From the NCBI GenBank assembly GCA_042577045.1, contig JBHPEK010000001.1, positions 15,173 to 79,172 of the forward strand: 64,000 bases of DNA, in the 5' to 3' direction. This DNA comes from Patescibacteria group bacterium. GTDB lineage: Bacteria; Patescibacteriota; Minisyncoccia; JAHISW01; Tagabacteraceae. Shown piece after piece: positions 1 through 64,000 of the stretch (position 1 is the stretch's first letter; each line of letters opens with the position of its first letter). The notes beneath the pieces are model-generated. The model made no database searches. It was not told the origin of the DNA and was given only the letters and a program-made list of their open reading frames with translations. The position numbers and the translations under genes are program-made.

Positions 1-42
1 GCAGAAAACAAAGAAAATATCCAGGAAATTTTATTGGAATAA
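1..42 (+). CDS. 3' end of an unidentified CDS entering from upstream (ends ...NIQEILLE)
   Basis: Open frame from the window edge to TAA at 40-42; too short to identify. Confidence 0.3.
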   Translation, partial: AENKENIQEILLE

Positions 43-51
43 GGCCAGACC

Positions 52-80
52 CAACTATCGAGATCCGATCTCAATAGTTG
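52..80. repeat. TCSGA-centred palindromic element, class E (CAACTAT outer arms)
   Basis: caactatcgagaTCCGAtctcaatagttg; 14-nt arms with 1 mismatch, centre C at 66. Confidence 0.8.
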
Positions 81-196
81 AAAATAACTTTTTCTAATTT
101 ATAGCAACTTCTGCTCCAGAATACAATAGATAGTGAGTTCCAAACCCGCCCAAGGCGGATAAACTCCATCCCCACAGGTCACTACAAAAGCAAAAA

Positions 197-218
197 CCCC
201 GAGTGTTTCCACTGGGGG
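197..218 (-). terminator. Rho-independent terminator of CDS 287-601
   Basis: ccccgagtg/cactgggg stem with a T-run on the minus strand. Confidence 0.6.
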
Positions 219-286
219 TTTAGATTGTTACTCATTATTGAATCAACTCAGAATATTTCTCAATCACACTTTGGTCATTACTAGAC

Positions 287-601
287 CTAATCAAAACCAG
301 TTCTGGTGTACTGACATGTCTCCGTCTTCTTCCCAAAGTCTCTGGCAAGAGCGAAATCTTCTTTTATACCCGGCCAAAACATAATAGGCCAGGAAAATGA
401 AGCCAAGAGTCCACACATAACAGCCAACAAGGAAGTTGCTATATCGTTTATACCCGCCAACAGCGACTGCATGCCGAACGTAAACATCCCACACCATAAT
501 CCTTCCATACAAACTGCGATAACCGAAAAACTAATTGCCTGAAACCATGCACTCAGTTTTGTTTTAGGTGCTCCCTGCATTAAGTTGTAAACTACAATCA
601 T
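287..601 (-). CDS. small integral membrane protein, unknown function
   Basis: ORF 287-631; AAGGAGG lies 6 nt upstream of the internal ATG at 601; hydrophobic helices. Confidence 0.5.
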   Translation of the reverse strand: MIVVYNLMQGAPKTKLSAWFQAISFSVIAVCMEGLWCGMFTFGMQSLLAGINDIATSLLAVMCGLLASFSWPIMFWPGIKEDFALARDFGKKTETCQYTRTGFD

Positions 602-772
602 ATCATCCTCCTTTTCAATGTTCTTTTCCACCTCAAAAATACCACAACCACCATATTTGTCAAGAGGTAAGAAAACAGCCCGAAATAAGCTACTTTATCG
701 CCTCTTTCCTCACAGGTGACAGATTTATAGTCATAAATATTGAAGATGTTAGATTGGACTAGAAAACAAAAA

Positions 773-792
773 ACAGTCGCGAATGCGACTGT
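773..792. terminator. bidirectional stem-loop terminator
   Basis: acagtcgc/gcgactgt stem flanked by an A-run and a T-run. Confidence 0.6.
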
Positions 793-803
793 TTTAATTT
801 TAT

Positions 804-1025
804 TTACCCATAATGCGGGATGCTTCTTGTTTTTCCTGTCTGAACTTTTTCCCAAACGAGAGTCTCTCCTTCATCGCTACTCTTGTCTACCGCCATTCCG
901 AGTTTAGCGAATCTTATCAAAAGAGCAGTAACGTTTGTTTCTTCTTTTGCTGCGTGATCTTTAAGCGCTTCCATTAAATTATCGGGGAACATTGCATTTA
1001 CTCTCTTCAAAACATCAACCTCCAT
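804..1025 (-). CDS. putative ribbon-helix-helix (CopG/Arc-like) small protein
   Basis: N-terminal KRVNAMFPDNLMEALKDHAAKEETNVTALLIRFAKLG resembles an RHH fold; overlaps the upstream gene by 11 nt. Confidence 0.45.
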   Translation of the reverse strand: MEVDVLKRVNAMFPDNLMEALKDHAAKEETNVTALLIRFAKLGMAVDKSSDEGETLVWEKVQTGKTRSIPHYG

Positions 1026-1425
1026 CTTCCTTTTTCGGTGGCTTGTCGGCCTCGATGGCTGAGATTATTTTATCGACGATTTCAAGAGCTCTTTCAAAAT
1101 CTGGTTTATGTTTTTGCATTTCAACAACATATTGCCAAAACAGAGAATTTTTGTTGAAACGTCTAAATAGACCACAAACCTGCACACCATCGTTTTGTTT
1201 TTTGTTCATCGGACACTTAGTGCACCGATTTTCAGAACTGTAAACACCTTGCTTTATGTCCCTTTTTATAAATTCATGACAATAAGCACAAGGATCTGCA
1301 ACCTCAAGACCATCAAATCCGTCGTCATTAATAAACCTAATTCTTTGCGCTGTCTTCTCTCGAATTTTCTGCCATTTATCTAGTGAACTCTCCCAACCTT
1401 TTCTAGAAATTTTTAATTCGGTCAT
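1015..1425 (-). CDS. Cys-rich small protein, paralog B of a 3-member family (unknown function)
   Basis: AGGAG RBS; N-terminal RKGWES..KWQKI; CxxC...CxxCP...C; C-terminus nearly identical to paralog A. Confidence 0.7.
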   Translation of the reverse strand: MTELKISRKGWESSLDKWQKIREKTAQRIRFINDDGFDGLEVADPCAYCHEFIKRDIKQGVYSSENRCTKCPMNKKQNDGVQVCGLFRRFNKNSLFWQYVVEMQKHKPDFERALEIVDKIISAIEADKPPKKEDGG

Positions 1426-1491
1426 TTGCTGTCTCCTTTTTCAATATGCAATTTAAACCAAAAGTAGCACAGAATCATTTCGTCGTCAACA

Positions 1492-1524
1492 CACCTGCGT
1501 CGACGTCGGACGTCGACGCAGGTG
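1492..1524. repeat. TCSGA-centred palindromic element, class C (GCGTCGACG arms)
   Basis: Perfect 33-nt odd palindrome cacctgcgtcgacgtc-g-gacgtcgacgcaggtg. Confidence 0.9.
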
Positions 1525-1547
1525 AACAGATACCAAAAAAGTTCAAT

Positions 1548-1570
1548 CCATCGACATCGGATGTCGGGAT
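1548..1570. repeat. TCSGA-centred element, class A (CCATCGACA arms), degenerate right arm
   Basis: ccatcgacaTCGGAtgtcgggat. Confidence 0.7.
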
Positions 1571-1584
1571 TTAAAAACAAAAAA

Positions 1585-1602
1585 CCCCGAAGTGTATCGG
1601 GG
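1585..1602 (-). terminator. terminator of paralog A
   Basis: ccccga/tcgggg stem flanked by A/T runs. Confidence 0.65.
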
Positions 1603-1614
1603 GATTTTTTTATT

Positions 1615-1989
1615 TTACAACTCTTCCTTCGATGGTTCATCAGCCTCGATGGCAGAGATGATTTTATCGACGATTTCAAGAGCTTTTTCAAGATCGGGTT
1701 TATGTTTTTGCATTTCAACAACATATTGCCAAAATAAAGCGTTATTACCAGGAGTATCGAAATTGCTACAGACGTTCTGTTTGAACATGGGACACTCAAC
1801 ACAACACTTGTTGTCAAAAGAATAATCTCTTGTCTTAAACTCAGCACAATAACCACAAGGGTCTGCAACCCGAAGATCCGAAAAACCATCTCGGTTATTA
1901 AATGACTCCTTGTTAAAAGTCTTGGTTCGAATCTTCTGCCATTTCTGCCAAACACTCTCCCAACCCCTTCTGGAAATCTTTTCGGTCAT
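1615..1989 (-). CDS. Cys-rich small protein, paralog A
   Basis: GGAAGGAG RBS before the ATG at 1989 (MTEKISRRGWES...); same Cys pattern as paralogs B and C. Confidence 0.7.
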   Translation of the reverse strand: MTEKISRRGWESVWQKWQKIRTKTFNKESFNNRDGFSDLRVADPCGYCAEFKTRDYSFDNKCCVECPMFKQNVCSNFDTPGNNALFWQYVVEMQKHKPDLEKALEIVDKIISAIEADEPSKEEL

Positions 1990-2213
1990 TATGCACTCTC
2001 CTTCCAATATTTTATTTTGACTCCTTTTTCTTTGGCCAGTTTATCGTCAATAGACATTTCATATTGTTTTTTTAAACAATCTGGACAAATATTCAGACTC
2101 GTAGCATAATCACTCATTTCAACAGCAAAAATAACTATTCGTTTTCTTTTTTTCTTGCAACTCCGGCATTTTATACCAGAATCTACCTGTATTTGTATAG
2201 GAAATATATTCAT
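1989..2213 (-). CDS. small zinc-ribbon protein (CRSC...CPDC)
   Basis: GAGGAGG RBS before the ATG at 2213; its stop overlaps the start of paralog A (TAATG coupling). Confidence 0.5.
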   Translation of the reverse strand: MNIFPIQIQVDSGIKCRSCKKKRKRIVIFAVEMSDYATSLNICPDCLKKQYEMSIDDKLAKEKGVKIKYWKESA

Positions 2214-2288
2214 CTCGCACGCCTCCTCAATTGTCAAATACCTTTAATTTAAGCCAAAGATATCACGAGAAAGTAAGAAAGTCAAGTT

Positions 2289-2486
2289 TTATCTATGCTT
2301 GGGGACCACAAAGATAGCTACTATATAAGCAACTATTCCTGGCACAAAACCAGTAAGCCCAATCAACAGAATCCACAAAACCCGCAGAGCAACAGGATCT
2401 ACTTCAAAATATTCCCCCAAACCACCCAAGATACCCGCAAAGATTTTGTTTTTTTGACTTCGATATAATTTTTTATCTTTTATCAT
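2289..2486 (-). CDS. PspC-domain membrane protein
   Basis: LYRSQKNKIFAGILGGLGEYFEVDPVALRVLW followed by a TM helix, typical of the PspC domain. Confidence 0.7.
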   Translation of the reverse strand: MIKDKKLYRSQKNKIFAGILGGLGEYFEVDPVALRVLWILLIGLTGFVPGIVAYIVAIFVVPKHR

Positions 2487-2511
2487 GGTGTCTCTATGAT
2501 ATAATAAACTT

Positions 2512-3708
2512 ATGCATATTCCAACACCTAGAGATTATTTTTCAGGAAAAATATCACACGGGTTTGTTTCTCTTTATACCGGAAAAGTTCTAATGGGAAT
2601 TTCGGGTGCCCTTTTGGGTCTTTTTCTCCCAATTTTTTTATATGAATTGTTTAACAAAAACTTTGCGTACACGGCTCTTTATTTCGGAATTGGATATTTG
2701 GCCTATGCAATTTGTTTATTCTTCTTTGTCCGGTTTTTAAATAGTTTCGGATTTAGAAAAGCATTAAGAGTTAGCATTCTTTTTGGTACTGGATATTATG
2801 CCACTTTTTACTTTCTAAACGAAATCAACTGGCACTTCTTGCTACCATTGTTGCTAGTAATCCTTACTATTGATAGAATTCTCTATTGGTTGCCTTATCA
2901 TGTAGATTTTGCAAAATTTACTAGCAAGCGAAACCGAAGTAAACAACTAGGGGCACTGGGTGCAACAAGACAAATAGCTGGAATTTTTATTCCTCTTCTT
3001 TCTGGTTTTATTATTAGCAAATATGGATTTGACGTCGTTTTTATAATCGCAGCTATTCTTTATTTGTCCTCTGGTATTCCCTATTTAACACTTCCTAGAA
3101 CAAGAGAAAAATTTAGCTGGAACTATATAGAAACTCTTCAAAATTTAGTTTCCAAAAAGTATAGAAAACAAATGCTCGCTTTTGCCTCTGACGGAGCAGA
3201 GACTGGCATTGCTATGATTGTCTGGCCTATTTTTATGTACCAAATTCTAAATGGTGATTATTTAAAAGTTGGGGCAATCTCCACAATTATTATTGGAATT
3301 TCTGTTACTACTCAATTGATACTCGGAAAAAAACTTGACAAAAAAACAAGCAAAAGAAAAACATTAAAATTGGCTAGTTATTTTTCAGCAGTAGGTTGGA
3401 TTATAAAAGTATTTATCGCCACAACATTTCAAATATTTATTGTGGGGGCTTTCCACAATTTAATAAGAATATTTACCAGAATGCCTTTTGATGCTCTCAC
3501 ATACGAAATAGCCGCCGATGAAGGTCATTATGTCGATGAGTTTACTGTTTTGCACGAAATAGCAATTAGTATCGGGCGAATAATCACAATAAGCCTAGCA
3601 ATTGTGATTTCTATTTTCGCTAATATCGGTTGGGTTTTTCTTTTGGCGGCTATAGCCTCTATACTTTTAAATTTTCTCCGTCCCTCCCCCGAAGATATTT
3701 CTTCCTAA
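2512..3708 (+). CDS. polytopic membrane transporter, MFS-like
   Basis: About 12 hydrophobic segments; TATAAT at 2500-2505 lies 6 nt before the ATG. Confidence 0.55.
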   Translation: MHIPTPRDYFSGKISHGFVSLYTGKVLMGISGALLGLFLPIFLYELFNKNFAYTALYFGIGYLAYAICLFFFVRFLNSFGFRKALRVSILFGTGYYATFYFLNEINWHFLLPLLLVILTIDRILYWLPYHVDFAKFTSKRNRSKQLGALGATRQIAGIFIPLLSGFIISKYGFDVVFIIAAILYLSSGIPYLTLPRTREKFSWNYIETLQNLVSKKYRKQMLAFASDGAETGIAMIVWPIFMYQILNGDYLKVGAISTIIIGISVTTQLILGKKLDKKTSKRKTLKLASYFSAVGWIIKVFIATTFQIFIVGAFHNLIRIFTRMPFDALTYEIAADEGHYVDEFTVLHEIAISIGRIITISLAIVISIFANIGWVFLLAAIASILLNFLRPSPEDISS

Positions 3709-5998
3709 TCTCTGATTCCACTTCACTTAGTGGACGTCCGTATTTCACAGCGGAAGCCTCTTTAACTTCTGACGCCACTTCTGGGCTACCTTTTTCTGGG
3801 GGAATGGTTTGAATATTGAAGGGGCGAGAAGTTTCTCCGTTGACAAGAAGTTTGGCATAAGCGTGATAGTTTGAAATGTTCATTAAGTCTTCCTCTGAAA
3901 AAACTAACTCAAAGTTTTTACTTAGAAATTCAGCATCATCTTTGCCAATTCTAAAAACAACCATAGAACCCACATTTCCAAAAACCGCCTTCCTCGTCTC
4001 CTCTTCTATTTGAGAAATAAACTGGTGGGCAATGGTTAAGTTTAGGCGATATTTACGAGCTTCTGATAAAATTCTAGAAATAGAGCTAGTGGTAACATTT
4101 TGAAATTCATCTATATATAGATAGAAGTCTTTTCTTTCACTTTCTGCTAGATCAACCCGAGCCATAGCTGACATAAAAAGCTTACCAACGACAATCATAC
4201 CCAAAAGACTTGAATTGATTTCCCCAAGCCGACCTTTAGATAAATTGACCAAAAGGATTTTTTGATTATCAATTACTTCGCGAAAATTGAAAGAAGATTT
4301 TTCTTGAGAAATAATTGGCCTCATTATTTCGTTGGCCAAAAAAGTATCAAATTTACTTGTAATGTAAGGAGCCATATTGGCAAGAGCGGCTTCACCGCCA
4401 GCTTTTTCAGCTGACTCTTCCCAGAAATTATTCACAACAACGTTCTTACTTTTAGACAATTTAAGGCGACGAAACTCTTCGTCTACCAATACTCTAGATA
4501 TTTCCAAAAGGGTGTTTCCAGATTCAGGGTCTTCCATTACTAAAAGAGTGGCATTTCTGAAATATTGCTGGAACATTGGCCCTAAACCCTCTGGCGAATC
4601 TGCAAAAAGTTTCTGAAAAATTTCCAAAAGCTCGTTGACAATAAATGTTTTCTGCTCTGGATGCGCAGGGTCGTACTCCAGCATATTTAAACCAAACGGC
4701 CTCTTAACCTCACTTGGGTCAAAATAAATTACATCATCCCACCTCTCTTCTGGTATTTGACCTAAAATATCTTGAATGTCTGAACCGTGTGGATCTATAA
4801 AACAAATCCCACGACCATCTTTAATATCTTGAACAGCCATGTTTTTAAGGAGGGCCGACTTGCCAGTGCCTGTTTGGCCAATAGTATAGAGGTGTCGTCT
4901 ACGATCTTCGGGAGAAAGGTGAATTTCTGTTTCTACTCCTCGAAAATAATTTTTCCCAATTAGCGAACCTTCTTTTGACAGGTTGGGCGGAGCTTCGGTT
5001 TGCCTATCTTTCACATAGCCAGTTTTAGGAGCAAACAACCCCTGCGATGGAAAATGAAAAATACTAGTTAACTCCTCTGTGTTTAAAAATATAGCTTTGC
5101 TTTTATCAAAAAGACGATATGAAAAGTTGTAAAATAGGTTCTTCAAACTACGCCCCTTTAAGTCGTTAGTTACAAAAGAGTTCCCTTGAGTGGAGGAATA
5201 TTGAGAAAACATACTTTTAAGTTGAGTCAAAATTTCATTGGCTCGGTTTTTTGTTTGAGCAGAAACCACTAACCGAACATTGATAGACATTACTTGTTTA
5301 GATATTTTCTTTTCCAGGAGTCTTATTATTTCCGCCCTATTTTCTTTATCCAAAGGATTGGGGTCAATAAACTCTGGCTTTGGTTCAGAGTGAATTGTGC
5401 CGCCAGTAATAACTTTCAAAAATGACTTAGTAAGACTCTCTCCTCCCGCCAAGGATGTTTTAATGGGTTCGCCGGCGTTCAACAAGCTAATTGCTTTTTC
5501 GGCATCATGATTAAAAACGTTTTTACTTGGGTCTATTAGAATCTGCACAGCAGCTCCTTCTTCCTCTCTGTTTAGTTTGGAAAAGGCATTTGCGATAACC
5601 TCTAGGGGGTTGGCACTGAGGTCTTCATAAGTTTTGACTGGCAAAATAGCTTTAGTTCTTAGAGAAATAGTGGTGCCAAGATTTACACCTTTAGTTTTGA
5701 AAACATTGTAGTCTGTAGGTTCTTCGCGAATTTCAGCGTCAGGAAAAATGGAATAGACCTGTTTTTCAAAAAAGGAAACAAACTTTCTTGGCACAGCAGC
5801 GTAGAAATTGGTTTCGTTTTCTGTGGCTGGAGAAACAATTTCCAAAACAAAATAAGGCTGTAGCTCGGACATGCCGGAATAAAATTGTTCCATAACCACA
5901 ACCAGGTCCTTAAAAGATTTCTCATTGTCTTTTTTGGCAAAAGGGAAGCCAACCTCGAGAAGAACTAGGTCTAAAGATTTTTTAAGATTTGTTTTCAT
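3659..5998 (-). CDS. P-loop ATPase of TraG/TraD/VirD4 (coupling-protein-like, DUF87-type) architecture
   Basis: Walker A GQTGTGKS, Walker B FYLYIDEFQ, C-terminal TraD/TraG-like region. Confidence 0.6.
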   Translation of the reverse strand: MKTNLKKSLDLVLLEVGFPFAKKDNEKSFKDLVVVMEQFYSGMSELQPYFVLEIVSPATENETNFYAAVPRKFVSFFEKQVYSIFPDAEIREEPTDYNVFKTKGVNLGTTISLRTKAILPVKTYEDLSANPLEVIANAFSKLNREEEGAAVQILIDPSKNVFNHDAEKAISLLNAGEPIKTSLAGGESLTKSFLKVITGGTIHSEPKPEFIDPNPLDKENRAEIIRLLEKKISKQVMSINVRLVVSAQTKNRANEILTQLKSMFSQYSSTQGNSFVTNDLKGRSLKNLFYNFSYRLFDKSKAIFLNTEELTSIFHFPSQGLFAPKTGYVKDRQTEAPPNLSKEGSLIGKNYFRGVETEIHLSPEDRRRHLYTIGQTGTGKSALLKNMAVQDIKDGRGICFIDPHGSDIQDILGQIPEERWDDVIYFDPSEVKRPFGLNMLEYDPAHPEQKTFIVNELLEIFQKLFADSPEGLGPMFQQYFRNATLLVMEDPESGNTLLEISRVLVDEEFRRLKLSKSKNVVVNNFWEESAEKAGGEAALANMAPYITSKFDTFLANEIMRPIISQEKSSFNFREVIDNQKILLVNLSKGRLGEINSSLLGMIVVGKLFMSAMARVDLAESERKDFYLYIDEFQNVTTSSISRILSEARKYRLNLTIAHQFISQIEEETRKAVFGNVGSMVVFRIGKDDAEFLSKNFELVFSEEDLMNISNYHAYAKLLVNGETSRPFNIQTIPPEKGSPEVASEVKEASAVKYGRPLSEVESEIRKKYLRGRDGENLKV

Positions 5999-6326
5999 CT
6001 TGTAAACTTTTCACCAAATGATCATGGAATTCATCCATCAAAGATTCGGGTAGGTTTTTAGAAACCTTAATAGCATTTAAAATACCTTTTTCTTCTGCAA
6101 TAGAAAAAAGGCGCGAAATGGTTTCTTCTTTTTCTTTGTGACTACTATCTAAGATGTTCTTTTCCATCTCTTTTATTTGTTCTGGCGAATACTGATAATC
6201 TGGTGTGTAAATTTCTTCAGGAGTTAGTTGGGCGTGCTCGGTAACAATTTCTTGAGTATTTTCAGGTGAAGCTGTTATCTTTTCTTGCAACTGTGCCCTT
6301 TCCTGTTGTGGTGTAATTTTTTCCAT
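5982..6326 (-). CDS. acidic hypothetical protein, overlaps the ATPase start by 17 nt
   Basis: Intact ORF, translationally coupled arrangement. Confidence 0.5.
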   Translation of the reverse strand: MEKITPQQERAQLQEKITASPENTQEIVTEHAQLTPEEIYTPDYQYSPEQIKEMEKNILDSSHKEKEETISRLFSIAEEKGILNAIKVSKNLPESLMDEFHDHLVKSLQDENKS

Positions 6327-6423
6327 ACTTTTTATTTTATCACAAAATCCCCGCCCGCAATACCCTGTTGAAAAAAGGTATAGACAAGATAAAAAATATG
6401 ATATAATAAATCTGACGTTATTT

Positions 6424-8256
6424 ATGACTCAAAAAATTATAAATTTTTCCGCATTTGTTATTTTAGCCACCATGTTTGTGTTGTTAATTTCTTCTGCATG
6501 GAACGACTCAGCCACTATGGACGAATTGGCCCATATCCCCGCTGGATACTCTTACTTAACAGAGCAAGATTTTAGAATAAACCCAGAACACCCGCCTCTT
6601 ATCAAAGACCTCTCTGCAATTCCCCTTTTATTTCTAGATTTAAATTTCCCAGTAAACGACCCTTCTTGGTCCACGGCTATTAATGGCCAGTGGGACTTGG
6701 GGAGGATATTCATATATGAGTCGGGTAACAATGCCGACGATATTATAAAATTCTCGCGTCTCCCTATTATGTTTCTAGCAATTTTATTTGGCTGGATGCT
6801 TTTTAGATGGGCAAAAAGTTTGTATGGAGATAAAGTTGCCATTCTCACTCTTTTCCTTTTTGCCTTTTCTCCTACATTTCTGGCTCACTCTAGATATGTC
6901 ACCACGGACTTAGCGGCAGCCTTTGGCTTCTTTCTTGGTTTGGCGGCCTTCATTAATTGGATACAGAAAAATACCACAAAAAGCCTAGTTATCTGTGGTG
7001 TTGCTTTTGGAGTAGCTCAACTTCTTAAATTCTCTTTAGTAATTCTAGGGCCTATTTATATTATCTTGGGAGCACTTTGGGTGTTTTTAGTAAATTACGA
7101 AAAGTTTAGTTGGAGAAAATTTATCAAAGAGCAATTTATAATGCTTGGTAAAATTATCTTAATTGCTTTAATCGGTTTTGTAATTATTATCCCTTTCTAT
7201 ATATTCCACGTTTGGAACTATCCAGTAGAGCGACAAGTAAATGATATTTCGTTCATTTTGCACACCTTTAAGGTGCGATTTCTAGCTGACGCAGTTATTT
7301 GGCTTGCTGGATCAAGCTTAGTTGCGGTGCGTGCTTTGGCTGAATATTTGTTTGGAATTTTAATGGTAATGCAAAGAGCGGCCGGTGGAAACAATGTATT
7401 CCTTCTGGGAGAAGTCGCCAACAAAGGGTGGCCAATCTATTTCCCTCTTTTGTATTTGCTGAAAGAACATCTTGCTCTGCATATTCTAACTTTAATAGGA
7501 ATAATTTTTGGAATAAACAATATCAGAAAAAGTAATGAAAAAACTTTCAAAAATTTCTGTGGATGGTTACGAGAAAATTTTGCACTTACTGCTAGTTTTA
7601 TTTTTCTGGGAATTTATTGGTTACAAGCCATTACCAGTCCACTAAACATTGGAGTGCGACATGTTCTGCCCACCTTCCCTTTTATTTACCTGATTGTTTC
7701 TCGACAGACTATTCGGTGGATTAAGGAGTACGGCGTGGAAACGCCAAAAACTATCTTTGGATGGCTAAAAGAATTCTACCGGCTTTATATTCGACCAATT
7801 AAGCGCGGTTTACTTCTTATTCTTCTTTTAATTTGGATGCTTGCTTCGACAATTTTAAACTTCCCACACTATCTGTCCTACTTTAACGAGTTGGTTGCAG
7901 GTACGCCAAACGGATACAAAATTGCCGTTGACTCAAACTACGACTGGGGACAAGACCTATTGAGACTTCGTGACTATATTGAAGAAAACAACATAGAAAA
8001 CATTGCCATAGATTATTTTGGAGGTGGACACCCAAAATACTACCTAGGCGACAAAGCCCACATCTGGCACTCCAACTCTGGACACCCAATGGATCAGGGT
8101 ATTGAATGGCTAGCAGTGTCCCTAACATTCTTTCAAGAATCACGAGCAGAACCCGTGAAGGGATTTGTACGATTGCCAGCAGACACATTCCCTTGGCTAG
8201 ATGGTGCAGACTTTGTTACCAGAGCAGGGACCTCTATATTTATATATAGATTCTAA
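6424..8256 (+). CDS. GT-C glycosyltransferase (family 39, ArnT/PMT-like)
   Basis: N-terminal MDELAHIPAGYSY motif region, many TM helices, C-terminal soluble domain. Confidence 0.6.
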   Translation: MTQKIINFSAFVILATMFVLLISSAWNDSATMDELAHIPAGYSYLTEQDFRINPEHPPLIKDLSAIPLLFLDLNFPVNDPSWSTAINGQWDLGRIFIYESGNNADDIIKFSRLPIMFLAILFGWMLFRWAKSLYGDKVAILTLFLFAFSPTFLAHSRYVTTDLAAAFGFFLGLAAFINWIQKNTTKSLVICGVAFGVAQLLKFSLVILGPIYIILGALWVFLVNYEKFSWRKFIKEQFIMLGKIILIALIGFVIIIPFYIFHVWNYPVERQVNDISFILHTFKVRFLADAVIWLAGSSLVAVRALAEYLFGILMVMQRAAGGNNVFLLGEVANKGWPIYFPLLYLLKEHLALHILTLIGIIFGINNIRKSNEKTFKNFCGWLRENFALTASFIFLGIYWLQAITSPLNIGVRHVLPTFPFIYLIVSRQTIRWIKEYGVETPKTIFGWLKEFYRLYIRPIKRGLLLILLLIWMLASTILNFPHYLSYFNELVAGTPNGYKIAVDSNYDWGQDLLRLRDYIEENNIENIAIDYFGGGHPKYYLGDKAHIWHSNSGHPMDQGIEWLAVSLTFFQESRAEPVKGFVRLPADTFPWLDGADFVTRAGTSIFIYRF

Positions 8257-8276
8257 AATTTTTATCTTGCGAATCC

Positions 8277-8320
8277 TAAACTTAGCAAATACTTACGATC
8301 GTAAGTATTTGCTAAGTTTA
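8277..8320. repeat. perfect 44-nt even palindrome centred on ACGATCGT (family P)
   Basis: taaacttagcaaatacttacga|tcgtaagtatttgctaagttta. Confidence 0.9.
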
Positions 8321-8404
8321 CTTTTAGATAAGTCTATGCTTATATGTGTACAAGCATGTAGAAGCATTTTTTGAATCTTGACAACCAAATAAAGGAGACT
8401 TGAA

Positions 8405-8836
8405 ATGAAAAGATTGCCGTTTTTCTTGAGTTGGCTTATTTTTGAAAAAATACTTAAAAGACCGCCAGCTAAAGAGGCTGCGGCAAAGGTACGCCAGAGA
8501 ACCCTCTCATGGAACGAAACACATAAAAAGAACAAGTGTACCCATTGTGGCGGAGAAAAGCTACTTAATGCTGTTGGTGGCAATAACGGCCTCCTAAGCT
8601 TCCCCTACACTTTTTATAGGTGTGCAGATTGTGGTAATGAACAGAAAAAAAGTGGAAGATCTACAAGGGATTATTTTACTGAATTAAAAAAGAAGAGGCT
8701 AATAACAGATGATAGATCTCGTCAATACAGAATACTAACAGATGCTAGATCTTATCGATATAGAATACTAAGCGATGAACAATGGATTTATCTCGTGATT
8801 ATACTCATTCTTTTAGTTACATGGCTTTGTGTATAA
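8405..8836 (+). CDS. zinc-ribbon protein with C-terminal TM anchor and an internal tandem repeat
   Basis: CTHCGG...CADCG; AAGGAG RBS; duplicated SRQYRILTD/SYRYRILSD unit. Confidence 0.5.
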   Translation: MKRLPFFLSWLIFEKILKRPPAKEAAAKVRQRTLSWNETHKKNKCTHCGGEKLLNAVGGNNGLLSFPYTFYRCADCGNEQKKSGRSTRDYFTELKKKRLITDDRSRQYRILTDARSYRYRILSDEQWIYLVIILILLVTWLCV

Positions 8837-8852
8837 ACAACAAAAACAAAAA

Positions 8853-8867
8853 CCCCACTTAGTGGGG
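8853..8867. terminator. bidirectional terminator between convergent genes
   Basis: ccccac-tta-gtgggg flanked by A and T runs. Confidence 0.6.
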
Positions 8868-8872
8868 TTTTC

Positions 8873-9871
8873 TTATTCCAAGCTTGGTTGGAATAGATTA
8901 TTTAGTTTTACTTTATTTTGCTTCACAGCAACTATTTCATTTCCTTCAAAATAAACCTTGAGAGCCAAACCCTCCATGGTTTCTTCCGAAAAATTTTGAT
9001 CAAAAATAAAGTTCCCCAAACTATATGCGATCAAACCCCCATTATATGCCTCCACTTCCTGAATAACATGCGGGTGGTGACCAGCAACTACCTTCGCGCC
9101 AGCATCAATGGCCAAACGTGCTAATTCTTTCTGGCGGTCGTTAGAACTTTCTTCATACTCTTCACCGAAATGAATTGAAACTATCAAAATATCTACTTGC
9201 CGAGATGCATTTTTTATAATATTTTCAAAATTTTTATCTACTAGCGTAATGCCCGATTTGTTTTCCTTAACCGCAAACCAACCAGGGCCAACATCACTAA
9301 AACCCAAAAAACCAACTCGTACACCATCTCTTTCCACAACTTTCAAAAGAGCATCTTTTTTATTCACCCCACCACCAACAGGCCAAATATCATCATTTTT
9401 TAATCTAAAGATATTTTCTTCAAAAGCTTCGCGCCCCCAATCACCAGCATGGTTGTTGGCTACAGATAAAACATCAAAACCGGCATCAATCAGCGCCCTG
9501 AGGGCGTCTGGCTTGAAACGAAACGAATATAAATTCCCCTGATCTTTCCCAGAAACAGAAACAGGTCCCTCTAAATTGGCGAAGGAAATGTCAGCATTTT
9601 TGATAAAACCAGCCTCTTTGAAAACAGACGAAAAATCTCCATCGCTATATTTGTAAACAGAATTTTCCACATCCCTACTCATCATAATATCCCCCACCAA
9701 AAGAATTTCTAAATTGTTAAGATTGGAAAGAGAGGCCGTATTTAAATTATTAAAATAAATGAAAGAGGGTGCTTGAGAAAATTTATAAACACTTCCTGAA
9801 AAATAAAAAATAGCCAGAGGCATAAGAAACCCAATAATTAATGCCGAAAATATCCAAACTATATTTTTCAT
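8873..9871 (-). CDS. CapA-family (PGA_cap metallophosphoesterase-like) protein
   Basis: GDIMMSR, FANLEGP, ANNHAGDWG and HHPH motifs. Confidence 0.75.
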   Translation of the reverse strand: MKNIVWIFSALIIGFLMPLAIFYFSGSVYKFSQAPSFIYFNNLNTASLSNLNNLEILLVGDIMMSRDVENSVYKYSDGDFSSVFKEAGFIKNADISFANLEGPVSVSGKDQGNLYSFRFKPDALRALIDAGFDVLSVANNHAGDWGREAFEENIFRLKNDDIWPVGGGVNKKDALLKVVERDGVRVGFLGFSDVGPGWFAVKENKSGITLVDKNFENIIKNASRQVDILIVSIHFGEEYEESSNDRQKELARLAIDAGAKVVAGHHPHVIQEVEAYNGGLIAYSLGNFIFDQNFSEETMEGLALKVYFEGNEIVAVKQNKVKLNNLFQPSLE

Positions 9872-9893
9872 TTTACTTGTTACTTATCACTTG

Positions 9894-10712
9894 TTACTTA
9901 TTTTTAAAAAATATCTTATTACCAAAACGAAGGTCTACGTATTCAATCTCTGCCAAACTCCTAGAAACATCTTCTTTTAGAAAAACTTCTAAATTGTCAT
10001 ATAACAATTCTAGATTATCACGACTGTCAAATATTAAATACCAGCCTTCAAATTGATCACCTTCTTTCTCAGGATAAAGCTCAAAAACCTTTTCTGGCTT
10101 TAGGTAAATTTCTGAAACCCTAAAAACATCTGCTAGTTTGTCCTTAAAATTTAAAATATCCCTAAAATCATTTTCCTCAAGAAGATTTTCTCCTATTTGA
10201 GGTTGAATAGGACGGAAGTCAACAAACCGAACAAAAACCCCAGGAGAAAAAAGTGGAGACTCTTCAAAGATATAGCCCGTCCTATCCAAAAATGAACACT
10301 CTTTATCTTCGTTCAGTTCTGTACAAATAATTGCCACCGGAACCCTTTCCTCAACAACAACATCCAGCCCCGAAAAAAATTTTCTAGAAATTCTCAAACT
10401 TTTTAATTGGGAATACTTATCCAACAGAGCAGTTTGGGTTTTGTTTGCGGGAAAAGAAAAAATTCTGTTGTTAGGAATTACGAAAAAAGTTTTAGCACTT
10501 AAGGTTTTGTTGATTATCTCACCGAGCTCTTTCTCCCAAAAAGAACTGGCGCCAGTAAAAACAACTTCTTTAATTTTAAAATTGTCTAGAAAAAAAAGAA
10601 AGAAAATTACTCCAAATAAAAAGAGAACGACAAATAACCATAACAAAAAAGCGCGAAGAAAGAGTCTTTTCCTTTTCTTGCGTTTAGCAGATGATAAAAC
10701 GTTGCGAGACAC
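9894..10712 (-). CDS. FtsQ-like (POTRA) cell-division protein
   Basis: Basic N-terminus, single TM helix, then a POTRA-like IKEVVFTG region. Confidence 0.5.
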   Translation of the reverse strand: MSRNVLSSAKRKKRKRLFLRAFLLWLFVVLFLFGVIFFLFFLDNFKIKEVVFTGASSFWEKELGEIINKTLSAKTFFVIPNNRIFSFPANKTQTALLDKYSQLKSLRISRKFFSGLDVVVEERVPVAIICTELNEDKECSFLDRTGYIFEESPLFSPGVFVRFVDFRPIQPQIGENLLEENDFRDILNFKDKLADVFRVSEIYLKPEKVFELYPEKEGDQFEGWYLIFDSRDNLELLYDNLEVFLKEDVSRSLAEIEYVDLRFGNKIFFKNK

Positions 10713-10716
10713 AATG

Positions 10717-11985
10717 TTATTTCGGAGAAATTACATCTTGACCAACATATTTCTGCAAAACCTTAGGAACAACAACAGAACCGTCCTCCTGTTGGTTGTT
10801 TTCTAAGATAGAAATTAAAATTCTCGGTGTGGCAATTACGGTGTTATTCAATGAATGAACAAAAGAAGTCTCCCCCTCTGTATCTTTGTAGCGAATATTT
10901 AATCGTCTCGTCTGAAAATCATGAAAATAAGAAGCAGAGTGTGTTTCTCCATATTGTTTCCTACTAGGTATCCAGCATTCGATGTCATACTTTTTAACCT
11001 GACCCAAACCAAGATCTCCTCCACAGTTAACAACAACCCTGTAAGGAAGCTTCAGTTCTCTAACAATTCTTTCGGAATTATTAGTAATTTCTTCATGCCA
11101 TTTTACAGATTCTTGGTGGTCGGCCTTACATAAAATAATCTGTTCAACTTTCATAAATTCATGGAGACGGTAAAGACCTTTAGTGTCTTTACCGTGGCTT
11201 CCTACTTCTCTTCGATAACAAGGAGAAAAAGCAACATATTTTTTAGGAAGATCTTCCTCAAGTAAAACTTCGTTCAGATGATAACCCATCATAGGCACCT
11301 CGGCCGTACCAGCCAAATATAAATCATCTTGAGTTTGATAAATCTCATCTTTTCCTTGAGGAAGCCATCCTGTTCCCTTGAAGCTATCTTCCCTAGTGAG
11401 AGATGGCGCAACAAAAGGCACGAAGCCATCTTTCCTCATCTCGTCCATAGAAAACTGCCAAATAGCAAAAGAAAGAAGTACTGCCTCGTTTTTTAGAAAA
11501 TAACCCCTAAATCCCGAAACTTTGGTTCCTCTTTCAAAATCAGCCAAGTCTAGGTCTTTCATTATTTCAATATGGTCTTTTGGCTCAAAATTAAAATTCG
11601 GAATTTCGCCCCATTTCTTTTCTTCTTTATTGTCTTCATCAGAGTCTCCTTCCGGAACCGAAGGGTCTGGAATATTTGGCACCTCCAACATCAACATTTG
11701 CCATTTTTCTTGAATTTCCTTTAATTCTTTTTCACTCTGTGATAGTCTGTCTTTCAAAACTTTCATCTCGTTAATAAGACTTTGCCTTTTGTCCTCGTCT
11801 TCCATTGTGGAAATTTTTTCAGTTTCCGTGTTTTGTTCGGCACGTAATTTTTCTGTTTCTTGAATTAATTTTCGGCGAACATCGTCAACTTCTAGGAGCT
11901 TCTCGACATTAAAATCTACATGCTTTTTTCGCACAGCTTCTTTGACTAAATCCTTGTGTTCACGTATAAATTTAATATCTAACAT
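10717..11985 (-). CDS. serS: seryl-tRNA synthetase
   Basis: N-terminal coiled coil plus class II core (TAEVP, FRRE-like, GETHSASYFHDFQ). Confidence 0.95.
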   Translation of the reverse strand: MLDIKFIREHKDLVKEAVRKKHVDFNVEKLLEVDDVRRKLIQETEKLRAEQNTETEKISTMEDEDKRQSLINEMKVLKDRLSQSEKELKEIQEKWQMLMLEVPNIPDPSVPEGDSDEDNKEEKKWGEIPNFNFEPKDHIEIMKDLDLADFERGTKVSGFRGYFLKNEAVLLSFAIWQFSMDEMRKDGFVPFVAPSLTREDSFKGTGWLPQGKDEIYQTQDDLYLAGTAEVPMMGYHLNEVLLEEDLPKKYVAFSPCYRREVGSHGKDTKGLYRLHEFMKVEQIILCKADHQESVKWHEEITNNSERIVRELKLPYRVVVNCGGDLGLGQVKKYDIECWIPSRKQYGETHSASYFHDFQTRRLNIRYKDTEGETSFVHSLNNTVIATPRILISILENNQQEDGSVVVPKVLQKYVGQDVISPK

Positions 11986-12012
11986 ATTATATATGGTAAC
12001 AAATCAAAAAAA

Positions 12013-12028
12013 CCCACACAAGTGTGGG
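12013..12028 (-). terminator. terminator of 12044-12472; duplicated at 13136-13151
   Basis: cccaca/tgtggg stem with a T-run on the minus strand. Confidence 0.6.
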
Positions 12029-12043
12029 TTTTTGGTTTTCTTT

Positions 12044-12472
12044 TTATGGGCAAGTGCCAAACCTTAAAGGGAAACTAACGCAATCTAACTTCCCTTCTAA
12101 ATAATTGCAAACCATCTCCTTTACATAGCTTGCTAGGGGAATGGTAATAACTGCATCGCTGGTTGGAATAAGATAGAAATGTAAAACGGTAAAATCACGT
12201 TTTGTCTCCAAAAGACAGTACGACAGTACGTTGTCTCCTGGAACCACTTCTTTTTTCATAAAAAGCATTTCCGTTTCGTTTTCAAAAATTTTACACATCC
12301 CACGACTAGTGAGAACTTCTTCTATCGTTTTTGCGGGCTTTCTAAACTGCCCGAAAAAATAAAAGAACTCTCTCTTGTCTGTTTCATCATCCGGCAAACG
12401 GACTTTGAACAAGTAAGGAACCTTTTGCGTCTCGCCTACAATCTCTGGGTCTTTCATTGCCTTAAACTTCAT
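12044..12472 (-). CDS. hypothetical protein, FPLRFGTCP-terminus family, copy 1
   Basis: GGGAGG RBS before the ATG at 12472; paralog of 13167-13592. Confidence 0.65.
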   Translation of the reverse strand: MKFKAMKDPEIVGETQKVPYLFKVRLPDDETDKREFFYFFGQFRKPAKTIEEVLTSRGMCKIFENETEMLFMKKEVVPGDNVLSYCLLETKRDFTVLHFYLIPTSDAVITIPLASYVKEMVCNYLEGKLDCVSFPLRFGTCP

Positions 12473-12980
12473 TATTTTCCTCCCTTTCTTCAAGAAGTCT
12501 TGCCTCCTTGAGTTTAATTTCTTGTTTGTAAGTTTCAATTTCAGTAACTATTTTTTCTAAACTTGCCAGGTTGTATATCCTGTCTTTCCAACTAAGATAC
12601 TCCCCCAGCCATGTTTCTAGCTCAAAAGTATCTTTAGTTGTATTGGCCACTTTAATTAGGCCTCTTAGTTTTTTAGACATTGGAAAGTTTGGTGGAGTTA
12701 GTCTTTCAATTTCACGAAGCTTTTCAAAAGCATCTTTCATTATCCTCTCAAACTTTTGTTCAGGAAATTTTTCTTTCCACTGAATTGACTGGATAAGAGA
12801 CATGTAGCTAACAAACAAAATTACCGATATCAAAAAATTAGGCATAAACGACTTCACGGTGAGTAGAACAAAAATAACAAAAAAAAGAATGCTAACTAGA
12901 ATCAATGGCAACACTGCCCCCGGAAACTTACAGTAAAAACTTGCAAACAACGTTTTATGCCAGTTCAATTCTTTCTTCAT
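12462..12980 (-). CDS. membrane protein with C-terminal coiled coil
   Basis: Two TM helices; overlaps the downstream gene by 11 nt. Confidence 0.5.
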   Translation of the reverse strand: MKKELNWHKTLFASFYCKFPGAVLPLILVSILFFVIFVLLTVKSFMPNFLISVILFVSYMSLIQSIQWKEKFPEQKFERIMKDAFEKLREIERLTPPNFPMSKKLRGLIKVANTTKDTFELETWLGEYLSWKDRIYNLASLEKIVTEIETYKQEIKLKEARLLEEREENNEV

Positions 12981-13030
12981 CCTTGTACCCCCTTATACCC
13001 CTTTTTTCAATTAACTAACAATCTCCCGAC

Positions 13031-13059
13031 ATACTACCAGTCTTAGAGTATTTTGTCAA
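13031..13059 (-). promoter_or_regulatory. sigma70-like promoter (TTGACA-17-TAGTAT)
   Basis: Reverse complement reads TTGACAaaatactctaagactggTAGTAT. Confidence 0.5.
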
Positions 13060-13070
13060 CATATGTTTTT

Positions 13071-13095
13071 TCCATCGACATCCGATGTCGATGGA
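13071..13095. repeat. TCSGA-centred element, class A, perfect
   Basis: tccatcgacatc-c-gatgtcgatgga. Confidence 0.9.
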
Positions 13096-13135
13096 AATCT
13101 AAAAACTATCGGAAGAACAGTAAGCAATAAAAAAA

Positions 13136-13151
13136 CCCACACAAGTGTGGG
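13136..13151 (-). terminator. terminator of 13167-13592 (copy of 12013-12028)
   Basis: Identical cccacacaagtgtggg hairpin and flanks. Confidence 0.6.
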
Positions 13152-13166
13152 TTTTTGGTTTTCTTT

Positions 13167-13592
13167 TTACGGGCAAGTGCCAAATCTTAAAGGAAATTGA
13201 TGGCAGTCTAACTCTTCATCTAAGTGACTACAAACTGTACTCTGCACAAGATTTGCCAAATCACGTGTAATACAAGCGCCTCTCAACGGAATGAGATAGA
13301 AATGTGCCGTGGTAGACAGTTCTCCATTTTTTGCTTCCAAAAGACAAACCAACAAAACATTGTCTCCTGGTGTTTTCTCTTTTCTCATAAAAAGAATGTA
13401 ATCATCTTTTGAGAGGACTTTTCCTCCTCTCCGCTCAGCAATGATTCTGGCGACGGTTTCTGCATTTTCTGCAAACTGACCAAAAAAATAGAAAAGCTCT
13501 CTGGGATTATCTCCGACACACACCTTAAATAAATACGGATCCACCTCTCTTAGTATCTCTGGATTCTTCATTGCCTCTACGTTTGTTTCCAT
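13167..13592 (-). CDS. hypothetical protein, FPLRFGTCP-terminus family, copy 2
   Basis: GGGAGG RBS before the ATG at 13592; shares LFYFFGQF, PGDNVL, HFYLIP and FPLRFGTCP with copy 1. Confidence 0.65.
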   Translation of the reverse strand: METNVEAMKNPEILREVDPYLFKVCVGDNPRELFYFFGQFAENAETVARIIAERRGGKVLSKDDYILFMRKEKTPGDNVLLVCLLEAKNGELSTTAHFYLIPLRGACITRDLANLVQSTVCSHLDEELDCHQFPLRFGTCP

Positions 13593-13740
13593 TATTCCTC
13601 CCTCGGCCGTAGCCCGTCCTATGGGCGAGGCCCTCTTCAAAGTTATTTTCAAATATCAACTTGTAAGTAGATTGCCAGTTTCAAGTGATTTTGTCAACCA
13701 CAATTGAGTTGTCTCGATAATAAACATCGAGACTTGTTTA

Positions 13741-13767
13741 ATCCATCGACATCCGATGTCGATGGAT
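13741..13767. repeat. TCSGA-centred element, class A, perfect 27 nt
   Basis: atccatcgacatc-c-gatgtcgatggat, 12 nt downstream of the RAYT-1 stop. Confidence 0.9.
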
Positions 13768-13779
13768 CGATAAAAGCTA

Positions 13780-14493
13780 CTAATCTAAAACGATATCTCT
13801 TATCTTTTCTAAATCAATTTCAGACCACTCTCTCAAAAACTTCTCGTAGTCTTTCTTTCCCCTAAACTGATCTGTGATTATTTCTGTTCCGGATAAAATT
13901 AAATCTTCAAAATCGTCTTGTAGATAACTTTTCAAACTAGACCATGGGTATTTAATAAGTTCTTTCTTTTTTAAATTCCAACTTTTTAAATTCCCCCCTC
14001 TCCAGTCTTTGCTGTCAATAAAATCTAATGGGTTAAGATGGATATACAAAGAAAGATGAAGAAGATAATTATTTGAATCAATATGTTTTGCTTTAAAATT
14101 ACTTTCAAAAAGAGAACCTTTCCGTTCTTGTTTGGTGTTTATATATTTTGCAATTGAAATATTACTCTTACGAAGAAAAGTACTTATTCCACCCTCCGTT
14201 AATTCTTTTACCAAAAGGTGATAGTGATTCGGCATAATTGAATAAGCAACGACATCAACAAGTTTATCACCTCTCCATGCTATATCTACTGCTTTTCTTA
14301 AGCTTACATTTTTGTAATTTCTTAAATAATCAAACGCCTTACTTGATTCTGTTGAATTTGCCAACAAAAAACATTGAGTAAGTTTATTTGCATTCTCATA
14401 GTTCTCAAATTCCGGAATATTTAATATTGTTCTGCTGTAAACGTGATAATATTCTCCTGAAACAAATTGGTCTTTTCTTATCATAATATTCAT
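13780..14493 (-). CDS. HUH/Y1 tyrosine transposase, IS200/REP-associated (RAYT-like), copy 1
   Basis: MPNHYHLLV (HUH) and LYIHLNP (catalytic Tyr) about 60 aa apart. The longer ORF to 14607 only translates the upstream hairpin. Confidence 0.8.
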   Translation of the reverse strand: MNIMIRKDQFVSGEYYHVYSRTILNIPEFENYENANKLTQCFLLANSTESSKAFDYLRNYKNVSLRKAVDIAWRGDKLVDVVAYSIMPNHYHLLVKELTEGGISTFLRKSNISIAKYINTKQERKGSLFESNFKAKHIDSNNYLLHLSLYIHLNPLDFIDSKDWRGGNLKSWNLKKKELIKYPWSSLKSYLQDDFEDLILSGTEIITDQFRGKKDYEKFLREWSEIDLEKIRDIVLD

Positions 14494-14503
14494 AAGTCTA
14501 TCA

Positions 14504-14526
14504 CCATCGACATCGGAAGTCGATGG
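14504..14526. repeat. TCSGA-centred element, class A with a hybrid inner arm
   Basis: ccatcgacaTCGGAagtcgatgg; exact reverse complement of 15046-15068. Confidence 0.9.
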
Positions 14527-14621
14527 ATAAAGCTTGACTTGTTTAACGACTCGTGATAGAAATTGGTGGAATGAGTTTTTGACAATAAAATATAAAATGT
14601 AGAACAAGGAAAGGAGGCAAA

Positions 14622-15002
14622 ATGACAGAAATAAAGAAGATTTCCCGAGAAAATTGGGAAAGTTCTAGAGATAAGTGGGTTAAGATAGTTGAAAAAACAA
14701 AAAATCGTGAAAGATTTGTTCATCAACATGGTTTTCCCTATCTCCGAGCAAGTGGCAAATGCGGATATTGTTTTAATGTTTTTAGTTATTGCAAAAGTTG
14801 CCATCTTAACAAAACAAAAGTGGGAATAAGAAGTATTTGTGGTGATGTCTATTGGGGTGTTCCGAAGACTATTTTTTGGAAATACGTCAACGAAATGAGG
14901 AAATCGATCGAAGATCCCAATTCTGTTAATTGGGATACGGCAACGAAGTGGGCTCAGCAAATACTAGATGCGATTCTAGCAGACGAGCCCGAAAAAGAAT
15001 AA
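14622..15002 (+). CDS. Cys-rich small protein, paralog C
   Basis: GGAAAGGAGG RBS; MTEIKKISRENWES...; CGYC...CKSC...C; divergent from RAYT-1. Confidence 0.7.
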   Translation: MTEIKKISRENWESSRDKWVKIVEKTKNRERFVHQHGFPYLRASGKCGYCFNVFSYCKSCHLNKTKVGIRSICGDVYWGVPKTIFWKYVNEMRKSIEDPNSVNWDTATKWAQQILDAILADEPEKE

Positions 15003-15011
15003 AAACAAAAA

Positions 15012-15028
15012 CCCCGACGATGTCGGGG
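15012..15028 (+). terminator. terminator of paralog C
   Basis: ccccgac-gat-gtcgggg plus a T-run. Confidence 0.7.
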
Positions 15029-15045
15029 CTTTTTAATTTTTACCG

Positions 15046-15068
15046 CCATCGACTTCCGATGTCGATGG
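15046..15068. repeat. TCSGA-centred element, class A hybrid (inverted copy of 14504-14526)
   Basis: ccatcgactTCCGAtgtcgatgg. Confidence 0.9.
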
Positions 15069-15117
15069 AAATGGAAATAAATCCTCCGATATTTTTTGGG
15101 GGATTTTAGTTTTTGTT

Positions 15118-15145
15118 TTGACAAAAAATAATCTTAATCTAGAAT
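15118..15145 (+). promoter_or_regulatory. promoter TTGACA-16-TAGAAT, 7 nt before the dprA ATG (leaderless-type)
   Basis: ttgacaaaaaataatcttaatctagaat. Confidence 0.55.
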
Positions 15146-15152
15146 TAAGGTT

Positions 15153-16208
15153 ATGTCGAACGAACACATCTATGCCAATGCCTTAAATCAAAGTTTGCAT
15201 ATTGGCGCAGTGGGACTGGAAAAAATCAAAAAATATTTTGGTAGTTTTGAAAACGGATGGAAAGCATCTTTGAATGAACTTAAAAAAATTACTGGCGCGC
15301 ATAAATTAACTGAATTTAGAAATAATATTGACCCAAAAAAAGAATTTGAAACGTTAGAAAAAGAGGGTGTAAAAATTTTACTAAAAGAAGAATTCCCAGA
15401 AAAGCTAAGAGAAGTTTTTACTTCACCAGAAATTTTGTATATAAAAGGGAATTTACCAAAAGAATCCACCATTCATTTAACAATCGTTGGCCCTCGTAAA
15501 TTCTCAAACTATGGCAAAGAGGCATGTGAAAGAATAATCAGTGACTTGAAAGACCACAATATAGTAATAGTGAGTGGTTTAGCGCTTGGTATTGACGCCA
15601 TCGCCCACAGATCTGCCTTAGAAAACAAAATGCAAACTATTGCCGTCTTGGGAAACGGACTTAGTGACCAGGCGATGTATCCACAAGCAAACCTTAAACT
15701 ATCTAAAGAAATTGTTGCCCAGAACGGCTGTCTTGTTTCTGAATACGCCATGAACATGAAGGCTGCTCAATTTACATTTCCCCAAAGAAACAGAATTGCT
15801 GCCGGCTTGTCTCAAGGGACGTTGGTGATAGAGGCTGCCGAGAGAAGTGGCTCTCTGATCACGGCATTTTTGGCTTTAGAAAACAACCGAGAAGTATTTG
15901 CTATTCCCGGAGAGATTTTTGGAATAAACTCTAAGGGTACCAATAATTTATTAAAAATAGGCGCACTACCAGTTACCGAAGCTGGTGACATTCTTAAGGC
16001 CTTTGGAATAGATATTGATGAAGAAAAAGAAATAACAAACTTGACAATAGAAGAGAAAAGAATTATATCTGTACTTTACGAGCCATTAAACCGCGACGAA
16101 TTAATTAGAAAACTAAAAATGTCACCAGTGGAAATTAACCCTCAATTAATACAAATGGAAATAAAAGGTATTATAAAAGAAATCAATGGTAAAATATATA
16201 AGATTTAA
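15153..16208 (+). CDS. dprA: DNA processing protein DprA/Smf
   Basis: Rossmann-like core GLALGIDAIAHRSAL, PQRNRIAAGLS, plus a C-terminal winged helix. Confidence 0.9.
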   Translation: MSNEHIYANALNQSLHIGAVGLEKIKKYFGSFENGWKASLNELKKITGAHKLTEFRNNIDPKKEFETLEKEGVKILLKEEFPEKLREVFTSPEILYIKGNLPKESTIHLTIVGPRKFSNYGKEACERIISDLKDHNIVIVSGLALGIDAIAHRSALENKMQTIAVLGNGLSDQAMYPQANLKLSKEIVAQNGCLVSEYAMNMKAAQFTFPQRNRIAAGLSQGTLVIEAAERSGSLITAFLALENNREVFAIPGEIFGINSKGTNNLLKIGALPVTEAGDILKAFGIDIDEEKEITNLTIEEKRIISVLYEPLNRDELIRKLKMSPVEINPQLIQMEIKGIIKEINGKIYKI

Positions 16209-16213
16209 GAATT

Positions 16214-18325
16214 ATGAAGAGTTTAGTTATTGTAGAATCACCAACAAAAGCCAAAACTATTACCCGCTTCCTCGGGAAGGATTTCAAAGTGGAATCTAGT
16301 CTTGGGCACATGAGAGATTTACCGAAAGGTGAGCTTGGTGTGGATATAGAAAATAATTTTGAACCAAGATATGTTATTCCCAAAAAATCTCAAAAAAATG
16401 TAAACAAGCTAAAAAAGTTTGCCAAAGAATTTGACAAGATTATTTTAGCTACAGATGAAGACCGTGAAGGTGAAGCTATTGCTTGGCACCTACTAGAGGC
16501 ACTGGACCTCAAAAAACGAAAACCAGAAGAAATTGAAAGGATTGCATTTCATGAAATTACAAAAAGCGCTATTGAGAAAGCATTAGAAAACCCAAGGCCA
16601 ATGGATTTAAACCTTGTTGATGCTCAACAAGCCCGTAGAATTTTGGACAGATTAGTTGGCTACAAACTATCCCCTTTCTTATGGAAAAAATTAATGCGGG
16701 GATTGTCGGCTGGCCGAGTTCAATCGGTAGCCCTGCGTTTAATCATTGATAGAGAAAACGAAATAAGAAAATTTAAACCAGAGGATTATTGGTCTATTTC
16801 TGCCACTTTAATTTCTAAAAAACAAAAATTTCCTGCAGATTTAATTAAAATAGATGGTAAGCAAATTATCAAACCTGGAATTACTGATAAAAAAATAGCA
16901 GAAACAGCTTTGAAAGATTTAAAAGATGCTTCTTGGGCAATAGAATCTATAGAAAAGAAAAAACGAGAACAACAGCCCCGCCCACCATTTACCACCAGCA
17001 CCATCCAGCAAGCCGCACATAGCAACTTGTACTTCTCTGCCAAAAAGACAATGATGGTTGCCCAACAACTTTACGAAGGAATAAATCTAAAAAAAGAAGG
17101 AGGTGCATTGGGGCTAATTACCTACATGAGAACTGATTCATTTAGCGTTGCTCCATCGGCTGTTGAATCGGCAACAAAATACCTGAAAGACAACTTGGGC
17201 GAAAAATACACCCTAAGTAGTCCTCGTGTATTTAAAACAAAAAGTAAAGGCGCCCAAGAGGCACATGAAGCCATTAGGCCAACCCATCCAGAACTTAGTC
17301 CTGAATCTATTAAAGATGATTTGTCCGCCGATCAATTTAAACTGTATGATTTAATTTGGAGAAGGTTTATGGCAACTCAAATGCCAAATGCAATCTTCGA
17401 CAACACAACAATAAACACACTAGCTGGAAAATATTTATTTAGATCGCATGGATCAGTTTTAAAATTTGATGGTTTTCTGAAAATATATTTTACCCCGACC
17501 AAAGCGTCGGGGCCATCTAAAATGGAAGACAATATCTTGCCAGAGGTATCCAAGGAAGATGTTGTTTCTGCCAAAGAAGTAATATCTGAAGCGCATCAAA
17601 CTCAACCACCAGCAAGATACAACGATGCTTCTCTAGTTAAAATTCTTGAAAAACATGAAATTGGCCGACCTTCTACTTATGCTCAAATAATTTCCACTAT
17701 TCAAAGCAGAAATTATGTGGAAAAAGATGAAGCAAAAAGATTTATTCCTACCGAAATAGGCGAGAAAGTAAATAAAATAATGGTAGATCATTTCCCAGAT
17801 ATTGTGGATGTAGATTTTACAGCAGAACTGGAAGACAAACTAGATAAAGTTGCGGAAGGTAAAATTAAATACAAACCACTAATCAAAACATTCTATATTC
17901 CATTTGAGAAAAACCTAGAAGAAAAATACAAAACAGTAAAAGAAGAAGACCTAACAGAGGAAACTGATGAAGTTTGTGAAATATGTAGCAAGCCAATGAT
18001 AATTAAATACGGAAGATTTGGTAAATTTATGGCTTGCTCTGGTTTTCCAGATTGCAAAAACACTAAAAGTTTATCAGCAAAAGAGTTAAATATAAAATGT
18101 CCCCTTTGTAAAGAAAAAGGAGATGATGGCGATGTTATTTCTAGAAAAACAAAAAAGGGGAGGATATTTTTTGGATGTTCTGGCTGGCCAAAATGTAAAT
18201 TTGCCACTTGGAATAAACCAACTGGCGAACTGTGCCCAGAATGTAAAGAGCCAACCATGGAGATAAAGAATGAAATAAAATGCTCCAATAAAGAATGCAC
18301 CTACTCCATAGAAAAACCCCACTGA
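16214..18325 (+). CDS. topA: DNA topoisomerase I with C-terminal zinc ribbons
   Basis: TOPRIM (VIVESPTKAKTI, DEDREGE), active-site region ITYMRTDS, four Cys4 fingers. Confidence 0.95.
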   Translation: MKSLVIVESPTKAKTITRFLGKDFKVESSLGHMRDLPKGELGVDIENNFEPRYVIPKKSQKNVNKLKKFAKEFDKIILATDEDREGEAIAWHLLEALDLKKRKPEEIERIAFHEITKSAIEKALENPRPMDLNLVDAQQARRILDRLVGYKLSPFLWKKLMRGLSAGRVQSVALRLIIDRENEIRKFKPEDYWSISATLISKKQKFPADLIKIDGKQIIKPGITDKKIAETALKDLKDASWAIESIEKKKREQQPRPPFTTSTIQQAAHSNLYFSAKKTMMVAQQLYEGINLKKEGGALGLITYMRTDSFSVAPSAVESATKYLKDNLGEKYTLSSPRVFKTKSKGAQEAHEAIRPTHPELSPESIKDDLSADQFKLYDLIWRRFMATQMPNAIFDNTTINTLAGKYLFRSHGSVLKFDGFLKIYFTPTKASGPSKMEDNILPEVSKEDVVSAKEVISEAHQTQPPARYNDASLVKILEKHEIGRPSTYAQIISTIQSRNYVEKDEAKRFIPTEIGEKVNKIMVDHFPDIVDVDFTAELEDKLDKVAEGKIKYKPLIKTFYIPFEKNLEEKYKTVKEEDLTEETDEVCEICSKPMIIKYGRFGKFMACSGFPDCKNTKSLSAKELNIKCPLCKEKGDDGDVISRKTKKGRIFFGCSGWPKCKFATWNKPTGELCPECKEPTMEIKNEIKCSNKECTYSIEKPH

Positions 18326-18344
18326 ATAAAATAAATTTAACATT

Positions 18345-18380
18345 TTTAGCATTTACTTACGATCGTAAGTAAATGCTAAA
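18345..18380. repeat. perfect 36-nt palindrome centred on ACGATCGT (family P)
   Basis: tttagcatttacttacga|tcgtaagtaaatgctaaa. Confidence 0.9.
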
Positions 18381-18400
18381 TTTTAATAAATTTTAAAACG

Positions 18401-18434
18401 TCCTACATTTGCTACGACCGTGACAAATGTGGGA
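18401..18434. repeat. imperfect family P palindrome (centre ACGACCGT)
   Basis: tcctacatttg...caaatgtggga arms. Confidence 0.6.
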
Positions 18435-18438
18435 CACT

Positions 18439-18472
18439 TATACACTTACCAACGATCGTAGATAAGTGTATA
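18439..18472. repeat. family P palindrome (centre AACGATCGTA)
   Basis: tatacactta...taagtgtata arms. Confidence 0.75.
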
Positions 18473-18496
18473 GAATAATAAAAATAAAAAAGAAAA

Positions 18497-18522
18497 CCGC
18501 CCGCGATTAAATCGGGGCGGGT
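18497..18522. terminator. GC-rich stem-loop, probably a bidirectional terminator
   Basis: accgcccgcg...cggggcgggt flanked by A and T runs. Confidence 0.5.
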
Positions 18523-18576
18523 TTTTAATTTTAGCTCTGAAAGATTTATGGTCCGAAGTCCCTGCCGGCAGGCAGG

Positions 18577-19284
18577 CTACCTACTACCGCACGAGGCGGA
18601 ACCCCACCGCGAACACGAAGCGCCAGCATAGTGCCAGTCGAGCACAGGACAACCCTCGTCTAGGTGGAGGCAGAGTGCGCGGTCAGACAACCCATAGCAA
18701 GATCCAGTAGCGTCCATATGATGATCAGGTCTATCGTGGATTCCGATAGCGATCACTTCTGTGTCAGTGAGACAGCTTTGGCCCTCTTTCTTGATCAGTT
18801 TCTCTGCCTTTTCAGGTGATTCGCCTAGCCTAGCTTCTCCGTTTTCCACATCATAAATCCAATAAGGCCTTTTCGGAACATCCACCACGTCGGTGATTTC
18901 GGTCGGATCCATGTGAGTAAATCCAGTCTTTTCGCCGTTCTTCACCATTGGCATTTGGTTGTAGATAGTCATGTAGATTCGGGGAACGACTGAAAGGATT
19001 GAAATGTTACCTTCGCCGAATGTCATCTCCCTGGCTCTTGAAAGAACCGCATCCTTTTGATCTGCTAGCATTTCCACGATTGCTCCGGGACATCCGCAAT
19101 CTTTCCATCTCTGGATTTGCGCATCAAACAGCTCTTCCAATTGTTTACGTCTAGCCTTTTTAGCCTCGGCGAGTAGCATGCCCTTGGCATTCCGAATCGC
19201 TTCTTCAATATTCGTGGTGGTGTAGATGTTTCGGAAAAGCGATACTAACTCGTCTGCCAGTTGATCTGTAGAAAGTTTATTCAT
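18577..19284 (-). CDS. hypothetical protein, GC-rich gene, Cys-rich C-terminus
   Basis: GGAGGT RBS 7 nt before the ATG at 19284; composition clearly GC-richer than its neighbours. Confidence 0.6.
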   Translation of the reverse strand: MNKLSTDQLADELVSLFRNIYTTTNIEEAIRNAKGMLLAEAKKARRKQLEELFDAQIQRWKDCGCPGAIVEMLADQKDAVLSRAREMTFGEGNISILSVVPRIYMTIYNQMPMVKNGEKTGFTHMDPTEITDVVDVPKRPYWIYDVENGEARLGESPEKAEKLIKKEGQSCLTDTEVIAIGIHDRPDHHMDATGSCYGLSDRALCLHLDEGCPVLDWHYAGASCSRWGSASCGSR

Positions 19285-19326
19285 AATTCTTACCTCCGTT
19301 TCTTTGTAAAGGGTTTTCATTTCTAT

Positions 19327-20403
19327 CTAATAATCCAATGTTTCGGTTATGTGGTATAACCCATCGTAGTTTCTTCCTGCTCCCCAAAGTTTATAATATA
19401 AACGAGCCATATTAGTTTCCGACAGATTCAATTTTTTTCTCTCCTGATTTATCGCTTCCAGAAGTTTTCCAATAGCCAAAACAGTTGCCAGACGTATTTG
19501 AATCTCCAAAGGAAAATTTTCCTCTATCTCCTCTCCCATCGAAATTTTATTCCGCAGAAATGGAGAATATTTAAAAATCTCTAAAATATATAAAATTTTC
19601 GGTAAAACACAATCGGCAACGACACTTAGACTTTCAACGTCTTTGATTTGTGGTAATGTGTCGCTACTTTGCGCCCTGCCATAATATTCTAGAAGAAAAA
19701 GAAGTGCTTTTTTGTGAAATGGAAGCCAATTGTCATATCTGGTACGATCTAGACTACGTTTATCATAATATGCTCCTGGAAAATCTTCCACCAGACGCTC
19801 ACAAATGCCATTGCCACCATCAAAACACCTATAATTTGCCTCTTTAAAAAGATTCGCAAATTGACCATTATATTTAGAAATTAAAACCCTGGCAATGTTT
19901 TTCCAAATTTGCATTCGTTTTTCAAGCAAAGGTAAATTCGAATCAACATTAAAAATTTCTCTCATTTGACTAATTTTAATGCCGTGCAAAAAATAAGGAT
20001 CTAATAGTGGAATTTTCTTTTCTATAATGGCTCTGGTGACACAGGCAGACACTCCGAAAGCACCTGTCCATTTTTTATCTTTCCAATTCGTATAAAATTT
20101 TATACTTCCTATTCCTGGCTCTTTGTGATATGCATTTATTGCCGTAACAATTCCCAACCATTGAATAAAATCGTCGTCATCGTGTGGATACTGCACTGGC
20201 TCTCTCCACTCAGGAATTTCAAAATCTTCCTCTGCCCATTGCTTGGCACGCTCCTCAAGTTTCTGCTTTTTTATTTTGACATGTCCGACAGCAACAAATT
20301 CATCGTCTTCATAAAAGCTTCTTGGGCTCGGCAACTGGTAAACACCAGTTCTGTTTTTGCGATTTTCAAAATAGCCAACAACCTTCTCATACCACGGATT
20401 CAT
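19327..20403 (-). CDS. queuosine-salvage family protein (DUF2419/Qng1-like)
   Basis: Recalled family pattern: FHKKALLFL, VADCVLPKIL..., EIQIRLATVLA, C-terminal YHITETLDY. Confidence 0.6.
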   Translation of the reverse strand: MNPWYEKVVGYFENRKNRTGVYQLPSPRSFYEDDEFVAVGHVKIKKQKLEERAKQWAEEDFEIPEWREPVQYPHDDDDFIQWLGIVTAINAYHKEPGIGSIKFYTNWKDKKWTGAFGVSACVTRAIIEKKIPLLDPYFLHGIKISQMREIFNVDSNLPLLEKRMQIWKNIARVLISKYNGQFANLFKEANYRCFDGGNGICERLVEDFPGAYYDKRSLDRTRYDNWLPFHKKALLFLLEYYGRAQSSDTLPQIKDVESLSVVADCVLPKILYILEIFKYSPFLRNKISMGEEIEENFPLEIQIRLATVLAIGKLLEAINQERKKLNLSETNMARLYYKLWGAGRNYDGLYHITETLDY

Positions 20404-20457
20404 TTTTTTGTCCTCCTTGTTAAAGATTTATTCTGGGTTTACTATACATATATTAGT

Positions 20458-22170
20458 ATGATTTGGCAAGACTATAAAGAAAAACTACCAAAAGAATATG
20501 CCGAGAAAGACCTGGCTGTAATTGAGCAGGCTTTTGACTTTGCATCCGAAATACACGAAGAAGAAAAAAGGCTTACGGGAGAAAAATATATTTACCACCC
20601 TGCTGAAGTTTCGCTAAATGTTGCAAAGTTAAAATTGGGAGCATCTTCTGTGGCCACTGCACTTCTTCATGACACATACGAAACAGACAATACTGTTCTA
20701 AAAAAAATCCGCAAAAAATTTGGCTCAGAAATTAGTTTTCTGGTAGATGGACTGAGCAAGGTAGACAAAGTAGAATATCAAGGAATAGAAAGAAGCGCTG
20801 AGTCCACAAGAAAAATGTTTATGGCCATGGCCCAGGATATCCGTGTGGTCATTATCAAACTTCATGATCGGCTTCACAATTTAAAAACTCTTCACGTCTA
20901 TTCTGAAGAAAAGCAAAAAAGAATAGCTATGGAAACATTAGAAATCTATGCACCCGTAGCAGATCGACTTGGTATGGGGGATTTGAAACTGCAATTGGAA
21001 GACTCTGCATTCGAATATGCTTACCCAAAAGAATATGCTTTTATTGTTCACGAAACGAAAGAAAAAGTTTCTGAGCGACAAAAATATCTTATAAAAAAAG
21101 TAATTCCTACGATTGAAAGAGAGTTAAAAAGAACAAATATTAAGACCATAGAAATAAAATATCGCGCAAAACACTATTATAGTTTATGGAAAAAACTTCT
21201 AAGGTATAACATGGACTGGTTTTCAATCTATGATCTTCTTGCCGTTCGAATTATTGTTAACTCCCTCGAAGACTGTTACATAACATTGGGGATTCTCCAC
21301 AAACTATGGAAACCACTGCCGGGAAGGATAAAAGATTACATATCCCTACCAAAACAAAATGGTTACAAAAGTTTACACACAACAGTTTTTTGTATTGATA
21401 ACAAAATTACAGAATTTCAGATACGAACTGAGGAGATGCACAAAGAAGCAGAATCTGGAATTGCTGCTCATTGGATATATAAAACTGGAGACAAAGACCT
21501 ACAAAAAGATCTAAAAAAGTTTGAATGGATAAAACAGCTTCAAGACTGGCAAAAAAGACTACACAAAGAAACCAAAAGTAAGGATTTTCTGGAATTTCTA
21601 AAAATTGACTTTTTTAAAGATAGGGTCTTCGTTTTAACCCCAAGAGGAGACATCATTGATCTACCAGAAGGAGCAACCCCATTAGACTTTGCCTATCACA
21701 TTCACACTGACGTTGGTAATTCTATTATAGGAGCCAAAGTTAATCACCACATAGTTCCTCTGTCTTATAAATTAATCTCTGGAGATATGGTAGAAGTGTC
21801 TTCTCAAAAAAACAAAAAACCAAGTCTAAAATCCCTAGAACACGCCACAACTTCTATCGCCAGAAATCACATTAAGTCTAGTTTAAAAAAACAAGGATTA
21901 ATTAGCGGGATTGAAAACACCCCAAGGCCATTGAGGTGCGACCTAAGCATAATTACAATCAATAAGGCAGATTTAATAAAAGAGATCGTTGCTGTTTTAT
22001 CTTCTTTTCGAATAAAAATTAGGAGCATACTTCCCAAAGAATCCGGCAGTAATTATCTAGAATTTTATGTAAGCTTTACTCCCAGAAATAAAAATCAAGT
22101 GGAAAGGGTAGTTACCCGATTAAAAACCATAAAAGGCGTAGAAGAAATTATACCAAACCTAAAAAACTAG
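20458..22170 (+). CDS. rel: RelA/SpoT-family (p)ppGpp synthetase/hydrolase
   Basis: HD domain, synthetase core (RIKDYISLPKQNGYKSLHT), TGS and ACT-like C-terminus. The ORF extension to 20125 overlaps the divergent gene and is rejected. Confidence 0.9.
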   Translation: MIWQDYKEKLPKEYAEKDLAVIEQAFDFASEIHEEEKRLTGEKYIYHPAEVSLNVAKLKLGASSVATALLHDTYETDNTVLKKIRKKFGSEISFLVDGLSKVDKVEYQGIERSAESTRKMFMAMAQDIRVVIIKLHDRLHNLKTLHVYSEEKQKRIAMETLEIYAPVADRLGMGDLKLQLEDSAFEYAYPKEYAFIVHETKEKVSERQKYLIKKVIPTIERELKRTNIKTIEIKYRAKHYYSLWKKLLRYNMDWFSIYDLLAVRIIVNSLEDCYITLGILHKLWKPLPGRIKDYISLPKQNGYKSLHTTVFCIDNKITEFQIRTEEMHKEAESGIAAHWIYKTGDKDLQKDLKKFEWIKQLQDWQKRLHKETKSKDFLEFLKIDFFKDRVFVLTPRGDIIDLPEGATPLDFAYHIHTDVGNSIIGAKVNHHIVPLSYKLISGDMVEVSSQKNKKPSLKSLEHATTSIARNHIKSSLKKQGLISGIENTPRPLRCDLSIITINKADLIKEIVAVLSSFRIKIRSILPKESGSNYLEFYVSFTPRNKNQVERVVTRLKTIKGVEEIIPNLKN

Positions 22171-23087
22171 ATACTAAAATTACTTAGCCAACTTTTATTT
22201 TCTTTGACCTCCTCTACACTATCTTGAATTGGTTCAGAAATTGTAGCCACACCAACCTTTGATAAAAAGTTTTTCAACTCCTCTTCCGAAAAAAATTCTA
22301 TAGAAATTTTCTTACCAGAAGCCTTCTTCTCAACGAAAACTCTAGTCCCTAAAGCATCAGAAAGTCTTTTCTGAAGATCATCTGCTCCTGAATCTTGTTG
22401 TACCTCCGGTTGTAAAACAGAATTTTGATGATTTTTTACAATTTCTCTAGAAAGCGCTTCGGCTTCTCGAACCGTCATCTTTCTGTAAATTATTTCTTTG
22501 TATAGATTTAATTGTTTATCCTTCTCTTTCGTTAAGCTTAAAAGTGGGCGAGTATGGCCTTCAGCAATTAACCCTTGTTGCAAACCATCTTGAATCTCTT
22601 GAGGAAGAGACAACAATCTAATTGTGTTTGAAACGAAGACCCTACTTTTTCCCATTTTGATACCAATCTCATGGTGTCTCATTTTAAAATCATTTACCAA
22701 CTGCTTGAAAGCAATGGCTCTTTCAATAGCACTTAAATCTTCTCTCTGAATGTTTTCTATAAGAGCAAGCTCTAATTTTACTTTTTCAGAAGGCTCTTCT
22801 CTGATAATTACAGGCACTTGGCTTAACCCAGCAAGCTGGGAAGCCCTCCACCTTCTTTCTCCCGCAATAAGCTCATATTCAACAACTGTACCAGTGGGAA
22901 CTTCTCTTTCTTGACGAATTACAACAAGTGGTTGTAAAACTCCATACTGCCTGATAGAATCAGAAAGTTCTTTTAGGGCATCTTCATTGAAAACGCGACG
23001 AGGTTGCATGGAATTTGGTCTGATTTTCTCAACCTCAACCCAAAACACTCCACTCTCTTTTCTTATTCTTGGTAGTTCTGTTGACAT
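22167..23087 (-). CDS. parB: ParB/Spo0J partition protein
   Basis: QPRRVF, GERRWRAS and HTH region; TATAAT 7 nt before the ATG at 23087. Confidence 0.85.
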   Translation of the reverse strand: MSTELPRIRKESGVFWVEVEKIRPNSMQPRRVFNEDALKELSDSIRQYGVLQPLVVIRQEREVPTGTVVEYELIAGERRWRASQLAGLSQVPVIIREEPSEKVKLELALIENIQREDLSAIERAIAFKQLVNDFKMRHHEIGIKMGKSRVFVSNTIRLLSLPQEIQDGLQQGLIAEGHTRPLLSLTKEKDKQLNLYKEIIYRKMTVREAEALSREIVKNHQNSVLQPEVQQDSGADDLQKRLSDALGTRVFVEKKASGKKISIEFFSEEELKNFLSKVGVATISEPIQDSVEEVKENKSWLSNFSI

Positions 23088-23130
23088 TATGTTTATTATA
23101 CAGAAATTGACTTTAGTATGCAAATTTTTG

Positions 23131-23212
23131 TGCCGTCGGTGGGAGTCGAACCCACATGAGTTGCCTCACACGATTTTGAGTCGTGCGCGTATACCAGTTC
23201 CGCCACGACGGC
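23131..23212 (-). tRNA. tRNA-Leu (CAA)
   Basis: Cloverleaf folded by hand; anticodon loop CTCAAAA; long variable arm; GGTTCGACTCC T-arm. Confidence 0.9.
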
Positions 23213-23236
23213 ATATATTAAAATTATAACAGTTTT

Positions 23237-24136
23237 TTATTTTTCACTAAACAAATCAGTGGTTAAGTATTTTTCTCCCTTGTCTGGAAAAATGACAACC
23301 ATTACTCCCGATTTAATTTTCTTGGCCATTTCCATCGCAGCATACATAGCCGCTCCGCTACTCATTCCAACAAAAATTCCTTCTTTTTTAATGATTTGTC
23401 TCGTTGTTTCAAATGCAGTCTCTGTTTCAACCATAATTGTTTCATCAATTTCTGAAGGGTCATAAATTGAGGGCACTAGTGCTTCTTCCATGTTTTTTAA
23501 TCCTTGTATGTAATGACCCTTAACTGGATGCGCGCAAATAATTTTTATTTTGGGATTGTTTTCTTTAAGGGCTTTCCCCACTCCCATGATTGTGCCGGAT
23601 GTTCCTATTGCAGAAACAAAATAATCAATTTTACCATTTGTTTGTTTCCAAATTTCTTCACCCGTTGTTTTATAGTGTGTAATCTTGTTATATTTGTTTG
23701 AAAACTGATCTGGCATAAAATATTTTTTAGGACTTGCCTTAACAAGATCTCTTGCCTTAATTATTGCACCGTCAGTTCCCAATTTTGCATCTGTCAACGT
23801 AATCTTTGCGCCAAAAGCTTCAATCATTTTTACTCTTTCGATAGAGACTGCTTTGCTCATAATAATCTCCACACCATACCCCTTTAATGCCCCTATCATT
23901 GCTAACCCAATACCCGTATTTCCAGACGTTGGTTCAATTATTGTTTTTCCCTTTACCAACGAGCCGTCTGCTTCTGCTTGCTCAATCATTTTCAATGCTA
24001 TTCTGTCTTTTATGCTACCAGTTGGATTATTTCCTTCAATTTTAGCGTAAATAGTAACATTTTTGTTTGGATTTAATTTATTTATCCTAACAAGAGGAGT
24101 ATTTCCAATGGTCTGTAATATATTTTCGTATATCAT
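23237..24136 (-). CDS. cysK: cysteine synthase (O-acetylserine sulfhydrylase)
   Basis: PLP lysine motif NPTGSIKDRIA; GNTG; GTSGT. Confidence 0.85.
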   Translation of the reverse strand: MIYENILQTIGNTPLVRINKLNPNKNVTIYAKIEGNNPTGSIKDRIALKMIEQAEADGSLVKGKTIIEPTSGNTGIGLAMIGALKGYGVEIIMSKAVSIERVKMIEAFGAKITLTDAKLGTDGAIIKARDLVKASPKKYFMPDQFSNKYNKITHYKTTGEEIWKQTNGKIDYFVSAIGTSGTIMGVGKALKENNPKIKIICAHPVKGHYIQGLKNMEEALVPSIYDPSEIDETIMVETETAFETTRQIIKKEGIFVGMSSGAAMYAAMEMAKKIKSGVMVVIFPDKGEKYLTTDLFSEK

Positions 24137-24209
24137 AATTGATATTGTATAACGTTTACGAGTATCCGAAGTTTTTGCCTCGCTTCTTTATTGTAATATA
24201 AATGGAAAA

Positions 24210-24232
24210 AAGGGCATAGTAGATATGCCCTT
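24210..24232 (-). terminator. terminator of 24265-24678
   Basis: aagggcat...atgccctt with a T-run on the minus strand. Confidence 0.6.
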
Positions 24233-24264
24233 ATAGTTACAGGTGTACTCATTTTGTTAAAGAG

Positions 24265-24678
24265 CTATATTTCATCTTCAGTAAACACTTTAATATTATT
24301 CTTTTTTAGAATTTTAGCAAATACGCCATCACCGTCAATTAATTTTCCAGAAAAAGTGCCATCATAGACCTTGCCAGAACCACAAGATGGAGATTTTGAT
24401 TTTATAATTGCTTCATCGCAATTTGCAAATAACGCAATTTTTAATGCTTCTTTTGCCCCTCTTTCGAATTGAGTGGTAACATCTTCTCCTGTTTTTGTAA
24501 AAACTTTATCTTTCTTTTGTTCAGCAGGAGTTCTTGGTGTTGTTAATCCACCCAATTGTTCTGGGCAGACAGGAATTGCTTTACCTTGTTTAACTAACTC
24601 AACAACTTTCTGGCAAGGTCTTGCATCATCATCCCACCTACATTTTATTCCTGCTAAACAGGCACTGACAATTTTCAT
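24265..24678 (-). CDS. DUF523 family protein (TudS-like Fe-S thiouracil desulfidase family)
   Basis: MKIVSACLAGIKCRWDDD N-terminus and conserved Cys pattern. Confidence 0.65.
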   Translation of the reverse strand: MKIVSACLAGIKCRWDDDARPCQKVVELVKQGKAIPVCPEQLGGLTTPRTPAEQKKDKVFTKTGEDVTTQFERGAKEALKIALFANCDEAIIKSKSPSCGSGKVYDGTFSGKLIDGDGVFAKILKKNNIKVFTEDEI

Positions 24679-24827
24679 AATAATTAAGACGAAATTAATT
24701 GATATTTAAAGTGTTCGCAAAGAGAGGCTCCGAGTAATATTGCACCTAACGTTTCGGTATATCTGATATTTTGCAGAACGTAGATTCTACAAAGGACCGT
24801 CCTTTGTAACAATTAGATGGTACTCGC

Positions 24828-25523
24828 TCACCCAACAACTGCCTCTACTTCTGCTACTTTATTTTTTATCTCTAATATTTTCGAAAGTTCGGGAAACAAT
24901 GTGCCATTTTGCAATCCCATAAGTAAGTCGTCTAAGCAAGAAAATTCGGGATAGGGGTGTAGGTCATAAATTTTTCCTTCAAATTCCACGCCATTCAAAA
25001 TAATTGGCAACTCATCAAGCACATATGAAGATAATTTTTCTAACTTACTTAAAGCTAATCCACTTGCTCTTGAGCCTAAATTCTCTTGAACTATCTTTAT
25101 TATAAAATCATGGAATTGATTATTTTGTTTAAATTCATTAAGAAAAATTTTGATTTTGTCTTTATAATATTGAGACTTTTTTACGTCATCCCACCTGCCA
25201 ATTTTAATAAAAGATTGTTTTTCCTTTGGCAAGCTACGCACTATTTCTTCTATAGACTTTTCAATTTCCATGCCCTTTCTTAATGTAACTTGTAATGCTC
25301 TTTCAGAACTATAACCATCAAAAACTTCGTAGTTTATCGCGTGGACTGTATCTGCTATCAGAACCAAAACATCATCTTTGGTATTTTCTAAAGCCCAGCG
25401 AAGATATGCTCTTATGTTTTCTTTAGAAAAATATTTATTCCCCAAACTTATGCCCACAAAAATATTAAACTTTTTTGATTTAATATCTTGTTCCGTACAA
25501 TTCAAGAAAGACTTGATTATCAT
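24828..25523 (-). CDS. tRNA-dependent cyclodipeptide synthase (CDPS, AlbC family)
   Basis: VGISLGNKYFSKENIRAYLRWA matches recalled AlbC IGISAGNSYFSQKNTVMLLQWA (catalytic Ser). YVLDELP matches YVLAEAP (Tyr/Glu). About 230 aa, the family size. Confidence 0.75.
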   Translation of the reverse strand: MIIKSFLNCTEQDIKSKKFNIFVGISLGNKYFSKENIRAYLRWALENTKDDVLVLIADTVHAINYEVFDGYSSERALQVTLRKGMEIEKSIEEIVRSLPKEKQSFIKIGRWDDVKKSQYYKDKIKIFLNEFKQNNQFHDFIIKIVQENLGSRASGLALSKLEKLSSYVLDELPIILNGVEFEGKIYDLHPYPEFSCLDDLLMGLQNGTLFPELSKILEIKNKVAEVEAVVG

Positions 25524-25562
25524 ATAATGTTACTATACAGTAGTGTAAAAATAACTCAAATT

Positions 25563-25593
25563 ATGAAATATTTTATCATTACATACGGCTGTG
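25563..25593 (+). pseudogene. orphan copy of the miaB 5' end (MKYFIITYGC...)
   Basis: 27 of 31 nt identical to 26471-26501, then diverges into a GC-rich hairpin. Confidence 0.6.
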
Positions 25594-25603
25594 TTTTCAA
25601 CTC

Positions 25604-25650
25604 CCCGCCCGCCACCGCAAGCATGAGCTTGCTCAGGCGTTGCGAGCGGG
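25604..25650. repeat. GC-rich nested hairpin element
   Basis: cccgcccgc...gcgagcggg outer stem, gcaagc-atga-gcttgc inner stem. Confidence 0.6.
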
Positions 25651-25697
25651 CCACCCTGGGCACAAAATAAAAATCAAATTAAAATTAAACAAAATAC

Positions 25698-25727
25698 ACC
25701 ACTTATCCACGATCGTAAGTAAGTGGT
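25698..25727. repeat. family P palindrome (centre ACGATCGT), imperfect
   Basis: accactta-tcc-acgatcgt-aag-taagtggt. Confidence 0.7.
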
Positions 25728-25871
25728 ATTATGTATTGTGTTTTTATTTCTAACATTGCTAGTTTGGAAAAACACCGAACTGAAAACTAAACCACTTATC
25801 CCGTGTTATGTGATGTAACCAGAAATTTCTTTTCCTTATTATTCTTTTTTCGATAATTTATTTTAGGGCTT

Positions 25872-26276
25872 TCAACGACTACAATATTCAACTAAATCAG
25901 AACTATCAGAACCAGTTTCGCATATGTTGTTTTCTTGAGAAACAATGCTCACATTCCATTCATTATCTTTTTTTGTTAGTAGATAATTAAAACCACCAAT
26001 TTTTACAACACTATGTTTGTCATCAAGATCAACAACAAAATAAGATGTTACTGGCAAGCATTCTGATATATTATATTTTTCACAGTACACACTAATTTTC
26101 TGAATAATTTTTGTGATTTCATTAGATTGTTCCACAGATTGCAGGCTTGATTTTTGCCATACGTAAACTCCACCGCCAACAACTACGGCAGTTACTATTA
26201 CAGCGATGATTGTTATCCAAATATGCTTCGAGCTTTGGACAGGCCCATTTGATTGAGGAATGTTTTGTTCGTTCAT
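25872..26276 (-). CDS. membrane-anchored hypothetical protein
   Basis: Single N-terminal TM helix (IWITIIAVIVTAVVVGGGVYVW), four Cys in the ectodomain. Confidence 0.5.
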   Translation of the reverse strand: MNEQNIPQSNGPVQSSKHIWITIIAVIVTAVVVGGGVYVWQKSSLQSVEQSNEITKIIQKISVYCEKYNISECLPVTSYFVVDLDDKHSVVKIGGFNYLLTKKDNEWNVSIVSQENNICETGSDSSDLVEYCSR

Positions 26277-26461
26277 ATGTATTTAGATTAAATTATTTCC
26301 TTACCAAGATAATATCACAAACCATAGTCGACCTTAAACAAATTGCCAAAAAAATCTTAAAAAAATAATAAAGAAATTTCTGGCTATTTCATATAGTTCG
26401 TTATTATACATACTATTACTTATACTGTATCACTTTGTAATTGGTGATACAATGTAATACA

Positions 26462-28498
26462 ATGTCAACCATGAAATATCACATCATCACATACGGCTGT
26501 GGAGCCAATCATGCCGATTCAGAAAGGATCGAAGCGAAGCTTCACGCACTTGGACACACAAAAGCCGCCAACAAGAAGGTGGCTAATTTGATAGTGATTA
26601 ATTCTTGCTCGGTGCGCAAGTCAGCTATGGATCGTCTTTATGCACAAATAAACAAACTAAAAACCAAGAAAAAGAAAGTAATTTTGGCAGGATGCATCTT
26701 AGAAAAAGACCTAAAAAATTTGAAAGACAAGGTAAGTGAAGTTTGGCACCCAGATGAGTACTTCGACTTAATGCCAATTTATGCAGATGAAGTTGGTGTG
26801 TCTGTCCCCATTATGACGGGGTGCAACAACTTTTGCACATATTGTGCTGTTCCTTACACCCGTGGACGAGAAAAATCTCGCCCAGCAAAAGATATTGTCG
26901 ATGAAATAAAGAAACTTGTGGCAAGCCCCGCCGGGCGGGATAAAAAAGAAATTTGGCTATTGGGTCAAAACGTAAACAGTTACCGATCTGGTAAAACAAA
27001 CTTTCCAAAACTTTTACAGAAAATAGATAAAATACCCGGCAAGTTTTGGGTTCGTTTTATTTCCCCACACCCAAAAGACTTCTCGATTGAATTAATAAAA
27101 ACAATTAAAAAATGTGAAAAAATTACTGAATACATAAACGTGCCTGTTCAGTCTGGAGACAATGAAATACTAAAAAGAATGAATAGAAACTACACGCGCG
27201 AACACTATATAAAACTTGTAAACAGAATTAGAAAAGAAATACCAGACGCATCTATATCCACAGATACCATTGTTGGCTTCCCTGGGGAAACAAAAAAACA
27301 ATTCTTGAATACTAAAGATTTATACAAAAAATTAAAATTTGATATGGCATTTCTAGCTGAATACTCTCCTCGTCCGGGGACTTTTTCAGCAATGATGATG
27401 AAAGACAACGTAAGCCATACCGAAAAAGAAAAACGAAAAAAAGAACTAAATGACATTTTAACCAAAACTGCACTAGAGAATAATAAAAAATATATTGGAA
27501 AAACAGTAGAAGTTTTAAATGGACGAACTCGCACCAATAAGCTGGTTACCCTACACGATACCGAGTATCGTGTAGGGCCAAGTGAATTCTTGAATGTAAA
27601 AATTACAGGAGCTGAATCTTGGAGACTAAAAGGGGAAATTGTTAAAAAAATAGTAGTTGTGCTTGGGCCTACTGCTTCTGGAAAAAGTGGTTTAGCTGTT
27701 GAGATAGCTCAAAAATTCCCTTCTGAGATTATCTCTGCAGATTCTAGACAAATTTACAAAGGAATGAATATCGGTAGTGGAAAAATAACAAAAAAGGAAA
27801 TGAAAGGAATAAAACATCATCTTCTTAACATAGTTAGCCCAAGAAAAATATATTCGGCAGGAGAATTCAAAAAAGAAGCTCAAAAATGTATCGAAGGAAT
27901 ATTGAAACAAGACAAAACGCCTATCATTTGTGGTGGAACAGGTTTTTATATCAACTCGCTTTTGGGTGGAAACATTGCCGAAGTAGAACCAGATTGGAAC
28001 TTGAGAAAAAAACTTGAGGAAAAAACTACAAAACAACTTTTTGGCCAACTGAAAAAACTAAAACCCCAAAGAGCAAAAAATATTGATTCCCAAAACAAAC
28101 GCCGACTAATACGGGCTATTGAAATAGCCAAATCTGCATCGAAGTCGGACTTCGACGCAATATCGAAGTCCGACTTCGATGTGTTGTATTTAGGAATTAA
28201 AAAAGACGGAGAAAAGCTAAAAAAAATAATTGATAAGAGGGTGGACGAAATGATTGAAGAAGGATTAGAAAAGGAAGTAAAAAAACTTGTTAAAAAATAT
28301 GGGTGGACGAAGACTTTAAAAAATACAATTGGATACCAAGAATGGAAAGAAGACAATTCAGAAGAAAAGATAAAGGCCCATTCACACCAATACGCAAAAA
28401 GACAAATAACTTGGTTTAAGAAATATGCACCGAAAACACACTGGCTTGGCAACAAAAAAGAAGCATTAAAATTAGTAAGAAACTTTTTAAAGAATTAA
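26462..28498 (+). CDS. miaB-miaA: fused MiaB (radical SAM methylthiotransferase) - MiaA (tRNA dimethylallyltransferase)
   Basis: UPF0004 N-domain, CNNFCTYC radical SAM cluster and TRAM domain, followed by a P-loop GPTASGKS and ADSRQIYKGMNIGS. Start is at 26462 or 26471. Confidence 0.85.
   Translation: MSTMKYHIITYGCGANHADSERIEAKLHALGHTKAANKKVANLIVINSCSVRKSAMDRLYAQINKLKTKKKKVILAGCILEKDLKNLKDKVSEVWHPDEYFDLMPIYADEVGVSVPIMTGCNNFCTYCAVPYTRGREKSRPAKDIVDEIKKLVASPAGRDKKEIWLLGQNVNSYRSGKTNFPKLLQKIDKIPGKFWVRFISPHPKDFSIELIKTIKKCEKITEYINVPVQSGDNEILKRMNRNYTREHYIKLVNRIRKEIPDASISTDTIVGFPGETKKQFLNTKDLYKKLKFDMAFLAEYSPRPGTFSAMMMKDNVSHTEKEKRKKELNDILTKTALENNKKYIGKTVEVLNGRTRTNKLVTLHDTEYRVGPSEFLNVKITGAESWRLKGEIVKKIVVVLGPTASGKSGLAVEIAQKFPSEIISADSRQIYKGMNIGSGKITKKEMKGIKHHLLNIVSPRKIYSAGEFKKEAQKCIEGILKQDKTPIICGGTGFYINSLLGGNIAEVEPDWNLRKKLEEKTTKQLFGQLKKLKPQRAKNIDSQNKRRLIRAIEIAKSASKSDFDAISKSDFDVLYLGIKKDGEKLKKIIDKRVDEMIEEGLEKEVKKLVKKYGWTKTLKNTIGYQEWKEDNSEEKIKAHSHQYAKRQITWFKKYAPKTHWLGNKKEALKLVRNFLKN
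28136..28158. repeat. TCSGA-centred element, class D, inside the miaA part (in frame)
   Basis: gcatcgaagtc-g-gacttcgacgc. Confidence 0.8.
28160..28182. repeat. TCSGA-centred element, class D, inverted partner, in frame
   Basis: atatcgaagtc-c-gacttcgatgt; with 28136-28158 it encodes SKSDFDAISKSDFD. Confidence 0.8.
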
Positions 28499-28502
28499 TT
28501 TT

Positions 28503-29627
28503 TTATTGAGAGATTGAGTTGGCCAGCTGATAAGCTTTTATCTTTGTGTCTTTGGCTTCATTGTAATATCCATTAAATTCTTCTTCCCCCATAAAAGCCA
28601 CTGCCTTCTTAAAACTCTTAATGGCATCATTGAATAAATCTGCTGACCGAATAATACTATCTACTGTGCCCGAAAAACCAGATGGTGTTCTTTTGGCTCT
28701 TAAGTCTTCTGTATTACTTTTTGCTTCATCAAACAAAACCTTAGCTTGACCCAAATAAAGAGATGGGGTCAATTCATTTTCTTCATCTATTTCAGAAATA
28801 GTATCATTGAGATATCCATTTCCTCTTTTTAACATCTCAACATAAACATCCACTTCGTTGTAAAACTTATCCAGCCTTTCTTTATCGGCAACAATGGCAA
28901 GCTCTTTTGCTTTCTGTTGTTCCAACTCAAGTTGAGATTGCGTGTTGGCAATGCTGTTTTGTGTTTGGTACAACTCTTGTTTCGTTGATTTAAGTTGGTC
29001 TTCGGTATTTTGCTTCTGGGAAGCAGTTTGTTGGAGTTGAGATTCAGCCTGCTGACGAGCAGATTTTTCTTCAACAATAGATTTGCGTAAATCTGTAATT
29101 TCACCTGCCGTTTCAGACTCAGACTGATTGACAAGATCTAAGGCACCCTGATAAAGCTTTTGTGCTTCTTTATAAAATTTAAACTCTGAATTATTTATAG
29201 CTTCACTATCTTTCAGTAAAACTGCGACATCAAACCACTCTTCGTTTTCTGATGCGGTTTTTGCCTTAAAATAGTTCTCTTCAGCAATCAAAAGTTTTTT
29301 TGTCTTTTCAACCTGAAAACTAATATTAGAATCTTCGGGTTCTCTTTCCTTCATCTTGTCATACAAAACTAAGGCTGCAGAATAATTACCATTTTCAAAT
29401 TCAAAAGAGGCATTTTTTACTAACTTATTGAAACTGGCTTTTTGAAACACGCCATAAGCACCAACAGCACTAGCTGAAAAAAGAAACAAAACAACTGCTG
29501 AAACAATTATTGTTTTCTTTTTTCCTTTTTGAGGCTTGTCTTGGGATTTGGGAATTTTCGGCTCTTCATGAAAAATAGGCTTGTCTACCTTAGGTGGTTC
29601 TGGTTTTTTAAAAATTATTCCATCCAT
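28503..29627 (-). CDS. membrane-anchored coiled-coil hypothetical protein
   Basis: TM helix near residue 40, Q/E-rich coiled coil. Confidence 0.55.
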   Translation of the reverse strand: MDGIIFKKPEPPKVDKPIFHEEPKIPKSQDKPQKGKKKTIIVSAVVLFLFSASAVGAYGVFQKASFNKLVKNASFEFENGNYSAALVLYDKMKEREPEDSNISFQVEKTKKLLIAEENYFKAKTASENEEWFDVAVLLKDSEAINNSEFKFYKEAQKLYQGALDLVNQSESETAGEITDLRKSIVEEKSARQQAESQLQQTASQKQNTEDQLKSTKQELYQTQNSIANTQSQLELEQQKAKELAIVADKERLDKFYNEVDVYVEMLKRGNGYLNDTISEIDEENELTPSLYLGQAKVLFDEAKSNTEDLRAKRTPSGFSGTVDSIIRSADLFNDAIKSFKKAVAFMGEEEFNGYYNEAKDTKIKAYQLANSISQ

Positions 29628-29690
29628 TACTTTTTATTATACCCCTTCAACATTATTTAGGGCAAGTAAAAAAATAACCCACTTAGTGGG

Positions 29691-30131
29691 TTATTTTAAG
29701 ATTAAGCGATAATATCCATATCGTTTCCTAAATCCTGCCTTTTCATACATTGCTCTAGCGGGTATCCTGCCTGACTCACTTATTAAATCTATGCAGTAAG
29801 CCTTTCTTCTCTTGGCCTCATCTATCAATGCTTGGACTATTCTTTTTCCTAGACCTTTTCCTCGATGGTTTTCATCGACAACTACGTCTTCAATAACTCC
29901 AGTCTTTCGGATAAGGGTTTCTTTGAAATAAATACTACCCATACCAACAATGTGCTTTTTATGAAAAACAACGCATATTTCCACATCTTGTTGTCTTAAC
30001 TTGCGGTGCAAGTCCTGTGGCCAAAGTTTTTTGGCGCTTTTGCTTAATTGTTTAAGCAAGCTGTTTATGTCTGCCAAACTGTTTTCTGGTATTGAAGATT
30101 TAAAAGATTTAGTGATTATCTCCGTTTTCAT
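29691..30131 (-). CDS. GNAT-family N-acetyltransferase
   Basis: Acetyl-CoA motif VVVDENHRGKGLGKRIVQALI. Confidence 0.8.
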   Translation of the reverse strand: MKTEIITKSFKSSIPENSLADINSLLKQLSKSAKKLWPQDLHRKLRQQDVEICVVFHKKHIVGMGSIYFKETLIRKTGVIEDVVVDENHRGKGLGKRIVQALIDEAKRRKAYCIDLISESGRIPARAMYEKAGFRKRYGYYRLILK

Positions 30132-30291
30132 AAAGAACCTCCCCTTTTTCTTATTCTGTGCGAATTATATATAATATTGCAAAAAAGTCAATCAAAAATA
30201 TACTCTATAAAACAAATGTCCTAAATCTGTGTTGTAAGAACCGAGTCCCTAAATATTGCCTTTTTTGCTATAATAATATATATTAATTTAC

Positions 30292-30453
30292 ATGTCCCAA
30301 GATAAACTAATCAAAATGCTTTGCGGTGATTGTAAGAGAATCAATTACTGGACAAGAAAAAATAAGAAAAAAGTTGAGCGGAAAATAGAACTCAAGAAAT
30401 TTTGTAAATGGTGCAAGAAGCGCACTATCCACAAGGAAGGAAAGAAGAAATAA
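30292..30453 (+). CDS. rpmG: 50S ribosomal protein L33 (53 aa; below the ORF-track cutoff)
   Basis: MSQDKLIKMLCGDCKRINYWTRKNKKKVERKIELKKFCKWCKKRTIHKEGKKK; rpmG followed by tRNA-Trp synteny. Confidence 0.85.
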   Translation: MSQDKLIKMLCGDCKRINYWTRKNKKKVERKIELKKFCKWCKKRTIHKEGKKK

Positions 30454-30477
30454 AACACCGCTCAAAGAGGCGGTGTT
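30454..30477 (+). terminator. rpmG terminator
   Basis: aacaccgc...gcggtgtt plus T residues. Confidence 0.65.
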
Positions 30478-30517
30478 TTATTAAACATAGAAAAATAATA
30501 TAATATAAAGAGCAATT

Positions 30518-30588
30518 GCGGGATTAGTTAAGTGGTATAATAATGGTCTCCAAAACCATGGTCGGGGGTTCGATTCCCTCATCCCGTG
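30518..30588 (+). tRNA. tRNA-Trp (CCA)
   Basis: Hand-folded cloverleaf; anticodon loop CTCCAAA; GGTTCGATTCC T-arm. Confidence 0.9.
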
Positions 30589-30642
30589 CACGAAACTTGA
30601 CTACTAAATGGTTAAGGGTCTATGATTTAACAATACAAAAAC

Positions 30643-30727
30643 GCATGGGTGGCAGAGTGGTTAAATGCAACAGTCTGTAAAACTGTCGTCCTAACGGGCT
30701 ACGGGGGTTCGAATCCCTCCCCATGCA
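30643..30727 (+). tRNA. tRNA-Tyr (GTA)
   Basis: Anticodon loop CTGTAAA, long variable arm, GGTTCGAATCC T-arm; TTGACT-18-TATGAT promoter upstream. Confidence 0.9.
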
Positions 30728-30734
30728 CACAAAA

Positions 30735-33401
30735 TTATTTAGCTATTGTTTTAGCAGGTTTTTTGGCTGGTGCTCTCTTCTTTTTGGGTATTCCGTCAAT
30801 AATTAATTCTCCCTTCTGTACCTTTACGGTAACTGCATCACCACTAGAGATTTTACCAGAAATAATAAGTTCGGCAACAACATTAAGAATTTTATTTTGA
30901 ATAAGACGTTTTAATGGTCTTGCCCCATATTGAATACTAAAACCTTTCTGTGCTAGATAGGTCAATGCCTCAGCAGAAACCTTTAGCTTTACCCCCCTAT
31001 CGTGCATTCTTTCTTCAATTTCTTTAATTTGAATTTTAACAATATCTTTCAAGTTATCTTCAGTTAACCGATTGAAAACAATTACCTCGTCTAATCTGTT
31101 CAAAAACTCGGGTCTAAACTTGGCCTCTAGGGATTTATAAATTTTTTCCTTCAAGTTTTGTTCTTTATTTGTTTGCTCTGGTCCTGTTGAAAAACCAATT
31201 TTAGAAATTTTCTTGGCAAATTCTGAACCAACATTTGAAGTCATAATAAGAATTGTGTTCTTGAAATTCACATGCCTACCTTTTGAATCCGTTAAACGTC
31301 CGTTGTCTAACACTTGAAGCATAATGTTGAAAACTTCTGGATGTGCTTTCTCTATCTCGTCAAAAAGAACAACGGAATAAGGTCTGTGCCTAATAATCTC
31401 CGTCAACTGCCCTCCTTCATCGTGGCCAACATATCCGGGAGGAGAACCAATAAGTTTAGAAATAGCGTGTTTCTCCATATATTCAGACATATCTACTCGA
31501 ACAAGCGATTTTTCATCATTAAACATTAAATTGGCCAGAACACGCGCCAATTCTGTTTTCCCAACACCGGTTGGACCCAAAAACATAAATGAACCAATTG
31601 GACGTTCCATATCAGAAATACCAGCGCGAGAACGCCTAATGGCCTGAGCTATCTTTGTAATCGCCACATCTTGACCAACAATATGTTTTTTTAGCGATGT
31701 TTCTACCTGAAGGAGTTTTTGAGCTTCTGTTTCCAACATCTTGCTAACCGGAACCCCTGTCCAACGGGAAACAACATCGGCAATTTCTTCTTCGGTAATT
31801 TCTTCTTTCAGAACTCTTCTTAAAATTTGTAACTTTTTAAGACGATTTTCTTTTTTACGTAATTCACCTTCAGTCTGAGGAATGTTTGCATAACGAATTT
31901 CGGCAACCCTGGTAAGATTACCCCTTCTTTCTTCATTGTCGGCCTCGAGACGCATCACTTCTAAATTACTCTTCAATTGTCTAATGTCTGTGATGGTTTC
32001 TTTTTCGTTTTTCCATTTCAATTCTAGGGCCGAAATTTGTTCTTTTAAGTCGTCAATTTGCTTGTCTATCTTTTTTATTTTTGTTTTAGATTTTATGTCA
32101 GATTTTAGCGACTCTTTTTCAATTTCAAGATTCCTAATCTCTTTATGCACTTTTTCTAACTCCTTGGGCATGCTGTCGAGATCAAGTCTAAGAGCTGAAG
32201 CAGATTCGTCGATAAGATCAATCGCTTTGTCTGGCAAAAATCTATCCGTGATATATCTACTTGAAAGATGTACCGCCGATTTAATTGCAGTATCTGTAAT
32301 CCGCACTCCGTGGTGCAATTCATATTTTTCTTTAATTCCTCTTAAGATGGCGATTGTATCATCTTGAGACGGCTCCTCAACAAATATTGGCTGAAAACGC
32401 CTAGTAAGCGCTCCGTCTTTTTCGATATGTTTTTGATATTCCTTAAGAGTGGTAGCACCCACCGCACGAAGCTCTCCTCTGGCTAATGCTGGTTTTAAAA
32501 GATTGGAGGCGTCAATAGCTCCTTCAGCACCACCGGCGCCAACTAACGTATGAAGCTCATCGATAAAAAGAACCACCCTTCCTTTGGCCCGCTCTATCTC
32601 CCGCATAACAGTTTTCAATCTTTCTTCAAACTCTCCACGATATTTAGTACCAGCAACCAAGGAGCCAATATCAAGCGCAATAACCTCTTTTTCTTTTAGA
32701 GACTCTGGCACATTGCCTTGAGCAATTCTTTGACTCAAGCCTTCAACAACAGCTGTTTTTCCAACACCTGCTTCGCCAATTAAAACCGGATTGTTTTTGG
32801 TGCGCCTAGATAAAATCTGCATAATACGCCTGATCTCGTCATCTCGCCCAATAATTGGATCTAATTTATCTTCGCGCGCCATTTTAGTAAGGTTTCTAGA
32901 ATATTTTTCCAAAACCTTCAATCCACTTTTTTCAGTAACATCGTGAACTTGTTCACTACCGCCCAGATTCTTTAAAATATCTAAAACTTTTTCTTTGTCA
33001 ACTCTGAGCTTGTTTAAAACTTCTTTTGCTCGAGAAGAAACTTCGCAAAGACCAAGCAAAAGGTGTTCGGTGGAAATATAGTTGTTTCCAATTGACTTGG
33101 AAGCGTTAAACGATGCCTCTACAACGCGACCCAGGTCTGGAGTTAAGTAAACTTGTTGAGTCGACATAACGACGTTTGGATTGCCAATATCTTCAAGTTC
33201 TTCCAAAACCGAATCGGTTAAAAAATTTATATCAACTTCTAATTTATCAAAAATAGACAAAACGACGCCATCGTCCTGCAAAATAAGCGCAGCTAAAAGA
33301 TGGAGTGTGTCTATTTGGCTTTGCCCTCGTTCCATGGCTAGCTCATGTGCTTTGCGAATGGCTTCTTGAGCCTTTTGTGTAAAATTTGAAAATGGTAACA
33401 T
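30735..33401 (-). CDS. clpB: ClpB disaggregase
   Basis: Clp N-domain, two AAA+ modules ([16 protein letters not shown]), long middle coiled coil. Confidence 0.95.
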
Positions 33402-33410
33402 AGATATATT

Positions 33411-34697
33411 TTACAAGTTTTCTGGCTTTTCGTCAAGGGAAGTAATTATTGTCTGCTCTTGTCTATCCCTCAAGAATTTAATAGAAATTTCACGCCCCAC
33501 ACGTACGTTGGCAATAATCTCTGCTAAGATGTTACTTTTATCTACTCTTTGACCATTAAATTCTAAAATAATATCTCCTTCTTGAAAACCCGCTTTATCT
33601 GCTGGGCTGTCTTTTATTACTGCTGGTTCGCCATTAGGGCCTTTGATTAGAACTACGCCATAGTTTATGTCAGCTTCTATACCTAATTCTTTCTTTACGC
33701 TATCTGTGATTAGGGTGTAACGAACACCAAAATAAGCCTCTCTAATTTCTCCAAATTCTTTTAGGTCACTAATATTTTTCTTAGCGATATTTATAGGTAA
33801 AGCAAATCCCACATTTTCAGCTCCTTGGGCAACTGCCGTATTTATGCCAATCACCTTACCTTCCAAATCTAAAAGTGGCCCGCCAGAATTTCCTGGATTT
33901 ACAGCAGCATCAGTTTGAATAATTCTTTGTAGTTTTTCTGAACCAAAAGACCCAGTGGCCACAACTGTTCTGTCTATCCCCGAAACAATGCCAATAGAAA
34001 CTGTGTTTTGGAATTCTCCCAAAGTGTTGCCAATAGCAATTACCGTCTGCCCTACTTTAATTTTATCTGAATTGGCAAAAGGAATATGGTTAAACTTCTC
34101 ACCTTCCTCGGGCTTAATTTTTAAAACAGCCAGATCTTGAAATGGATCTAGGGCCATTACTATGGCTGGTAAACTTCTACCGTCGTTCATAACAATGGTG
34201 TATTCCGCCTTTTGATCTGCAACAACATGTTTATTTGTTAGAAGGTATCCGTCTTCAGAAACAAAGAAACCAGTACCGCTAGAAATTTCTACTCTTTCGG
34301 TTCCTTTTTGGCGGTATTGAGGCACCTGCATTTCAGGCAAGAAACCTGGTGGAAATATGTTATTAAAGAATTCATCTTCTTGAAACGGGTTTATGAAATA
34401 TTGTTCAATTACTGGAATATCTTTTGATGCCACCACACTAACTACTGCCGAAGTATAATTTTCTACAATATTAACTATCAAATCTTCTTGGGTAACGATA
34501 ACCACGTCCGCAGTTGTTTTTCCAGAGTCCAAAGAAACCGTTTCAATCGTTTTTTCAATAACTCGGCTAACTGTTTGCGTAATAGGAGCAGGCGCTTGGG
34601 TAACCAAAGTAGCCGTAACAATACCCGTAAAAACAGATGTTACAAAACTGACCAAAAGAACCAGAAGAATAAATTGTGAGCGCGTTAACTGTTCCAC
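33411..34697 (-). CDS. htrA: HtrA/DegP-family serine protease with PDZ domain
   Basis: TNKHV, DLAVLK, GNSGGPL triad context; C-terminal PDZ; GTG start. Confidence 0.9.
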   Translation of the reverse strand: MEQLTRSQFILLVLLVSFVTSVFTGIVTATLVTQAPAPITQTVSRVIEKTIETVSLDSGKTTADVVIVTQEDLIVNIVENYTSAVVSVVASKDIPVIEQYFINPFQEDEFFNNIFPPGFLPEMQVPQYRQKGTERVEISSGTGFFVSEDGYLLTNKHVVADQKAEYTIVMNDGRSLPAIVMALDPFQDLAVLKIKPEEGEKFNHIPFANSDKIKVGQTVIAIGNTLGEFQNTVSIGIVSGIDRTVVATGSFGSEKLQRIIQTDAAVNPGNSGGPLLDLEGKVIGINTAVAQGAENVGFALPINIAKKNISDLKEFGEIREAYFGVRYTLITDSVKKELGIEADINYGVVLIKGPNGEPAVIKDSPADKAGFQEGDIILEFNGQRVDKSNILAEIIANVRVGREISIKFLRDRQEQTIITSLDEKPENL

Positions 34698-34786
34698 TTG
34701 ACTTTTTATATAATTATGTTAGTATAAACATAGACTATCATTCTCTTTTACAAAATTATATCACAAAAAAAGTTGGAGGTGAAGAA

Positions 34787-35305
34787 ATGAAAACAGGAAA
34801 CGGAATGGTAAGTGGGGTTTGCATTGGGTTTGAGGACAAGAATAATCCAACGATTATTCTTGTCAAAAATGCTGATGGCAAAAAACCGGAAAAATATGGT
34901 TTACCAGGCGGTATAATTGAAAATAACGATAGAAGTGTAACAAGAGCCCTCTATCGCGAATGGGAAGAAGAAGTTGAAAAACCAGATCCAATCTTCGGAT
35001 TAATCTTTCTTACAGAATGTGGATGCGAAATAATTCGGAACGAAGGAACAGAAAGAGAGCATGAGTGGTATTTATTTGCAATTGAAGATCAATTGCAAAC
35101 CTTGCGAAACCACGGAATGCCCGGAGAAACTGAGGCGCCAGAAAGAATTTTTCTTCACAATGTCATCTACCTAGAAGATTTTCCAATCTTCTATTCACAC
35201 CTTAAAGGCATACTTGCTGTTCTAGAAAAAATGGCAGCATGTGCGCCACACGTGCCTGAGTTATCTTTCCTCGCAAGAGACTTGCGAGGAAAGATTGAAA
35301 GATGA
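34787..35305 (+). CDS. NUDIX hydrolase
   Basis: Nudix box GLPGGIIENNDRSVTRALYREWEEEV; GGAGGT RBS. Confidence 0.7.
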   Translation: MKTGNGMVSGVCIGFEDKNNPTIILVKNADGKKPEKYGLPGGIIENNDRSVTRALYREWEEEVEKPDPIFGLIFLTECGCEIIRNEGTEREHEWYLFAIEDQLQTLRNHGMPGETEAPERIFLHNVIYLEDFPIFYSHLKGILAVLEKMAACAPHVPELSFLARDLRGKIER

Positions 35306-35320
35306 AAAAGCAAAATCAAA

Positions 35321-35348
35321 AGGACCGGAGTTTATCCCGGTCTTTTTT
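35321..35348 (+). terminator. terminator of the NUDIX gene
   Basis: aggaccgg...ccggtct plus TTTTTT. Confidence 0.7.
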
Positions 35349-35372
35349 GTTTGTTTTATTGGCCAATTCTTC

Positions 35373-35421
35373 ATCTGTGTACTGAGAGAGATGTTGTCTC
35401 TCTCAGGAGCTTCCAACAGAT
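35373..35421. repeat. composite palindrome: class B outer arms with nested CTGAGAGAGA inner arms
   Basis: atctgtgtactgagagagatgttgtctctctcaggagcttccaacagat; 6 nt downstream of the RAYT-2 stop. Confidence 0.8.
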
Positions 35422-35427
35422 ACCAAA

Positions 35428-36081
35428 TTATTCTATTATGAACTCTTTTATGTCTTCGAACCTGCTCTTACTTTTGGTTTTGCAGCTTTTTAGAAATTCT
35501 TCATATTCGTCGTAATTTTTTAAAGGAGTCCATTTGTATTCTTCAAGAAATTTTTTTGCCTTACGCCAATCTTTTAAGCCCTCCTCTTTCCACCTAGGCT
35601 CAAAAAGATCTAGCGGGTTTAGATAAATATATTGTTTTAAATAATTTAAATATTCATCTTTATCTATTAGAACTGCCTTGAACTTTCCCTGAAACAAAAC
35701 TCCACTTCTCTCATATTTTTGATTAAAATAATTAGTGTAGCCAGTTCCCAGTTTTTGCATAAAACTGGAAATTCCGCCATCTTCCAATTGTTCAAGAATT
35801 AAATGAAAATGATTAGGCATTAAACAAGAGCCATAAAATTTAACTACGGACTCTCTGTCCTCTTTTTTTACTATGTGGGAAGTCGGACTTCCCACAGATA
35901 CCGCTCCTTCGCTAACACTTATACGACGAAACAGATTAATAGAAGAGTTCTTATCATTAAAATCTCTTAAGCTAAAAAGGAAGCGATGGTAGTCTTTGTC
36001 GTCCATAAAAACCTTACGTTTGTCTGTCCCACGGTTAAAAACGTGATAAAAATGGTTATTTGCAAATTGAGGTTTTTTCAT
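35428..36081 (-). CDS. HUH/Y1 tyrosine transposase, IS200/RAYT-like, copy 2
   Basis: MPNHFHLIL (HUH), QYIYLNP (Tyr). Start is at 36081 (MKKPQF...) or 36108. Confidence 0.8.
   Translation of the reverse strand: MKKPQFANNHFYHVFNRGTDKRKVFMDDKDYHRFLFSLRDFNDKNSSINLFRRISVSEGAVSVGSPTSHIVKKEDRESVVKFYGSCLMPNHFHLILEQLEDGGISSFMQKLGTGYTNYFNQKYERSGVLFQGKFKAVLIDKDEYLNYLKQYIYLNPLDLFEPRWKEEGLKDWRKAKKFLEEYKWTPLKNYDEYEEFLKSCKTKSKSRFEDIKEFIIE
35874..35896. repeat. class B element inside the RAYT-2 CDS (in frame, encodes VGSPTSH)
   Basis: tgtgggaagtc-g-gacttcccaca followed by gatacc. Confidence 0.85.
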
Positions 36082-36107
36082 TACTTTTATTATATATACA
36101 TATTTCA

Positions 36108-36134
36108 TCTGTGGGAAGTCCGACTTCCCACAGA
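36108..36134. repeat. TCSGA-centred element, class B, perfect 27 nt
   Basis: tctgtgggaagtc-c-gacttcccacaga. Confidence 0.9.
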
Positions 36135-36156
36135 AAAGGTTAGTTTTTTAGTGGAA

Positions 36157-36579
36157 TTATTTTTGGGTGTTTTTGTTGTGTGATTTCTTTTGATAGTTTT
36201 TGATAGTTTCTTTGAATGCTTGATCGGCTAAGACAGAGCAGTGGATTTTAATTTCCGGCAGACCACCAAGTTCATTCATAATGTCTTTTGGTGTAATTTT
36301 TAAAGCTTCGTCTATACTTTTTCCAATCACCATTTCTGAAAAAACAGACGTAGAAGCAATAGCCGAAGCGCACCCAAATGTACGCCACTTGAAATCTTTG
36401 ATTTTGTCTCCCTCAAACTTAATCCACATCTTCATCACATCACCACACGCTGGCGAACCCACCTCACCTTCTGCATCAAATTCTCCCGATTTGGGGTCCA
36501 CCAAAAGAACATTTTGTGGATTAAAAAAATGTTTTTTTACTGTTTCGCTATATTGCCAATCTAGGCCATCCTTTATCAT
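36157..36579 (-). CDS. nifU: NifU/IscU-type Fe-S cluster scaffold
   Basis: GSPACGDVM, FGCASAIASTS, HCSVLA motifs. Confidence 0.85.
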   Translation of the reverse strand: MIKDGLDWQYSETVKKHFFNPQNVLLVDPKSGEFDAEGEVGSPACGDVMKMWIKFEGDKIKDFKWRTFGCASAIASTSVFSEMVIGKSIDEALKITPKDIMNELGGLPEIKIHCSVLADQAFKETIKNYQKKSHNKNTQK

Positions 36580-36580
36580 A

Positions 36581-37801
36581 TTATTTTATGGAAGAAATAT
36601 TTTTTAATTTGTTAATAATATCTGGAAGAACTTTCAAAACATAATCTATGTCTTCTTTTGTGTTTTCCTTTCCCAAGCTGAACCGAACCGAACCATGCAC
36701 GTGCTCATGGCATCGGCCAATCGCTTTTATAACGTGTGAGGGTTCTAAACTATCCGAACTACACGCCGAACCGGTTGAGGAGGCTATTCCTTTGGCATCA
36801 AGGTATAAAATAATAGATTCGCCCTCTACTCCATGAAAAGAAATATTTATATTATTTGGAAGTCGGGCGTCTAAAGATCCGTTAATTTTGGAGTCGGGAA
36901 AAGTTTTTGAAAGATTTTCTATAAAATAATTACGCAATTCAATAAGACGAGCAGATTCTTTTTCTCTTTCCTTTTGGGCAACCTCTAGCGCCTCAGCAAA
37001 GCCAACAATGGCAGGAATATTTTCTGTTCCTGGACGAAGACCAGATTCTTGCCCACCACCGTAAAGTATTGGCTCAATTTTTAATCCTCTCTTTTTGTAA
37101 AGGCACCCAACTCCTTTGGGCCCATAAATTTTAGAACCGTTTAAAGACATTAGATCTATTCCCAACTTGGCAACATTTAAATCTAGAAAGGACGGGGTTT
37201 GAATAGCGTCGGTATGAAAATATGGTGTTTCAACTCCGTGTTCTTTTCGATGAGCACGAATTATTTTAGCAATCCTAGAGATTGGTTGAATGGTTCCTAT
37301 TTCATTATTGGCATACATAATAGAAACCAAGATCGTCTCTTTTCGAAGTTCTTTTTTTAATTCTTCTAAATCCACCAGTCCATCTTTATCTACATCTAAA
37401 TAACTAACTTCGAATCCCTCTTTCTCAAGTTTCTCGCAAGCATGAAGGACCGCGTGATGTTCTATACTGGAAGTAATGATATGTGGGAAGTTGGACTTCG
37501 CACGCTTGTTGTGGGAAGTCCTGAGAGAGATCTGATCTCTCTCAGTGCCCACAGAACCAAAAATGGCCAGATTGTCACTCTCAGTACCACTAGAAGTAAA
37601 AATAATTTCGTCTGGACGTGCACTCAAAATTTCGGACACTTTATGTCGAGCGTCAGAGATGGCTTTTTTGGCAACTCGACCCTCCTCATAAATTGAAGAG
37701 GCATTTCCAAAATCCACAGACCAAAAAGGCTCCATTGCCTTTTTAACAGCTGGATCTAGTTGGGTAGTTGCTGCATGATCTAAATATATTCTTTTCATCA
37801 T
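36581..37801 (-). CDS. nifS: cysteine desulfurase (NifS/IscS) carrying an in-frame repeat insertion
   Basis: GTESDN, PLP Lys region SLNGSKIYGPKG, catalytic SSTGSACSS. Confidence 0.9.
   Translation of the reverse strand: MMKRIYLDHAATTQLDPAVKKAMEPFWSVDFGNASSIYEEGRVAKKAISDARHKVSEILSARPDEIIFTSSGTESDNLAIFGSVGTERDQISLRTSHNKRAKSNFPHIITSSIEHHAVLHACEKLEKEGFEVSYLDVDKDGLVDLEELKKELRKETILVSIMYANNEIGTIQPISRIAKIIRAHRKEHGVETPYFHTDAIQTPSFLDLNVAKLGIDLMSLNGSKIYGPKGVGCLYKKRGLKIEPILYGGGQESGLRPGTENIPAIVGFAEALEVAQKEREKESARLIELRNYFIENLSKTFPDSKINGSLDARLPNNINISFHGVEGESIILYLDAKGIASSTGSACSSDSLEPSHVIKAIGRCHEHVHGSVRFSLGKENTKEDIDYVLKVLPDIINKLKNISSIK
37482..37504. repeat. degenerate class B element inside nifS
   Basis: tgtgggaagtTggacttcGcacG. 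Confidence 0.7.
37510..37553. repeat. composite class B/inner-arm element inside nifS
   Basis: tgtgggaagtcctgagagagatctgatctctctcagtgcccaca. Confidence 0.85.
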
Positions 37802-38877
37802 AAATTTCTATAAAGTTTAAGCCACTTAATAGTTTTTTTCAAGCCCAAAACATTTCTAAAATATCGAAAAAATATAAGATGGCGTAAAAATTTTGCAAAC
37901 AATCCCTTTAACTTTAAAAAACCAAAATCAATAAAAATATCATTTCCGCCAAAATCAACTATATAAAAACTTTTATTTTCTTTATAGTTTGAAATTTTTT
38001 GATTGTTAATCTTCTTTTTTAGTGCTCTGGCAATATATTTTCCTTGGTGAATTGCCGATTGCGCCGTTGGCGCTTTTATAAGAAAAACGTTTTTGTATTT
38101 TTTAAGACGAAGGGTGCTGCTTGTTTCTTTAAACTCCTCAATTAGGTGGTTCTGTTTCTTTCCAGTTGCCCAAACTAAAACATCCTCAAGGTCTTCTTTT
38201 TCAATCTGGCTTTTTGTAAAAATTTCAACATTCATTTTTTCAAAAATATTTAATGCAGTTTCGCGAATCCAAGACGAAGAAGATGGCAAAATTTTGCTAC
38301 CAATTTCAAAAAGTTTAAAATGTATTAAATCACGCGGGTGTGAATGCGCAACAGAAAGATTGCGTACATAATGATGCAAGCTAGCTATTAACTCACACCC
38401 AACCAAACCAGCTCCAGCTACCACAATGTCTATCTTTTCCTTCTTAGCTTTTTGTTTCAAAATCTCTTCAATTTTTGTCTTAATCCTCAAAACATCTTCC
38501 AAAGATGAAAATGATGAGTTTGGAAATTGTGGCTCGGCGCCAGTCGCCAAAACAAGATAATCGTAGTCTACAACTTTTTTGTTCTTCAAATTAATTTTAT
38601 TTTGATTGGGTAAAAATTTAACAACTTTGTTTTTTAGAAAAGTTATTTTTTTATTTCCAAATATGTCTTCGAATTTTATGGCAACTACTTGGAAAACTTT
38701 AGAAACATCCAAAATAGAAGACGTGGCCCTAAAAAATGCAGGCGTAAAAAGATGATAGTTGTTTTTATCAACCAAAACTACTTCAAATTCTTTGGGGGCG
38801 ATTTTTAAAATGTGTTTGGCAACTGCCAGACCAGCAAAACCACCACCCACTATAACAAGTTTCTTTTTTTTCTTCAT
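37798..38877 (-). CDS. FAD/NAD(P)-dependent oxidoreductase (NDH-2 / pyridine nucleotide-disulfide type)
   Basis: Two dinucleotide folds: VIVGGGFAGLA and VVAGAGLVGCE. Confidence 0.6.
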   Translation of the reverse strand: MKKKKKLVIVGGGFAGLAVAKHILKIAPKEFEVVLVDKNNYHLFTPAFFRATSSILDVSKVFQVVAIKFEDIFGNKKITFLKNKVVKFLPNQNKINLKNKKVVDYDYLVLATGAEPQFPNSSFSSLEDVLRIKTKIEEILKQKAKKEKIDIVVAGAGLVGCELIASLHHYVRNLSVAHSHPRDLIHFKLFEIGSKILPSSSSWIRETALNIFEKMNVEIFTKSQIEKEDLEDVLVWATGKKQNHLIEEFKETSSTLRLKKYKNVFLIKAPTAQSAIHQGKYIARALKKKINNQKISNYKENKSFYIVDFGGNDIFIDFGFLKLKGLFAKFLRHLIFFRYFRNVLGLKKTIKWLKLYRNL

Positions 38878-39467
38878 TTTTTATTCAAATTTTTTAAATA
38901 AGATTGCCTATGCAAGGTGCTTGTGCCATGTTTTTTAATCATTTTATAGTGCAATTTGGTGCCATATCCCTTGTGGCAATCAAAATAATAATCAGAATAA
39001 ATTTTATGTAGTCTTTGCATTTTTTTATCTCGATAAACCTTAGCGACAATAGAAGCAGCCGAGATAATAGGAATTTTTTCATCGCCTTTTATAATTGTTT
39101 TTTGGTTATAGTTCTTTGGAGCTTTGAGTCGCCCATCTAGCAAAACTAAATCTGGTTTTTTAGGAAGTCTACGTAATGTCCTGGCAATTGCCAATCTAGT
39201 TGCTCGTTGAATGCCAATCTTATCTATAACTTGAGGGCCCACCATAGCCACCTTGTATTCAAAATTATTATTTAAAACCTCCAGCCACTCACCTCTTTGT
39301 TTGGCGCTAAATTTCTTGGAATCGCGAATTCCTTTCAAAGAATTATGTATTAAGTATTTAGAATTAAGTATTTGTTTGCGATTTGCTGTAGCAACAACAG
39401 CTGCGACAGATATAGGCCCAGCCAACGGCCCTCTTCCTGCTTCATCGATACCAACTATTGTATACAT
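38874..39467 (-). CDS. rnhB: ribonuclease HII
   Basis: GIDEAGRGPLAGP, SKKFS, ASIVAK motifs. Confidence 0.9.
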   Translation of the reverse strand: MYTIVGIDEAGRGPLAGPISVAAVVATANRKQILNSKYLIHNSLKGIRDSKKFSAKQRGEWLEVLNNNFEYKVAMVGPQVIDKIGIQRATRLAIARTLRRLPKKPDLVLLDGRLKAPKNYNQKTIIKGDEKIPIISAASIVAKVYRDKKMQRLHKIYSDYYFDCHKGYGTKLHYKMIKKHGTSTLHRQSYLKNLNKK

Positions 39468-39501
39468 ATAAAAATAATATCACTTTTAGGCAAAAAAATC
39501 A

Positions 39502-39523
39502 GGCGGTGTATAAATACACCGCC
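39502..39523. terminator. bidirectional-type terminator
   Basis: ggcggtgta-taaa-tacaccgcc flanked by A7 and T6. Confidence 0.7.
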
Positions 39524-39543
39524 CTTTTTTGGTTACCCGCGGG

Positions 39544-40341
39544 TTATCCTTTGGGCTCTTCTTCGGTAATGTAACAAGTGTCACGGAAGCAGAACTTGGG
39601 CTCGCCGACAAAAATGATCTTGCCGGTGCCGTCGGAATAGTCTGGCACTTCAGAAAAGTGATTTTCCTCTAAAGTGATTATTCCACCGTCTAAATCCAAA
39701 CCATAGGGTGTGGAAATATACCAATGGTCTTCAACTTCGATCATCACTCGAACATTGATAGCGGTGATGGGTAGATATGCCCAAAAGTTTAGAGAACCAT
39801 TTTCGGCATAGGCCGTACCATCGAAGAGGACTTCCAATTCGTCGTCGTCATCTGCGACGACTTTGACCCGGTAGTTATCGCTATTGTCCGGAATACCACT
39901 GTCAAATCCAAAGTAGTATCCCCAACCTTCCACCATAATAAATTCCGGCGCTGGTTCTTCGGTAATCTCATCGGCAGTGACCGTCACTTCCCGATTAAAA
40001 GTAAAAGTGGTGTTGTAATCATGGTCAACACCGTACATTTCCACCCAGTACTCACCAGCCGGTATGCCGGGAAAGTTGAGAGAGATTTTACCGTTTTCAT
40101 CCTTTTCTCGCCAGAAATATTTATAATACATATCTGGTGACGTTGGATAAAAACTGACATTGACAGCTACTGTTGCTTCTTTTAGCTGATCAATACGATC
40201 TGCAATGTTGAAGCCACTTCCGCCTCCACTGCCTCCGCCTCCATCTACGGGAGTGAGAGTAACGGTTTCGGAAAAAACTGCGGGAACTGAAAGGAATAAA
40301 ACAGCGAAGATAATCGCCAAAATGTTGGTCAACTTTCTCAT
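39544..40341 (-). CDS. secreted hypothetical protein (GC-rich island)
   Basis: Signal peptide, Gly-rich linker; ATGA overlap with the upstream gene. Confidence 0.55.
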   Translation of the reverse strand: MRKLTNILAIIFAVLFLSVPAVFSETVTLTPVDGGGGSGGGSGFNIADRIDQLKEATVAVNVSFYPTSPDMYYKYFWREKDENGKISLNFPGIPAGEYWVEMYGVDHDYNTTFTFNREVTVTADEITEEPAPEFIMVEGWGYYFGFDSGIPDNSDNYRVKVVADDDDELEVLFDGTAYAENGSLNFWAYLPITAINVRVMIEVEDHWYISTPYGLDLDGGIITLEENHFSEVPDYSDGTGKIIFVGEPKFCFRDTCYITEEEPKG

Positions 40342-40574
40342 GAGCTGGTACCTCCTTTTTCCTTACTGGTTGAAAAATCTATGACGCCGAAATTGACGCC
40401 ACCGGTTTTTGGTTTAATGTTTAATTTTTCTAAATCCGCCGGAGCGGGCTCCTCGTAACTAAACGTGGCTCTTTCGTAAGTTTCATTCTGAATTGGTCGG
40501 GTCTTCAATGCAGCCAAGACAGAAAAGATAACAAGTAAAATCCCTAGAAATAAAACGGTAGATGATTTCTTCAA
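40338..40574 (-). CDS. small membrane-anchored protein (TTG start)
   Basis: AAGGAGG RBS 7 nt upstream of the TTG; N-terminal TM helix. Confidence 0.5.
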   Translation of the reverse strand: MKKSSTVLFLGILLVIFSVLAALKTRPIQNETYERATFSYEEPAPADLEKLNIKPKTGGVNFGVIDFSTSKEKGGTSS

Positions 40575-40630
40575 AATAAACCTCCTTTTTCATAAATTAT
40601 TGTCAAAAATCACTATTTAAATTTAACTAC

Positions 40631-40658
40631 ATTCTAACATATCACTCAAATCTGTCAA
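40631..40658 (-). promoter_or_regulatory. promoter TTGACA-16-TAGAAT
   Basis: Reverse complement reads TTGACAgatttgagtgatatgtTAGAAT. Confidence 0.5.
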
Positions 40659-40672
40659 GTGGCAAAAAGATA

Positions 40673-40697
40673 CCCCAGAATGCAATACATTCTGGGG
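40673..40697 (-). terminator. terminator of the PEP-CTERM gene; near-identical copy at 41553-41577
   Basis: ccccagaatg...attctgggg. Confidence 0.65.
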
Positions 40698-40704
40698 ATT
40701 ACTT

Positions 40705-41415
40705 TTATTTACTATGTGAAAAACGTTTCCTGCTGACTCCTGCCAACCCCAACAATCCGACACCGAAAAGCACCATTGTTGCCGGTTCTGGAATCGGATC
40801 TGAAGGATTCGAGGTCTGAATAAAATCAAATGCCATGGTTGAGCCGGCTGGTGACAAAATTGTAAGCGCTACCCTATCTGCGGAATTGAAGTTTACACCG
40901 GAATAGTCACCAAATGCGAACGGAAAAGCAAGAGTCGTTCCACCTGGAGATGAAGATAAGACCTGCGACATAATTCCAGAGACAGCACCGTCGAAGGCCT
41001 CAATGGAAACCGTTCCATCTGTTGCGCCAAAATTGAAAGCTTCCAGATAAAACCCGTCGTCACTGGGAGTTGAAGCAAGATCAAAATCTGTAAAACCATC
41101 CCATGTAAAAATCGCCGTACTTGCCACACCTGCTTCATTTGAAATTGTTGCTAATCCTCCACTTACGGAAAGCGTTGAATCCTCAAACATGGGGCTAAAA
41201 ACTGCAGAAGTTACTTCAAGGCTCATGTCTCTGTCGGTCCCGATAATATCATCTATATCTATATCAACGACGTTAAGGGTTGTCGCTCCTCCACCCAAAG
41301 AATCTGACACAGACCCAACATCATCGAAAGAATCGATAAGGGTTGCTCGCGAAACAGGCACCACAAAAAGAAACAGAATTATCACTACAAACATTACCGC
41401 AATTCTTGCTTTCAT
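40705..41415 (-). CDS. PEP-CTERM-anchored secreted protein
   Basis: Signal peptide; C-terminal PIPEPATMVLFGVGLLGLAGVSRKR (PEP motif, TM helix, basic tail). Confidence 0.75.
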   Translation of the reverse strand: MKARIAVMFVVIILFLFVVPVSRATLIDSFDDVGSVSDSLGGGATTLNVVDIDIDDIIGTDRDMSLEVTSAVFSPMFEDSTLSVSGGLATISNEAGVASTAIFTWDGFTDFDLASTPSDDGFYLEAFNFGATDGTVSIEAFDGAVSGIMSQVLSSSPGGTTLAFPFAFGDYSGVNFNSADRVALTILSPAGSTMAFDFIQTSNPSDPIPEPATMVLFGVGLLGLAGVSRKRFSHSK

Positions 41416-41512
41416 TTTTTCTCCTTTTCAAAGAAAACCGCGCAGAGCGCAGAGTTATTAATTTGTACTTCGAGAGCACCTTAGCAAACCTTTGACAATT
41501 TGTCAACTGCTT

Positions 41513-41539
41513 TCTGTGGGAAGTCCGACTTCCCACAGA
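41513..41539. repeat. TCSGA-centred element, class B, perfect
   Basis: tctgtgggaagtc-c-gacttcccacaga followed by tacaaaaaa. Confidence 0.9.
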
Positions 41540-41552
41540 TACAAAAAACTAT

Positions 41553-41577
41553 CCCCAGAATGCAGAACATTCTGGGG
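41553..41577 (-). terminator. terminator of 41645-42007
   Basis: ccccagaatg...attctgggg. Confidence 0.65.
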
Positions 41578-41644
41578 GTTTGTGTGGGGCCCAGCTTAGC
41601 TGGGGATTTTTGTTAAACGAAGGAGACAGGCGATCCGGAATGTA

Positions 41645-42007
41645 TCATATAGCGGATCGGGGCCGGTGGGCGATGGCGTTTCGATGATCGGCATGATCTG
41701 TGGGACCAGGGATCGATGTCTTCAATACAATGTCACCATGTCCGTTGACCGGATTGGGACCGCCGCTTCCATGGGCATTTGTAAAATACAGGATTAAGTT
41801 CGAACTGGGGCCAACCGTTGGCGCCAGGGTCTGGGTGCCGGCAATGACGGTTCCGTCATCCGATCCGATGATGCTTTTATCGATAAAATTGGGGATCGTG
41901 GATGCGGAAGCCGGAGTGGCGATAAGGCATAACGCCAGCAATAATCCAAAAATAATGGGAATGGCCATGGGTCGAAAACGCACTTGCCGGTGGGTCGGTG
42001 TTCTCAT
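41645..42007 (-). CDS. secreted hypothetical protein (GC-rich)
   Basis: AAGGAGG 6 nt before the ATG at 42007; signal peptide ending ATPASA. Confidence 0.5.
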   Translation of the reverse strand: MRTPTHRQVRFRPMAIPIIFGLLLALCLIATPASASTIPNFIDKSIIGSDDGTVIAGTQTLAPTVGPSSNLILYFTNAHGSGGPNPVNGHGDIVLKTSIPGPTDHADHRNAIAHRPRSAI

Positions 42008-42139
42008 AGAAAACCTCCTTGTTTTGGTTGTCAATCCGTGCCAATTTGCACGTCATAAACATACTAACAAATATAAAAAATAATGTCAATAGCCCACTTT
42101 TTGCACCTCGGATTAATTTAAAGTAGAATTAAGATAATT

Positions 42140-45100
42140 ATGTCTTTTGTTCATCTGCACAATCATTCTCACTATTCCCTCTTAGACGGTCTAACCAAGA
42201 TTGATGAGCTTGTTAATGAGGCAATAGAAAACAAAATGCCCGCAGTAGCATTAACAGACCATGGAAACATGCACGGCGTTATTGAGTTTTACAAAAAAGC
42301 AACGAAGGCGGGTATAAAACCAATCCTCGGATTTGAAGCATACATCTCTCCTCGCTCTATGCATCAAAAGGAAGCACACATTGATGCTAAGCCGTTTCAC
42401 TTTTTGCTTCTAGCCAAAAACAGGGATGGATATAAAAATTTACTAAAACTGGTCAGCAAAGGACACACTGAAGGTTTTTATTATAAGCCAAGAATAGACA
42501 AGGAAACTCTGGCCGAATATTCTCAAGGGCTTATTGGGTCTACCGCCTGTATGGGAGGAGAAATTCCTCGTCTCCTTTTAAGCGACAAATATGAGCAAGC
42601 CAAAAAAATTGCTTTGGAGTATCAAGATATTTTTGGAAAAGATTCTTTCTTTCTTGAAATTCAACACCACCCCAGTATTCCAAATTATGAAATAGTAAAT
42701 AGAAAAATGATTCAGCTTTCTAAGGAGACTGGTATCCCCCTTATTGCAACTCAAGATACTCATTACTTAAAAAAGGATGATGCTCAAGCACAAGATGCCC
42801 TAGTCGCCATCCAAACAAACTCCCTCGTAAACGACACCAATAGACTAACAATGAAAGACGATGATTATTCTTTTAGAAGCACTGCCGAAATGAAAAGTCT
42901 TTTCAAGGAGACACCTGAAGCAATAAAAAATACTTTAAAGATTGCCGAGATGTGTGCCACAAAACTGAAACTTGGCGAGTGGATATTTCCCAACTTTGAA
43001 GTTCCAGAAAACAAAACAGCAGAATCATATCTTCAACAATTGACAACACAAGGACTGAAAGAAAAAAATATAAAAACGACAAAAAAAATGAAAGAACGGA
43101 TAGATTATGAACTTGGCATCATCAATAAAAAAGGATACGCACCGTACTTTTTAATTATTGCTGATTTTGTTAACGAAGCAAAAAAAAGAAGAATTGTGAC
43201 AAATACCCGTGGATCCGCGGCGGGTTCATTTGTTTCCTACCTTATTGGAATTAGCGATGTTGACCCATTAGAATATGGTTTGCCTTTTGAAAGATTCTTG
43301 AATCCTCTGCGCCCCTCTTTGCCAGATGTTGATATGGATTTTGCCGATGACAGGCGCGATGAAATTATTGAATATGCCAAGGAAAAATATGGTTACGATA
43401 AAGTGGCTCAAATTGGCACATTTGGAACAATGATGGCCCGAGGCTCTGTGCGTGATGTAACACGAGTACTAAACCACGGCTACAGCACCGGAGACCGTTT
43501 GTCTAAAATGATCCCTCTCGGATCACAGGGTTTCCCAATGAGCATCAAACTGGCTATGGAGATGAATTCGGAGCTTAGTGACGCTTACGAAAAAGAAGAA
43601 AAAACAAAAGAGATCTTGGATTTGGCCCAAAAAATTGAAGGATCTGCAAGACATGTTTCTGTTCACGCGGCAGGAGTAGTAATTAGCCCCATTCCTTTAA
43701 CTAACTTTGTACCACTACAACAAGAGTCGCGAGGAGACAAAATTATCACCCAATTTGATATGCATGCTGTTGAAGATACTGGTCTGGTACAAATGGATTT
43801 TTTGGGAATACGAAACCTAGCTATCTTGGGACGCGCAATAGAACTTATAGAAAAAACGCGAAAAGAGAAAGTTGACTTAAATAAAGTACCCATTGATGAC
43901 AAAAAAAGTTTTGAACTCCTCGCGCGCGGTGAAACCATCGGATTATTTCAATTGGGTGGCAGTGGAATGACTCGATACTTGAAAGAATTAAAACCAACTT
44001 GTATTACCGACATCATGGCCATGATTGCTCTTTTTAGGCCTGGACCGATGGCCAACATTCCAACCTATATAAAAAGGAAGCAGGGCAAGGAACCCGTTAC
44101 TTACCTAGATCCCCGACTAGAAAAAATATTAGACAAAACCTACGGAGTTGTTACATATCAGGACGATGTTTTGTTTATTGCCATGGAATTAGCCGGCTAT
44201 AACTGGGAAACAGTAGATAAGTTTAGAAAAGCAATCGGTAAAAAAATTCCAGCCGAGATGGATAAACAAGAAAAAATATTTATCAAAGGATGCCAAGAAC
44301 AGGGTGGACTTTCCGAGCGAAAGGCAAATCAGTTATGGAAACTATTCGACCCATTTAAGGGCTATGGATTTAACAAAGCGCACGCTGCTAGCTATGGCAT
44401 GGTTGCCTACCAAACAGCGTATCTTAAAGCAAACTACCCTGGTGAATTTATGACCGCTGTTCTATCTGCAGAAGCTGGCGACATGGAAAAAATGTTTGAA
44501 ATAATGAACGAGTGTAAAAGAATGAAAATAAAAGTTTTACCACCAGACATAAACGAAAGTTTTAAAGACTTCACTTTGGTAGAAAATAATATTCGTTTTG
44601 GCTTACAAGCCATAAAAAATGTAGGAGAAAATGTAGTTAAAAGTATCATAGACGAAAGGAAAGAAAATGGAAAGTTTGTCTCCATAGAAGATTTGCTAGA
44701 CCGAGTACGGTCTAAAGACCTAAACAAAAAATCTTTAGAGTCCTTAATAAAAGCTGGTGCTTTTGATGAATTTGAAGAAAGGAACACGCTACTTTCAAGT
44801 CTAGAAAAAATTTTGGAATACCACAAAGAAGCAAAAAATGGTAAGAACTCTAGCCAGTCCTCCCTCTTCAGTTTGGCAGAAAAAGAAATAGAACTTTCAG
44901 GACTTAAGATGGAAAAAGCCGAAAAAATGAAGGACGAAGAAAGACTAAAGTGGGAAAAAGAACTTTTAGGGCTTTACATTTCCGGACACCCTCTTGATAA
45001 ATACAGAAACAAAATGGCAAACGCCAAGATAAATATTGCTACCATCAAAAAACTTGGCGACCAAACCCCCGTTATGTTTATGGCTATGACCGAACAAATT

Positions 45101-45313
45101 AGAACCATTATGACCAAAAAGGGAGATCAAATGGCTTTTGTAAGGCTTTTAGACCTAAATGAAAATATAGAAATGGTTGTTTTCCCTCGTACTTTTGGAA
45201 TGTACGGCAGATTTTTAGAAGAAGATAAATGTGTTATAGTAAATGGGAAGGTTAGTACTCGCAACAGTGAAATGAGTATAATCTGTGAGGAAATAAAAGA
45301 GTTTAATATCTAG
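42140..45313 (+). CDS. dnaE: DNA polymerase III alpha subunit
   Basis: PHP domain HLHNHSHYSLLDG, polymerase core, OB fold at the C-terminus. Confidence 0.95.
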   Translation: MSFVHLHNHSHYSLLDGLTKIDELVNEAIENKMPAVALTDHGNMHGVIEFYKKATKAGIKPILGFEAYISPRSMHQKEAHIDAKPFHFLLLAKNRDGYKNLLKLVSKGHTEGFYYKPRIDKETLAEYSQGLIGSTACMGGEIPRLLLSDKYEQAKKIALEYQDIFGKDSFFLEIQHHPSIPNYEIVNRKMIQLSKETGIPLIATQDTHYLKKDDAQAQDALVAIQTNSLVNDTNRLTMKDDDYSFRSTAEMKSLFKETPEAIKNTLKIAEMCATKLKLGEWIFPNFEVPENKTAESYLQQLTTQGLKEKNIKTTKKMKERIDYELGIINKKGYAPYFLIIADFVNEAKKRRIVTNTRGSAAGSFVSYLIGISDVDPLEYGLPFERFLNPLRPSLPDVDMDFADDRRDEIIEYAKEKYGYDKVAQIGTFGTMMARGSVRDVTRVLNHGYSTGDRLSKMIPLGSQGFPMSIKLAMEMNSELSDAYEKEEKTKEILDLAQKIEGSARHVSVHAAGVVISPIPLTNFVPLQQESRGDKIITQFDMHAVEDTGLVQMDFLGIRNLAILGRAIELIEKTRKEKVDLNKVPIDDKKSFELLARGETIGLFQLGGSGMTRYLKELKPTCITDIMAMIALFRPGPMANIPTYIKRKQGKEPVTYLDPRLEKILDKTYGVVTYQDDVLFIAMELAGYNWETVDKFRKAIGKKIPAEMDKQEKIFIKGCQEQGGLSERKANQLWKLFDPFKGYGFNKAHAASYGMVAYQTAYLKANYPGEFMTAVLSAEAGDMEKMFEIMNECKRMKIKVLPPDINESFKDFTLVENNIRFGLQAIKNVGENVVKSIIDERKENGKFVSIEDLLDRVRSKDLNKKSLESLIKAGAFDEFEERNTLLSSLEKILEYHKEAKNGKNSSQSSLFSLAEKEIELSGLKMEKAEKMKDEERLKWEKELLGLYISGHPLDKYRNKMANAKINIATIKKLGDQTPVMFMAMTEQIRTIMTKKGDQMAFVRLLDLNENIEMVVFPRTFGMYGRFLEEDKCVIVNGKVSTRNSEMSIICEEIKEFNI

Positions 45314-45346
45314 GTATTTAGTATAAAGTATTAAGAATTAAGTATC

Positions 45347-46558
45347 ATGGACGACAAAAAACAAGATCATATAAAAATTGGGAAAGAACTGGGTCTTTTT
45401 GTGCAAAGTGACGTAGTGGGTCGTGGTTTACCACTACTCACCCCCAAGGGTGCAACTATTAAGCGAGTCTTGCGACGTTTTATTGAAGACGAAGAAATAA
45501 AAAGGGGCTATCAATATACTGAAACCCCAGTTATGGCCAAAACCGAACTTTATAAAATTTCTGGACACATTGATCACTTCCGAAAAGATATGTTTATTTT
45601 TGATGTCGACGGCGAAGAAATAGCACTAAGACCGATGACTTGCCCTCATCAATTTATGATTTACAAGTCTAAGCCGAGAAGTTATCGCGATCTACCAATA
45701 AAATATGCCGAGGTGGCCAATCTTTTTAGAAAAGAACAAAGTGGCGAACTGCATGGATTAATACGAACTTGGCAATTTACTTTAGCCGACGCACACATCA
45801 TTTGCACACCGGAGCAAGTCGAAAAAGAATTTGAAGAGGTTTTGGGTTTAATTAAGTATGTAATGGAAGCGTTGGGCTTTGAAGACTATTGGTACAGATT
45901 TTCAAAATGGGATCCTAAAAATAAAGAAAAATATATAGATAATGTAGAAGCTTGGGAAAATTCACAAAAGATGATGAAAGGTATTCTAGACAAAATGAAA
46001 TTGGATTACGTAGAGGCCGAGGGAGAAGCAGCTCACTACGGACCAAAGCTAGACTTCCAAATGAAAAATGTTCACGGCAAAGAAGATACTATTTTCACGG
46101 TGCAAATAGATTTTGCTTTACCAGAAAGATTTGATATGACATATGAAGGAAGTGATGGACAGAAACACAGACCCATGATAATTCACCGCTCGGCTATTGG
46201 AGCATTGGAGCGCACTATGGCAATGCTACTTGAAAAATATGAGGGCGCGTTGCCTGTATGGCTTTCGTCTATTCAAGCAAAAGTTGTTCCTATTGGTGAA
46301 AAGGTAAATGAATATGGCGAAAAGATTTTAAAAGAACTTAGAGAAGCTGGTATCCGCGCTGAAATTGATTTAGATAATGAAACCCTTGGTAAAAAAATAG
46401 TAAATGCTCAAAAAGAAAAAATCCCCTACATTTTAATTGTGGGAGAGAAAGAAGAAAAAGACAATTTAATTGCTATACGATCGAGAGACGGAGACGAAGG
46501 GACAATGAAGGTGTCAGAACTTGTAGAAAAAATACAAAAAAACTACCCCGCATCCTAA
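45347..46558 (+). CDS. thrS: threonyl-tRNA synthetase, catalytic core plus anticodon-binding domain only
   Basis: Class II motifs (RPMTCPHQ, FRKEQSGELHGLIRTWQFT, HRSAIG). 403 aa with no TGS or editing domains. Confidence 0.9.
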   Translation: MDDKKQDHIKIGKELGLFVQSDVVGRGLPLLTPKGATIKRVLRRFIEDEEIKRGYQYTETPVMAKTELYKISGHIDHFRKDMFIFDVDGEEIALRPMTCPHQFMIYKSKPRSYRDLPIKYAEVANLFRKEQSGELHGLIRTWQFTLADAHIICTPEQVEKEFEEVLGLIKYVMEALGFEDYWYRFSKWDPKNKEKYIDNVEAWENSQKMMKGILDKMKLDYVEAEGEAAHYGPKLDFQMKNVHGKEDTIFTVQIDFALPERFDMTYEGSDGQKHRPMIIHRSAIGALERTMAMLLEKYEGALPVWLSSIQAKVVPIGEKVNEYGEKILKELREAGIRAEIDLDNETLGKKIVNAQKEKIPYILIVGEKEEKDNLIAIRSRDGDEGTMKVSELVEKIQKNYPAS

Positions 46559-46567
46559 GATGTGGGG
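46546..46567 (+). terminator. thrS terminator overlapping the stop codon
   Basis: ccccgcatc-ctaa-gatgtgggg plus T6. Confidence 0.7.
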
Positions 46568-46579
46568 TTTTTTGCTTAT

Positions 46580-46804
46580 TTAAAAGAAATACATAATTGG
46601 AGAAACAAGAATTTTTCCAAATAGTTCCATGAACCAACCTAAACCCCAAAAAATAAAACCAAAAACAACAATCATCACTAATGTGCAAAAAAAGCGAGCA
46701 ATCGGATTTTCAATTTCCACTTCGTTTATACTAATTCCGCCATTAACTGTACCGAAAAATAATAGGACGCACCACAAAACCAAACCAACAATTATTTCCA
46801 ACAT
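46580..46804 (-). CDS. small two-TM membrane protein
   Basis: Hydrophobic ORF with a GGAGGA-type RBS region upstream. Confidence 0.45.
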   Translation of the reverse strand: MLEIIVGLVLWCVLLFFGTVNGGISINEVEIENPIARFFCTLVMIVVFGFIFWGLGWFMELFGKILVSPIMYFF

Positions 46805-46883
46805 ATCTAATCCTCCTTTGCTCTTTGCTATCTAAAACATTTATACCATCCCCCTTCACCCTCCGTCAACCCAAATATTTTTC

Positions 46884-46931
46884 ATCTGTGGGAAGTCCTG
46901 AGAGAGATAGTATCTCTCTCAGGACACAGAT
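46884..46931. repeat. composite class B/inner-arm palindrome
   Basis: atctgtgggaagtcctgagagagatagtatctctctcaggacacagat followed by accaaaaaa. Confidence 0.85.
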
Positions 46932-46944
46932 ACCAAAAAACACC

Positions 46945-46984
46945 CTCCCACTATGAAAACCTTACTTGGTTTTCATGGTGGGAG
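46945..46984. repeat. 17-bp-stem hairpin of another arm type
   Basis: ctcccactatgaaaacc-ttactt-ggttttcatggtgggag (1 mismatch). Confidence 0.75.
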
Positions 46985-47008
46985 TCGAAATATGCCTTAG
47001 TTTCAACT

Positions 47009-47031
47009 ACGTCGACGTCCGACGTCGACGT
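47009..47031. repeat. TCSGA-centred element, class C, perfect
   Basis: acgtcgacgtc-c-gacgtcgacgt, preceded by tttcaact. Confidence 0.9.
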
Positions 47032-47036
47032 TTATA

Positions 47037-47056
47037 CGACATCGGATGTCGATGGA
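47037..47056. repeat. class A element with truncated left arm
   Basis: cgacaTCGGAtgtcgatgga. Confidence 0.7.
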
Positions 47057-47071
47057 TTTAAAAACAAAAAA

Positions 47072-47095
47072 CCCCTGCTTCGCTAAAAACAGGGG
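47072..47095 (-). terminator. terminator of 47141-47755
   Basis: cccctg...cagggg flanked by A/T runs. Confidence 0.6.
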
Positions 47096-47140
47096 TTTTG
47101 GGTTTTAATTAAGTGACCAAGGACAAAGTGTCCAAGAAAG

Positions 47141-47755
47141 CTACTTGCGACGAACAAAAACCCAGCGACCATCACCACCCCAGACACCGCCAGGATCGCC
47201 ATAGAGGGCGTGCAGCCAAAGACCGACACCGTCGTGCTCCACAAGGAAGACATCGAGATCACCATCCGAGCCAGCTATTGGCTTCATGGCAATTCGAAGC
47301 CAATCACCTTTGGGTTGATCTCTGTACTGCAATCGCAGTTGAGGGCCACCCTCGGCAGGACATGGTTCCCAACCACGACTCTTGCCTCCTTCAAAGACCT
47401 CTTGTGTCGTAGCACGATCTTTGTCGGTTAACTGTTTTGTTGTGGCTACAACGAGTTCAATTTCAGTTTCAACTGGACTGACTTCAATCTTTTTCAAGAT
47501 GTCGTCAGCCCGGTTGCTAACACGAAAGCCATGATTAAGAGCTTTACGAATTGCATTGGTAGAACCATATGTGCCGAGTTTGATGGTTTTCCAAGTCGGG
47601 AAGTCTACAAATCGACCCTCAATTGCATCCTGAAGATGTTTTTGAAGCATTTCTGGACTAAATGAATAACCACCTTTTTGCCGAAGTTGTCGACCAATTT
47701 CAAATAACTGACCCGTGATACTTTCGTACATTTCGCCTGCGACATTTTGTGCCAT
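47141..47755 (-). CDS. hypothetical protein, strongly GC-rich gene
   Basis: Intact 204-aa ORF; a hand count of a 60-nt sample gave about 60% GC against about 37% in topA. Confidence 0.6.
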   Translation of the reverse strand: MAQNVAGEMYESITGQLFEIGRQLRQKGGYSFSPEMLQKHLQDAIEGRFVDFPTWKTIKLGTYGSTNAIRKALNHGFRVSNRADDILKKIEVSPVETEIELVVATTKQLTDKDRATTQEVFEGGKSRGWEPCPAEGGPQLRLQYRDQPKGDWLRIAMKPIAGSDGDLDVFLVEHDGVGLWLHALYGDPGGVWGGDGRWVFVRRK

Positions 47756-47880
47756 GACGACCTCCTTATTATTTGAAAATTCCTGAATCCGTCAGTGCGG
47801 TTTCTTTGAACAATTCAAAGAACTAACTGCCTACACAATACCACCTACCACCAAGTCTGTCAATCGCAGATACAAAAAAG

Positions 47881-47935
47881 CCGGCTGGGGAGGTACGATA
47901 GAGGCTATTTTTACTCTATAATACCTCCCAGCCGG
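47881..47935 (-). terminator. gyrB terminator, long stem with an internal hairpin
   Basis: ccggctggggaggta...tacctcccagccgg with T6 on the minus strand. Confidence 0.65.
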
Positions 47936-47957
47936 TGATTAAAGCTTAATTATATAC

Positions 47958-50072
47958 TTACGCGTCTAGGTTTTCAACTGCCTTGGCGTGAGTCTGAATA
48001 AAGAGTTTCCTTGGTGCCACCTCTTTGCCCATCAAGACATCAAATGTTTTATTTGCTTCAGACACATCTTCAACTGTGACTTGCTTCAAAACTCTCCTTT
48101 CTGGATCCATAGTAGTTTCCCACAATTGCCCCGGATTCATTTCTCCAAGACCCTTGTATCTCTGAATTCTAATTCCTTTGAGTTTGTTTTCGTCTGCCTT
48201 TGCTTCATCAATCCCGACGTCCGCCTTCGGCGAAGTCGAGGACTCACGATTTTGTTCCTCCAGCTCTTCTGGAGACAAAATCGGAGCTTCCTTTTTCCTC
48301 AACTTCTTCTCCTTGAGCATCTTTTCCACAATCTTATCTTTCCCCTCGTCATCATAGGCATATTCAATTGTTTTTCCAGACTGAACTTTATAGAGAGGTG
48401 GATTGGCAATATAAAGATAGCCCCTGTTTATAATTTCTGGGAAATATCTAAAAAACAAAGTGAGATAAAGTGCTTTAATGTGAGCACCGTCTACATCGGC
48501 ATCGGTAGCAATAATTATCCTGTGATAACGAATCTTTTCAATATCAAAATCATCTGAGACAGCTGTGCCCAGCGCAGTAATTAAAATTTTAATCTTGTCG
48601 GATTGGAGCGCTTTGTCCAATCGTGATTTCTCGATGTTTAAAATTTTACCAAACAAAGGCAAAATGGCTTGAAACCCTCTATCTCTAGCCTGCTTACAAC
48701 TACCGCCGGCACTATCACCCTCGACAATAAAAAGTTCAGAATCTTCTGGATTTTTATTTCGACAATCCGCCAACTTACCCGGAAGAGTTAGGCCGTCTAG
48801 GGCACCTTTTCTAAGAACACTTTCTTTGGCAGCTTTAGCTGCTTTTCTGGCACGCAGGGCCAAGGAAACTTTCTCGATAATTGCTCTGGCGTCTTTAGGG
48901 TTTTCTTCAAGAAAATAAGAAAATGCATCACTAAAAATACTTTCCGTCGCTGTGCGGGCTTCGGGGTTACCTAGTTTTGCTTTTGTTTGCCCCTCAAATT
49001 GTGGCTCTCTTAATTTAATAGAGATAATGGTGGTTAACCCTTCTCGTACATCGTCGCCGGTAAAATTGTCATCGGAATCTTTAATTAATCCATTTTTTCT
49101 ACCATAATCATTTAATGTCCTAGTTAGAGCTGTCCTAAACCCTGTAATATGCATTCCCCCTTCTGGAGTATAAATATTATTTGCAAAACCCATTTCTCTA
49201 GCCTTAAGATCATCTACGTACTGAAGCGCCACTTCCACCAAAATCTGCTGTTTCTCGTCCTCTTTAGAAACATAAAAGATACTTTGATGTTGAGCTTCTA
49301 ATCCTTTATTTAAATAAGAAACATATGAATGTATGCCACCTTCAAAATAAAAAGTGTGGCTCTTGTGCAAGTTTTCATCTTTTTCCCTGTGATCACGAAC
49401 AGCGATTTTAATTCCTTTTACCAAGTATGCTTGCTGACGCAAGTGTCGCAAAACTCTTTTCCATTCATAGTCTGGAATTTTTTTATCTTCCCCCAAAAAA
49501 ATTTCTTTATCGGGAACAAATGTAATAGACGTACCTGAACCACTACACTTGGAGCCTTTTTTAACTTTGGACTTGGGTTTACCTTGTTGATATTCTTGCG
49601 ACCAAAGAAAGCCATCTCGACAAATTTCGGCTGTAAGATCTTTAGACAAAGCATTCACCACAGAAACACCCACTCCATGTAAGCCTCCAGAAATTTTATA
49701 AGAATCACCACCAAACTTACCCCCAGCATGAAGAGTGGTCATCACTGTTTCTAGCGCAGAAACCTTTGTTTGTTTATGTATGTCTACTGGTATTCCTCGG
49801 CCATCATCTACGACTTGCACCTTATGGTCTGGTAAAAATGTAATAGAAATGTTTTTGGCATGACCCGCCATGGCTTCATCTATAGAGTTGTCTACCACTT
49901 CCCATACCAAGTGATGAAGGCCATCTATACCTGTGGAACCAATATACATACCGGGGCGCTTTCTAACTGGGTCAAGACCCTCTAAAACATAGATGTCTTT
50001 TGCCCCATAACTTACTTCTTTTTTTGCTTGTCCCGACTTTTTTTTCGATGTTATTTTTTTCGGACTTGCCAT
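47958..50072 (-). CDS. gyrB: DNA gyrase subunit B
   Basis: GHKL ATPase (GLHHLVWEVVDNSIDE), TOPRIM (EGDSAGG), QRYKGLGEM. Confidence 0.95.
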   Translation of the reverse strand: MASPKKITSKKKSGQAKKEVSYGAKDIYVLEGLDPVRKRPGMYIGSTGIDGLHHLVWEVVDNSIDEAMAGHAKNISITFLPDHKVQVVDDGRGIPVDIHKQTKVSALETVMTTLHAGGKFGGDSYKISGGLHGVGVSVVNALSKDLTAEICRDGFLWSQEYQQGKPKSKVKKGSKCSGSGTSITFVPDKEIFLGEDKKIPDYEWKRVLRHLRQQAYLVKGIKIAVRDHREKDENLHKSHTFYFEGGIHSYVSYLNKGLEAQHQSIFYVSKEDEKQQILVEVALQYVDDLKAREMGFANNIYTPEGGMHITGFRTALTRTLNDYGRKNGLIKDSDDNFTGDDVREGLTTIISIKLREPQFEGQTKAKLGNPEARTATESIFSDAFSYFLEENPKDARAIIEKVSLALRARKAAKAAKESVLRKGALDGLTLPGKLADCRNKNPEDSELFIVEGDSAGGSCKQARDRGFQAILPLFGKILNIEKSRLDKALQSDKIKILITALGTAVSDDFDIEKIRYHRIIIATDADVDGAHIKALYLTLFFRYFPEIINRGYLYIANPPLYKVQSGKTIEYAYDDEGKDKIVEKMLKEKKLRKKEAPILSPEELEEQNRESSTSPKADVGIDEAKADENKLKGIRIQRYKGLGEMNPGQLWETTMDPERRVLKQVTVEDVSEANKTFDVLMGKEVAPRKLFIQTHAKAVENLDA
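48215..48238. repeat. probable degenerate TCSGA-type element with a nested mini-hairpin inside gyrB
   Basis: cgacgtc-c-gccttcggc-gaagtcg, within a C-terminal insertion (SSTSPKADVGIDEA). Confidence 0.45.
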
Positions 50073-51970
50073 GATATATTTTGTTCTAAAGCGCCAATAA
50101 TTTTTTCCATAATTTCATTAACTTCTTTGTCGGTTAGTGTTTTTTCAAAACTCTGAAAAATCAACCGAAATGCTAAACTTTTTTTATCTTCATCTGGCGG
50201 AGAATATTCATCAAACAAATCTGTATCCACTAAAAATTCTCCAGCAGTATTTTCAATAATATCCATTACTTCAACAATTTGTATGTCTTTGGGAACAAAA
50301 AGAGAAACGTCTCGTATAATTGCCGGAAACTTTGAAAATGGTTTGTATTCAAAATTAGCCATTTCATGGTTCTGAATTTCTGGTAATTCCAAATTATCTC
50401 CTGTTAGCTCAATGATTCTGTCCATATCACATTCAAAAACATAAACGTCTGACTTAATGCATTCATTGAACTCGTCCACATCGGCAATGCCCAATCTATT
50501 CAGAAGCTCTGCTACAGCACCTTTTATTTTTTGAATATTTTCTTTTTTGTTTTTTCTATTATCTATGGTTATGGCAAGATGCAATTTCTCACCTAAATTT
50601 TTATCAAAAACTTTTCCAATTTCAAATAATTTTACATCATCGAAATTCTTAAAATTTTCTGCAACGTTTAATCTCAACCCTTGTAGCAAATTCATTCTTA
50701 GATATTTTTTGTCTGATGCAATAGGATTTTTTAATTCTACTTGACCTGTTTTTTCAAAAGAATAGTTGTAAACTTCTGTAAGGCCCATGTCAGCCAAAAT
50801 ACCTTTTACTAAATTAGAATAAAAATACTCCTCATTTCTTTCCCCGAGAAGAAGAGACTCCTTTGGTATTTCAGACTTTATATTTTCATATCCATATATT
50901 CTAGCAATCTCCTCTATAAGATCTTCTTTAATATTTATATCTAATCGCCATTTGGACGGACTGACGACAAACTTACCAGACTTATTTTCCACGTCAAAAC
51001 CTAAATTATTTAAAATTTTATTTATCTCATCTTCAGAAATCTTTATGCCAAGTAACTTTTCGACATCCTCTTTTGTAAAAGAAATGCTTGATAAGCTGGG
51101 CTTTTTTGAACAAATGTCAATATTCTCCTCAGCTACTTCCCCACCTGCTATTTCCTGTATTAAATTAGCCACCCTATTTATGGCCACTTCTGGCAAAAAC
51201 ATGGAAACACCATGCTCAAAACGATAAGAGGCATCAGTAACAATACCAATCTTTCTAGACGCTTTGCGTATACTAATTGGGTCAAAAACAGCTGATTCAA
51301 TAACTATGTCCTTTGTTTCTTCTGTTATTTCTGCTTTCTTACCACCTTTTATACCAGCAACTGCCAAAGGATCTTTATCGTCAGCAATAAGTAAAACCGT
51401 TTCATCTAGTACTGGATTCTGGTCATCTAGGGTAGTCAACTTTTCTCCTTTCTCTGCCAGACGGACAATTATTTTCTGACCTCCTAGTTTTTTTAAATCA
51501 AAGGCATGAAGAGGTTGACCAGTTTCCAGCATGACGTAGTTGGCAATGTCTACGATGTTGTTGATAGGCTTCTGGCCAATAGCCTCAAGTCTTTCTTTTA
51601 TCCAGTCTGGAGATGAATTAACTTTCACATTTTTAATAAGTAGTGCCATGTAGCGTGGACATGAGTCTGGCTCCTGAACTTCAAGTGTAAGATTGTCGTT
51701 TGTTTTTTCAGATATAATATTTTCTAAACTAAATTTTGGCTCAACAATTTTTTGGTCAATAAGAACTGCCACTTCTCTAGATATGCCTAAGTGGGAAGAG
51801 CAATCCCCAGCACGATTGGGTAAAATATCCAAATCCAAAATAGTGTCGTTTCCAACTTTTTCTTTTGTCTCAACCTCGAAGCTATGCATAATAAAAAGCT
51901 CAGCCAGTTTTTCTGGATTTGGCAGAGGTTTATCAAAATAAGATTGTATCCAATTGTAACTAAACTTCAT
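50051..51970 (-). CDS. pheT: phenylalanyl-tRNA synthetase beta subunit (short form)
   Basis: B3/4, B5 and C-terminal FDX-ACB-like domains; adjacent to pheS. Confidence 0.9.
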   Translation of the reverse strand: MKFSYNWIQSYFDKPLPNPEKLAELFIMHSFEVETKEKVGNDTILDLDILPNRAGDCSSHLGISREVAVLIDQKIVEPKFSLENIISEKTNDNLTLEVQEPDSCPRYMALLIKNVKVNSSPDWIKERLEAIGQKPINNIVDIANYVMLETGQPLHAFDLKKLGGQKIIVRLAEKGEKLTTLDDQNPVLDETVLLIADDKDPLAVAGIKGGKKAEITEETKDIVIESAVFDPISIRKASRKIGIVTDASYRFEHGVSMFLPEVAINRVANLIQEIAGGEVAEENIDICSKKPSLSSISFTKEDVEKLLGIKISEDEINKILNNLGFDVENKSGKFVVSPSKWRLDINIKEDLIEEIARIYGYENIKSEIPKESLLLGERNEEYFYSNLVKGILADMGLTEVYNYSFEKTGQVELKNPIASDKKYLRMNLLQGLRLNVAENFKNFDDVKLFEIGKVFDKNLGEKLHLAITIDNRKNKKENIQKIKGAVAELLNRLGIADVDEFNECIKSDVYVFECDMDRIIELTGDNLELPEIQNHEMANFEYKPFSKFPAIIRDVSLFVPKDIQIVEVMDIIENTAGEFLVDTDLFDEYSPPDEDKKSLAFRLIFQSFEKTLTDKEVNEIMEKIIGALEQNISWQVRKK

Positions 51971-51971
51971 T

Positions 51972-52682
51972 TTAAAATTGATTTAAAAACCTTAAGTCAT
52001 TTCCGTAGAATAATCTAAGGTCTTCTATTTTATATTTAATCATTGCCATGCGCTCTATGCCGGCACCAAAAGCAAAACCTTGATACTTGTTTGAATCTAC
52101 GCCAGCATTTTTTAAAACTTGAGGATGCACCATGCCTGCTCCAAGAATCTCAAGCCACTCGCCCTTTAGTTTTAAGTCTGCCTCAATCCCTGGCTCAACA
52201 AATGGAAAATAACCCGGACGAAACCTTACTTCGATATCATCATCTTTAAAAAATTTCTTAAAAAATTCTTCTAGTATTCCTTTGAGGTGAGCCATGGTAA
52301 TATCCTTCCCAATCATTAGCCCTTCTAGCTGATAGAACTGGAAACCGTGAGTCCTATCCGTGGCTTCATATCGATAACATCTTCCTGGTACAACAATACC
52401 AAAAGGTGGCTGATTTTTTGTATCCTCCATAAAGCGTGCTTGCATTGGTGAGGTGTGAGTACGTAAAAGATTGCCATTTTTTAGCCAAAATGTGTCCCAC
52501 GCATCTCGAGCAGGATGATCTTTTGGTATGTTTAAAGCATCAAAGTTGTAGTATTCTGTCTCCATTTCAGACCCTAAAACCACCTCAAAACCCATTGACT
52601 GAAAAATGTCCGTCATTTGACGTGTAACTTGAGTTAGGGGGTGTAAATGACCCTTATTCTTAGCCGTGGTTAGTTCTTTCAT
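51972..52682 (-). CDS. pheS: phenylalanyl-tRNA synthetase alpha subunit, catalytic core only (236 aa)
   Basis: [29 protein letters not shown] motifs. Confidence 0.9.
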
Positions 52683-52728
52683 CTTGTCTAAATTATAGCA
52701 AAAAAACAGCCTAAAAACAAGTAAAAAA

Positions 52729-52742
52729 CCCCTTTTGGGGGG
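52729..52742 (-). terminator. short terminator after the 864-aa gene
   Basis: cccc-tttt-gggg flanked by A/T runs. Confidence 0.5.
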
Positions 52743-52756
52743 TTTTGTTTTATATA

Positions 52757-55351
52757 TTATTTTTCGTTTAATTTCTCTTCAATTTGGTCAAAAGACTCTA
52801 TTTCTAGAAGCATTCTGAATGCTTTTTTTGAGCCAAATCTTTTCACAAAATCTATCATTAGGGGTATGTTTGCACTATACCTTAAGCCGATAATTGCCTT
52901 TGCCGAATTGATGGGCATCATAATCTCAGCAGGATGAACACTTTCAATTTCTGCTAAGAAATTTAACTTTCCAATATCATCATAAGCGACCATTGGATCG
53001 AGAGGATCATACCCCAAAGAAATTAGATGATTCATTACCGGAACTTCATCTTCTTCGTTGTTAATGGTCTGATCGTAAATCATACCATACTGGGCAAGAT
53101 ACATGTTTAACTCATATCCCATAACAGTGTATCCTGGATCCGCAAGGTCTAAATAAATTTGAGCCTGCTTTCCTCTCCGTTCTAATCTGGATTTCATTGA
53201 AATAAGATATTCTGCTTTACGGTTTTCGCCATAACGCCTGTCTGGCAAGTTCTCCAAAAACTTCCGCATAGCATAAAGTGAGTATACTTCCGCCATTGTC
53301 TCTACAATATTAGAAAGCTCTTGCATGTGGTCCTTAAGCGTTTCCTCTATTTTTTCAAGTTCGGAAATATCGGATGAGGTACTTAGAACGTTTATGGTAT
53401 CCGTTGCCAGTTTAGCCGTAGTTGAATATTCAATTGGTATACTTTTTAAAACATCGGCATTTATATATCCATCTTCCTCAATTTCAAAGTCGCTGTTGGC
53501 GATGGCATTGTACAATCCGTTTTTACGCATATCATTTGGAAGTTTTCCTTCACCCAAAGACAAAACAATATACACCCTTAAGGCTTCTATCAAGAATTGC
53601 CGACGTGTTTTACCTTTTGTGATAACCCCCTTGATTCTCCTGTTGGTAATTTCGTCAATATCAAGAATTCCTTCTTTTAAATATTTGATCGCTAAGTCAC
53701 AAAGAAACACAGCGACTGAAGAAAACACATCTCTCCAAATCAACCGAGAGCCAATCTGTGTAGCGTGAACCATTTCATGAAAATCAACTTGCAGACTTTG
53801 TAGTTTCTGAGCAAATTGATCGGTACTTTCAATGCCAGTATCTCTGGCTTCAATTATGCTGACTGGCGGGTCGAAAAACATAAAAAAGGGATCTGATTCC
53901 ATGACAAAACACACGCCAACATTTTTTCTAACATATAAATCTAGAAATCTTGCATCATATTGTTCTAACAAGTCTTCCATGGTTGCTTCACAGTCTAGCT
54001 TTGAGACTGTTTCACTTATGATTTTTATGCCGCCATCCTTAATTTTTGCTAGATACGAAATTGGTGAGATAGAATTAGCATAGCCTGTTCCCCCTTCCTC
54101 AAAAGAGGCGTAAGAAACTGGAGAAGGTTTTTTACCTGTAACCATGGCCATGAAACGAGACAGAGCCGGAACAAAGTTTTTATTGCCCTTGTGTAACGCT
54201 TTATAAATCTCTTCTCTTGTTAAAGATTCTTTTTCTGGTGTTTCTGAAATGTCTCTAAAACAAAGATTCTCACCGAAATAATCGTTTATTACCTTTGAGA
54301 CCTGATAAGGAATCCCCAGAGAAAAAAGTTTCTGATCTAGGCTCAAAAAAGGAGCCTTGGAAAAATTTAGATCTATAAGGAATCCCGCCATTTCACCTTC
54401 GGTGATAAAAAAAGCACCCAGTGATTTGGCAAAATTATTTTTGAGATTCTCAAGATCACTTTTGAAACTTTGGACAGTGAGAATATATTTTTCGTATGGA
54501 ATAGCTGTTTTCTTTTTGTCGGGTAAGTCCAGAAGAACTAGGTCGGACAAGAGATTGGCATTATATTTTATACCACGGGCTACTTTCATAACGGCCGTTA
54601 TTTCTTCACCAATCATATCTGAAAACAAAAAACTGGCACCAATGAAAGTCAGTTTTTCTAGTATCGCATGAAAACGCAAAATTTGTTCAAAAACTAAATC
54701 TTGCTCGTCTACCTGCATCTTCATTAGTAAACCCTCAATAGAAACCAAGCTGTGCATTAGGGCACGTAATGCCCCCGCCTCCGCGGTAAAACCAAACCCC
54801 TCAACAACTTTGGAAATATTAATCCCTAGAAAAGCATACATTCTAATAATTCGAAGATGTTTTCTGGCATATTTAGCTGAATACTCTTCTATGCGAGAAT
54901 TGTAATTCCTAATCATAAAAAACTGGGACTCGATGGCTTCCACCACCCGCTCCATAACTGCTAGGCAAAGATCTTCAAAGTCTACCTGTCCACTTACATC
55001 TTTTAGCGCCATAAATTCTTGCTCTGGCAAAAAATCTGACAAGGCATCATCGCTTAAAAAATCATCTTCGGGGAAAACTATGCCATTTCTTCTATAAATA
55101 TCTTTGGCGACAATAACCATAGTAGCTAAAATAACCATTATAGAAAATAAACGAGTGTCTACTAGTCTTTCTATAAAATAGGCATTAGGGGTTACAAAAT
55201 GAACGTTTTTTAATTCTTGGTCCATCTTGTCTGTGGGAATCTGTTTCAGCAACTCAATAACTAAATCATTTGCCTGTTTTACAGCACTATAAATTGGAAA
55301 GCCAAACCTCTTGGTTTGCTTAATCAGTCTCTTCTCTTCGTTGCTTTTCAT
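52757..55351 (-). CDS. large hypothetical protein with a single HExxH motif (putative metallopeptidase-like)
   Basis: GGAGGTG RBS; [10 protein letters not shown] at about residue 540; no other recognisable domain. Confidence 0.65.
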
Positions 55352-55460
55352 TCAACACCTCCATATATATGAAATTATCAAAAATCTTTAATCTTTACTC
55401 TAGCTTTAATTTACCACAACAAAAAAACCCGTCAATTAACGATGTGCTATAATAAATATA

Positions 55461-55754
55461 ATGAAAAAAGACGATTTAAAAGAATATCGATATGAGAACA
55501 GGATAAAAAAAGATCCAAAAGCCTGCCCTTGCTACAAAACAAACGCTCCGTGTCATAAGATAGAAAATTTGAATTGTTTTCTGTGTTATTGTCCAGAGTA
55601 TGACACATCTAAAAAAGAAGGTGGCTGTAAGAGAAACAGCCCTGATGGCAAATGGTTCTACCACGAAAAATTACCCAAAGGAAAAATTTGGGACTGCTCC
55701 GACTGCACCTACCCGCACGAGGAGAAGAATATAGAAAAGTACTTGAAAAAGTAG
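55461..55754 (+). CDS. cysteine-rich small domain protein (PF04071-like)
   Basis: CPC...CH...LNCFLCYCPEYD...C...CSDCTYPH pattern. Confidence 0.55.
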   Translation: MKKDDLKEYRYENRIKKDPKACPCYKTNAPCHKIENLNCFLCYCPEYDTSKKEGGCKRNSPDGKWFYHEKLPKGKIWDCSDCTYPHEEKNIEKYLKK

Positions 55755-55809
55755 ACATGTTTTGCTAGTCTTTGGCTAAACAACAGCTATTTGAAAAAGA
55801 GGAGGCAAA

Positions 55810-55992
55810 ATGGCGAAAATTACAGGTATTGAAAAGGTGCTTATTAGGGCAATAATTACTACGGTTATTTTATTAATCTTAACATTTACTACATGCAACA
55901 AGGTTATTGAGGAAGGTGGTGGAATTAGTGAAATAGCGGTAAGTGTGGGCAAAGAAGTGAAAGATATCCAAAAAAGAATCAACGAAGAATAA
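55810..55992 (+). CDS. small membrane protein
   Basis: AGAGGAGG RBS, one TM helix, terminator follows. Confidence 0.45.
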   Translation: MAKITGIEKVLIRAIITTVILLILTFTTCNKVIEEGGGISEIAVSVGKEVKDIQKRINEE

Positions 55993-56001
55993 AAACTAAA
56001 A

Positions 56002-56017
56002 ACACCCTTAAGGGTGT
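56002..56017 (+). terminator. terminator
   Basis: acaccc-ttaa-gggtgt plus T7. Confidence 0.7.
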
Positions 56018-56030
56018 TTTTTTATTTCCT

Positions 56031-56059
56031 CAACTATGGAGGTCTAACCTCCATAGTTG
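56031..56059. repeat. class E element (CAACTAT arms), centre TCTAA
   Basis: caactatggagg-tctaa-cctccatagttg. Confidence 0.9.
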
Positions 56060-56069
56060 GTTGTGGGCA

Positions 56070-56098
56070 GTTGCTACGACGTCGGACTTCGTAGCAAC
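56070..56098. repeat. hairpin with a chimeric C/D TCSGA core
   Basis: gttgctacga-cgtcggact-tcgtagcaac. Confidence 0.85.
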
Positions 56099-56171
56099 GT
56101 AGCAAAAAGTCAAAATCGCTAGTTGGTTTTTGGTTATTGAAATGATGCAGTCGGGTCAATATTTCCTCAAC

Positions 56172-56196
56172 TGCGTCGACGTCCGACGTCGACGCA
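56172..56196. repeat. TCSGA-centred element, class C, perfect
   Basis: tgcgtcgacgtc-c-gacgtcgacgca. Confidence 0.9.
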
Positions 56197-56224
56197 AAAG
56201 TCAAAATCGCTAGTTTGGTTTACT

Positions 56225-56815
56225 TCAATAGCTCCCGGAGGTCCGACCTCCGGGAGGACAAAACCCCAAGTCTTTTGCATAACGATCTACAGAATATTTA
56301 CCATCATACATATTTGCAACATAATCGTATTCTTGCTGATTATTTATATCGATAGTTTTTTTAAGAATACTTTGGATACCAATGTCACCAATTAATTCTT
56401 GTTTATCAATATCAAAAGCAATAGAGTGTATTGTAAGCGGAACCCCCGACAGAAAATTCAAAATATCTGGTTCTAATCCTCGTTCTTGTATGGAATGGAT
56501 ATTGTCTAACGGTATTAAATCGATATCAATACTGTCGTTGTTTAATTTAAGATTTCCATGCTTATTTTCGATAGCTTTCCAGTCTTCTGGCAACACCAAA
56601 TCTTTTGTTGCTTTTTCTATGACAAAATCAAAATCCTTTGTAGATATTTTTAACCCATAAAGACCGCTTGCTATTGTTTTATATACAGCACCACCAATGA
56701 GCCATATTTTGCCTTTACAATTTTTTCTTGCAACTTCTAAGGCCAAATGATAGGCGGTATCATCTCGCAAAGCTGTTTGAAGAATATCTCTCAATTTATT
56801 TTTTTCCATGTTCAC
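56225..56815 (-). CDS. putative Pol-beta-superfamily nucleotidyltransferase
   Basis: WLIGGAVYK...DFDFVIE resembles the GG..(R/K)...DxD NTase motif. The last 10 codons are encoded by a palindromic element. Confidence 0.5.
   Translation of the reverse strand: MNMEKNKLRDILQTALRDDTAYHLALEVARKNCKGKIWLIGGAVYKTIASGLYGLKISTKDFDFVIEKATKDLVLPEDWKAIENKHGNLKLNNDSIDIDLIPLDNIHSIQERGLEPDILNFLSGVPLTIHSIAFDIDKQELIGDIGIQSILKKTIDINNQQEYDYVANMYDGKYSVDRYAKDLGFCPPGGRTSGSY
56232..56256. repeat. TCSGA-centred element, class F, perfect; forms the 3' end of CDS 56225-56815
   Basis: ctcccggaggtc-c-gacctccgggag (encodes PPGGRTSGS). Confidence 0.9.
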
Positions 56816-56833
56816 TCATCTTCCCATCAAAAA

Positions 56834-56851
56834 ACACCTTTAGCAAGGTGT
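56834..56851 (-). terminator. terminator of 56926-57120
   Basis: acacctt-tagc-aaggtgt with A/T runs. Confidence 0.6.
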
Positions 56852-56925
56852 TTTTACGGACAGTTAGTTGCTTTTCGGAAACCGGCATCTTCGACCTTTT
56901 TTTAAAAGTTTAATTAGTAAAGAAG

Positions 56926-57120
56926 TCAAGAATGTTTTCGGCTTTTTTTTGTCTCCTTTTTATAAAGTTCTGTATATCCGCATTTTTTACAAATTAGAGT
57001 TACGAACCTTAAACTTTGGATATTAAAAAGTTTGGTCCAAAAACCTCCTACTACCCTCAATTGACCAGTCTCAAATTCAGTATTTTCACATTTGTTACAT
57101 TTATAATCTATTTTTTCCAT
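56926..57120 (-). CDS. zinc-ribbon protein (DUF2082-like)
   Basis: CNKCENTEF...CKKCGYTELY. Confidence 0.5.
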   Translation of the reverse strand: MEKIDYKCNKCENTEFETGQLRVVGGFWTKLFNIQSLRFVTLICKKCGYTELYKKETKKSRKHS

Positions 57121-57126
57121 GTGGGT

Positions 57127-57330
57127 TTATTGTAAGTAAGTGATGTAGACTATGATGCCGTCTACAATGATACCGGCGATGCCGACGAGAAGTAAAATGA
57201 TGAGAGACCACCTAGGAAGTGGTTTTTTTGTTTTTAACCCCCAGATAGCTAAGATGATAAAAAAGGTGAAGACAAAAATACCGAAGATGTCGAAAAACTC
57301 TGGACGAATTATGTTTAGTATTGTTTTCAT
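57127..57330 (-). CDS. small two-TM membrane protein
   Basis: Hydrophobic 67-aa ORF, 6 nt upstream of the zinc-ribbon gene. Confidence 0.45.
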   Translation of the reverse strand: MKTILNIIRPEFFDIFGIFVFTFFIILAIWGLKTKKPLPRWSLIILLLVGIAGIIVDGIIVYITYLQ

Positions 57331-57378
57331 AATTCTATTTTACCATAACTATTGAATTGGTTCGATGCCACTCGATAA

Positions 57379-57405
57379 CTGCGTCGACGTCCGACGTCGA
57401 CGCAG
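57379..57405. repeat. TCSGA-centred element, class C, perfect 27 nt
   Basis: ctgcgtcgacgtc-c-gacgtcgacgcag. Confidence 0.9.
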
Positions 57406-57438
57406 AAGGAAGCCGAAGCTTTCGCTCCGGCTTCCTTC
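57405..57438. repeat. adjacent GC-rich hairpin
   Basis: gaaggaagccg...cggcttccttc. Confidence 0.7.
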
Positions 57439-57601
57439 TTTCTATGCACTTTAGGGGAACAGGTTAGAACCTGTTTGAAGGCGATGTTTAACCCTGTGAA
57501 TGATGATTTATTACGCCTTAGAAATGCTGTAAGGCGCTGATAAAGAACGGTTTGTTATCTTTGTATATGTACACAATGTTCATGATGTTCATGAAAATGA
57601 A

Positions 57602-57632
57602 AAGACCTAATATATGCCATAAATTAGGTCTT
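57602..57632. terminator. bidirectional terminator downstream of the radical SAM gene
   Basis: aagacctaat...attaggtctt flanked by A and T runs. Confidence 0.65.
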
Positions 57633-57664
57633 TTTTTATCTTGTAGATCAAGGAAATAAGAGCT

Positions 57665-58690
57665 CTATTTACCAATCAATGCTTCTATTGGATGATCTAT
57701 CATGTATGCTGTCGTATTATGGCATGTGGAGTAACACAATTTAGTACACCATCTTTTAGTTTCTTCAATTTCCAACTTTCTTTTTTTAAAAAAGTCTTTG
57801 CCCATTGCCAAAACATTCATTCTATAGGGCTTCAGGCCAGTACATAATTGTATAGAACCATCATAGTCAACGGAAAACGAATATTTACCAGCCATACAAT
57901 TCCATTCAAGGTCACCATATACGAATCCTTTCATACCCTTGAAATAAGAGTATGGATCCATAATTTGTGCACCTTTCCTTTTTAGTTCTATTATCTCGTT
58001 AACGACCTTAATAAGCTTCTGTTTGGATTCTTCACTGTTAAAAAACAAAGACTCATCATCTGCTATGTTCCCATCAACTGATCTACAAATATAACCGATG
58101 GTTAGTGGAATCTTATTTTTGTCGTTGATTTGCTCGATTGTCTTAACCACTGTGGCAAGATTTTTGTTTGTTAAAACTATATGTGTCTTGAGACCAAATC
58201 CATATTTTTCCCGATATTTTAGAAGTAAATCAAGAACTTTTTTACTTCTGACGTAATCCTTTCTTGATTCATTAAACTCCAAAAGACTGTCTACTGATAA
58301 TTCGATATAATCCACACCTGTTTCTACAATTCTTTTTATATAATCTTCATTGAGCAAAGTCCCATTTGTAGTAAAATATGAAAAAATTCGCTTATCTACA
58401 GAATATTTTAAAATCTCACAAAAATCTTTTCTTAAAGTAGGCTCGCCACCAAAAAAAGCAATAGCCCTTATCCCCAAAGAATACAGTTTATCAATGATTT
58501 TTTTAATTTCTTTGGTAGAAATATCTTTTTTTGTATTATCTTTAACATGGCAATAATCGCAGTTCAGGTTGCATTTTCTGGTTAGGTAAAAATGAACCCA
58601 TAACGGCGTTTCAGATATTCTGGATTTTATAGTGGCCGGTAAACAACCTTTAGTGACTTTTAAAGATTTTTTCAATGATAAATATGTCAT
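57665..58690 (-). CDS. radical SAM enzyme with a SPASM-like C-terminal Cys cluster
   Basis: CNLNCDYCH; GGEPTL; C-terminal WNCMAG...CTGL...CTKLCYSTCH. Confidence 0.85.
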   Translation of the reverse strand: MTYLSLKKSLKVTKGCLPATIKSRISETPLWVHFYLTRKCNLNCDYCHVKDNTKKDISTKEIKKIIDKLYSLGIRAIAFFGGEPTLRKDFCEILKYSVDKRIFSYFTTNGTLLNEDYIKRIVETGVDYIELSVDSLLEFNESRKDYVRSKKVLDLLLKYREKYGFGLKTHIVLTNKNLATVVKTIEQINDKNKIPLTIGYICRSVDGNIADDESLFFNSEESKQKLIKVVNEIIELKRKGAQIMDPYSYFKGMKGFVYGDLEWNCMAGKYSFSVDYDGSIQLCTGLKPYRMNVLAMGKDFFKKRKLEIEETKRWCTKLCYSTCHNTTAYMIDHPIEALIGK

Positions 58691-58740
58691 AATATACTCT
58701 AATCCTTTCTCGTGAATTGTGAAAGATTCTTCTCTAATAA

Positions 58741-58768
58741 ACTATAGAGATTTTTTGGATTTTGTCAA
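58741..58768 (-). promoter_or_regulatory. promoter TTGACA-16-TATAGT for the radical SAM gene
   Basis: Reverse complement reads TTGACAaaatccaaaaaatctcTATAGT. Confidence 0.45.
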
Positions 58769-58860
58769 GCATATCAAAACTGAGTATTTTTAAGTTAGAA
58801 CCTCCGAGATTTGTGAAATCTAAATACTTCTAGTGTGGCTAGAGCGCAAAAAGTTCCCTA

Positions 58861-58883
58861 TTGTGCGAGTACGGGGAATCGAA
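58861..58883 (-). pseudogene. 23-nt copy of the tRNA-Gly 3' end (T-arm 3' half, acceptor, 3 trailing nt)
   Basis: ttgtgcgagtacggggaatcgaa is identical to 59001-59023. Confidence 0.85.
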
Positions 58884-58944
58884 TCTTACAGATTCTGTGC
58901 AGCGTTTGGCTCGCAAAGCGAGCTCAAACCGCTTTTCGATTCCC
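58873..58944. repeat. foldback built on the tRNA fragment with an inner 13-bp hairpin
   Basis: gggaatcgaa (58874-58883) pairs with ttcgattccc (58935-58944); inner stem at 58901-58933. Confidence 0.7.
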
Positions 58945-58972
58945 TCACATATCTTATTCAAGACAAAAATAA

Positions 58973-58989
58973 AGCAACATTAAGTTGCT
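58973..58989 (-). terminator. terminator after tRNA-Gly
   Basis: agcaac-ttaat-gttgct followed by ttatttttg on the minus strand. Confidence 0.6.
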
Positions 58990-59003
58990 CCATTTTTGTC
59001 TTG

Positions 59004-59074
59004 TGCGAGTACGGGGAATCGAACCCCGGTTTCGAGCTTGGGAAGCTCACGTCATGCCACTAAACTATACTCGC
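59004..59074 (-). tRNA. tRNA-Gly (CCC)
   Basis: Hand-folded cloverleaf; anticodon loop TTCCCAA; GGTTCGATTCC T-arm. Confidence 0.9.
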
Positions 59075-59083
59075 TAATGTATT

Positions 59084-59164
59084 CCACTAAATCCCGACGC
59101 TCCACTTTGCGGAGGTCGAGGACCCTCGATTTCGCCTCTGGCGAACATCGGGGCTATACTCGCT
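59084..59164 (-). pseudogene. 19-nt copy of the tRNA-Gly 5' end split by a 62-nt structured insertion
   Basis: ccactaaa (59084-59091) plus ctatactcgct (59154-59164) are contiguous in the real tRNA at 59057-59075. Confidence 0.75.
59092..59153 (-). repeat. 62-nt GC-rich insertion predicted to fold as a four-way junction
   Basis: Outer stem cccgacg/catcggg plus three hairpins; two mismatches become G-U pairs only on the minus strand. Confidence 0.55.
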
Positions 59165-59210
59165 TGTTTTAATAATAACTTAATTACTCAAAACACGAAA
59201 ATACATACCC

Positions 59211-59238
59211 TTGACAAATAAATAAAGTTAGGTATAAT
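59211..59238 (+). promoter_or_regulatory. consensus promoter TTGACA-16-TATAAT
   Basis: ttgacaaataaataaagttaggtataat. Confidence 0.6.
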
Positions 59239-59296
59239 AGAAACAGACCTTAAGTTTTGAAAACTGAAAATTTTAACCAAGAAAAGGAGCTTCCAA

Positions 59297-59911
59297 ATGG
59301 TAAAACGACTTGTATTAATCGCGTTGGTATTGGTATTTACATTGGCAATCACCCACCCCGCCATGGCAGGTAAACGAGGATCTACTGGATGGAATCTGAC
59401 AAAAAAGGGAGCTGGATTTATGGCCGGTTTTGCCGCCGGTAAACTGATCGGCCACAACGGTGGACATGAGGTAGCATCGTGGCTAACAGGATCTAGGCTA
59501 GACTGGTCTGCACCGGCCAGCGGAGACTGGAGACCTCAATGGCACCTAAATGAAAATGATCGCCAAAAAAGACAACTGGTTCTCTTCGGTGGTTTTGCAG
59601 AACAAATCCTTTCAACCGAGATTATTCTCGGTTGGGGCAAAATCCCCAAAGACAATCCCTTTGTCTTGGGATGGTTAGCATGGAACTTCGTGGAACCGAT
59701 AGTATATACAGTACTCCACGAAACACGTGACGGTGGATACTGCGACCTGGCACTCCTAGAGGAAGTAGGAGTAAATGCCCATCTGGTAGAAGCGGGTCTT
59801 CTGGCCCACGTCGCAATTTCCGCGTTTCGGCTCTACAAAAACCCAGGTTTTCCGGTTTTTGTTAAAGTAACCTCCAAAGAAATTGGAATTTTCTTTGGAA
59901 AAAGATTTTAG
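59297..59911 (+). CDS. secreted/membrane hypothetical protein, GC-rich gene
   Basis: AAGGAG RBS, signal peptide ending HPAMA. Confidence 0.55.
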   Translation: MVKRLVLIALVLVFTLAITHPAMAGKRGSTGWNLTKKGAGFMAGFAAGKLIGHNGGHEVASWLTGSRLDWSAPASGDWRPQWHLNENDRQKRQLVLFGGFAEQILSTEIILGWGKIPKDNPFVLGWLAWNFVEPIVYTVLHETRDGGYCDLALLEEVGVNAHLVEAGLLAHVAISAFRLYKNPGFPVFVKVTSKEIGIFFGKRF

Positions 59912-59918
59912 AAAAAAG

Positions 59919-59962
59919 CCCCCCGCCAACATTCTTCTCCGAAGAGAAGTTTGGGCGGGGGG
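59919..59962. terminator. long GC-rich stem-loop between convergent genes
   Basis: ccccccgcc...ggcgggggg with an inner ttcttctc/gagaag stem. Confidence 0.6.
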
Positions 59963-60358
59963 TTAAAATTTTATCAATTCCCAGACTTTTTTGAAGAAGC
60001 TCTCCTCCTTCGCTAAAACTTCGGAGGACAAGTCTTTTCCTTCTTCCTCCTCGTTTTTATCTATAATTATGACGTAGTCCTCTCCCGGTTTTTTCACTTG
60101 AAATTTCTTACGCAACTCCTTCTCTATCCCTTCATCTGTTCTTAATTTCCCAATATTGGCCCCTAGATCATTTTTCCTGCCCTCCATATCTTTTATTTCT
60201 TCCTTAACTAAATCATTTCTTAAAGAGGCCTGTCTGCTTCTTGTGTATATTTTATATAAAGAAACCGAATACATTACCACTACAACTAAGCAGATGGCAA
60301 AAACTGGTCGAGAAAAAAGTATTTTATTTAATCTATTTTTTTGTTTTAATTCTCTCAT
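59963..60358 (-). CDS. FtsB/DivIC-like septum formation initiator
   Basis: N-terminal TM helix, then a coiled coil and a KKPGEDYVII tail. Confidence 0.55.
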   Translation of the reverse strand: MRELKQKNRLNKILFSRPVFAICLVVVVMYSVSLYKIYTRSRQASLRNDLVKEEIKDMEGRKNDLGANIGKLRTDEGIEKELRKKFQVKKPGEDYVIIIDKNEEEEGKDLSSEVLAKEESFFKKVWELIKF

Positions 60359-60377
60359 CGGTTATAATAGATATAGT

Positions 60378-60488
60378 ATGTATTTATCTAAACGTGGCAA
60401 AAAATTAAACAGGGCTGTTTGGATTTTCATCAGTATTTTGGCAATCATCGGAATGGTGGGTTACCTCATTGTACCACTTTTCTACTAA
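60378..60488 (+). CDS. possible 36-aa membrane peptide
   Basis: TATAAT at 60363-60368; MYLSKRGKKLNRAVWIFISILAIIGMVGYLIVPLFY. Confidence 0.35.
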   Translation: MYLSKRGKKLNRAVWIFISILAIIGMVGYLIVPLFY

Positions 60489-62311
60489 TCATTTCCTCCA
60501 CCCTGAATCATCTTCAAGAACACGTCGTGGGGAACATCTACCCGGCCGTGTTTGCTTAATTTTTTCTTCCCCTTTTTCTGCTTCTCTCGCACTTTCATTT
60601 TTCTAGTTATGTCTCCACCATATAGACCAGCGGTGACATCTTTTTTAAGAGCAGATATTTTTTGAGCAGCAATAATGCGCCCATTTGCTTTCACTTGGAT
60701 TTTAATCACAAACAGCGCTCTTGGCAAAAACCTCTTTAATTTCTCGGCTAAATTTTTTGCATCCCTTTGCATATCTTTTTTGGCAATCATTTTTGAAAAT
60801 GCTGGAATGACCTCTTCATTTAAAAGAACTTCTAAGCGAGTAAGTTCCCCCCTTCTATCTTCCATAATTTGATAACTAAAAGACGCATATCCAGACGTAG
60901 CACTTTTTAATTCTTCAAAAAAATTGTTCATCATTTCGCGTAGGGGCATTTGGGCTTTTAAAACAAATCTCTTCTGCTCACCAAATCCTTCTGTATCTCC
61001 CACCATGGCATCTCGTCTTTTTAAGACTTGCATAACTTCTCCCAACTTATCAAAAGGAGTTATAATTTTTACTTCAACCCATGGTTCGAGAATTTTATCT
61101 ATTTGAAAATGTTCAGGAAAAAGCGCTGCTGAATAAATCTCTTTTTTATTGCCATTTTTATCTTCTATTTTGTAAACCACGCTGGGAGTAGCAACCACAA
61201 CAGCAAGCTTAAACTCACGCTTTAGGCGTTCCACAATAATTTCAAGATGGAGCATTCCTAAAAAACCACAACGAAATCCACGCCCCAAAACACCACTTTC
61301 CTCTTCTTCAAAATCTAAAGAGCTGTCTGAAAGCTTCAATCTTTCTAACGACTGTTTTAAGTCCGTAAAATCGTCTTGAGACTCTGGGTATATACTAGCC
61401 CAAACAACTGGCGCGGGTTGTTTATATCCCTTTAGCGCCCCCAAGGTACTACCTTTGGAAAGAAGTGTATCTCCAACAGAGGCAACACCTGCCTCTTTAA
61501 CATTCGTTACAACATATCCAATTTCTCCTGTTTTTAGATCTGGAGTTTCTAGGGGGGTGGGGCTAAGAATGCCAATTTCCCCAACTGTAAAATTTAGACC
61601 AGCTTGATGTAAAAATACCTTATCACCTTTTTTGATTTGGCCATCTGTGCATCGTACATATAAAATAATACCTTTGTGAGGTGAATACTCGAAATCAAAA
61701 ACCAAACCCCTGAATCCACACGACACCGAGTTTCGTGTATCTACACGAAACTCGGTGTCGTGTGGGTGTGGAGGTGGGATACGAGAAATAATTTCTTTGA
61801 GCAGGGCCTCTACGCCTTCCCCTGTTTTAGCTGATACTTCTAAAATATCTTTTTCCTCGCAAGACAAAATTTCCAAAATTTCTTGTTTCGTCTCTGGGGT
61901 CTGTGCATTCGGACTATCTATCTTGTTAATAACGGGAACTATGGTTAACCCCAACTCTTTTGCCATTTCTAAGTTACTAATTGTTTGCGCTTGAACTCCT
62001 TGAGTGGCATCTACTAAAAGTACTGCCCCCTCAACAGCCTTAAGAGAACGCGACACCTCGTAAGAAAAATCTATATGTCCTGGAGTATCAATCAAATTGA
62101 GTTGATACCCCTCAAAACTCATTCGGACTGGTTGCATTTTTATGGTAATACCTCTTTCTCTCTCTAACTCCATTTGATCTAAAACTTGTTCTTTCATTTT
62201 TCTCTTCTCTATGGTCGCAGTCAATTCCAAGAACCGATCAGCCAAAGTTGACTTACCGTGGTCAATATGCGCAATAATACTAAAATTTCTAATATTGTTT
62301 TTTTCTTGCAT
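60485..62311 (-). CDS. lepA: translation elongation factor 4 (LepA) carrying an in-frame palindrome
   Basis: G-domain AHIDHGKST, DTPGH, NKID; LepA-specific C-terminus. Confidence 0.95.
   Translation of the reverse strand: MQEKNNIRNFSIIAHIDHGKSTLADRFLELTATIEKRKMKEQVLDQMELERERGITIKMQPVRMSFEGYQLNLIDTPGHIDFSYEVSRSLKAVEGAVLLVDATQGVQAQTISNLEMAKELGLTIVPVINKIDSPNAQTPETKQEILEILSCEEKDILEVSAKTGEGVEALLKEIISRIPPPHPHDTEFRVDTRNSVSCGFRGLVFDFEYSPHKGIILYVRCTDGQIKKGDKVFLHQAGLNFTVGEIGILSPTPLETPDLKTGEIGYVVTNVKEAGVASVGDTLLSKGSTLGALKGYKQPAPVVWASIYPESQDDFTDLKQSLERLKLSDSSLDFEEEESGVLGRGFRCGFLGMLHLEIIVERLKREFKLAVVVATPSVVYKIEDKNGNKKEIYSAALFPEHFQIDKILEPWVEVKIITPFDKLGEVMQVLKRRDAMVGDTEGFGEQKRFVLKAQMPLREMMNNFFEELKSATSGYASFSYQIMEDRRGELTRLEVLLNEEVIPAFSKMIAKKDMQRDAKNLAEKLKRFLPRALFVIKIQVKANGRIIAAQKISALKKDVTAGLYGGDITRKMKVREKQKKGKKKLSKHGRVDVPHDVFLKMIQGGGND
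61716..61765. repeat. perfect 22-bp-arm inverted repeat inside lepA
   Basis: ccacacgacaccgagtttcgtg-tatcta-cacgaaactcggtgtcgtgtgg. Confidence 0.9.
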
Positions 62312-62385
62312 ATTTATTCCTCGTGTTTTACTCTATAATTAGAGCAGAAAAACGGCTCTTTCACAAATAAAATGGAGGTGGCGTA

Positions 62386-62973
62386 ATGAAAAAAGGACGT
62401 ATACATTTAAATATACTTTTATTATTTTCTCTGTTTTTAATGTTTGGTTGTCAAACGATATTACTTCCAGTTTCCCAAAACACCATCACCTCTCCGTTCA
62501 AAAGCTATAAAGAAGCAGGAGATGTTTATATCTATGAGATACAGGAAGGAAAGACAACTGGAGAAGAACTAACGATACTTGGCATGGGCCACACCAGTCC
62601 AAATGTAGAAACATGGGACCACATAACTGTGGAAAAAATGTTTATGCATAATCCGAACATAAGGTTTGAAGACTTGCGAGAAAATGTTCAGACGTTTCTT
62701 AATGCAAAAAACAGAGGATTGGCTCTTAAAATCAGTTTCGGAGAGACAAAGAAAAAGTCAAAAGGAAACGTAATTCTCCATTTTTTAAATCTTTTAAGGA
62801 TCGAAAAAACAAGCGGATGGAACTTTGAAGGACTTATTTTGCTGGTAGACAATGTAGTCGTTTACAAACTCATGCCGCCAAAAGGAATTGTCTTTATTGA
62901 CAAAGAAACCGTCAAAAGAACTCCGCTAGGACCTCTTACAAATATTTCAGACGTTCCTCGCATATTTCCATAA
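62386..62973 (+). CDS. lipoprotein, unknown function
   Basis: Signal peptide with lipobox LMFGC; GGAGGTGG RBS. Confidence 0.6.
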   Translation: MKKGRIHLNILLLFSLFLMFGCQTILLPVSQNTITSPFKSYKEAGDVYIYEIQEGKTTGEELTILGMGHTSPNVETWDHITVEKMFMHNPNIRFEDLRENVQTFLNAKNRGLALKISFGETKKKSKGNVILHFLNLLRIEKTSGWNFEGLILLVDNVVVYKLMPPKGIVFIDKETVKRTPLGPLTNISDVPRIFP

Positions 62974-62979
62974 ACAAAA

Positions 62980-62995
62980 CCCCACCCTTGTGGGG
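62980..62995 (+). terminator. terminator
   Basis: ccccac-cctt-gtgggg plus T6. Confidence 0.7.
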
Positions 62996-63017
62996 TTTTT
63001 TATTTTATGATAACTCC

Positions 63018-63044
63018 TCTGTGGGAAGTCGGACTTCCCACAGA
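63018..63044. repeat. TCSGA-centred element, class B, perfect
   Basis: tctgtgggaagtc-g-gacttcccacaga followed by tac. Confidence 0.9.
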
Positions 63045-63053
63045 TACTGGACA

Positions 63054-64000
63054 CTATGGTAATTCCTCGGGCTCGGGTTTGGCAACTACTTCTGTGTTGT
63101 CCCTAAGAATTGACGCAGATAGGAATTTCTTTTTAAAAGACTTTGTAAGGTCTATTAACTCTTCGTTTTTAAATAATCTCAAAACCAAGAAGCCCGCAAA
63201 AAGAGCTATGGTGCCAGCCAAAAACCCCTGCATAAAAATTCCTAGAAAAGTATCTAAATTGAAAAAACACGAGAATATTTGCAATCCAAAATAAGCCACC
63301 AAACCAACAACCAATGTGGCAATTTTTATTTGGATTAAAGATTTTTTGAAAAAGTGAGTAATTTTACCAAACTCTTTCTGAAAGAAATAATACAAAAGAA
63401 AAAAGTTTAAAATGGTACCCAAAGAAAACGCTAAAGGAAGGGCCAATACAGAAACACCTACCACATCGTCTACTCTTAAAAGACCACTAAAGAAGTTTTG
63501 AACATCTGTAGAATATTTAAAATAAAAAAGAAATCCTACAGAAAAAATTATAATAAAAATAGAAGAAATAATATTTAAAATAAGTGGTAACTTTGTTTTA
63601 CCTGCGGCATAAAAAGCACGCACCAAAAGAAGAATTAGTCCTTGGGCAAACAAGGAAAGAGCAAAAAGAGCCAAAGAAGCAGCCGTAAGGCGAGTATCTG
63701 TCCACGTAAAAGCTCCGGAACCCAAAACCACTCGAACAATCTGCGCTCGTAAAATAATAAAAAGAACTGTTGCTGGTAAAAGCCAAAATAAGATATGTCG
63801 AAACGAAGAAACTACCAAAGAAAGAAATCTCTCTTTTTCTTTTTGCAAGTGGCTTTTAGCAAGAGAAGGAAAAGCAGCTACACTATAACTTAGGGCAATT
63901 ACACCCAAAGGAATTGCCTGTAAGTTGGAGGCCAAATTGAAAACTGTAATACTTCCTGCTGTCAAAACTGAGGCTAACGCTGTAACCACAGTTAAAACAA
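63054..64000 (-). CDS. murJ: lipid II flippase MurJ/MviN, C-terminal part (continues past the window end)
   Basis: Polytopic; LLVRAFYAAGKTKLP motif typical of MurJ; frame is open to the window edge. Confidence 0.8.
   Translation of the reverse strand, partial: VLTVVTALASVLTAGSITVFNLASNLQAIPLGVIALSYSVAAFPSLAKSHLQKEKERFLSLVVSSFRHILFWLLPATVLFIILRAQIVRVVLGSGAFTWTDTRLTAASLALFALSLFAQGLILLLVRAFYAAGKTKLPLILNIISSIFIIIFSVGFLFYFKYSTDVQNFFSGLLRVDDVVGVSVLALPLAFSLGTILNFFLLYYFFQKEFGKITHFFKKSLIQIKIATLVVGLVAYFGLQIFSCFFNLDTFLGIFMQGFLAGTIALFAGFLVLRLFKNEELIDLTKSFKKKFLSASILRDNTEVVAKPEPEELP

Follow-up and report, generated by a model that had tools for sequence, protein, structure and literature searches.

The closest described relatives of the palindromes reported here are the REP/RAYT systems of Proteobacteria (REPtrons, REPINs; E. 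coli TnpA_REP, structure 4ER8), in which a Y1/HUH gene is bracketed by a hairpin that is also dispersed between genes. Pseudomonas fluorescens SBW25 harbors three REPIN-RAYT pairs. Each gene has its own hairpin family, and several families are possible per genome (PMC6006769). Canonical REPs are imperfect stems with bulges and carry a 5' GT[AG]G guide tag; they are found as inverted doublets and mostly downstream of genes. The TnpA_Y1 subclass 2.4 has "double-foot" REPs with GT[AG]G/C[TC]AC feet as well as REPs in frame inside tnpA_REP, placed between the HuH and Tyr motifs (Quentin et al. 2018, PMC6006769). The TnpA proteins of the IS200/IS605 family (IS608, ISDra2) have the same catalytic fold with HUH and Tyr motifs, and the hairpins of these elements are imperfect, subterminal and of the same orientation. 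Finally, palindromic repeats are known from within genes: Rickettsia palindromic elements and intragenic GTAG/CGTC REPs are in-frame inserts in loops of conserved proteins, inserted singly or as dimers and adding 8-30 residues (Di Nocera et al. 2013, PMC3733652).

We analysed a stretch of 64 kb (in the following, the window) of a Patescibacteria (CPR) chromosome, in which short palindromes centred on TCCGA or TCGGA (TCSGA) recur. These palindromes are most probably REP-type hairpin elements of REP/RAYT systems. RAYTs have been reported to favour large genomes, but the CPR genome studied here is a reduced one.

The window contains 19 perfect palindromes of odd length whose arms measure 8 nt or more; 13 of these are TCSGA-centred. 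As chance baseline 100 dinucleotide-preserving shuffles of the window were used, which gave on average 2.1 perfect palindromes (maximum 6) and 0.03 TCSGA-centred ones (maximum 2). The dispersed palindromes of the initial annotation are real and far above chance, but its number of about 30 was too high. When few mismatches are allowed, 19 of the 85 TCSGA sites of the window are situated in long palindromes (centres at 66, 1508, 1559, 13083, 13754, 14515, 15057, 28147, 28171, 35885, 36121, 41526, 47020, 47044, 56084, 56184, 56244, 57392, and 63031) and 66 are not. Five related palindromes have a divergent or degenerate centre (35382-35406, 37480-37503, 37510-37563, 46887-46940, and 56031-56059), so that the recount arrives at about 19-24.

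The arms form 11-16 perfect pairs and co-vary, as had been stated before. The predicted hairpin consists of a CSG triloop closed by a T-A pair (-12 to -15 kcal/mol). Of the 19 central bases 11 are C and 8 are G, independently of the flanks and irrespective of gene direction. With perfect stems and one central base the palindromes differ from canonical REPs. Like REPs, they are mostly extragenic, lie mostly downstream of genes and are in some cases arranged as inverted doublets. The six arm classes of the initial annotation exist, but classes A, C, D, and E have the skeleton TCGA-NN-TCSGA-NN-TCGA in common, leaving about three to four lineages. Recurring flanks had been described as well. These are real; however, the CAACT flank is partly the foot of a longer palindrome, and the A-run 3' of class B, which does recur, is at 41513-41539 the complement of the T-tail of the neighbouring terminator.

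Two Y1/HUH tyrosine transposase-like genes are encoded in the window, both on the minus strand: RAYT-A (13780-14493; 237 aa; HUH motif HYH, Tyr motif YIHLNP) and RAYT-B (35428-36081; 217 aa; HFH at 91-93, Tyr151 in YIYLNP). Their proteins match Pfam Y1_Tnp above the cut-off of 23 bits (27.4 and 36.1 bits, respectively), and the HUH and Tyr residues (H91, H93, and Y151 in RAYT-B) are invariant across 17 homologues. For both proteins the top NCBIfam match is REP_Tyr_transpos (NF047646) with 40.2 and 36.1 bits, which does not reach the equivalog cut-off of 80; they also differ from known RAYTs in the C-terminal extension. The best match in the PDB by sequence profile is 4ER8 (E = 0.0088), which shows the E. 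coli RAYT in complex with a REP hairpin. The AF2 model of RAYT-B likewise has 4ER8 as top fold match (E = 5e-5, target-normalised TM-score 0.65), followed by the TnpA proteins of IS608 and ISDra2. A tblastn search of the 64-kb window with both proteins returned only the two genes themselves, which are 32% identical, and no near-identical element copies. Neither the two intact genes nor the intragenic palindromes had been mentioned in the initial annotation.

The two genes are accompanied by different hairpin classes. Class A is found on both sides of RAYT-A: a copy with an imperfect tip (14504-14526) is separated from the start codon by about 10 nt, and a second copy (13741-13767) lies 13 nt downstream of the stop codon. 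Further class A copies are situated at 13069-13097 (intergenic, 33 nt from the terminator 13131-13156), at 15046-15068 (12 nt from the terminator 15007-15033 and reverse-complementary to 14504-14526 without any mismatch) and, in degenerate form, between tandem paralogues at 1545-1573 (11 nt from the terminator 1585-1602). A class A-like copy (47033-47055, 12 nt from the terminator 47068-47099) forms a doublet with an intergenic class C palindrome (47009-47031), the centres being 24 nt apart. Class B is found upstream of RAYT-B (36108-36134), where one arm contributes a -35-like TTCCCA 17 nt ahead of a TATAAT, and in frame within RAYT-B upstream of the HUH motif (35874-35896), where its translation is VGSPTSH, part of a loop that the structural model predicts with low confidence. 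Downstream of the gene a composite is located, with class G inside degenerate class B arms (35382-35406). Two more class B copies lie 13 nt after the terminator 41553-41577 (41513-41539, intergenic) and between convergent genes 18 nt from the terminator 62976-62999 (63018-63044). In an intergenic composite (46887-46940) class G is nested at the centre of class B.

For classes C, D, E, F, and G no cognate gene was found within the 64-kb window. On a metagenome contig, a RAYT-A homologue (58% identity) is followed after 8 nt by a class C palindrome. In the window class C occurs at 1492-1524 (intergenic, with 16-nt arms), at 56172-56196, at 57379-57405 (intergenic) and as a variant at 56070-56098. 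The latter shares the stretch 56031-56098 with an E-like palindrome, AGG.tctaa.CCT (56031-56059), just after the terminator 55998-56021. Class E is represented at 52-80 by CAACTATCGAGA-TCCGA-TCTCAATAGTTG with one mismatch, and class F at 56232-56256 by CTCCCGGAGG arms with AGG/CCT closing pairs that match the family consensus. Class D is an inverted doublet with the centres G and then C (28137-28181), which keeps the reading frame of a MiaB-MiaA ORF and encodes SKSDFDAISKSDFD in its MiaA portion.

It had been claimed that the palindromes are not terminators and that canonical terminators adjoin them. Both statements hold. No single TCSGA palindrome was among the terminator-like candidates, and terminators lie 9-34 nt from eight copies. 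Intrinsic (Rho-independent) termination was rejected as function of the palindromes, since they are not directly followed by a T-tract and their flanks, T-rich on the 5' side and A-rich on the 3' side, are the reverse of those of a terminator. The sole TCSGA site that scored terminator-like is the intragenic class D doublet (28136-28182), by chance.

The association of gene and hairpin was then compared among 80 Patescibacteria loci of up to 20 kb each with homologues of the transposases. In 54 of them the homologue has an identical palindrome on its upstream and on its downstream side. The median distance from the end of the upstream hairpin to the matched coding region is about 30 nt, and the downstream hairpin is situated 440-800 nt, mostly 620-730 nt, from the start of the match. 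The flanking pair usually consists of the same perfect palindrome, with upstream and downstream loops that are mostly reverse complements. A further copy lies inside the ORF ahead of the HUH motif in 16 of the 54 loci (nt +134 to +192). In this respect the loci resemble subclass 2.4 by its description, with a hairpin symmetric at both feet and an in-frame REP in a peripheral loop of the transposase ORF; they differ in the position of the insert relative to the HUH motif and in that the window palindromes do not have the GT[AG]G/C[TC]AC feet. Two genomes contain two loci each, and in one of these the two loci (L017 and L042) have different palindromes. Away from the gene, most related genomes have only 0-2 copies per locus.

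Across 52 homologous loci the hairpin evolves most slowly in the three pairs that close the loop: positions -5 to -3, counted from the centre, are A in 49, G in 41, and G in 44 of the 52 loci. Mismatch in these pairs correlates with the divergence of the proteins (Spearman 0.62). Change is fastest in the outer stem, and sister proteins have tips in common and different stems. A conserved tip that tracks protein divergence, together with a drifting outer stem, supports the centre-recognising activity suggested in the initial annotation and names the likely enzyme. In the window alone the loop is constant and the closing pairs are variable, the reverse of the family-wide trend. TCSGA, which had been taken as invariant, is not so in the family: a 76%-identical relative has TTSAA in the same stem, and family-wide the loop varies whereas the AGG/CCT closing pairs are kept. 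The guide tag of canonical REP/RAYT systems is missing, the conserved part being the tip. Of the 54 upstream hairpins one has GT[AG]G, as does one of the 54 downstream hairpins, compared with 6.6% at random positions; GTGG is present only in class B, inside the stem. According to a profile alignment with 4ER8 most of the residues that contact GTAG in E. coli are not conserved either. Consequently, the E. coli mechanism is not simply transferable.

In-frame palindromes were found in MiaA, RAYT-B, and IscS. In the gene for the IscS-type cysteine desulfurase a doublet (37480-37563) consists of class B with class G nested at its centre (37510-37563) and a degenerate class B unit (37480-37503). The insert is present in the window and in the relatives L101 and L102 and absent in P0128, P0130, P0133, and P0229; homologues of about 70% identity have no insert. 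The content of this loop differs: L102 has two class B units as a doublet, L101 has one unit in which a G>T/C>A change is compensated, and in the window the composite is nested. These inserts are like the Rickettsia palindromic elements and the intragenic GTAG/CGTC REPs in lying in loops of conserved proteins; the sequence families are different, and the window elements go with a transposase family that can be identified, in whose own gene they occur as well. The RAYT-B block is itself situated between nifU and htrA, which are separated by 9 nt in a syntenic relative that has its own RAYT located elsewhere, and RAYT-B homologues are found in differing neighbourhoods among related genomes. The variation at IscS and at the RAYT-B block speaks for mobility and maintenance and thereby favours the REP/RAYT reading.

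We considered other explanations for the palindromes. They could be the ends of autonomous IS200/IS605-like elements, in which case the gene would move with them, the dispersed copies would be solo ends or MITE-like, and the system would be selfish rather than domesticated. The tight bracketing of the gene in the 54 loci, the few copies elsewhere in most genomes, the changing neighbourhoods of RAYT-B homologues with the insertion block between nifU and htrA, and the rank of the IS608 and ISDra2 TnpA proteins among the fold matches are in line with this. With IS200/IS605 elements the system also shares gene-adjacent hairpins as presumed recognition elements and single-strand transposition as the natural model. 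We nevertheless regard such elements as rather unlikely here. The two window genes are not repeated copies of each other, tnpB is absent, and the proteins of 217-237 aa with a C-terminal extension are longer than the matched IS608 and ISDra2 TnpA chains (126-152 residues). In sequence and in fold 4ER8 outranks the insertion-sequence transposases. Moreover, identical perfect palindromes that are mostly inverted, with reverse-complementary loops on the two sides of the gene, correspond to the RAYT arrangement and not to that of IS200/IS605, and in this genome the dispersed hairpins of the 64-kb window outnumber the gene copies about tenfold.

A role mainly at the RNA level, as 3'-end stabilisers, processing sites, attenuators or unconventional terminators, would make the link to the transposases secondary. 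The hairpins are stable, many lie just downstream of genes next to terminators and should thus often be transcribed, and the hairpin upstream of RAYT-A could mask the ribosome-binding site. This role appears improbable in view of the flank composition, the copies in frame in coding sequences and upstream of genes, and a central base that flips independently of gene direction; it would also leave unexplained why each class brackets its own Y1 gene in 54 loci. It is even harder to believe that the palindromes are sites for a host protein recognising TCNGA (a dimeric regulator, a restriction-modification system or a methyltransferase) with incidental arms. This reading could build on the constant centre in all arm classes of the window and on the TCGA common to classes A, C, D, and E. 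Yet 66 of the 85 TCSGA sites are not palindromic, 11-16 perfect pairs are far beyond the needs of such a site, the close relative with TTSAA retains the class B stem, and the association with Y1 genes would not be accounted for.

A shared centre-recognising activity remains the best reading, the likely agent being the two RAYT-type Y1/HUH transposases, RAYT-A bracketed by class A and RAYT-B by class B. In such a REP/RAYT system the palindrome would fold into a hairpin when the DNA is single-stranded, for example during replication, and the enzyme would bind it mainly by the tip, that is the loop and about three closing pairs. The HUH-bound metal and the tyrosine could then cut nearby single-stranded DNA, and rejoining of the strand elsewhere would copy or move the hairpins. 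The outer stem would only have to pair, and compensated drift could give rise to the classes. The hairpins formed by the two strands would be equivalent, and this would account for the occurrence of both C and G at the centre. That TCSGA is shared in this genome may be due to its RAYT paralogues falling in that portion of the family whose tips are T(C/T)S(G/A)A. Since most related loci carry only 0-2 hairpins at a distance from the gene, the behaviour of the family as a whole may be closer to that of an insertion sequence with hairpin ends.

The initial annotation had considered several stem types in one genome unusual; multiple REP families, each with its own transposase, have however already been described (PMC6006769). 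Its statement that no equivalent is described in CPR genomes stands within the literature searched. Together with their transposases, the palindromes most probably represent an already known type of mobile-DNA system, which takes an unusual form in this ultra-small CPR genome. More tentatively, they could belong to a very large RAYT-like lineage, present in essentially the whole CPR, that dispenses with the GTAG guide, reads the tip and keeps its own hairpin in the ORF, always at one position ahead of the HUH motif. If so, the copy inside the ORF, being either near-perfect or wholly absent, would suggest active maintenance, for example for self-regulation or self-targeting, and further hairpins would insert at the centre of existing ones, from which the nested B/G composites would result. 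In some lineages, this one included, the hairpins would bloom and add short peptides to the loops of essential proteins in an ultra-small genome.

A search of the window (37% G+C) for odd-length palindromes free of mismatches and with arms of 8 nt or more gave 19, of which 13 have TCCGA or TCGGA (TCSGA) at the centre. In 100 dinucleotide-preserving shuffles of the window the mean was 2.1 for all such palindromes and 0.03 for the TCSGA-centred ones. The shuffles rule out chance or low complexity as the origin of the palindromes, and those described in the initial annotation proved real. When a few mismatches are permitted, 19 of the 85 TCSGA sites lie within long palindromes, and five more related palindromes carry another or a degenerate centre. 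The previous figure of about 30 copies is therefore too high, and the division into arm classes stands only in part, classes A, C, D and E having the skeleton TCGA-NN-TCSGA-NN-TCGA in common. Eleven copies have C as the central base and eight have G, whatever their flanks. In single-stranded form the palindromes are predicted to make hairpins (-12 to -15 kcal/mol) whose CSG triloop is closed by a T-A pair. We looked for an orientation rule among upstream, internal and downstream copies and for a dependence of the centre base on the flank, and found neither; by our reading of the related loci, the loop orientation of upstream/internal pairs is the same in about 10 cases and inverted in about six. 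An Rfam search of the window returned four tRNAs and no other RNA family. Two of the palindromes (56031-56059 and 56172-56196, within 56021-56222) have longer flanks in common, 5' TATTTCCTCAACT and 3' AAAAGTCAAAATCGCTAGTT(T)GGTTT, so that either a local duplication has occurred or some palindromes travel as part of a larger unit, about 60-110 nt long.

Eight of the palindromes have a canonical terminator (at 1585, 13131, 15007, 35318, 41553, 47068, 55998 or 62976) at a distance of 9-34 nt. None of the single palindromes is terminator-like by score, and their flanks are T-rich on the 5' side and A-rich on the 3' side, which is the wrong polarity. We reject the terminator identity because a T-tract is lacking, the tract polarity is reversed and true terminators adjoin, in agreement with what had been concluded before.

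The initial annotation noticed the palindromes and missed two transposase genes. Two minus-strand ORFs, RAYT-A (13780-14493) and RAYT-B (35428-36081), carry a Pfam Y1_Tnp domain (IS200-like HUH transposase) above the cut-off. RAYT-A is enclosed by class A palindromes, one ending about 10 nt ahead of the start codon (14504-14526) and one 13 nt past the stop (13741-13767), with two further class A palindromes less than 1 kb away. RAYT-B has a class B palindrome upstream (36108-36134), another in frame within the ORF (35874-35896, encoding VGSPTSH) and a composite of class G within class B downstream. Identity between the RAYT-A and RAYT-B proteins is 32%, and each has retained the HUH motif and the tyrosine of YIxLNP. 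No third RAYT gene or pseudogene, for example for classes C-F, was found in the window by tblastn at E <= 10.

A PDB search with a single sequence was uninformative and a profile search was required. The best PDB sequence match of a profile of 17 homologues is 4ER8, the E. coli REP-associated transposase (RAYT) with a REP hairpin (E = 0.0088), and the alignment brings the HUH and Tyr motifs into register. In a fold comparison an AlphaFold model (pLDDT 74) matches the same entry best (E = 5e-5, target-normalised TM-score 0.65). Among NCBIfam models REP_Tyr_transpos scores highest, yet both proteins stay far under its cut-off and are thus distant relatives outside the curated equivalog.

Two arrangements around these genes were apparent on inspection. 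Upstream of RAYT-B (36089-36117, minus strand) the class B arm provides a -35-like TTCCCA 17 nt ahead of a perfect TATAAT, so that hairpin or duplex occupancy could control transcription of the gene. The imperfect class A copies at 14504-14526 and 15046-15068 are exact reverse complements 542 nt apart and may be a cargo-carrying inverted pair; between them, directly upstream of RAYT-A, lies a small Cys-rich ORF without Pfam match (14622-14960, minus strand).

Homologues of RAYT-B number in the thousands and come from Patescibacteria wherever the source is named; the match at 100% identity is a contig of a Patescibacteria MAG at NCBI. A full HMM scan (E <= 1e-30) gave at least 1,567 clusters when grouped at 50% identity, and the family was confirmed at at least 546 places in species-representative genomes. 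We compared 80 loci, nearly all from Patescibacteria (Parcubacteria/Paceibacteria-type MAGs). In 54 of them the same palindrome stands on either side of the gene. Upstream, the copy ends at a median distance of 30 nt ahead of the matched coding region; downstream, it is located 440-800 nt, mostly 620-730 nt, from the match start. The stem is different in nearly every genome, and the upstream and downstream loops are usually mutual reverse complements. A copy inside the ORF was found in 16 of the 54 loci; it precedes the HUH codons (nt +134 to +192) and matches the internal copy of RAYT-B in position. Across the loci the similarity of this stretch to the flanking copy is bimodal, with either two mismatches at most or complete dissimilarity, and the corresponding residues 48-72 of the AlphaFold model have a pLDDT below 50. 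Since most of the 80 loci have only 0-2 gene-distant copies per stretch of up to 20 kb, the genome of the window carries an unusually expanded hairpin population.

For class C a metagenome scan gave 17 matches, 14 of which are chance matches on high-GC contigs; the relevant ones are three low-GC contigs from one sample. One low-G+C contig carries a RAYT-A homologue (58% identity) with a class C palindrome 8 nt past the gene and a C/A hybrid palindrome ahead of it, and class C is therefore assigned to the RAYT-A type. In a relative's genome (locus L081) a hybrid palindrome with the class B foot ATCTGTG and the class A-like tip CGACATC-g-GATGTCG lies downstream of the RAYT gene (10688-10716), which suggests that feet and tips can recombine as modules; a class B stem with a 5-nt loop is found inside ychF of the same locus (11372-11398).

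Which part of the hairpin is conserved became apparent when the cognate palindromes from 52 loci were aligned on their centres. Positions -5, -4 and -3 from the centre are A in 49, G in 41 and G in 44 of the 52, while the central five bases and the outer stem are variable. In protein-tree order, sister proteins have common tips, for example tgaca, tcttg, tgcga or ACG.tcNga.CGT, and unlike stems. The mismatch in the three closing pairs follows protein divergence (Spearman 0.62), and among pairs with a protein identity of 60% or more, mismatches make up a fraction of 0.17 in the loop and 0.34 in the outer stem. Tips shared among sister proteins and closing pairs that track divergence support the shared tip-reading activity proposed previously, which is most likely the RAYT-like enzyme. 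The TCSGA centre is not the universal invariant it was taken for, being a clade-level variant: in the RAYT-B clade the loops read T(C/T)S(G/A)A and the closing pairs vary, and a 76%-identical relative retains the CTGTGGGAAG stem with TTSAA instead of TCSGA, a compensated change. A search across the family for conserved flank tags at the hairpin foot found none, and the GT[AG]G tag is present in just 1 of 54 upstream and 1 of 54 downstream hairpins.

Palindromes were also found in frame within genes: a class D inverted doublet in MiaA, the class B copy in RAYT-B and a doublet in an IscS-type desulfurase. In the window the IscS loop contains a doublet whose unit 1 has a class G palindrome nested at its centre and whose unit 2 has decayed. 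Among homologous loci of related genomes, L102 has a clean inverted doublet of class B and L101 a single unit with both arms altered (GTTGG/CCAAC), and four homologous proteins of about 70% identity (P0128, P0130, P0133 and P0229) lack the insert. This comparison demonstrates presence/absence polymorphism, pairing kept in a coding region and nesting at a hairpin centre. In other CPR (Patescibacteria) IscS homologues (P0172, P0182 and P0196; locus L103) the peptide NLSRFTLPRSGxGSDAxQDF is repeated in two different surface loops, and its sequence suggests a further repeat element that entered one gene twice in frame.

The window harbours further repeats. MiaB (UPF0004 and radical SAM) and MiaA (IPPT) form one 685-aa ORF (26441-28498), and a 29-nt palindrome (27549-27577, CCCTACACGATAC-cga-GTATCGTGTAGGG, encoding LHDTEYRVG) is located exactly at their junction, so that its insertion may have fused the two genes. 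LepA (60485-62311, minus strand) contains in frame, in the interval between the G domain and domain II, a 50-nt perfect palindrome with 24-nt arms (61716-61765). Both palindromes have the core TACACGA(A/T)AC and the peptide HDTE(F/Y)RV in common; the LepA-type palindromes are a separate family without the TCSGA centre. A third family, of even length and centred on CGATCG (TTAGCAxxTACTTACGATCGTAAGTAxxTGCTAA), occurs at 8277-8320, 18345-18380 and 25700-25728, with copies directly 3' of the PMT and TopA genes; the first two are terminator-like by score. A structured 43-nt repeat is present in two 77% identical copies, in frame in the GyrB linker (48210-48252) and beside tRNA-Gly (59090-59132; tRNA 59003-59074). 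The latter has on both sides GCGAGTATAG, the tRNA's first 10 nt, a pattern that resembles a target-site duplication. Small paralogous genes without Pfam match form two pairs (12044-12538/13167-13652 and 1015-1425/1615-2007), with stretches of 84-87% identity and with palindromes between their members; identical terminators (AAAAACCCACAC..GTGTGGGTTTTT) follow both members of the former pair.

Locus L101 is syntenic with the window (RNase HII-IscS-NifU-HtrA-ClpB). In the window REP-B (a class B hairpin), RAYT-B, REP-B/G (a nested B/G hairpin) and a NUDIX gene are situated between NifU and HtrA. As NifU and HtrA are only 9 nt apart in L101 and the relative's RAYT-B orthologue is found elsewhere, between rpsF and ychF, the RAYT-B gene block has moved. 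This relocation is the best argument for reading the palindromes as the ends of autonomous IS200/IS605-like elements; the transposases of IS608 and ISDra2 rank below 4ER8 as fold matches of the AlphaFold model. We conclude that the palindromes and the two genes are a REP/RAYT-type system, real and clearly non-random, and not a new kind of thing. Our analysis establishes that the palindromes are enriched, that gene and hairpin are associated (in the window and 54 of 80 loci), that the proteins have the HUH/Tyr fold, that the hairpin tip is conserved, that some copies are in frame within genes and that insertions are polymorphic. In such a system the single-strand hairpin would be bound via its tip, Tyr151 would cleave and rejoin the strand, and the hairpins would thereby be copied.

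Work on REP/RAYT systems comes almost entirely from Proteobacteria. The genomes of Patescibacteria are generally reported to be very small. REP/RAYT systems are reported to favour large genomes and to be absent from Mollicutes (PMC6006769). Known features are a single REP family per tnpA_REP gene, several families per genome, REPIN inverted doublets, REPs downstream of genes, intragenic in-frame REPs and, in subclass 2.4, REPs within tnpA_REP itself between the HuH and Tyr motifs (PMC6006769, PMC3733652, PMC5581495). In contrast to subclass 2.4, the in-ORF copy described here lies upstream of the HUH motif. The present system also differs from those known in that it lacks the GT[AG]G tag, its hairpins have perfect symmetry about one central base, the conserved determinant is the tip, and the host phylum has reduced genomes. 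Most residues with which the E. coli RAYT contacts GTAG are not conserved in the profile alignment with 4ER8; only a Gln aligns. As the GTAG guide is absent and conservation resides in the hairpin tip, a different recognition mode is predicted.

A literature search for REP, RAYT or IS200 together with CPR found no relevant paper. With about one hairpin per 3 kb in the window, in-frame copies (IscS, MiaA, transposase) included, streamlined genomes can evidently still host a thriving selfish or domesticated repeat population. In CPR metagenomes such hairpin repeats are a source of protein-loop variation, assembly breaks and strain markers.

Follow-up and report, generated by a model that had tools for sequence, protein, structure and literature searches.

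A predicted Y1 HUH transposase gene of Patescibacteria with putatively cognate flanking hairpins: a probable REPtron-like unit

Introduction

Between the genes for DprA and SerRS of a Patescibacteria genome, within a window of 64 kb (the whole stretch of DNA analysed here), lies a gene for a RAYT-like protein that is bracketed by two copies of a short palindrome, referred to as class A. The question raised by this locus is what the palindromes are to the gene: the ends of an insertion sequence, the cognate REPs of a RAYT, or sites serving some other process. The initial annotation, made from the letters of the sequence, described a RAYT with its cognate REP population, and at the same time likened the two flanking hairpins to the LE/RE ends of IS200-type elements.

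RAYT and REP coevolve (Nunvar 2010, PMC2817692), and binding and cleavage by E. coli TnpA-REP are confined to single-stranded REPs (Ton-Hoang 2012, PMC3333891). Work on REP/RAYT has so far been done almost entirely in Proteobacteria and Cyanobacteria, and no description linking these systems to Patescibacteria was found in the literature searched. Among the TnpA-Y1 proteins, subclass 2.1 corresponds to the Bertels Group 1 RAYT and to the TIRYT of Di Nocera 2013 (Quentin et al. 2018, PMC6006769, Table 1). Members of this subclass are described as either lacking REP-like structures in the vicinity or having long GGGGWSAS terminal inverted repeats, and as possessing an HTH-like C-terminal domain (Bac_DnaA_C, HTH_23/28) (PMC6006769).

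The encoded protein is predicted to be a Y1 HUH enzyme

Translation of the minus-strand ORF agrees with what had been read from it: the 237-aa product carries both the HUH motif (MPNHYHLLV, with HUH = H90-Y-H92) and the tyrosine motif (LYIHLNP, containing Y150). The start may be placed slightly downstream, at the second Met (Met4, MIRKDQF; position 14484), because alignments of relatives begin at this residue. The protein matches Pfam PF01797 (Y1_Tnp) over residues 76-152, scoring 28.4 bits vs a cut-off of 23, and it thus passes the HMM check that had been suggested for it. With the NCBIfam equivalog NF047646 (REP_Tyr_transpos) it reaches 40.1 bits, under the cut-off of 80. In 50 aligned sequences, down to 28% identity, H90, H92, Y150 and N154 never vary, and P155 is kept in at least 90%.

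A search of the PDB with the single sequence returned nothing meaningful, and profile searches gave marginal matches only, to ISDra2 (E 0.003, around the HUH strand) and to 4ER8 (E 0.011), so that a fold search was needed. An AlphaFold (AF2) model calculated from 50 sequences has a pLDDT of 90.7 and a pTM of 0.87. Foldseek comparison of this model with the PDB places E. coli TnpA-REP with bound REP hairpin (4ER8) at the top (E 9e-7, TM 0.66 for the target), followed by the TnpA proteins of IS608 and ISDra2 (E about 1e-4) and by Sulfolobus Y1 transposases, the top PDB matches all being Y1. Taken together, the Pfam match, the invariant motifs and the modelled fold identify the protein as a predicted Y1 HUH enzyme. 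A database entry identical to the protein is annotated 'transposase'.

Class A hairpins cluster around the gene

The positions of the gene and hairpins are collected in Table 1; those of the two flanking hairpins relative to stop and start agree with the initial annotation. The downstream element is a 27-nt hairpin, ATCCATCGACAT-CCG-ATGTCGATGGAT, which folds as single-stranded DNA with -12.1 kcal/mol (z -4.9). The upstream element, CCATCGAC-ATCGGAA-GTCGATGG, corresponds to the downstream one with one A>T change and folds with -8.2 kcal/mol (z -3.9).

Table 1 Gene and hairpin features in the 64-kb window.
Feature	Position	Strand	Description
Y1 HUH gene (TnpA-Y1 class 2, RAYT-like)	13780..14493	-	237 aa; HUH H90/H92, nucleophile Y150 in YIHLNP (predicted)
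Downstream hairpin, class A, putatively cognate	13741..13767	.	12-bp stem, 3-nt CCG loop; 12 nt after stop
Upstream hairpin, class A variant, putatively cognate	14504..14526	.	8-bp stem, 7-nt loop; 10 nt before annotated ATG
Extra intact class A copy	13069..13097	.	gap between 172-aa and 161-aa ORFs
Extra class A copy	15046..15068	.	variant as upstream copy; gap between 126-aa ORF and dprA
Decayed class A copy	1547..1569	.	right arm mutated; after terminator, 25 nt from class B hairpin
Decayed class A copy	47034..47056	.	left arm mutated; abuts class B hairpin
Second hairpin GTCTCGAT-N7-ATCGAGAC	13711..13733	.	CGA-N9-TCG core; just past downstream class A
Paralog 2	35428..36108	-	31% identity to 237-aa protein; Pfam Y1_Tnp 36.1 bits
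Class D hairpin TCTGTGGGAAGTCCGACTTCCCACAGA, putatively cognate to paralog 2	36108-36134		upstream of paralog 2
Class D hairpin	35874-35896		in frame inside paralog 2 CDS
Class D orphan copies	41513 and 63018		class D total 4 copies in window
Class B hairpin TGCGTCGACGTCCGACGTCGACGCA	56172..56196	.	CGA-N9-TCG core as well
Class B, other copies	1492-1524, 47009-47031, 57379-57405		class B total 4 in window

The pattern CCATCGAC-N7-GTCGATGG is found exactly four times in 64 kb (13072, 13743, 14504 and 15046) vs 0.00 expected from shuffles. These four intact copies all lie within 2 kb of the gene, in four consecutive intergenic gaps; that at 13069..13097 adjoins a bidirectional terminator and a promoter-like TTGACA-N17-TAGTAT. 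The decayed copies at 1548 and 47034 each depart from the 21-nt search pattern at 3 of its 14 arm bases, and the latter precedes a TTTAAAAACAAAAAACCCC terminator context that it shares with the former. The orphan copies listed in the initial annotation are therefore real in part: those at 13072 and 15046 are intact but sit in gaps beside the gene rather than at remote sites, whereas those at 1548 and 47034 are present but decayed. With two extra intact copies, both gene-adjacent, and two decayed ones in these 64 kb, the term REP population overstates the case. Relatives mostly have just the two flanking cognate copies per about 20 kb; in some of them there are orphan copies as well as inverted doublets spaced by 24 nt.

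A GTAG/GTGG head was found neither in the flanks of the six class A copies nor in those of 58 family hairpins. Beside the same two sets of hairpins, no guide tetranucleotide or cleavage motif is conserved beyond promoter-like TTG and TATAAT. A function of class A as intrinsic terminators was ruled out, given that there is no T-run and that separate terminators adjoin. Rfam reports only tRNAs in the window, the hairpins matching no known RNA family. The exact class A hairpin was found on three metagenome contigs of mutually unrelated DNA, within ORFs and with no Y1 gene nearby, and these matches are uninformative on population size.

Gene and hairpins co-vary across 30 loci

The locus comparison comprised that of the window and 29 relatives (49-75% identity) from Patescibacteria genomes. 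Hairpins are present on both flanks in 30/30 loci, the upstream one about 10-45 nt before the ATG and the downstream one overlapping the stop or within 20 nt of it. Every one of these hairpins contains CGA-N9-TCG, always equally far from the apex. In 58 aligned hairpins the three CGA/TCG pairs (C-G/G-C/A-T) are invariant, and the other six of the 9 stem pairs all display double (compensatory) changes (133 cells vs 41 in shuffles), a dyad-symmetric covariation that a dimer-bound, double-stranded palindromic operator would be expected to show just as well. Paired cells make up 92% over the 58 hairpins, vs 23-43% in a control with the partner slid.

The two flanks of one locus are identical, or identical as reverse complement, with 0-1 mismatch in most loci, while hairpins of different loci differ at about 7 of 19 nt. 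In a neighbour-joining tree, proteins from different genomes cluster according to the apex type of their hairpins (ATCGTAAGT, AACCGTT, GTCCGAC, CCCGTAGGG and ACACCGGACTT are among these types), and paralogs of one genome occupy separate clades with different hairpins. A Mantel test of protein vs hairpin gave r = 0.26, with 21/2000 permutations as high. The kept position, the matching flanks and the co-variation with the protein over 30 loci support the notion of a cognate relationship between the gene and the hairpins on its flanks. This co-variation has the pattern of RAYT/REP coevolution described by Nunvar 2010.

On the same strand, the centres of the two class A copies flanking the gene read TCCGA vs TCGGA, and the opposite orientation that had been noted for them is thus confirmed in the window. 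Inverted flanks are no family constant, however, because orientation is inverted in 13/30 loci and direct in 17/30, and close relatives differ from one another (L010 vs L016; L020 vs L033).

Family size and relation to known systems

An indexed search yielded 694 clusters at 90% identity; at 50% identity, 9,525 clusters are obtained with an E limit of 1e-3 and 1,991 with a limit of 1e-10. We confirmed 417 loci among GTDB species representatives, and the hosts of the best 80 of these 417 are nearly all Patescibacteria/Paceibacteria. Several genomes hold 2-4 diverged copies of the Y1 gene, which share 31-75% aa identity and have different hairpins.

The unit resembles a REPtron (TnpA-REP/RAYT; E. 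coli YafM, 4ER8) in several respects. The protein has the Y---NP motif and a modelled Y1 HUH fold for which 4ER8 is the best structural match. The gene lies between hairpins of its own, close to the stop, with signs of protein-hairpin coevolution. Several diverged paralogs with private hairpins occur per genome, one-locus inheritance appears vertical (though not strictly fixed), and inverted doublets are found occasionally. In contrast to REPtrons, there is neither a GT[AG]G head nor a stem bulge, the hairpins being near-perfect palindromes with a CGA-N9-TCG core. The NP[LV][RK]xG motif is absent from the protein, which has NPLDFI instead; so is the N-terminal Thr at the RAYT position, where the strand reads YHVYSR (family consensus YHIYNRG/T). 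The two also differ in the C-terminal extension, with about 70 aa more here. Furthermore, flank orientation is mixed, dispersed copies are few in the 64 kb here and in the roughly 20 kb covered per relative, and the host belongs to the Patescibacteria rather than the Proteobacteria. Hence, the RAYT identity initially assigned to the protein holds as regards the predicted Y1 HUH enzyme, Y---NP, the cognate flanks and the 4ER8 fold, but not as regards the GT[AG]G head, NP[LV][RK]xG, the N-terminal Thr or the NCBIfam score (40 vs 80). The earlier reading can be considered partly supported: right in kind as regards a Y1 enzyme of RAYT-like type and its cognate hairpins on either side, and overstated with respect to the REP population and canonical RAYT membership.

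By motifs and length alone, the family fits TnpA-Y1 subclass 2.1. It shares with this subclass NH[YF]H (NHYH here), Y[IV]HLNP (YIHLNP here), the FQ/W[EQ] position (FE here, FQ in paralog 2), the SS tail (YPWSS here) and the length (median 238 aa; 237 here). Unlike subclass 2.1 as published, short cognate hairpins accompany the gene at all loci examined, no GGGGWSAS repeats were seen at these loci, and Pfam detects no HTH domain in the 237-aa protein at E up to 1. Thus, proteins with subclass 2.1 motifs, thought to be REP-less, appear to have cognate hairpins here. The unit is best described as REPtron-like and as belonging to a Patescibacteria-wide branch of TnpA-Y1 class 2 with subclass 2.1 motifs and GTAG-less, near-perfect CGA-N9-TCG palindromes.

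Short palindromes in a reduced genome, some of them in frame within genes, also recall the Rickettsia palindromic elements and CGTC REPs (Di Nocera 2013, PMC3733652). Stems of 8-9 bp, loops of 4-5 nt, a CCA tail and the lack of an associated transposase characterise the CGTC REPs (Di Nocera 2013, PMC3733652); in contrast, the palindromes described here have a different architecture and a putatively cognate Y1 gene.

Proposed REPtron-like unit

We propose, with a probability of roughly 70%, that the locus is a REPtron-like unit, in which a vertically inherited gene for a Y1 HUH ssDNA endonuclease/transferase is bracketed by two copies of its private hairpin. The enzyme would bind the hairpin when extruded on single-stranded DNA, for example on the lagging-strand template, and the specificity code that it reads would consist of the invariant CGA/TCG pairs together with the variable pairs. 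Cutting and rejoining nearby would proceed via a 5'-phosphotyrosine on Y150, and may be what keeps the two flanking copies homogenised. Occasionally the same reaction could flip the loop or seed new single or doublet copies, the possible targets being nearby gaps, remote intergenic sites and sites in frame within genes. In most relatives, binding of the enzyme at a hairpin that serves as promoter spacer would probably autoregulate a leaderless transcript.

Should this model be correct, the three invariant and six co-varying pairs would constitute a natural specificity table for hairpin reading by a Y1 HUH enzyme, of possible use in the engineering of HUH tags and ssDNA tools. That several such units are tolerated by streamlined genomes is also shown here.

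Inheritance of the unit and comparison with insertion sequences

An ortholog with 69% aa identity, at locus L003, is located in the DprA-SerRS gap as in the window, with neighbours that are 63-76% identical. The hairpins on both its flanks, ATTTTACTCGAAGCGTCGCTTCGAGTAAAAT, are unlike class A except for the core. That both flanks have changed in concert at what is apparently one orthologous site speaks for a process by which they are homogenised. At L004 and L033, DprA and SerRS are adjacent and the Y1 gene is found elsewhere; over long times the unit thus cannot be called immobile, and some mobility of the whole unit is possible.

This raises the alternative of an autonomous IS200/IS605-type insertion sequence, with the hairpins as left and right ends and the entire 0.8-kb unit transposing, which we regard as unlikely. 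Such an element would account for the compact layout, with hairpins 0-20 nt from the stop and 10-20 nt from the start, for the variable position of the gene as illustrated by L004 and L033, and for the presence of 2-4 copies per genome. The chemistry expected of HUH and Tyr residues and the subterminal hairpins next to the gene are indeed shared with IS200/IS605 TnpA (IS608, ISDra2; PDB 2VJV, 2XM3), and the direct orientation seen in 17/30 loci is that of IS608. However, where one genome holds several copies, these are not near-identical but old paralogs, sharing 31-75% aa identity and differing in their hairpins, and no identical copy of the Y1 gene exists within the window. Since no near-identical copies were seen, the unit is not behaving as an active IS. 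The tyrosine motif is the Y---NP of class 2 and not the Y---Q of IS200 (PMC6006769 Table 1), the protein has 237 vs about 150 aa for IS200 TnpA, and a domain search of the window revealed no TnpB-like domain among the neighbours of the gene, in keeping with the absence of tnpB. The ends are inverted in the window, and the L003 ortholog occupies the same site with a divergence similar to that of housekeeping genes. The likeness to IS200 LE/RE ends drawn in the initial annotation is weak on the same grounds (Y---NP, lack of near-identical copies, no tnpB).

The upstream hairpin as promoter spacer

The REPtron-like reading includes a role for the hairpin in transcription, suggested by the promoter layout of the relatives. 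After the upstream hairpin, a -10 match of at least 5/6 is present in 27/30 loci, mostly 5-9 nt before the ATG, and in 15/30 loci a TTG lies 6 nt before CGA, at the -35 position. In such loci the hairpin fills the 17-nt spacer, as in TTGAAT-CGACAACCGTTGTCGAT-TATAAT-N6-ATG. A hairpin that forms the promoter spacer so close to the ATG would imply a leaderless transcript and autoregulation. The upstream region in the window is atypical, being without canonical TTG/TATAAT; its best -10 is TAGACT (4/6) (TGATAGACT).

The same layout could indicate that the palindromes are double-stranded operator or promoter elements, that the protein acts as a domesticated, sequence-specific DNA-binding regulator or in some other ssDNA housekeeping role with no movement of DNA, and that the dispersed copies are extra regulatory sites. 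This would fit a palindrome serving as -35/-10 spacer in many relatives, class A copies of the window that adjoin promoter-like sites, the low copy numbers, and the non-transposition roles suggested for subclass 2.1 proteins (PMC6006769). We nevertheless consider it quite improbable. Invariance of the catalytic HUH and Tyr residues over thousands of relatives speaks for nuclease chemistry having been retained, and an operator leaves unexplained the identical copy after the stop codon, the loop flips between L010 and L016 and between L020 and L033, and the in-frame copies in lepA, miaA and the paralog CDS.

Small ORFs in the array

In place of the REPtron-like unit one might envisage the hairpins as recombination sites bounding small gene cassettes, attC-like but with a Y1 HUH enzyme, that have captured the 126-, 161-, 172- and 164-aa ORFs; this is suggested by class A in four consecutive intergenic gaps, by the absence of these four ORFs from the L003 locus (where the enzyme gene is all that lies between DprA and SerRS) and by their lack of any Pfam family, but is highly improbable given that homologs of the 126-aa ORF in L001 and L003 have no bounding hairpins, that the 161- and 164-aa ORFs seem to have arisen by local tandem duplication, the terminator being carried along, that there is no hairpin between the 172-aa and 164-aa ORFs, and that such arrays are rare in relatives.

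Other hairpin classes and paralogs in the window

Perfect hairpins with stems of at least 9 bp number 43 in the window (37% GC) vs 2-5 in shuffles, and belong to several classes. In-frame copies occur inside lepA, miaA and the CDS of paralog 2 itself, the last being of class D (Table 1).

A much wider proposal, which at present we hold to be doubtful, is that of a phylum-wide multi-paralog 'private address' system in Patescibacteria. Each co-resident Y1 HUH enzyme would maintain its own CGA-N9-TCG hairpin, which would act as its own promoter spacer (autoregulation), as a gene-boundary mark and as an element that the enzyme writes both between genes and, in frame, within essential ones (such as lepA, miaB-miaA and iscS), with active ssDNA editing or cassette shuffling shaping ultra-small genomes. 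If true, this would reverse the published view of subclass 2.1 as lacking hairpin substrates.

No cognate gene for class B lies within the 64-kb window; P0002, a 72% paralog of the 237-aa protein that is recorded on a contig equal in length to that of this protein (88,130 bp), is a candidate for this gene. Class B hairpins start with a CGTC-like foot, a further resemblance to the CGTC REPs.

A class D hairpin within paralog 2

The second Y1 gene of the window (paralog 2) carries an internal copy of its own hairpin, class D, which is translated as V-G-S-P-T-S-H. Since V-G-x-P-x-S-H is found at the matching place in relatives, this internal hairpin is taken to be ancient and to co-vary. It is akin to the intragenic REPs of subclass 2.4 (Quentin 2018, PMC6006769). 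Downstream of the gene (35382-35425), only half of the expected 3' class D hairpin is present (ATCTGTTGGAAGCTCC), followed by a hairpin of a further class, E (CTGAGAGAGA-N5-TCTCTCTCAG).

Hairpin and palindrome features of the window
Feature	Position	Remarks
Internal class D hairpin	35874-35896	In frame within paralog 2 (35428-36108, -)
Class E, further copies	37521, 46895	37521 within class-V aminotransferase gene
lepA (LepA/EF4)	60485-62311	In-frame double hairpin 61716-61765
Fused ORF, MiaB-like radical-SAM enzyme + MiaA (IPPT)	26441-28498	Hairpins 27549-27577, 28137-28181
Class B with decayed class A	1492-1569, 47009-47056	Shared TTTAAAAACAAAAAACCCC terminator context follows
AT-rich palindromes	8277-8320, 18345-18380, 18439-18472, 25676-25749	Centre ACGATCGT
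ORFs of 164 and 161 aa	12008-12538, 13131-13652	46% identical to each other

Hairpins within other genes and in composite units

The double hairpin of lepA (50 nt, with arms of 24 bp) keeps the reading frame and is located after the GTPase domain (aa 6-180) and before domain 2 (aa 214 onward), a situation similar to that of Rickettsia palindromic elements inside genes. The fused MiaB-like/MiaA ORF has one hairpin at the junction of its two parts, and its MiaA part contains an inverted doublet (CATCGAAGTCGGACTTCGA / TCGAAGTCCGACTTCGATG) that is REPIN-like. Inverted doublets with 24-nt spacing also occur in two loci from relatives, away from any Y1 gene (L066, 7382/7406; L023, 19803/19827), and likewise resemble REPIN units. 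The composite of class B, a CGA-N9-TCG hairpin, with decayed class A, the hairpin flanking the first Y1 gene, is BIME-like and is present at two loci.

The exact class A 23-mer was found in unrelated JGI metagenome contigs (L081, 2829-2851; L082, 1253-1275), lying within long ORFs (151 aa and 1347 aa), with no Y1 gene nearby in the retrieved contig DNA.

The AT-rich palindromes (for example TAAACTTAGCAAATACTTACGA|TCGTAAGTATTTGCTAAGTTTA) are a distinct family with no relation to the CGA-N9-TCG hairpins.

Probably duplicated ORFs adjoining the Y1 gene

The 164-aa and 161-aa ORFs, which adjoin the first Y1 gene and belong to no Pfam family, seem to have arisen by tandem duplication at this site. 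They share the C-terminal end FPLRFGTCP, and the same bidirectional terminator (AAAAACCCACACAAGTGTGGGTTTTT) comes after each of them.

Follow-up and report, generated by a model that had tools for sequence, protein, structure and literature searches.

An intact XYP-type tRNA-dependent cyclodipeptide synthase gene of a Patescibacteria group bacterium, with a first-substrate pocket predicted not to select histidine

Genomic context of the cyclodipeptide synthase gene

The window analyzed in this work is the whole 64,000-nt stretch taken from contig JBHPEK010000001.1 (assembly GCA_042577045.1, Patescibacteria group bacterium), and all coordinates are positions within it. The window encodes one tRNA-dependent cyclodipeptide synthase (CDPS), no second copy having been found on searching it, and the features assigned to this locus are collected in Table 1. 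In order of position, the local genes are RelA/SpoT (+), ParB (-), tRNA-Leu(CAA) (-), a CysK/M-type cysteine synthase (-), a TudS-like DUF523 protein (-) and the CDPS (-), followed by a 134-aa membrane protein (-), a MiaB-MiaA fusion (+), a 374-aa protein without a Pfam match (-), a GNAT protein (-), tRNA-Trp, tRNA-Tyr and ClpB (-). The window is a bacterial contig and the CDPS is flanked by bacterial genes; the markers found in the window include DNA polymerase III alpha (DnaE), GyrB, bacterial topoisomerase I (TopA), ClpB, HtrA, SerRS, the PheRS beta subunit, LepA, DprA, ParB and RelA/SpoT. The original prediction had described a 231-aa CDPS here, giving no strand, next to a DUF523/TudS-like gene and cysK; the open reading frame is confirmed on the minus strand, and both neighbors are real by their profile matches.

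Table 1. Features of the CDPS locus (window coordinates)
Feature	Position	Strand	Evidence
CDPS gene, ATG to stop, 231 aa, XYP subfamily, ParcuCDPS-like clade	24828..25523	-	ORF list, HMMs, PDB match, AF2/Foldseek, dN/dS
S26 codon, predicted acyl-enzyme nucleophile (AlbC S37, ParcuCDPS S26)	25446..25448	-	alignment; invariant in 44 relatives
D58 codon, predicted partner of S26 (Ser/Asp dyad as in ParcuCDPS)	25350..25352	-	alignment with ParcuCDPS D58; invariant in n=44
Y167-V-L-D-E171 codons, predicted catalytic Tyr and Glu (AlbC Y178, E182)	25011..25025	-	alignment with ParcuCDPS
Y191-P192 codons, XYP signature (AlbC 202-203)	24948..24953	-	alignment, conservation
Promoter-like site TTGAGT-16-TATAGT, ends 9 nt before the CDPS ATG	25532..25559	-	weak, consensus-only match; candidate
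DUF523/TudS-like 2-thiouracil desulfurase, downstream of CDPS	24265..24678	-	PF04463 154.8 bits
Cysteine synthase, CysK/M type	23237..24136	-	TIGR01136 381 bits

As had also been predicted, the locus is free of classical tailoring enzymes: no P450, CDO or methyltransferase domain is present in the ORFs annotated up to 4 kb away from the CDPS in both directions, and no oxidase, prenyltransferase or 2OG oxygenase gene occurs among these neighbors. There is likewise no SET, CDPS-type GNAT or S51 gene beside the CDPS, and neither tblastn nor a SET HMM applied to the six-frame translation revealed such a partner elsewhere in the 64-kb window. The sole GNAT gene of the window lies 4.2 kb from the CDPS, and its product is 20-28% identical to the GNATs that adjoin CDPSs at other loci.

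The CDPS, TudS-like and CysK genes share one strand and are separated by gaps of 149 and 128 bp. To assess the conservation of this arrangement, we compared 138 CDPS loci including that of the window, of which 51 came from species-representative genomes, 80 from metagenomes and seven from an exact-protein lookup; they correspond to 110 loci unique by CDPS DNA (137 and 109, respectively, with the window locus set aside). The other loci were searched by tblastn with the TudS, CysK, ParB, membrane protein, MiaB-MiaA and coiled-coil protein sequences of the window. Homologs of TudS or CysK were found at none of the 137 other loci within the flanks searched, and a conserved CDPS-TudS-CysK operon was rejected on this ground. 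Since the adjacency is not conserved, we treat it as coincidental and as carrying no functional signal.

Synteny with the window was seen in one metagenomic contig (L110), which has ClpB (59% identity), MiaA (46%), ParB (52%), RelA/SpoT (51%) and the TopA C-terminus in the same order. It also carries a CDPS between ParB and ClpB, and lacks both TudS and CysK. Its CDPS is 44% identical to that of the window, belongs to another subclade (first-pocket motif WGVGWHFI), is located on the opposite side of MiaA and overlaps a SET-domain gene by 11 bp. Given these differences in identity, subclade, position and overlap, the ParB-ClpB interval is variable, and the two genomes carry different types of CDPS.

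Upstream region and regulatory features

The number of promoter-like sites in the region does not exceed the shuffled expectation, so the site listed in Table 1 is only a candidate. Separate promoter-like sites precede the TudS-like gene. A terminator-like site at 24232-24210, in the TudS-CysK gap, is the only one that a scan of the CDPS-TudS-CysK stretch detected; the same scan found none between the CDPS and TudS-like genes. Within the 348-bp region upstream of the CDPS there is a GC-rich hairpin (about 25600-25660) that occurs nowhere else in the window. A riboswitch, T-box or other known RNA was considered for this region, the hairpin included, and rejected: no Rfam family reached its gathering threshold, the matches at E<=10 were at chance level, and the fold z-score was -1.9.

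The same region contains a 31-nt copy, 87% identical, of the first miaB codons (25563-25593 compared with 26471-26501). The hairpin and the gene of the 134-aa membrane protein lie between the two copies, with the CDPS just outside, and the duplicated miaB start looks like the scar of an insertion at the 5' end of miaB.

Family membership, fold and selection

The CDPS profile PF16715, by which the original prediction was to be checked, matches residues 14-199 of the window protein with 63.8 bits (gathering cutoff 27), and the NCBIfam model for tRNA-dependent cyclodipeptide synthases, TIGR04539, gives 85.5 bits (cutoff 45). When the protein was compared with all PDB sequences using phmmer, the top matches were seven entries of one enzyme, ParcuCDPS (7QB8 and point mutants, 7QA*), with E~1e-34 over residues 6-218. 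Weaker matches were obtained with 9GUN, 6EZ3, 9J61, BtCDPS, AlbC, Rv2275 and YvmC. An AlphaFold2 model built from an input alignment of 44 sequences has a mean pLDDT of 96.6 and a pTM of 0.91 and contains no disordered regions. In a Foldseek search of the PDB with this model, the best 50 matches were all CDPS structures, ParcuCDPS ranking first (TM 0.80). Together, the model and the structural matches show the CDPS fold, that is, a class-I aaRS-like Rossmann domain of about 230 aa without an anticodon-binding domain.

Pairwise Nei-Gojobori comparisons with six relatives gave dN/dS values of 0.12-0.14, which are rough figures because dS in these comparisons (1.1-1.8) is near saturation; they indicate a gene under purifying selection. 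That the window gene is a genuine, intact and full-length CDPS is not in doubt, and its family membership is certain. NCBI already labels the identical protein 'tRNA-dependent cyclodipeptide synthase [Patescibacteria group bacterium]', so it is a new, uncharacterized member of a known enzyme type that is correctly named in the public database.

Catalytic residues and subfamily assignment

The phmmer alignment of the window protein with ParcuCDPS contains one single-residue gap on each side, and since these cancel, the two proteins carry the same residue numbers at every key position. The catalytic set of Ser, Tyr, Glu and Tyr (S37, Y178, E182 and Y202 in AlbC) corresponds to S26, Y167, E171 and Y191, the same four residues that were reported as the conserved active site of ParcuCDPS (PMC7613923). 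They lie in three motifs, GISLGNKYFS (residues 24-33), YVLDELP (167-173) and HPYPE (189-193), and the codons of S26, D58, Y167 (25023-25025), E171 (25011-25013), Y191 and P192 were read directly from the window DNA. The assignment of the catalytic Ser to the first motif and of Tyr and Glu to the second, made beforehand from the AlbC-family signature, thus stands in a proper alignment. The sequence alignment also places an Asp at position 58 of the window protein. In ParcuCDPS, D58 is essential and has been proposed to pair with S26 as a Ser/Asp dyad; D58A/N substitutions removed more than 90% of the activity and are called 'inactive' (<1% of wild type) in the mutagenesis section of that study (PMC7613923).

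Across 44 relatives of 33-77% identity, S26, N29, D58, Y167, E171 and P192 show no variation, and Y191 is conserved in at least 90%. Of about 100 sequences of the clade, nearly all have the heptad S-N-D-Y-E-Y-P. The XYP and NYH subfamilies are distinguished by Tyr-Pro and Tyr-His, respectively, at AlbC positions 202-203 (PMC7613923). The window protein has Y191-P192 at these positions, as an ungapped hand alignment had already suggested, and ParcuCDPS, which is numbered alike, is described as an XYP enzyme by its authors. The 'X' position of this subfamily (AlbC 40) is occupied by Asn, both in the window protein (N29) and across the clade. In a neighbor-joining (NJ) tree the window protein falls in one clade with CDPS 90, an XYP enzyme, NYH enzymes being outside the sampling of the tree. 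By these signatures the window CDPS belongs to the XYP subfamily.

Comparison with characterized CDPSs

ParcuCDPS is identical to CDPS 90 of Parcubacteria bacterium RAAC4_OD1_1, an XYP enzyme producing 44% cyclo(His-Pro) and 56% cyclo(His-Glu). It was first characterized in 2018 (PMC5816076), and crystallized and engineered in 2022 (PMC7613923). Both by sequence and by structure it is the closest characterized and solved relative of the window CDPS, with which it shares the clade, the length, the residues S26, D58, Y167, E171 and Y191, and also N29 and P192. Both enzymes occur in hosts of the candidate phyla radiation (CPR) and are not accompanied by obvious tailoring genes. However, they are only 28-30% identical in the Foldseek structural alignment, fall into different subclades of the NJ tree and differ in both substrate pockets, as described below.

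Other known enzymes are more distant. The second-closest solved structure, that of a putative CDPS from Porphyromonas gingivalis (9GUN; E 5.7e-15, TM 0.72-0.80), is 26% identical to the window CDPS in the structural alignment; its source is a conventional, host-associated member of the Bacteroidota. AlbC of Streptomyces noursei (PDB 3OQV/4Q24), the NYH prototype, has the family and the fold in common with the window CDPS at very low sequence similarity (E 3e-5). Its S37, Y178 and E182 correspond to S26, Y167 and E171 with a constant offset of 11, and both proteins have Asn at AlbC position 40, whereas His 203 of AlbC is replaced by Pro in the window CDPS. AlbC acts together with a clustered cyclodipeptide oxidase, a partner that is absent at the window locus.

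Substrate pockets and predicted product

Two substrate pockets have been defined for CDPSs, P1 comprising AlbC positions 33-35-65-67-119-185-186-200 and P2 comprising positions 152-155-156-159-204-206-207; in the His-accepting enzyme their motifs are GAYAWELY and FEWKYTR, respectively (PMC5816076). These motifs map to G22-A24-Y55-A57-W112-E174-L175-Y189 and F144-E147-W148-K151-Y193-T195-R196 of ParcuCDPS. In the same register, the window CDPS reads FGLAWIIH in P1 and IENSESC in P2. Histidine is selected jointly by Y55, E174 and Y189 in ParcuCDPS, and the E174A substitution abolishes its use (PMC7613923). The window CDPS has L55, I174 and H189 at these positions, and thus lacks the His-accepting combination. 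Engineered variants of ParcuCDPS indicate the effect of such replacements, as Y55V+E174L yielded 84% cyclo(Leu-Pro) and E174L+Y189L yielded 70% cyclo(Phe-Pro) (PMC7613923).

Among characterized XYP enzymes, the P1 motif closest to FGLAWIIH is FGLAWSLL, with Phe as the P1 substrate; the next closest are LGLAWIGC (Phe/Gly?) and then FGLGC[VI]F[MF] (Leu/Ile), although the authors of this motif scheme consider it less reliable for XYP enzymes and its P2 part not predictive (Table 2 of PMC5816076). By the row order of that table, the FGLAWSLL enzyme is CDPS 91 of Methylovulum miyakonense, which makes cFF, cFY and cFL. The comparison, made by motifs alone, shows the first five P1 residues (F-G-L-A-W) to be equal, whereas P1 ends in SLL versus IIH and P2 reads LNYSTYA versus IENSESC. 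Position 193 of the window CDPS, in P2, is Glu, in place of the Gly found in nearly all members of the clade.

From L55/I174/H189 and the P1 motif FGLAWIIH, a hydrophobic or aromatic first substrate is predicted for the window CDPS, most likely of the Phe, Leu or Tyr type and not His, a prediction that we make with moderate confidence. As H189 leaves a polar group in P1, polar substrates, aromatic ones included (Tyr, or even His), are conceivable. Because the pockets and the subclades of the two enzymes differ, a product unlike that of ParcuCDPS is expected, and the window CDPS probably makes a cyclodipeptide that does not contain His.

Proposed function and alternative explanations

Overall, the data favor an active, stand-alone, XYP-type tRNA-dependent CDPS of the ParcuCDPS-like clade, the product of which is probably a cyclodipeptide without His, and we assign a probability of about 0.85 to this reading. 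The mechanism is carried over from work on AlbC and ParcuCDPS, activity and substrates being predicted by homology. The aminoacyl group of a first aminoacyl-tRNA would be seated in P1 and passed to S26, polarized by D58. A second aminoacyl-tRNA would then contribute its residue from P2, giving a dipeptidyl-enzyme that would cyclize with the aid of Y167, E171 and Y191 to release a 2,5-diketopiperazine. Since no tailoring enzyme is adjacent, the bare cyclodipeptide is likely to be the end product in the host organism.

Two alternatives concern the activity of the protein itself. It is very unlikely that the window CDPS is a functional ortholog of ParcuCDPS that makes cyclo(His-Pro) and cyclo(His-Glu). 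Of the three residues required for His, two are hydrophobic in it (Y55 to L and E174 to I), changes at these positions in ParcuCDPS ended the use of His (E174A) or switched the enzyme to Leu (Y55V+E174L), and a ParcuCDPS-like pocket that retains E174 (YGLAWELY) sits in a different subclade; these observations outweigh the position of ParcuCDPS as the nearest characterized and solved relative, the polar H189 in P1 and the Glu at position 147 of P2 that both enzymes have. Equally to be weighed is a protein with the CDPS fold that does not synthesize cyclodipeptides, whether as a relic in decay or as an enzyme passing aminoacyl groups from tRNA to another acceptor. The lack of a linked tailoring or export gene, the poorly conserved neighborhood and the unusual G193E at a pocket position would fit such a protein, but the ORF is intact and of full length, all catalytic residues are kept, dN/dS is about 0.13, the AF2 model is confident and free of disorder, and activity upon expression without partners is known for stand-alone CDPSs such as CDPS 90 (PMC5816076), which makes this explanation highly improbable.

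The other two alternatives concern the surroundings of the gene. A functional unit of CDPS, TudS-like protein and CysK, for instance in a pathway to a sulfur-containing diketopiperazine or in a link to thiolated tRNA, could be read from the common strand, the short gaps and the terminator-like site that follows TudS with none preceding it. We consider such a unit extremely doubtful, as neither gene has a homolog in the flanks of any of the 137 other loci (109 unique), the syntenic contig carries a CDPS without either of them, TudS is preceded by promoter-like sites of its own, and TudS and CysK serve in salvage and housekeeping. As for archaeal DNA misjoined to a bacterial contig through assembly or binning, the nearest relatives with verifiable context are indeed archaeal and the GC content of the gene is about 2 sd under the window gene mean. 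Nevertheless, the sequence runs continuously from ParB, RelA/SpoT and tRNA through the CDPS to MiaB-MiaA and ClpB, and the GC3 of the gene deviates from the window mean by less than 1 sd. With only 73-75% identity to the nearest archaeal copy, the gene is not the product of a recent chimeric join, and a syntenic Patescibacteria contig has a CDPS in the same ParB-ClpB interval; the chance of such an artifact is therefore close to negligible.

For the gene itself little changes: this is a recognizable CDPS from a group with one characterized and crystallized member. It is nonetheless a natural variant of ParcuCDPS in which specificity residues mutated by engineers are already hydrophobic, and it is suited to testing the P1 specificity rules of XYP enzymes.

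Distribution and inter-domain transfer

A word-indexed protein search retrieved 102 clusters at 90% identity with E-values down to 1e-145, the window sequence included. The genomic loci of these relatives are mostly titled as Patescibacteria lineages or DPANN-type archaea, record titles being unreliable as taxonomy ('Gammaproteobacteria', 'Bdellovibrionales' and 'Victivallales' appear on MAG contigs). With at least 100 relatives, the clade is a common one in Patescibacteria and DPANN archaea. The view expressed there that a CDPS is unexpected in a reduced genome was overstated: with CDPS 90 of a Parcubacteria bacterium published in 2018, such an enzyme is no surprise to the field. Our literature search found no paper surveying CDPSs in Patescibacteria or DPANN.

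In NJ trees the window protein is nested in a tight subclade with the P1 motif FGLAW[IL][ILF]H and 60-75% identity. The domain of the host was set from neighboring marker genes for four contexts only (L052/L053, L054/L055, L057 and L006). Three relatives lie in archaeal surroundings: P0010 (73% identical) near ribosomal protein L15e and a three-domain, Lig1-type ATP-dependent DNA ligase, P0023 (67%) near L37ae, the RNA polymerase subunit RPAB4, prefoldin and diphthamide synthase, and P0024 (67%) near exosome RNase PH, Rpb6, L7Ae and S28e. The next branch (L006, 58%) has a bacterial context, with MurA, Era, a tail-specific protease and CTP synthase read from translations. Neighboring genes gave an ambiguous domain for two further loci (L056 and L058).

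This distribution suggests that the CDPS has likely moved between DPANN archaea and Patescibacteria, to which we assign no direction; it is graded as likely, and not higher, because its basis is an NJ tree with a few verified contexts. Nucleotide composition gives a weak and not decisive signal of recent transfer, with a gene GC content of 0.315 against a window gene mean of 0.362 +/- 0.024 and with GC3 within 1 sd. Viral carriage was considered as a vehicle and dropped, no relative of the CDPS having been found on IMG/VR viral contigs. The odds are about even, in our estimate, that the CDPS is a mobile trait of one or two genes moving between two radiations of ultra-small episymbionts.

Partner genes elsewhere in the clade

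For the 110 unique loci, the ORFs surrounding the CDPS were clustered. In 14 cases a small SET-domain protein (PF00856) is encoded within 300 bp of the CDPS, and in nine a small GNAT acetyltransferase (PF00583). When only loci with at least 600 bp on each side were considered, an adjacent SET gene was present in 10 of 68 and an adjacent GNAT gene in another 10, none of the 68 having both. Altogether, a SET-domain or GNAT gene adjoins the CDPS in about 30% of the related loci. This pattern belongs to the CDPS family and not to the window locus. We found no paper on CDPSs linked with SET domains in a literature search.

These family-level side observations are more novel than the window locus itself. 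The Patescibacteria/DPANN clade, its apparent transfer and the SET and GNAT partners could be of interest for episymbiont biology and natural-product enzymology. If SET-domain proteins tailor diketopiperazines or otherwise act as partners of CDPSs, they would define a new type of CDPS pathway, and cyclodipeptides would be a chemical tool common to CPR and DPANN lifestyles. A Peptidase_S51 protein is also encoded within about 2.5 kb of the CDPS in several loci, and one database protein (P0058) is a fusion of CDPS and SET domains.

Genomic neighbourhood of CDPS genes

Among the 110 unique loci encoding the tRNA-dependent cyclodipeptide synthase (CDPS) of the window or a relative of it, 68 have at least 600 bp on both sides of the CDPS gene. 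In 10 of these 68 loci the CDPS is immediately adjoined by a small SET-domain gene (PF00856), frequently in same-strand overlap with it. These SET genes occur in bacterial and archaeal contexts alike, and one protein (P0058, 374 aa) is a CDPS-SET fusion. No paper connecting CDPSs to SET domains was found in a literature search. A small GNAT acetyltransferase gene is the immediate neighbour in another 10 of the 68 loci, the two types of neighbour being mutually exclusive. In addition, a Peptidase_S51 (dipeptidase E-like) gene was found within ~2.5 kb of the CDPS in at least five loci (L014, L017, L028, L112 and L119).

The closest relatives of the window CDPS (67-73% identity) are encoded in loci L052/L053, L054/L055 and L057. 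Taken together, these loci place archaeal marker genes next to the CDPS, including those for L15e, L37ae, S28e and L7Ae, for Rpb6, RPAB4 and exosome RNase PH, as well as for prefoldin, diphthamide synthase and a Lig1-type ligase. Because the nearest relatives of a bacterial CDPS adjoin archaeal markers, this distribution suggests CDPS transfer between DPANN archaea and Patescibacteria. At residue 193 (codon 24945-24947), a P2 pocket position directly after the Y-P signature, the window CDPS has Glu, versus Gly in nearly all of the ~100 clade members.

Metagenome contig Ga0209514_10007544 (L110) is syntenic with window positions 17996-32471, with 46-59% identity for the shared TopA, RelA/SpoT, ParB, MiaA and ClpB. 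Its CDPS belongs to another subclade (P1 motif WGVGWHFI, 44% identity to the window CDPS), is accompanied by a SET gene and lies on the opposite side of MiaA relative to the window CDPS. The contig has no counterparts of the window CysK, TudS and 134-aa membrane-protein genes.

Region upstream of the window CDPS

The first codons of miaB are duplicated as a 31-nt direct repeat with 87% identity (25563-25593 and 26471-26501), the two copies being spaced by 908 bp. The intervening stretch (25594-26470) encloses a GC-rich hairpin (~25600-25660) and the membrane-protein gene. The arrangement resembles a scar left by an insertion into the miaB 5' end. The left copy is 40 bp from the CDPS start codon, which lies outside the bracketed stretch. 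The stem-loop stands in an intergenic region of otherwise 31% GC and occurs once within the window; it has no Rfam match, and no U-tract follows it 3' on either strand.

MiaB and MiaA, which together make ms2i6A37 in tRNA, are fused in the window into one 685-aa ORF, with UPF0004 and radical SAM domains at residues 12-294 and the IPP transferase at 437-661. In the examined stretch of L110, a stand-alone MiaA homologue of 332 aa was all that was found of the pair.

Features of the window and examples of CDPS-adjacent genes in related loci
Feature	Source	Position	Strand
134-aa membrane protein, between miaB repeats	window	25872-26276	-
GC-rich stem-loop CCCGCCCGCCACCGCAAGC...GCGAGCGGG	window	~25600-25665	
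MiaB-MiaA fusion	window	26441-28498	+
Queuosine salvage protein (PF10343)	window	19327-20403	-
TudS-like 2-thiouracil desulfurase (PF04463)	window	24265-24678	-
226-aa ORF	window	35428-36108	-
779-aa ORF	window	3659-5998	-
SET	L110	4697-5164	
SET	L019	10668-11132	
SET	L010	2664-3140	
SET	L002	3813-4250	
GNAT	L011	9564-10004	
GNAT	L016	8744-9199	
GNAT	L112	1566-2000	
GNAT	L080	6726-7172	

Other genes in the window

Two nucleobase/nucleoside salvage-type genes, for the queuosine salvage protein and the TudS-like desulfurase, lie less than 5 kb apart, a pairing consistent with a scavenging lifestyle. A hit to PF01797 (IS200-like Y1 transposases, E 8e-9) marks the 226-aa ORF as a mobile-element gene of the small genome. 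The 779-aa ORF weakly matches the TraG/TraD C-terminal family (PF12696, E 3.6e-6) and may encode a type IV coupling-protein-like ATPase.
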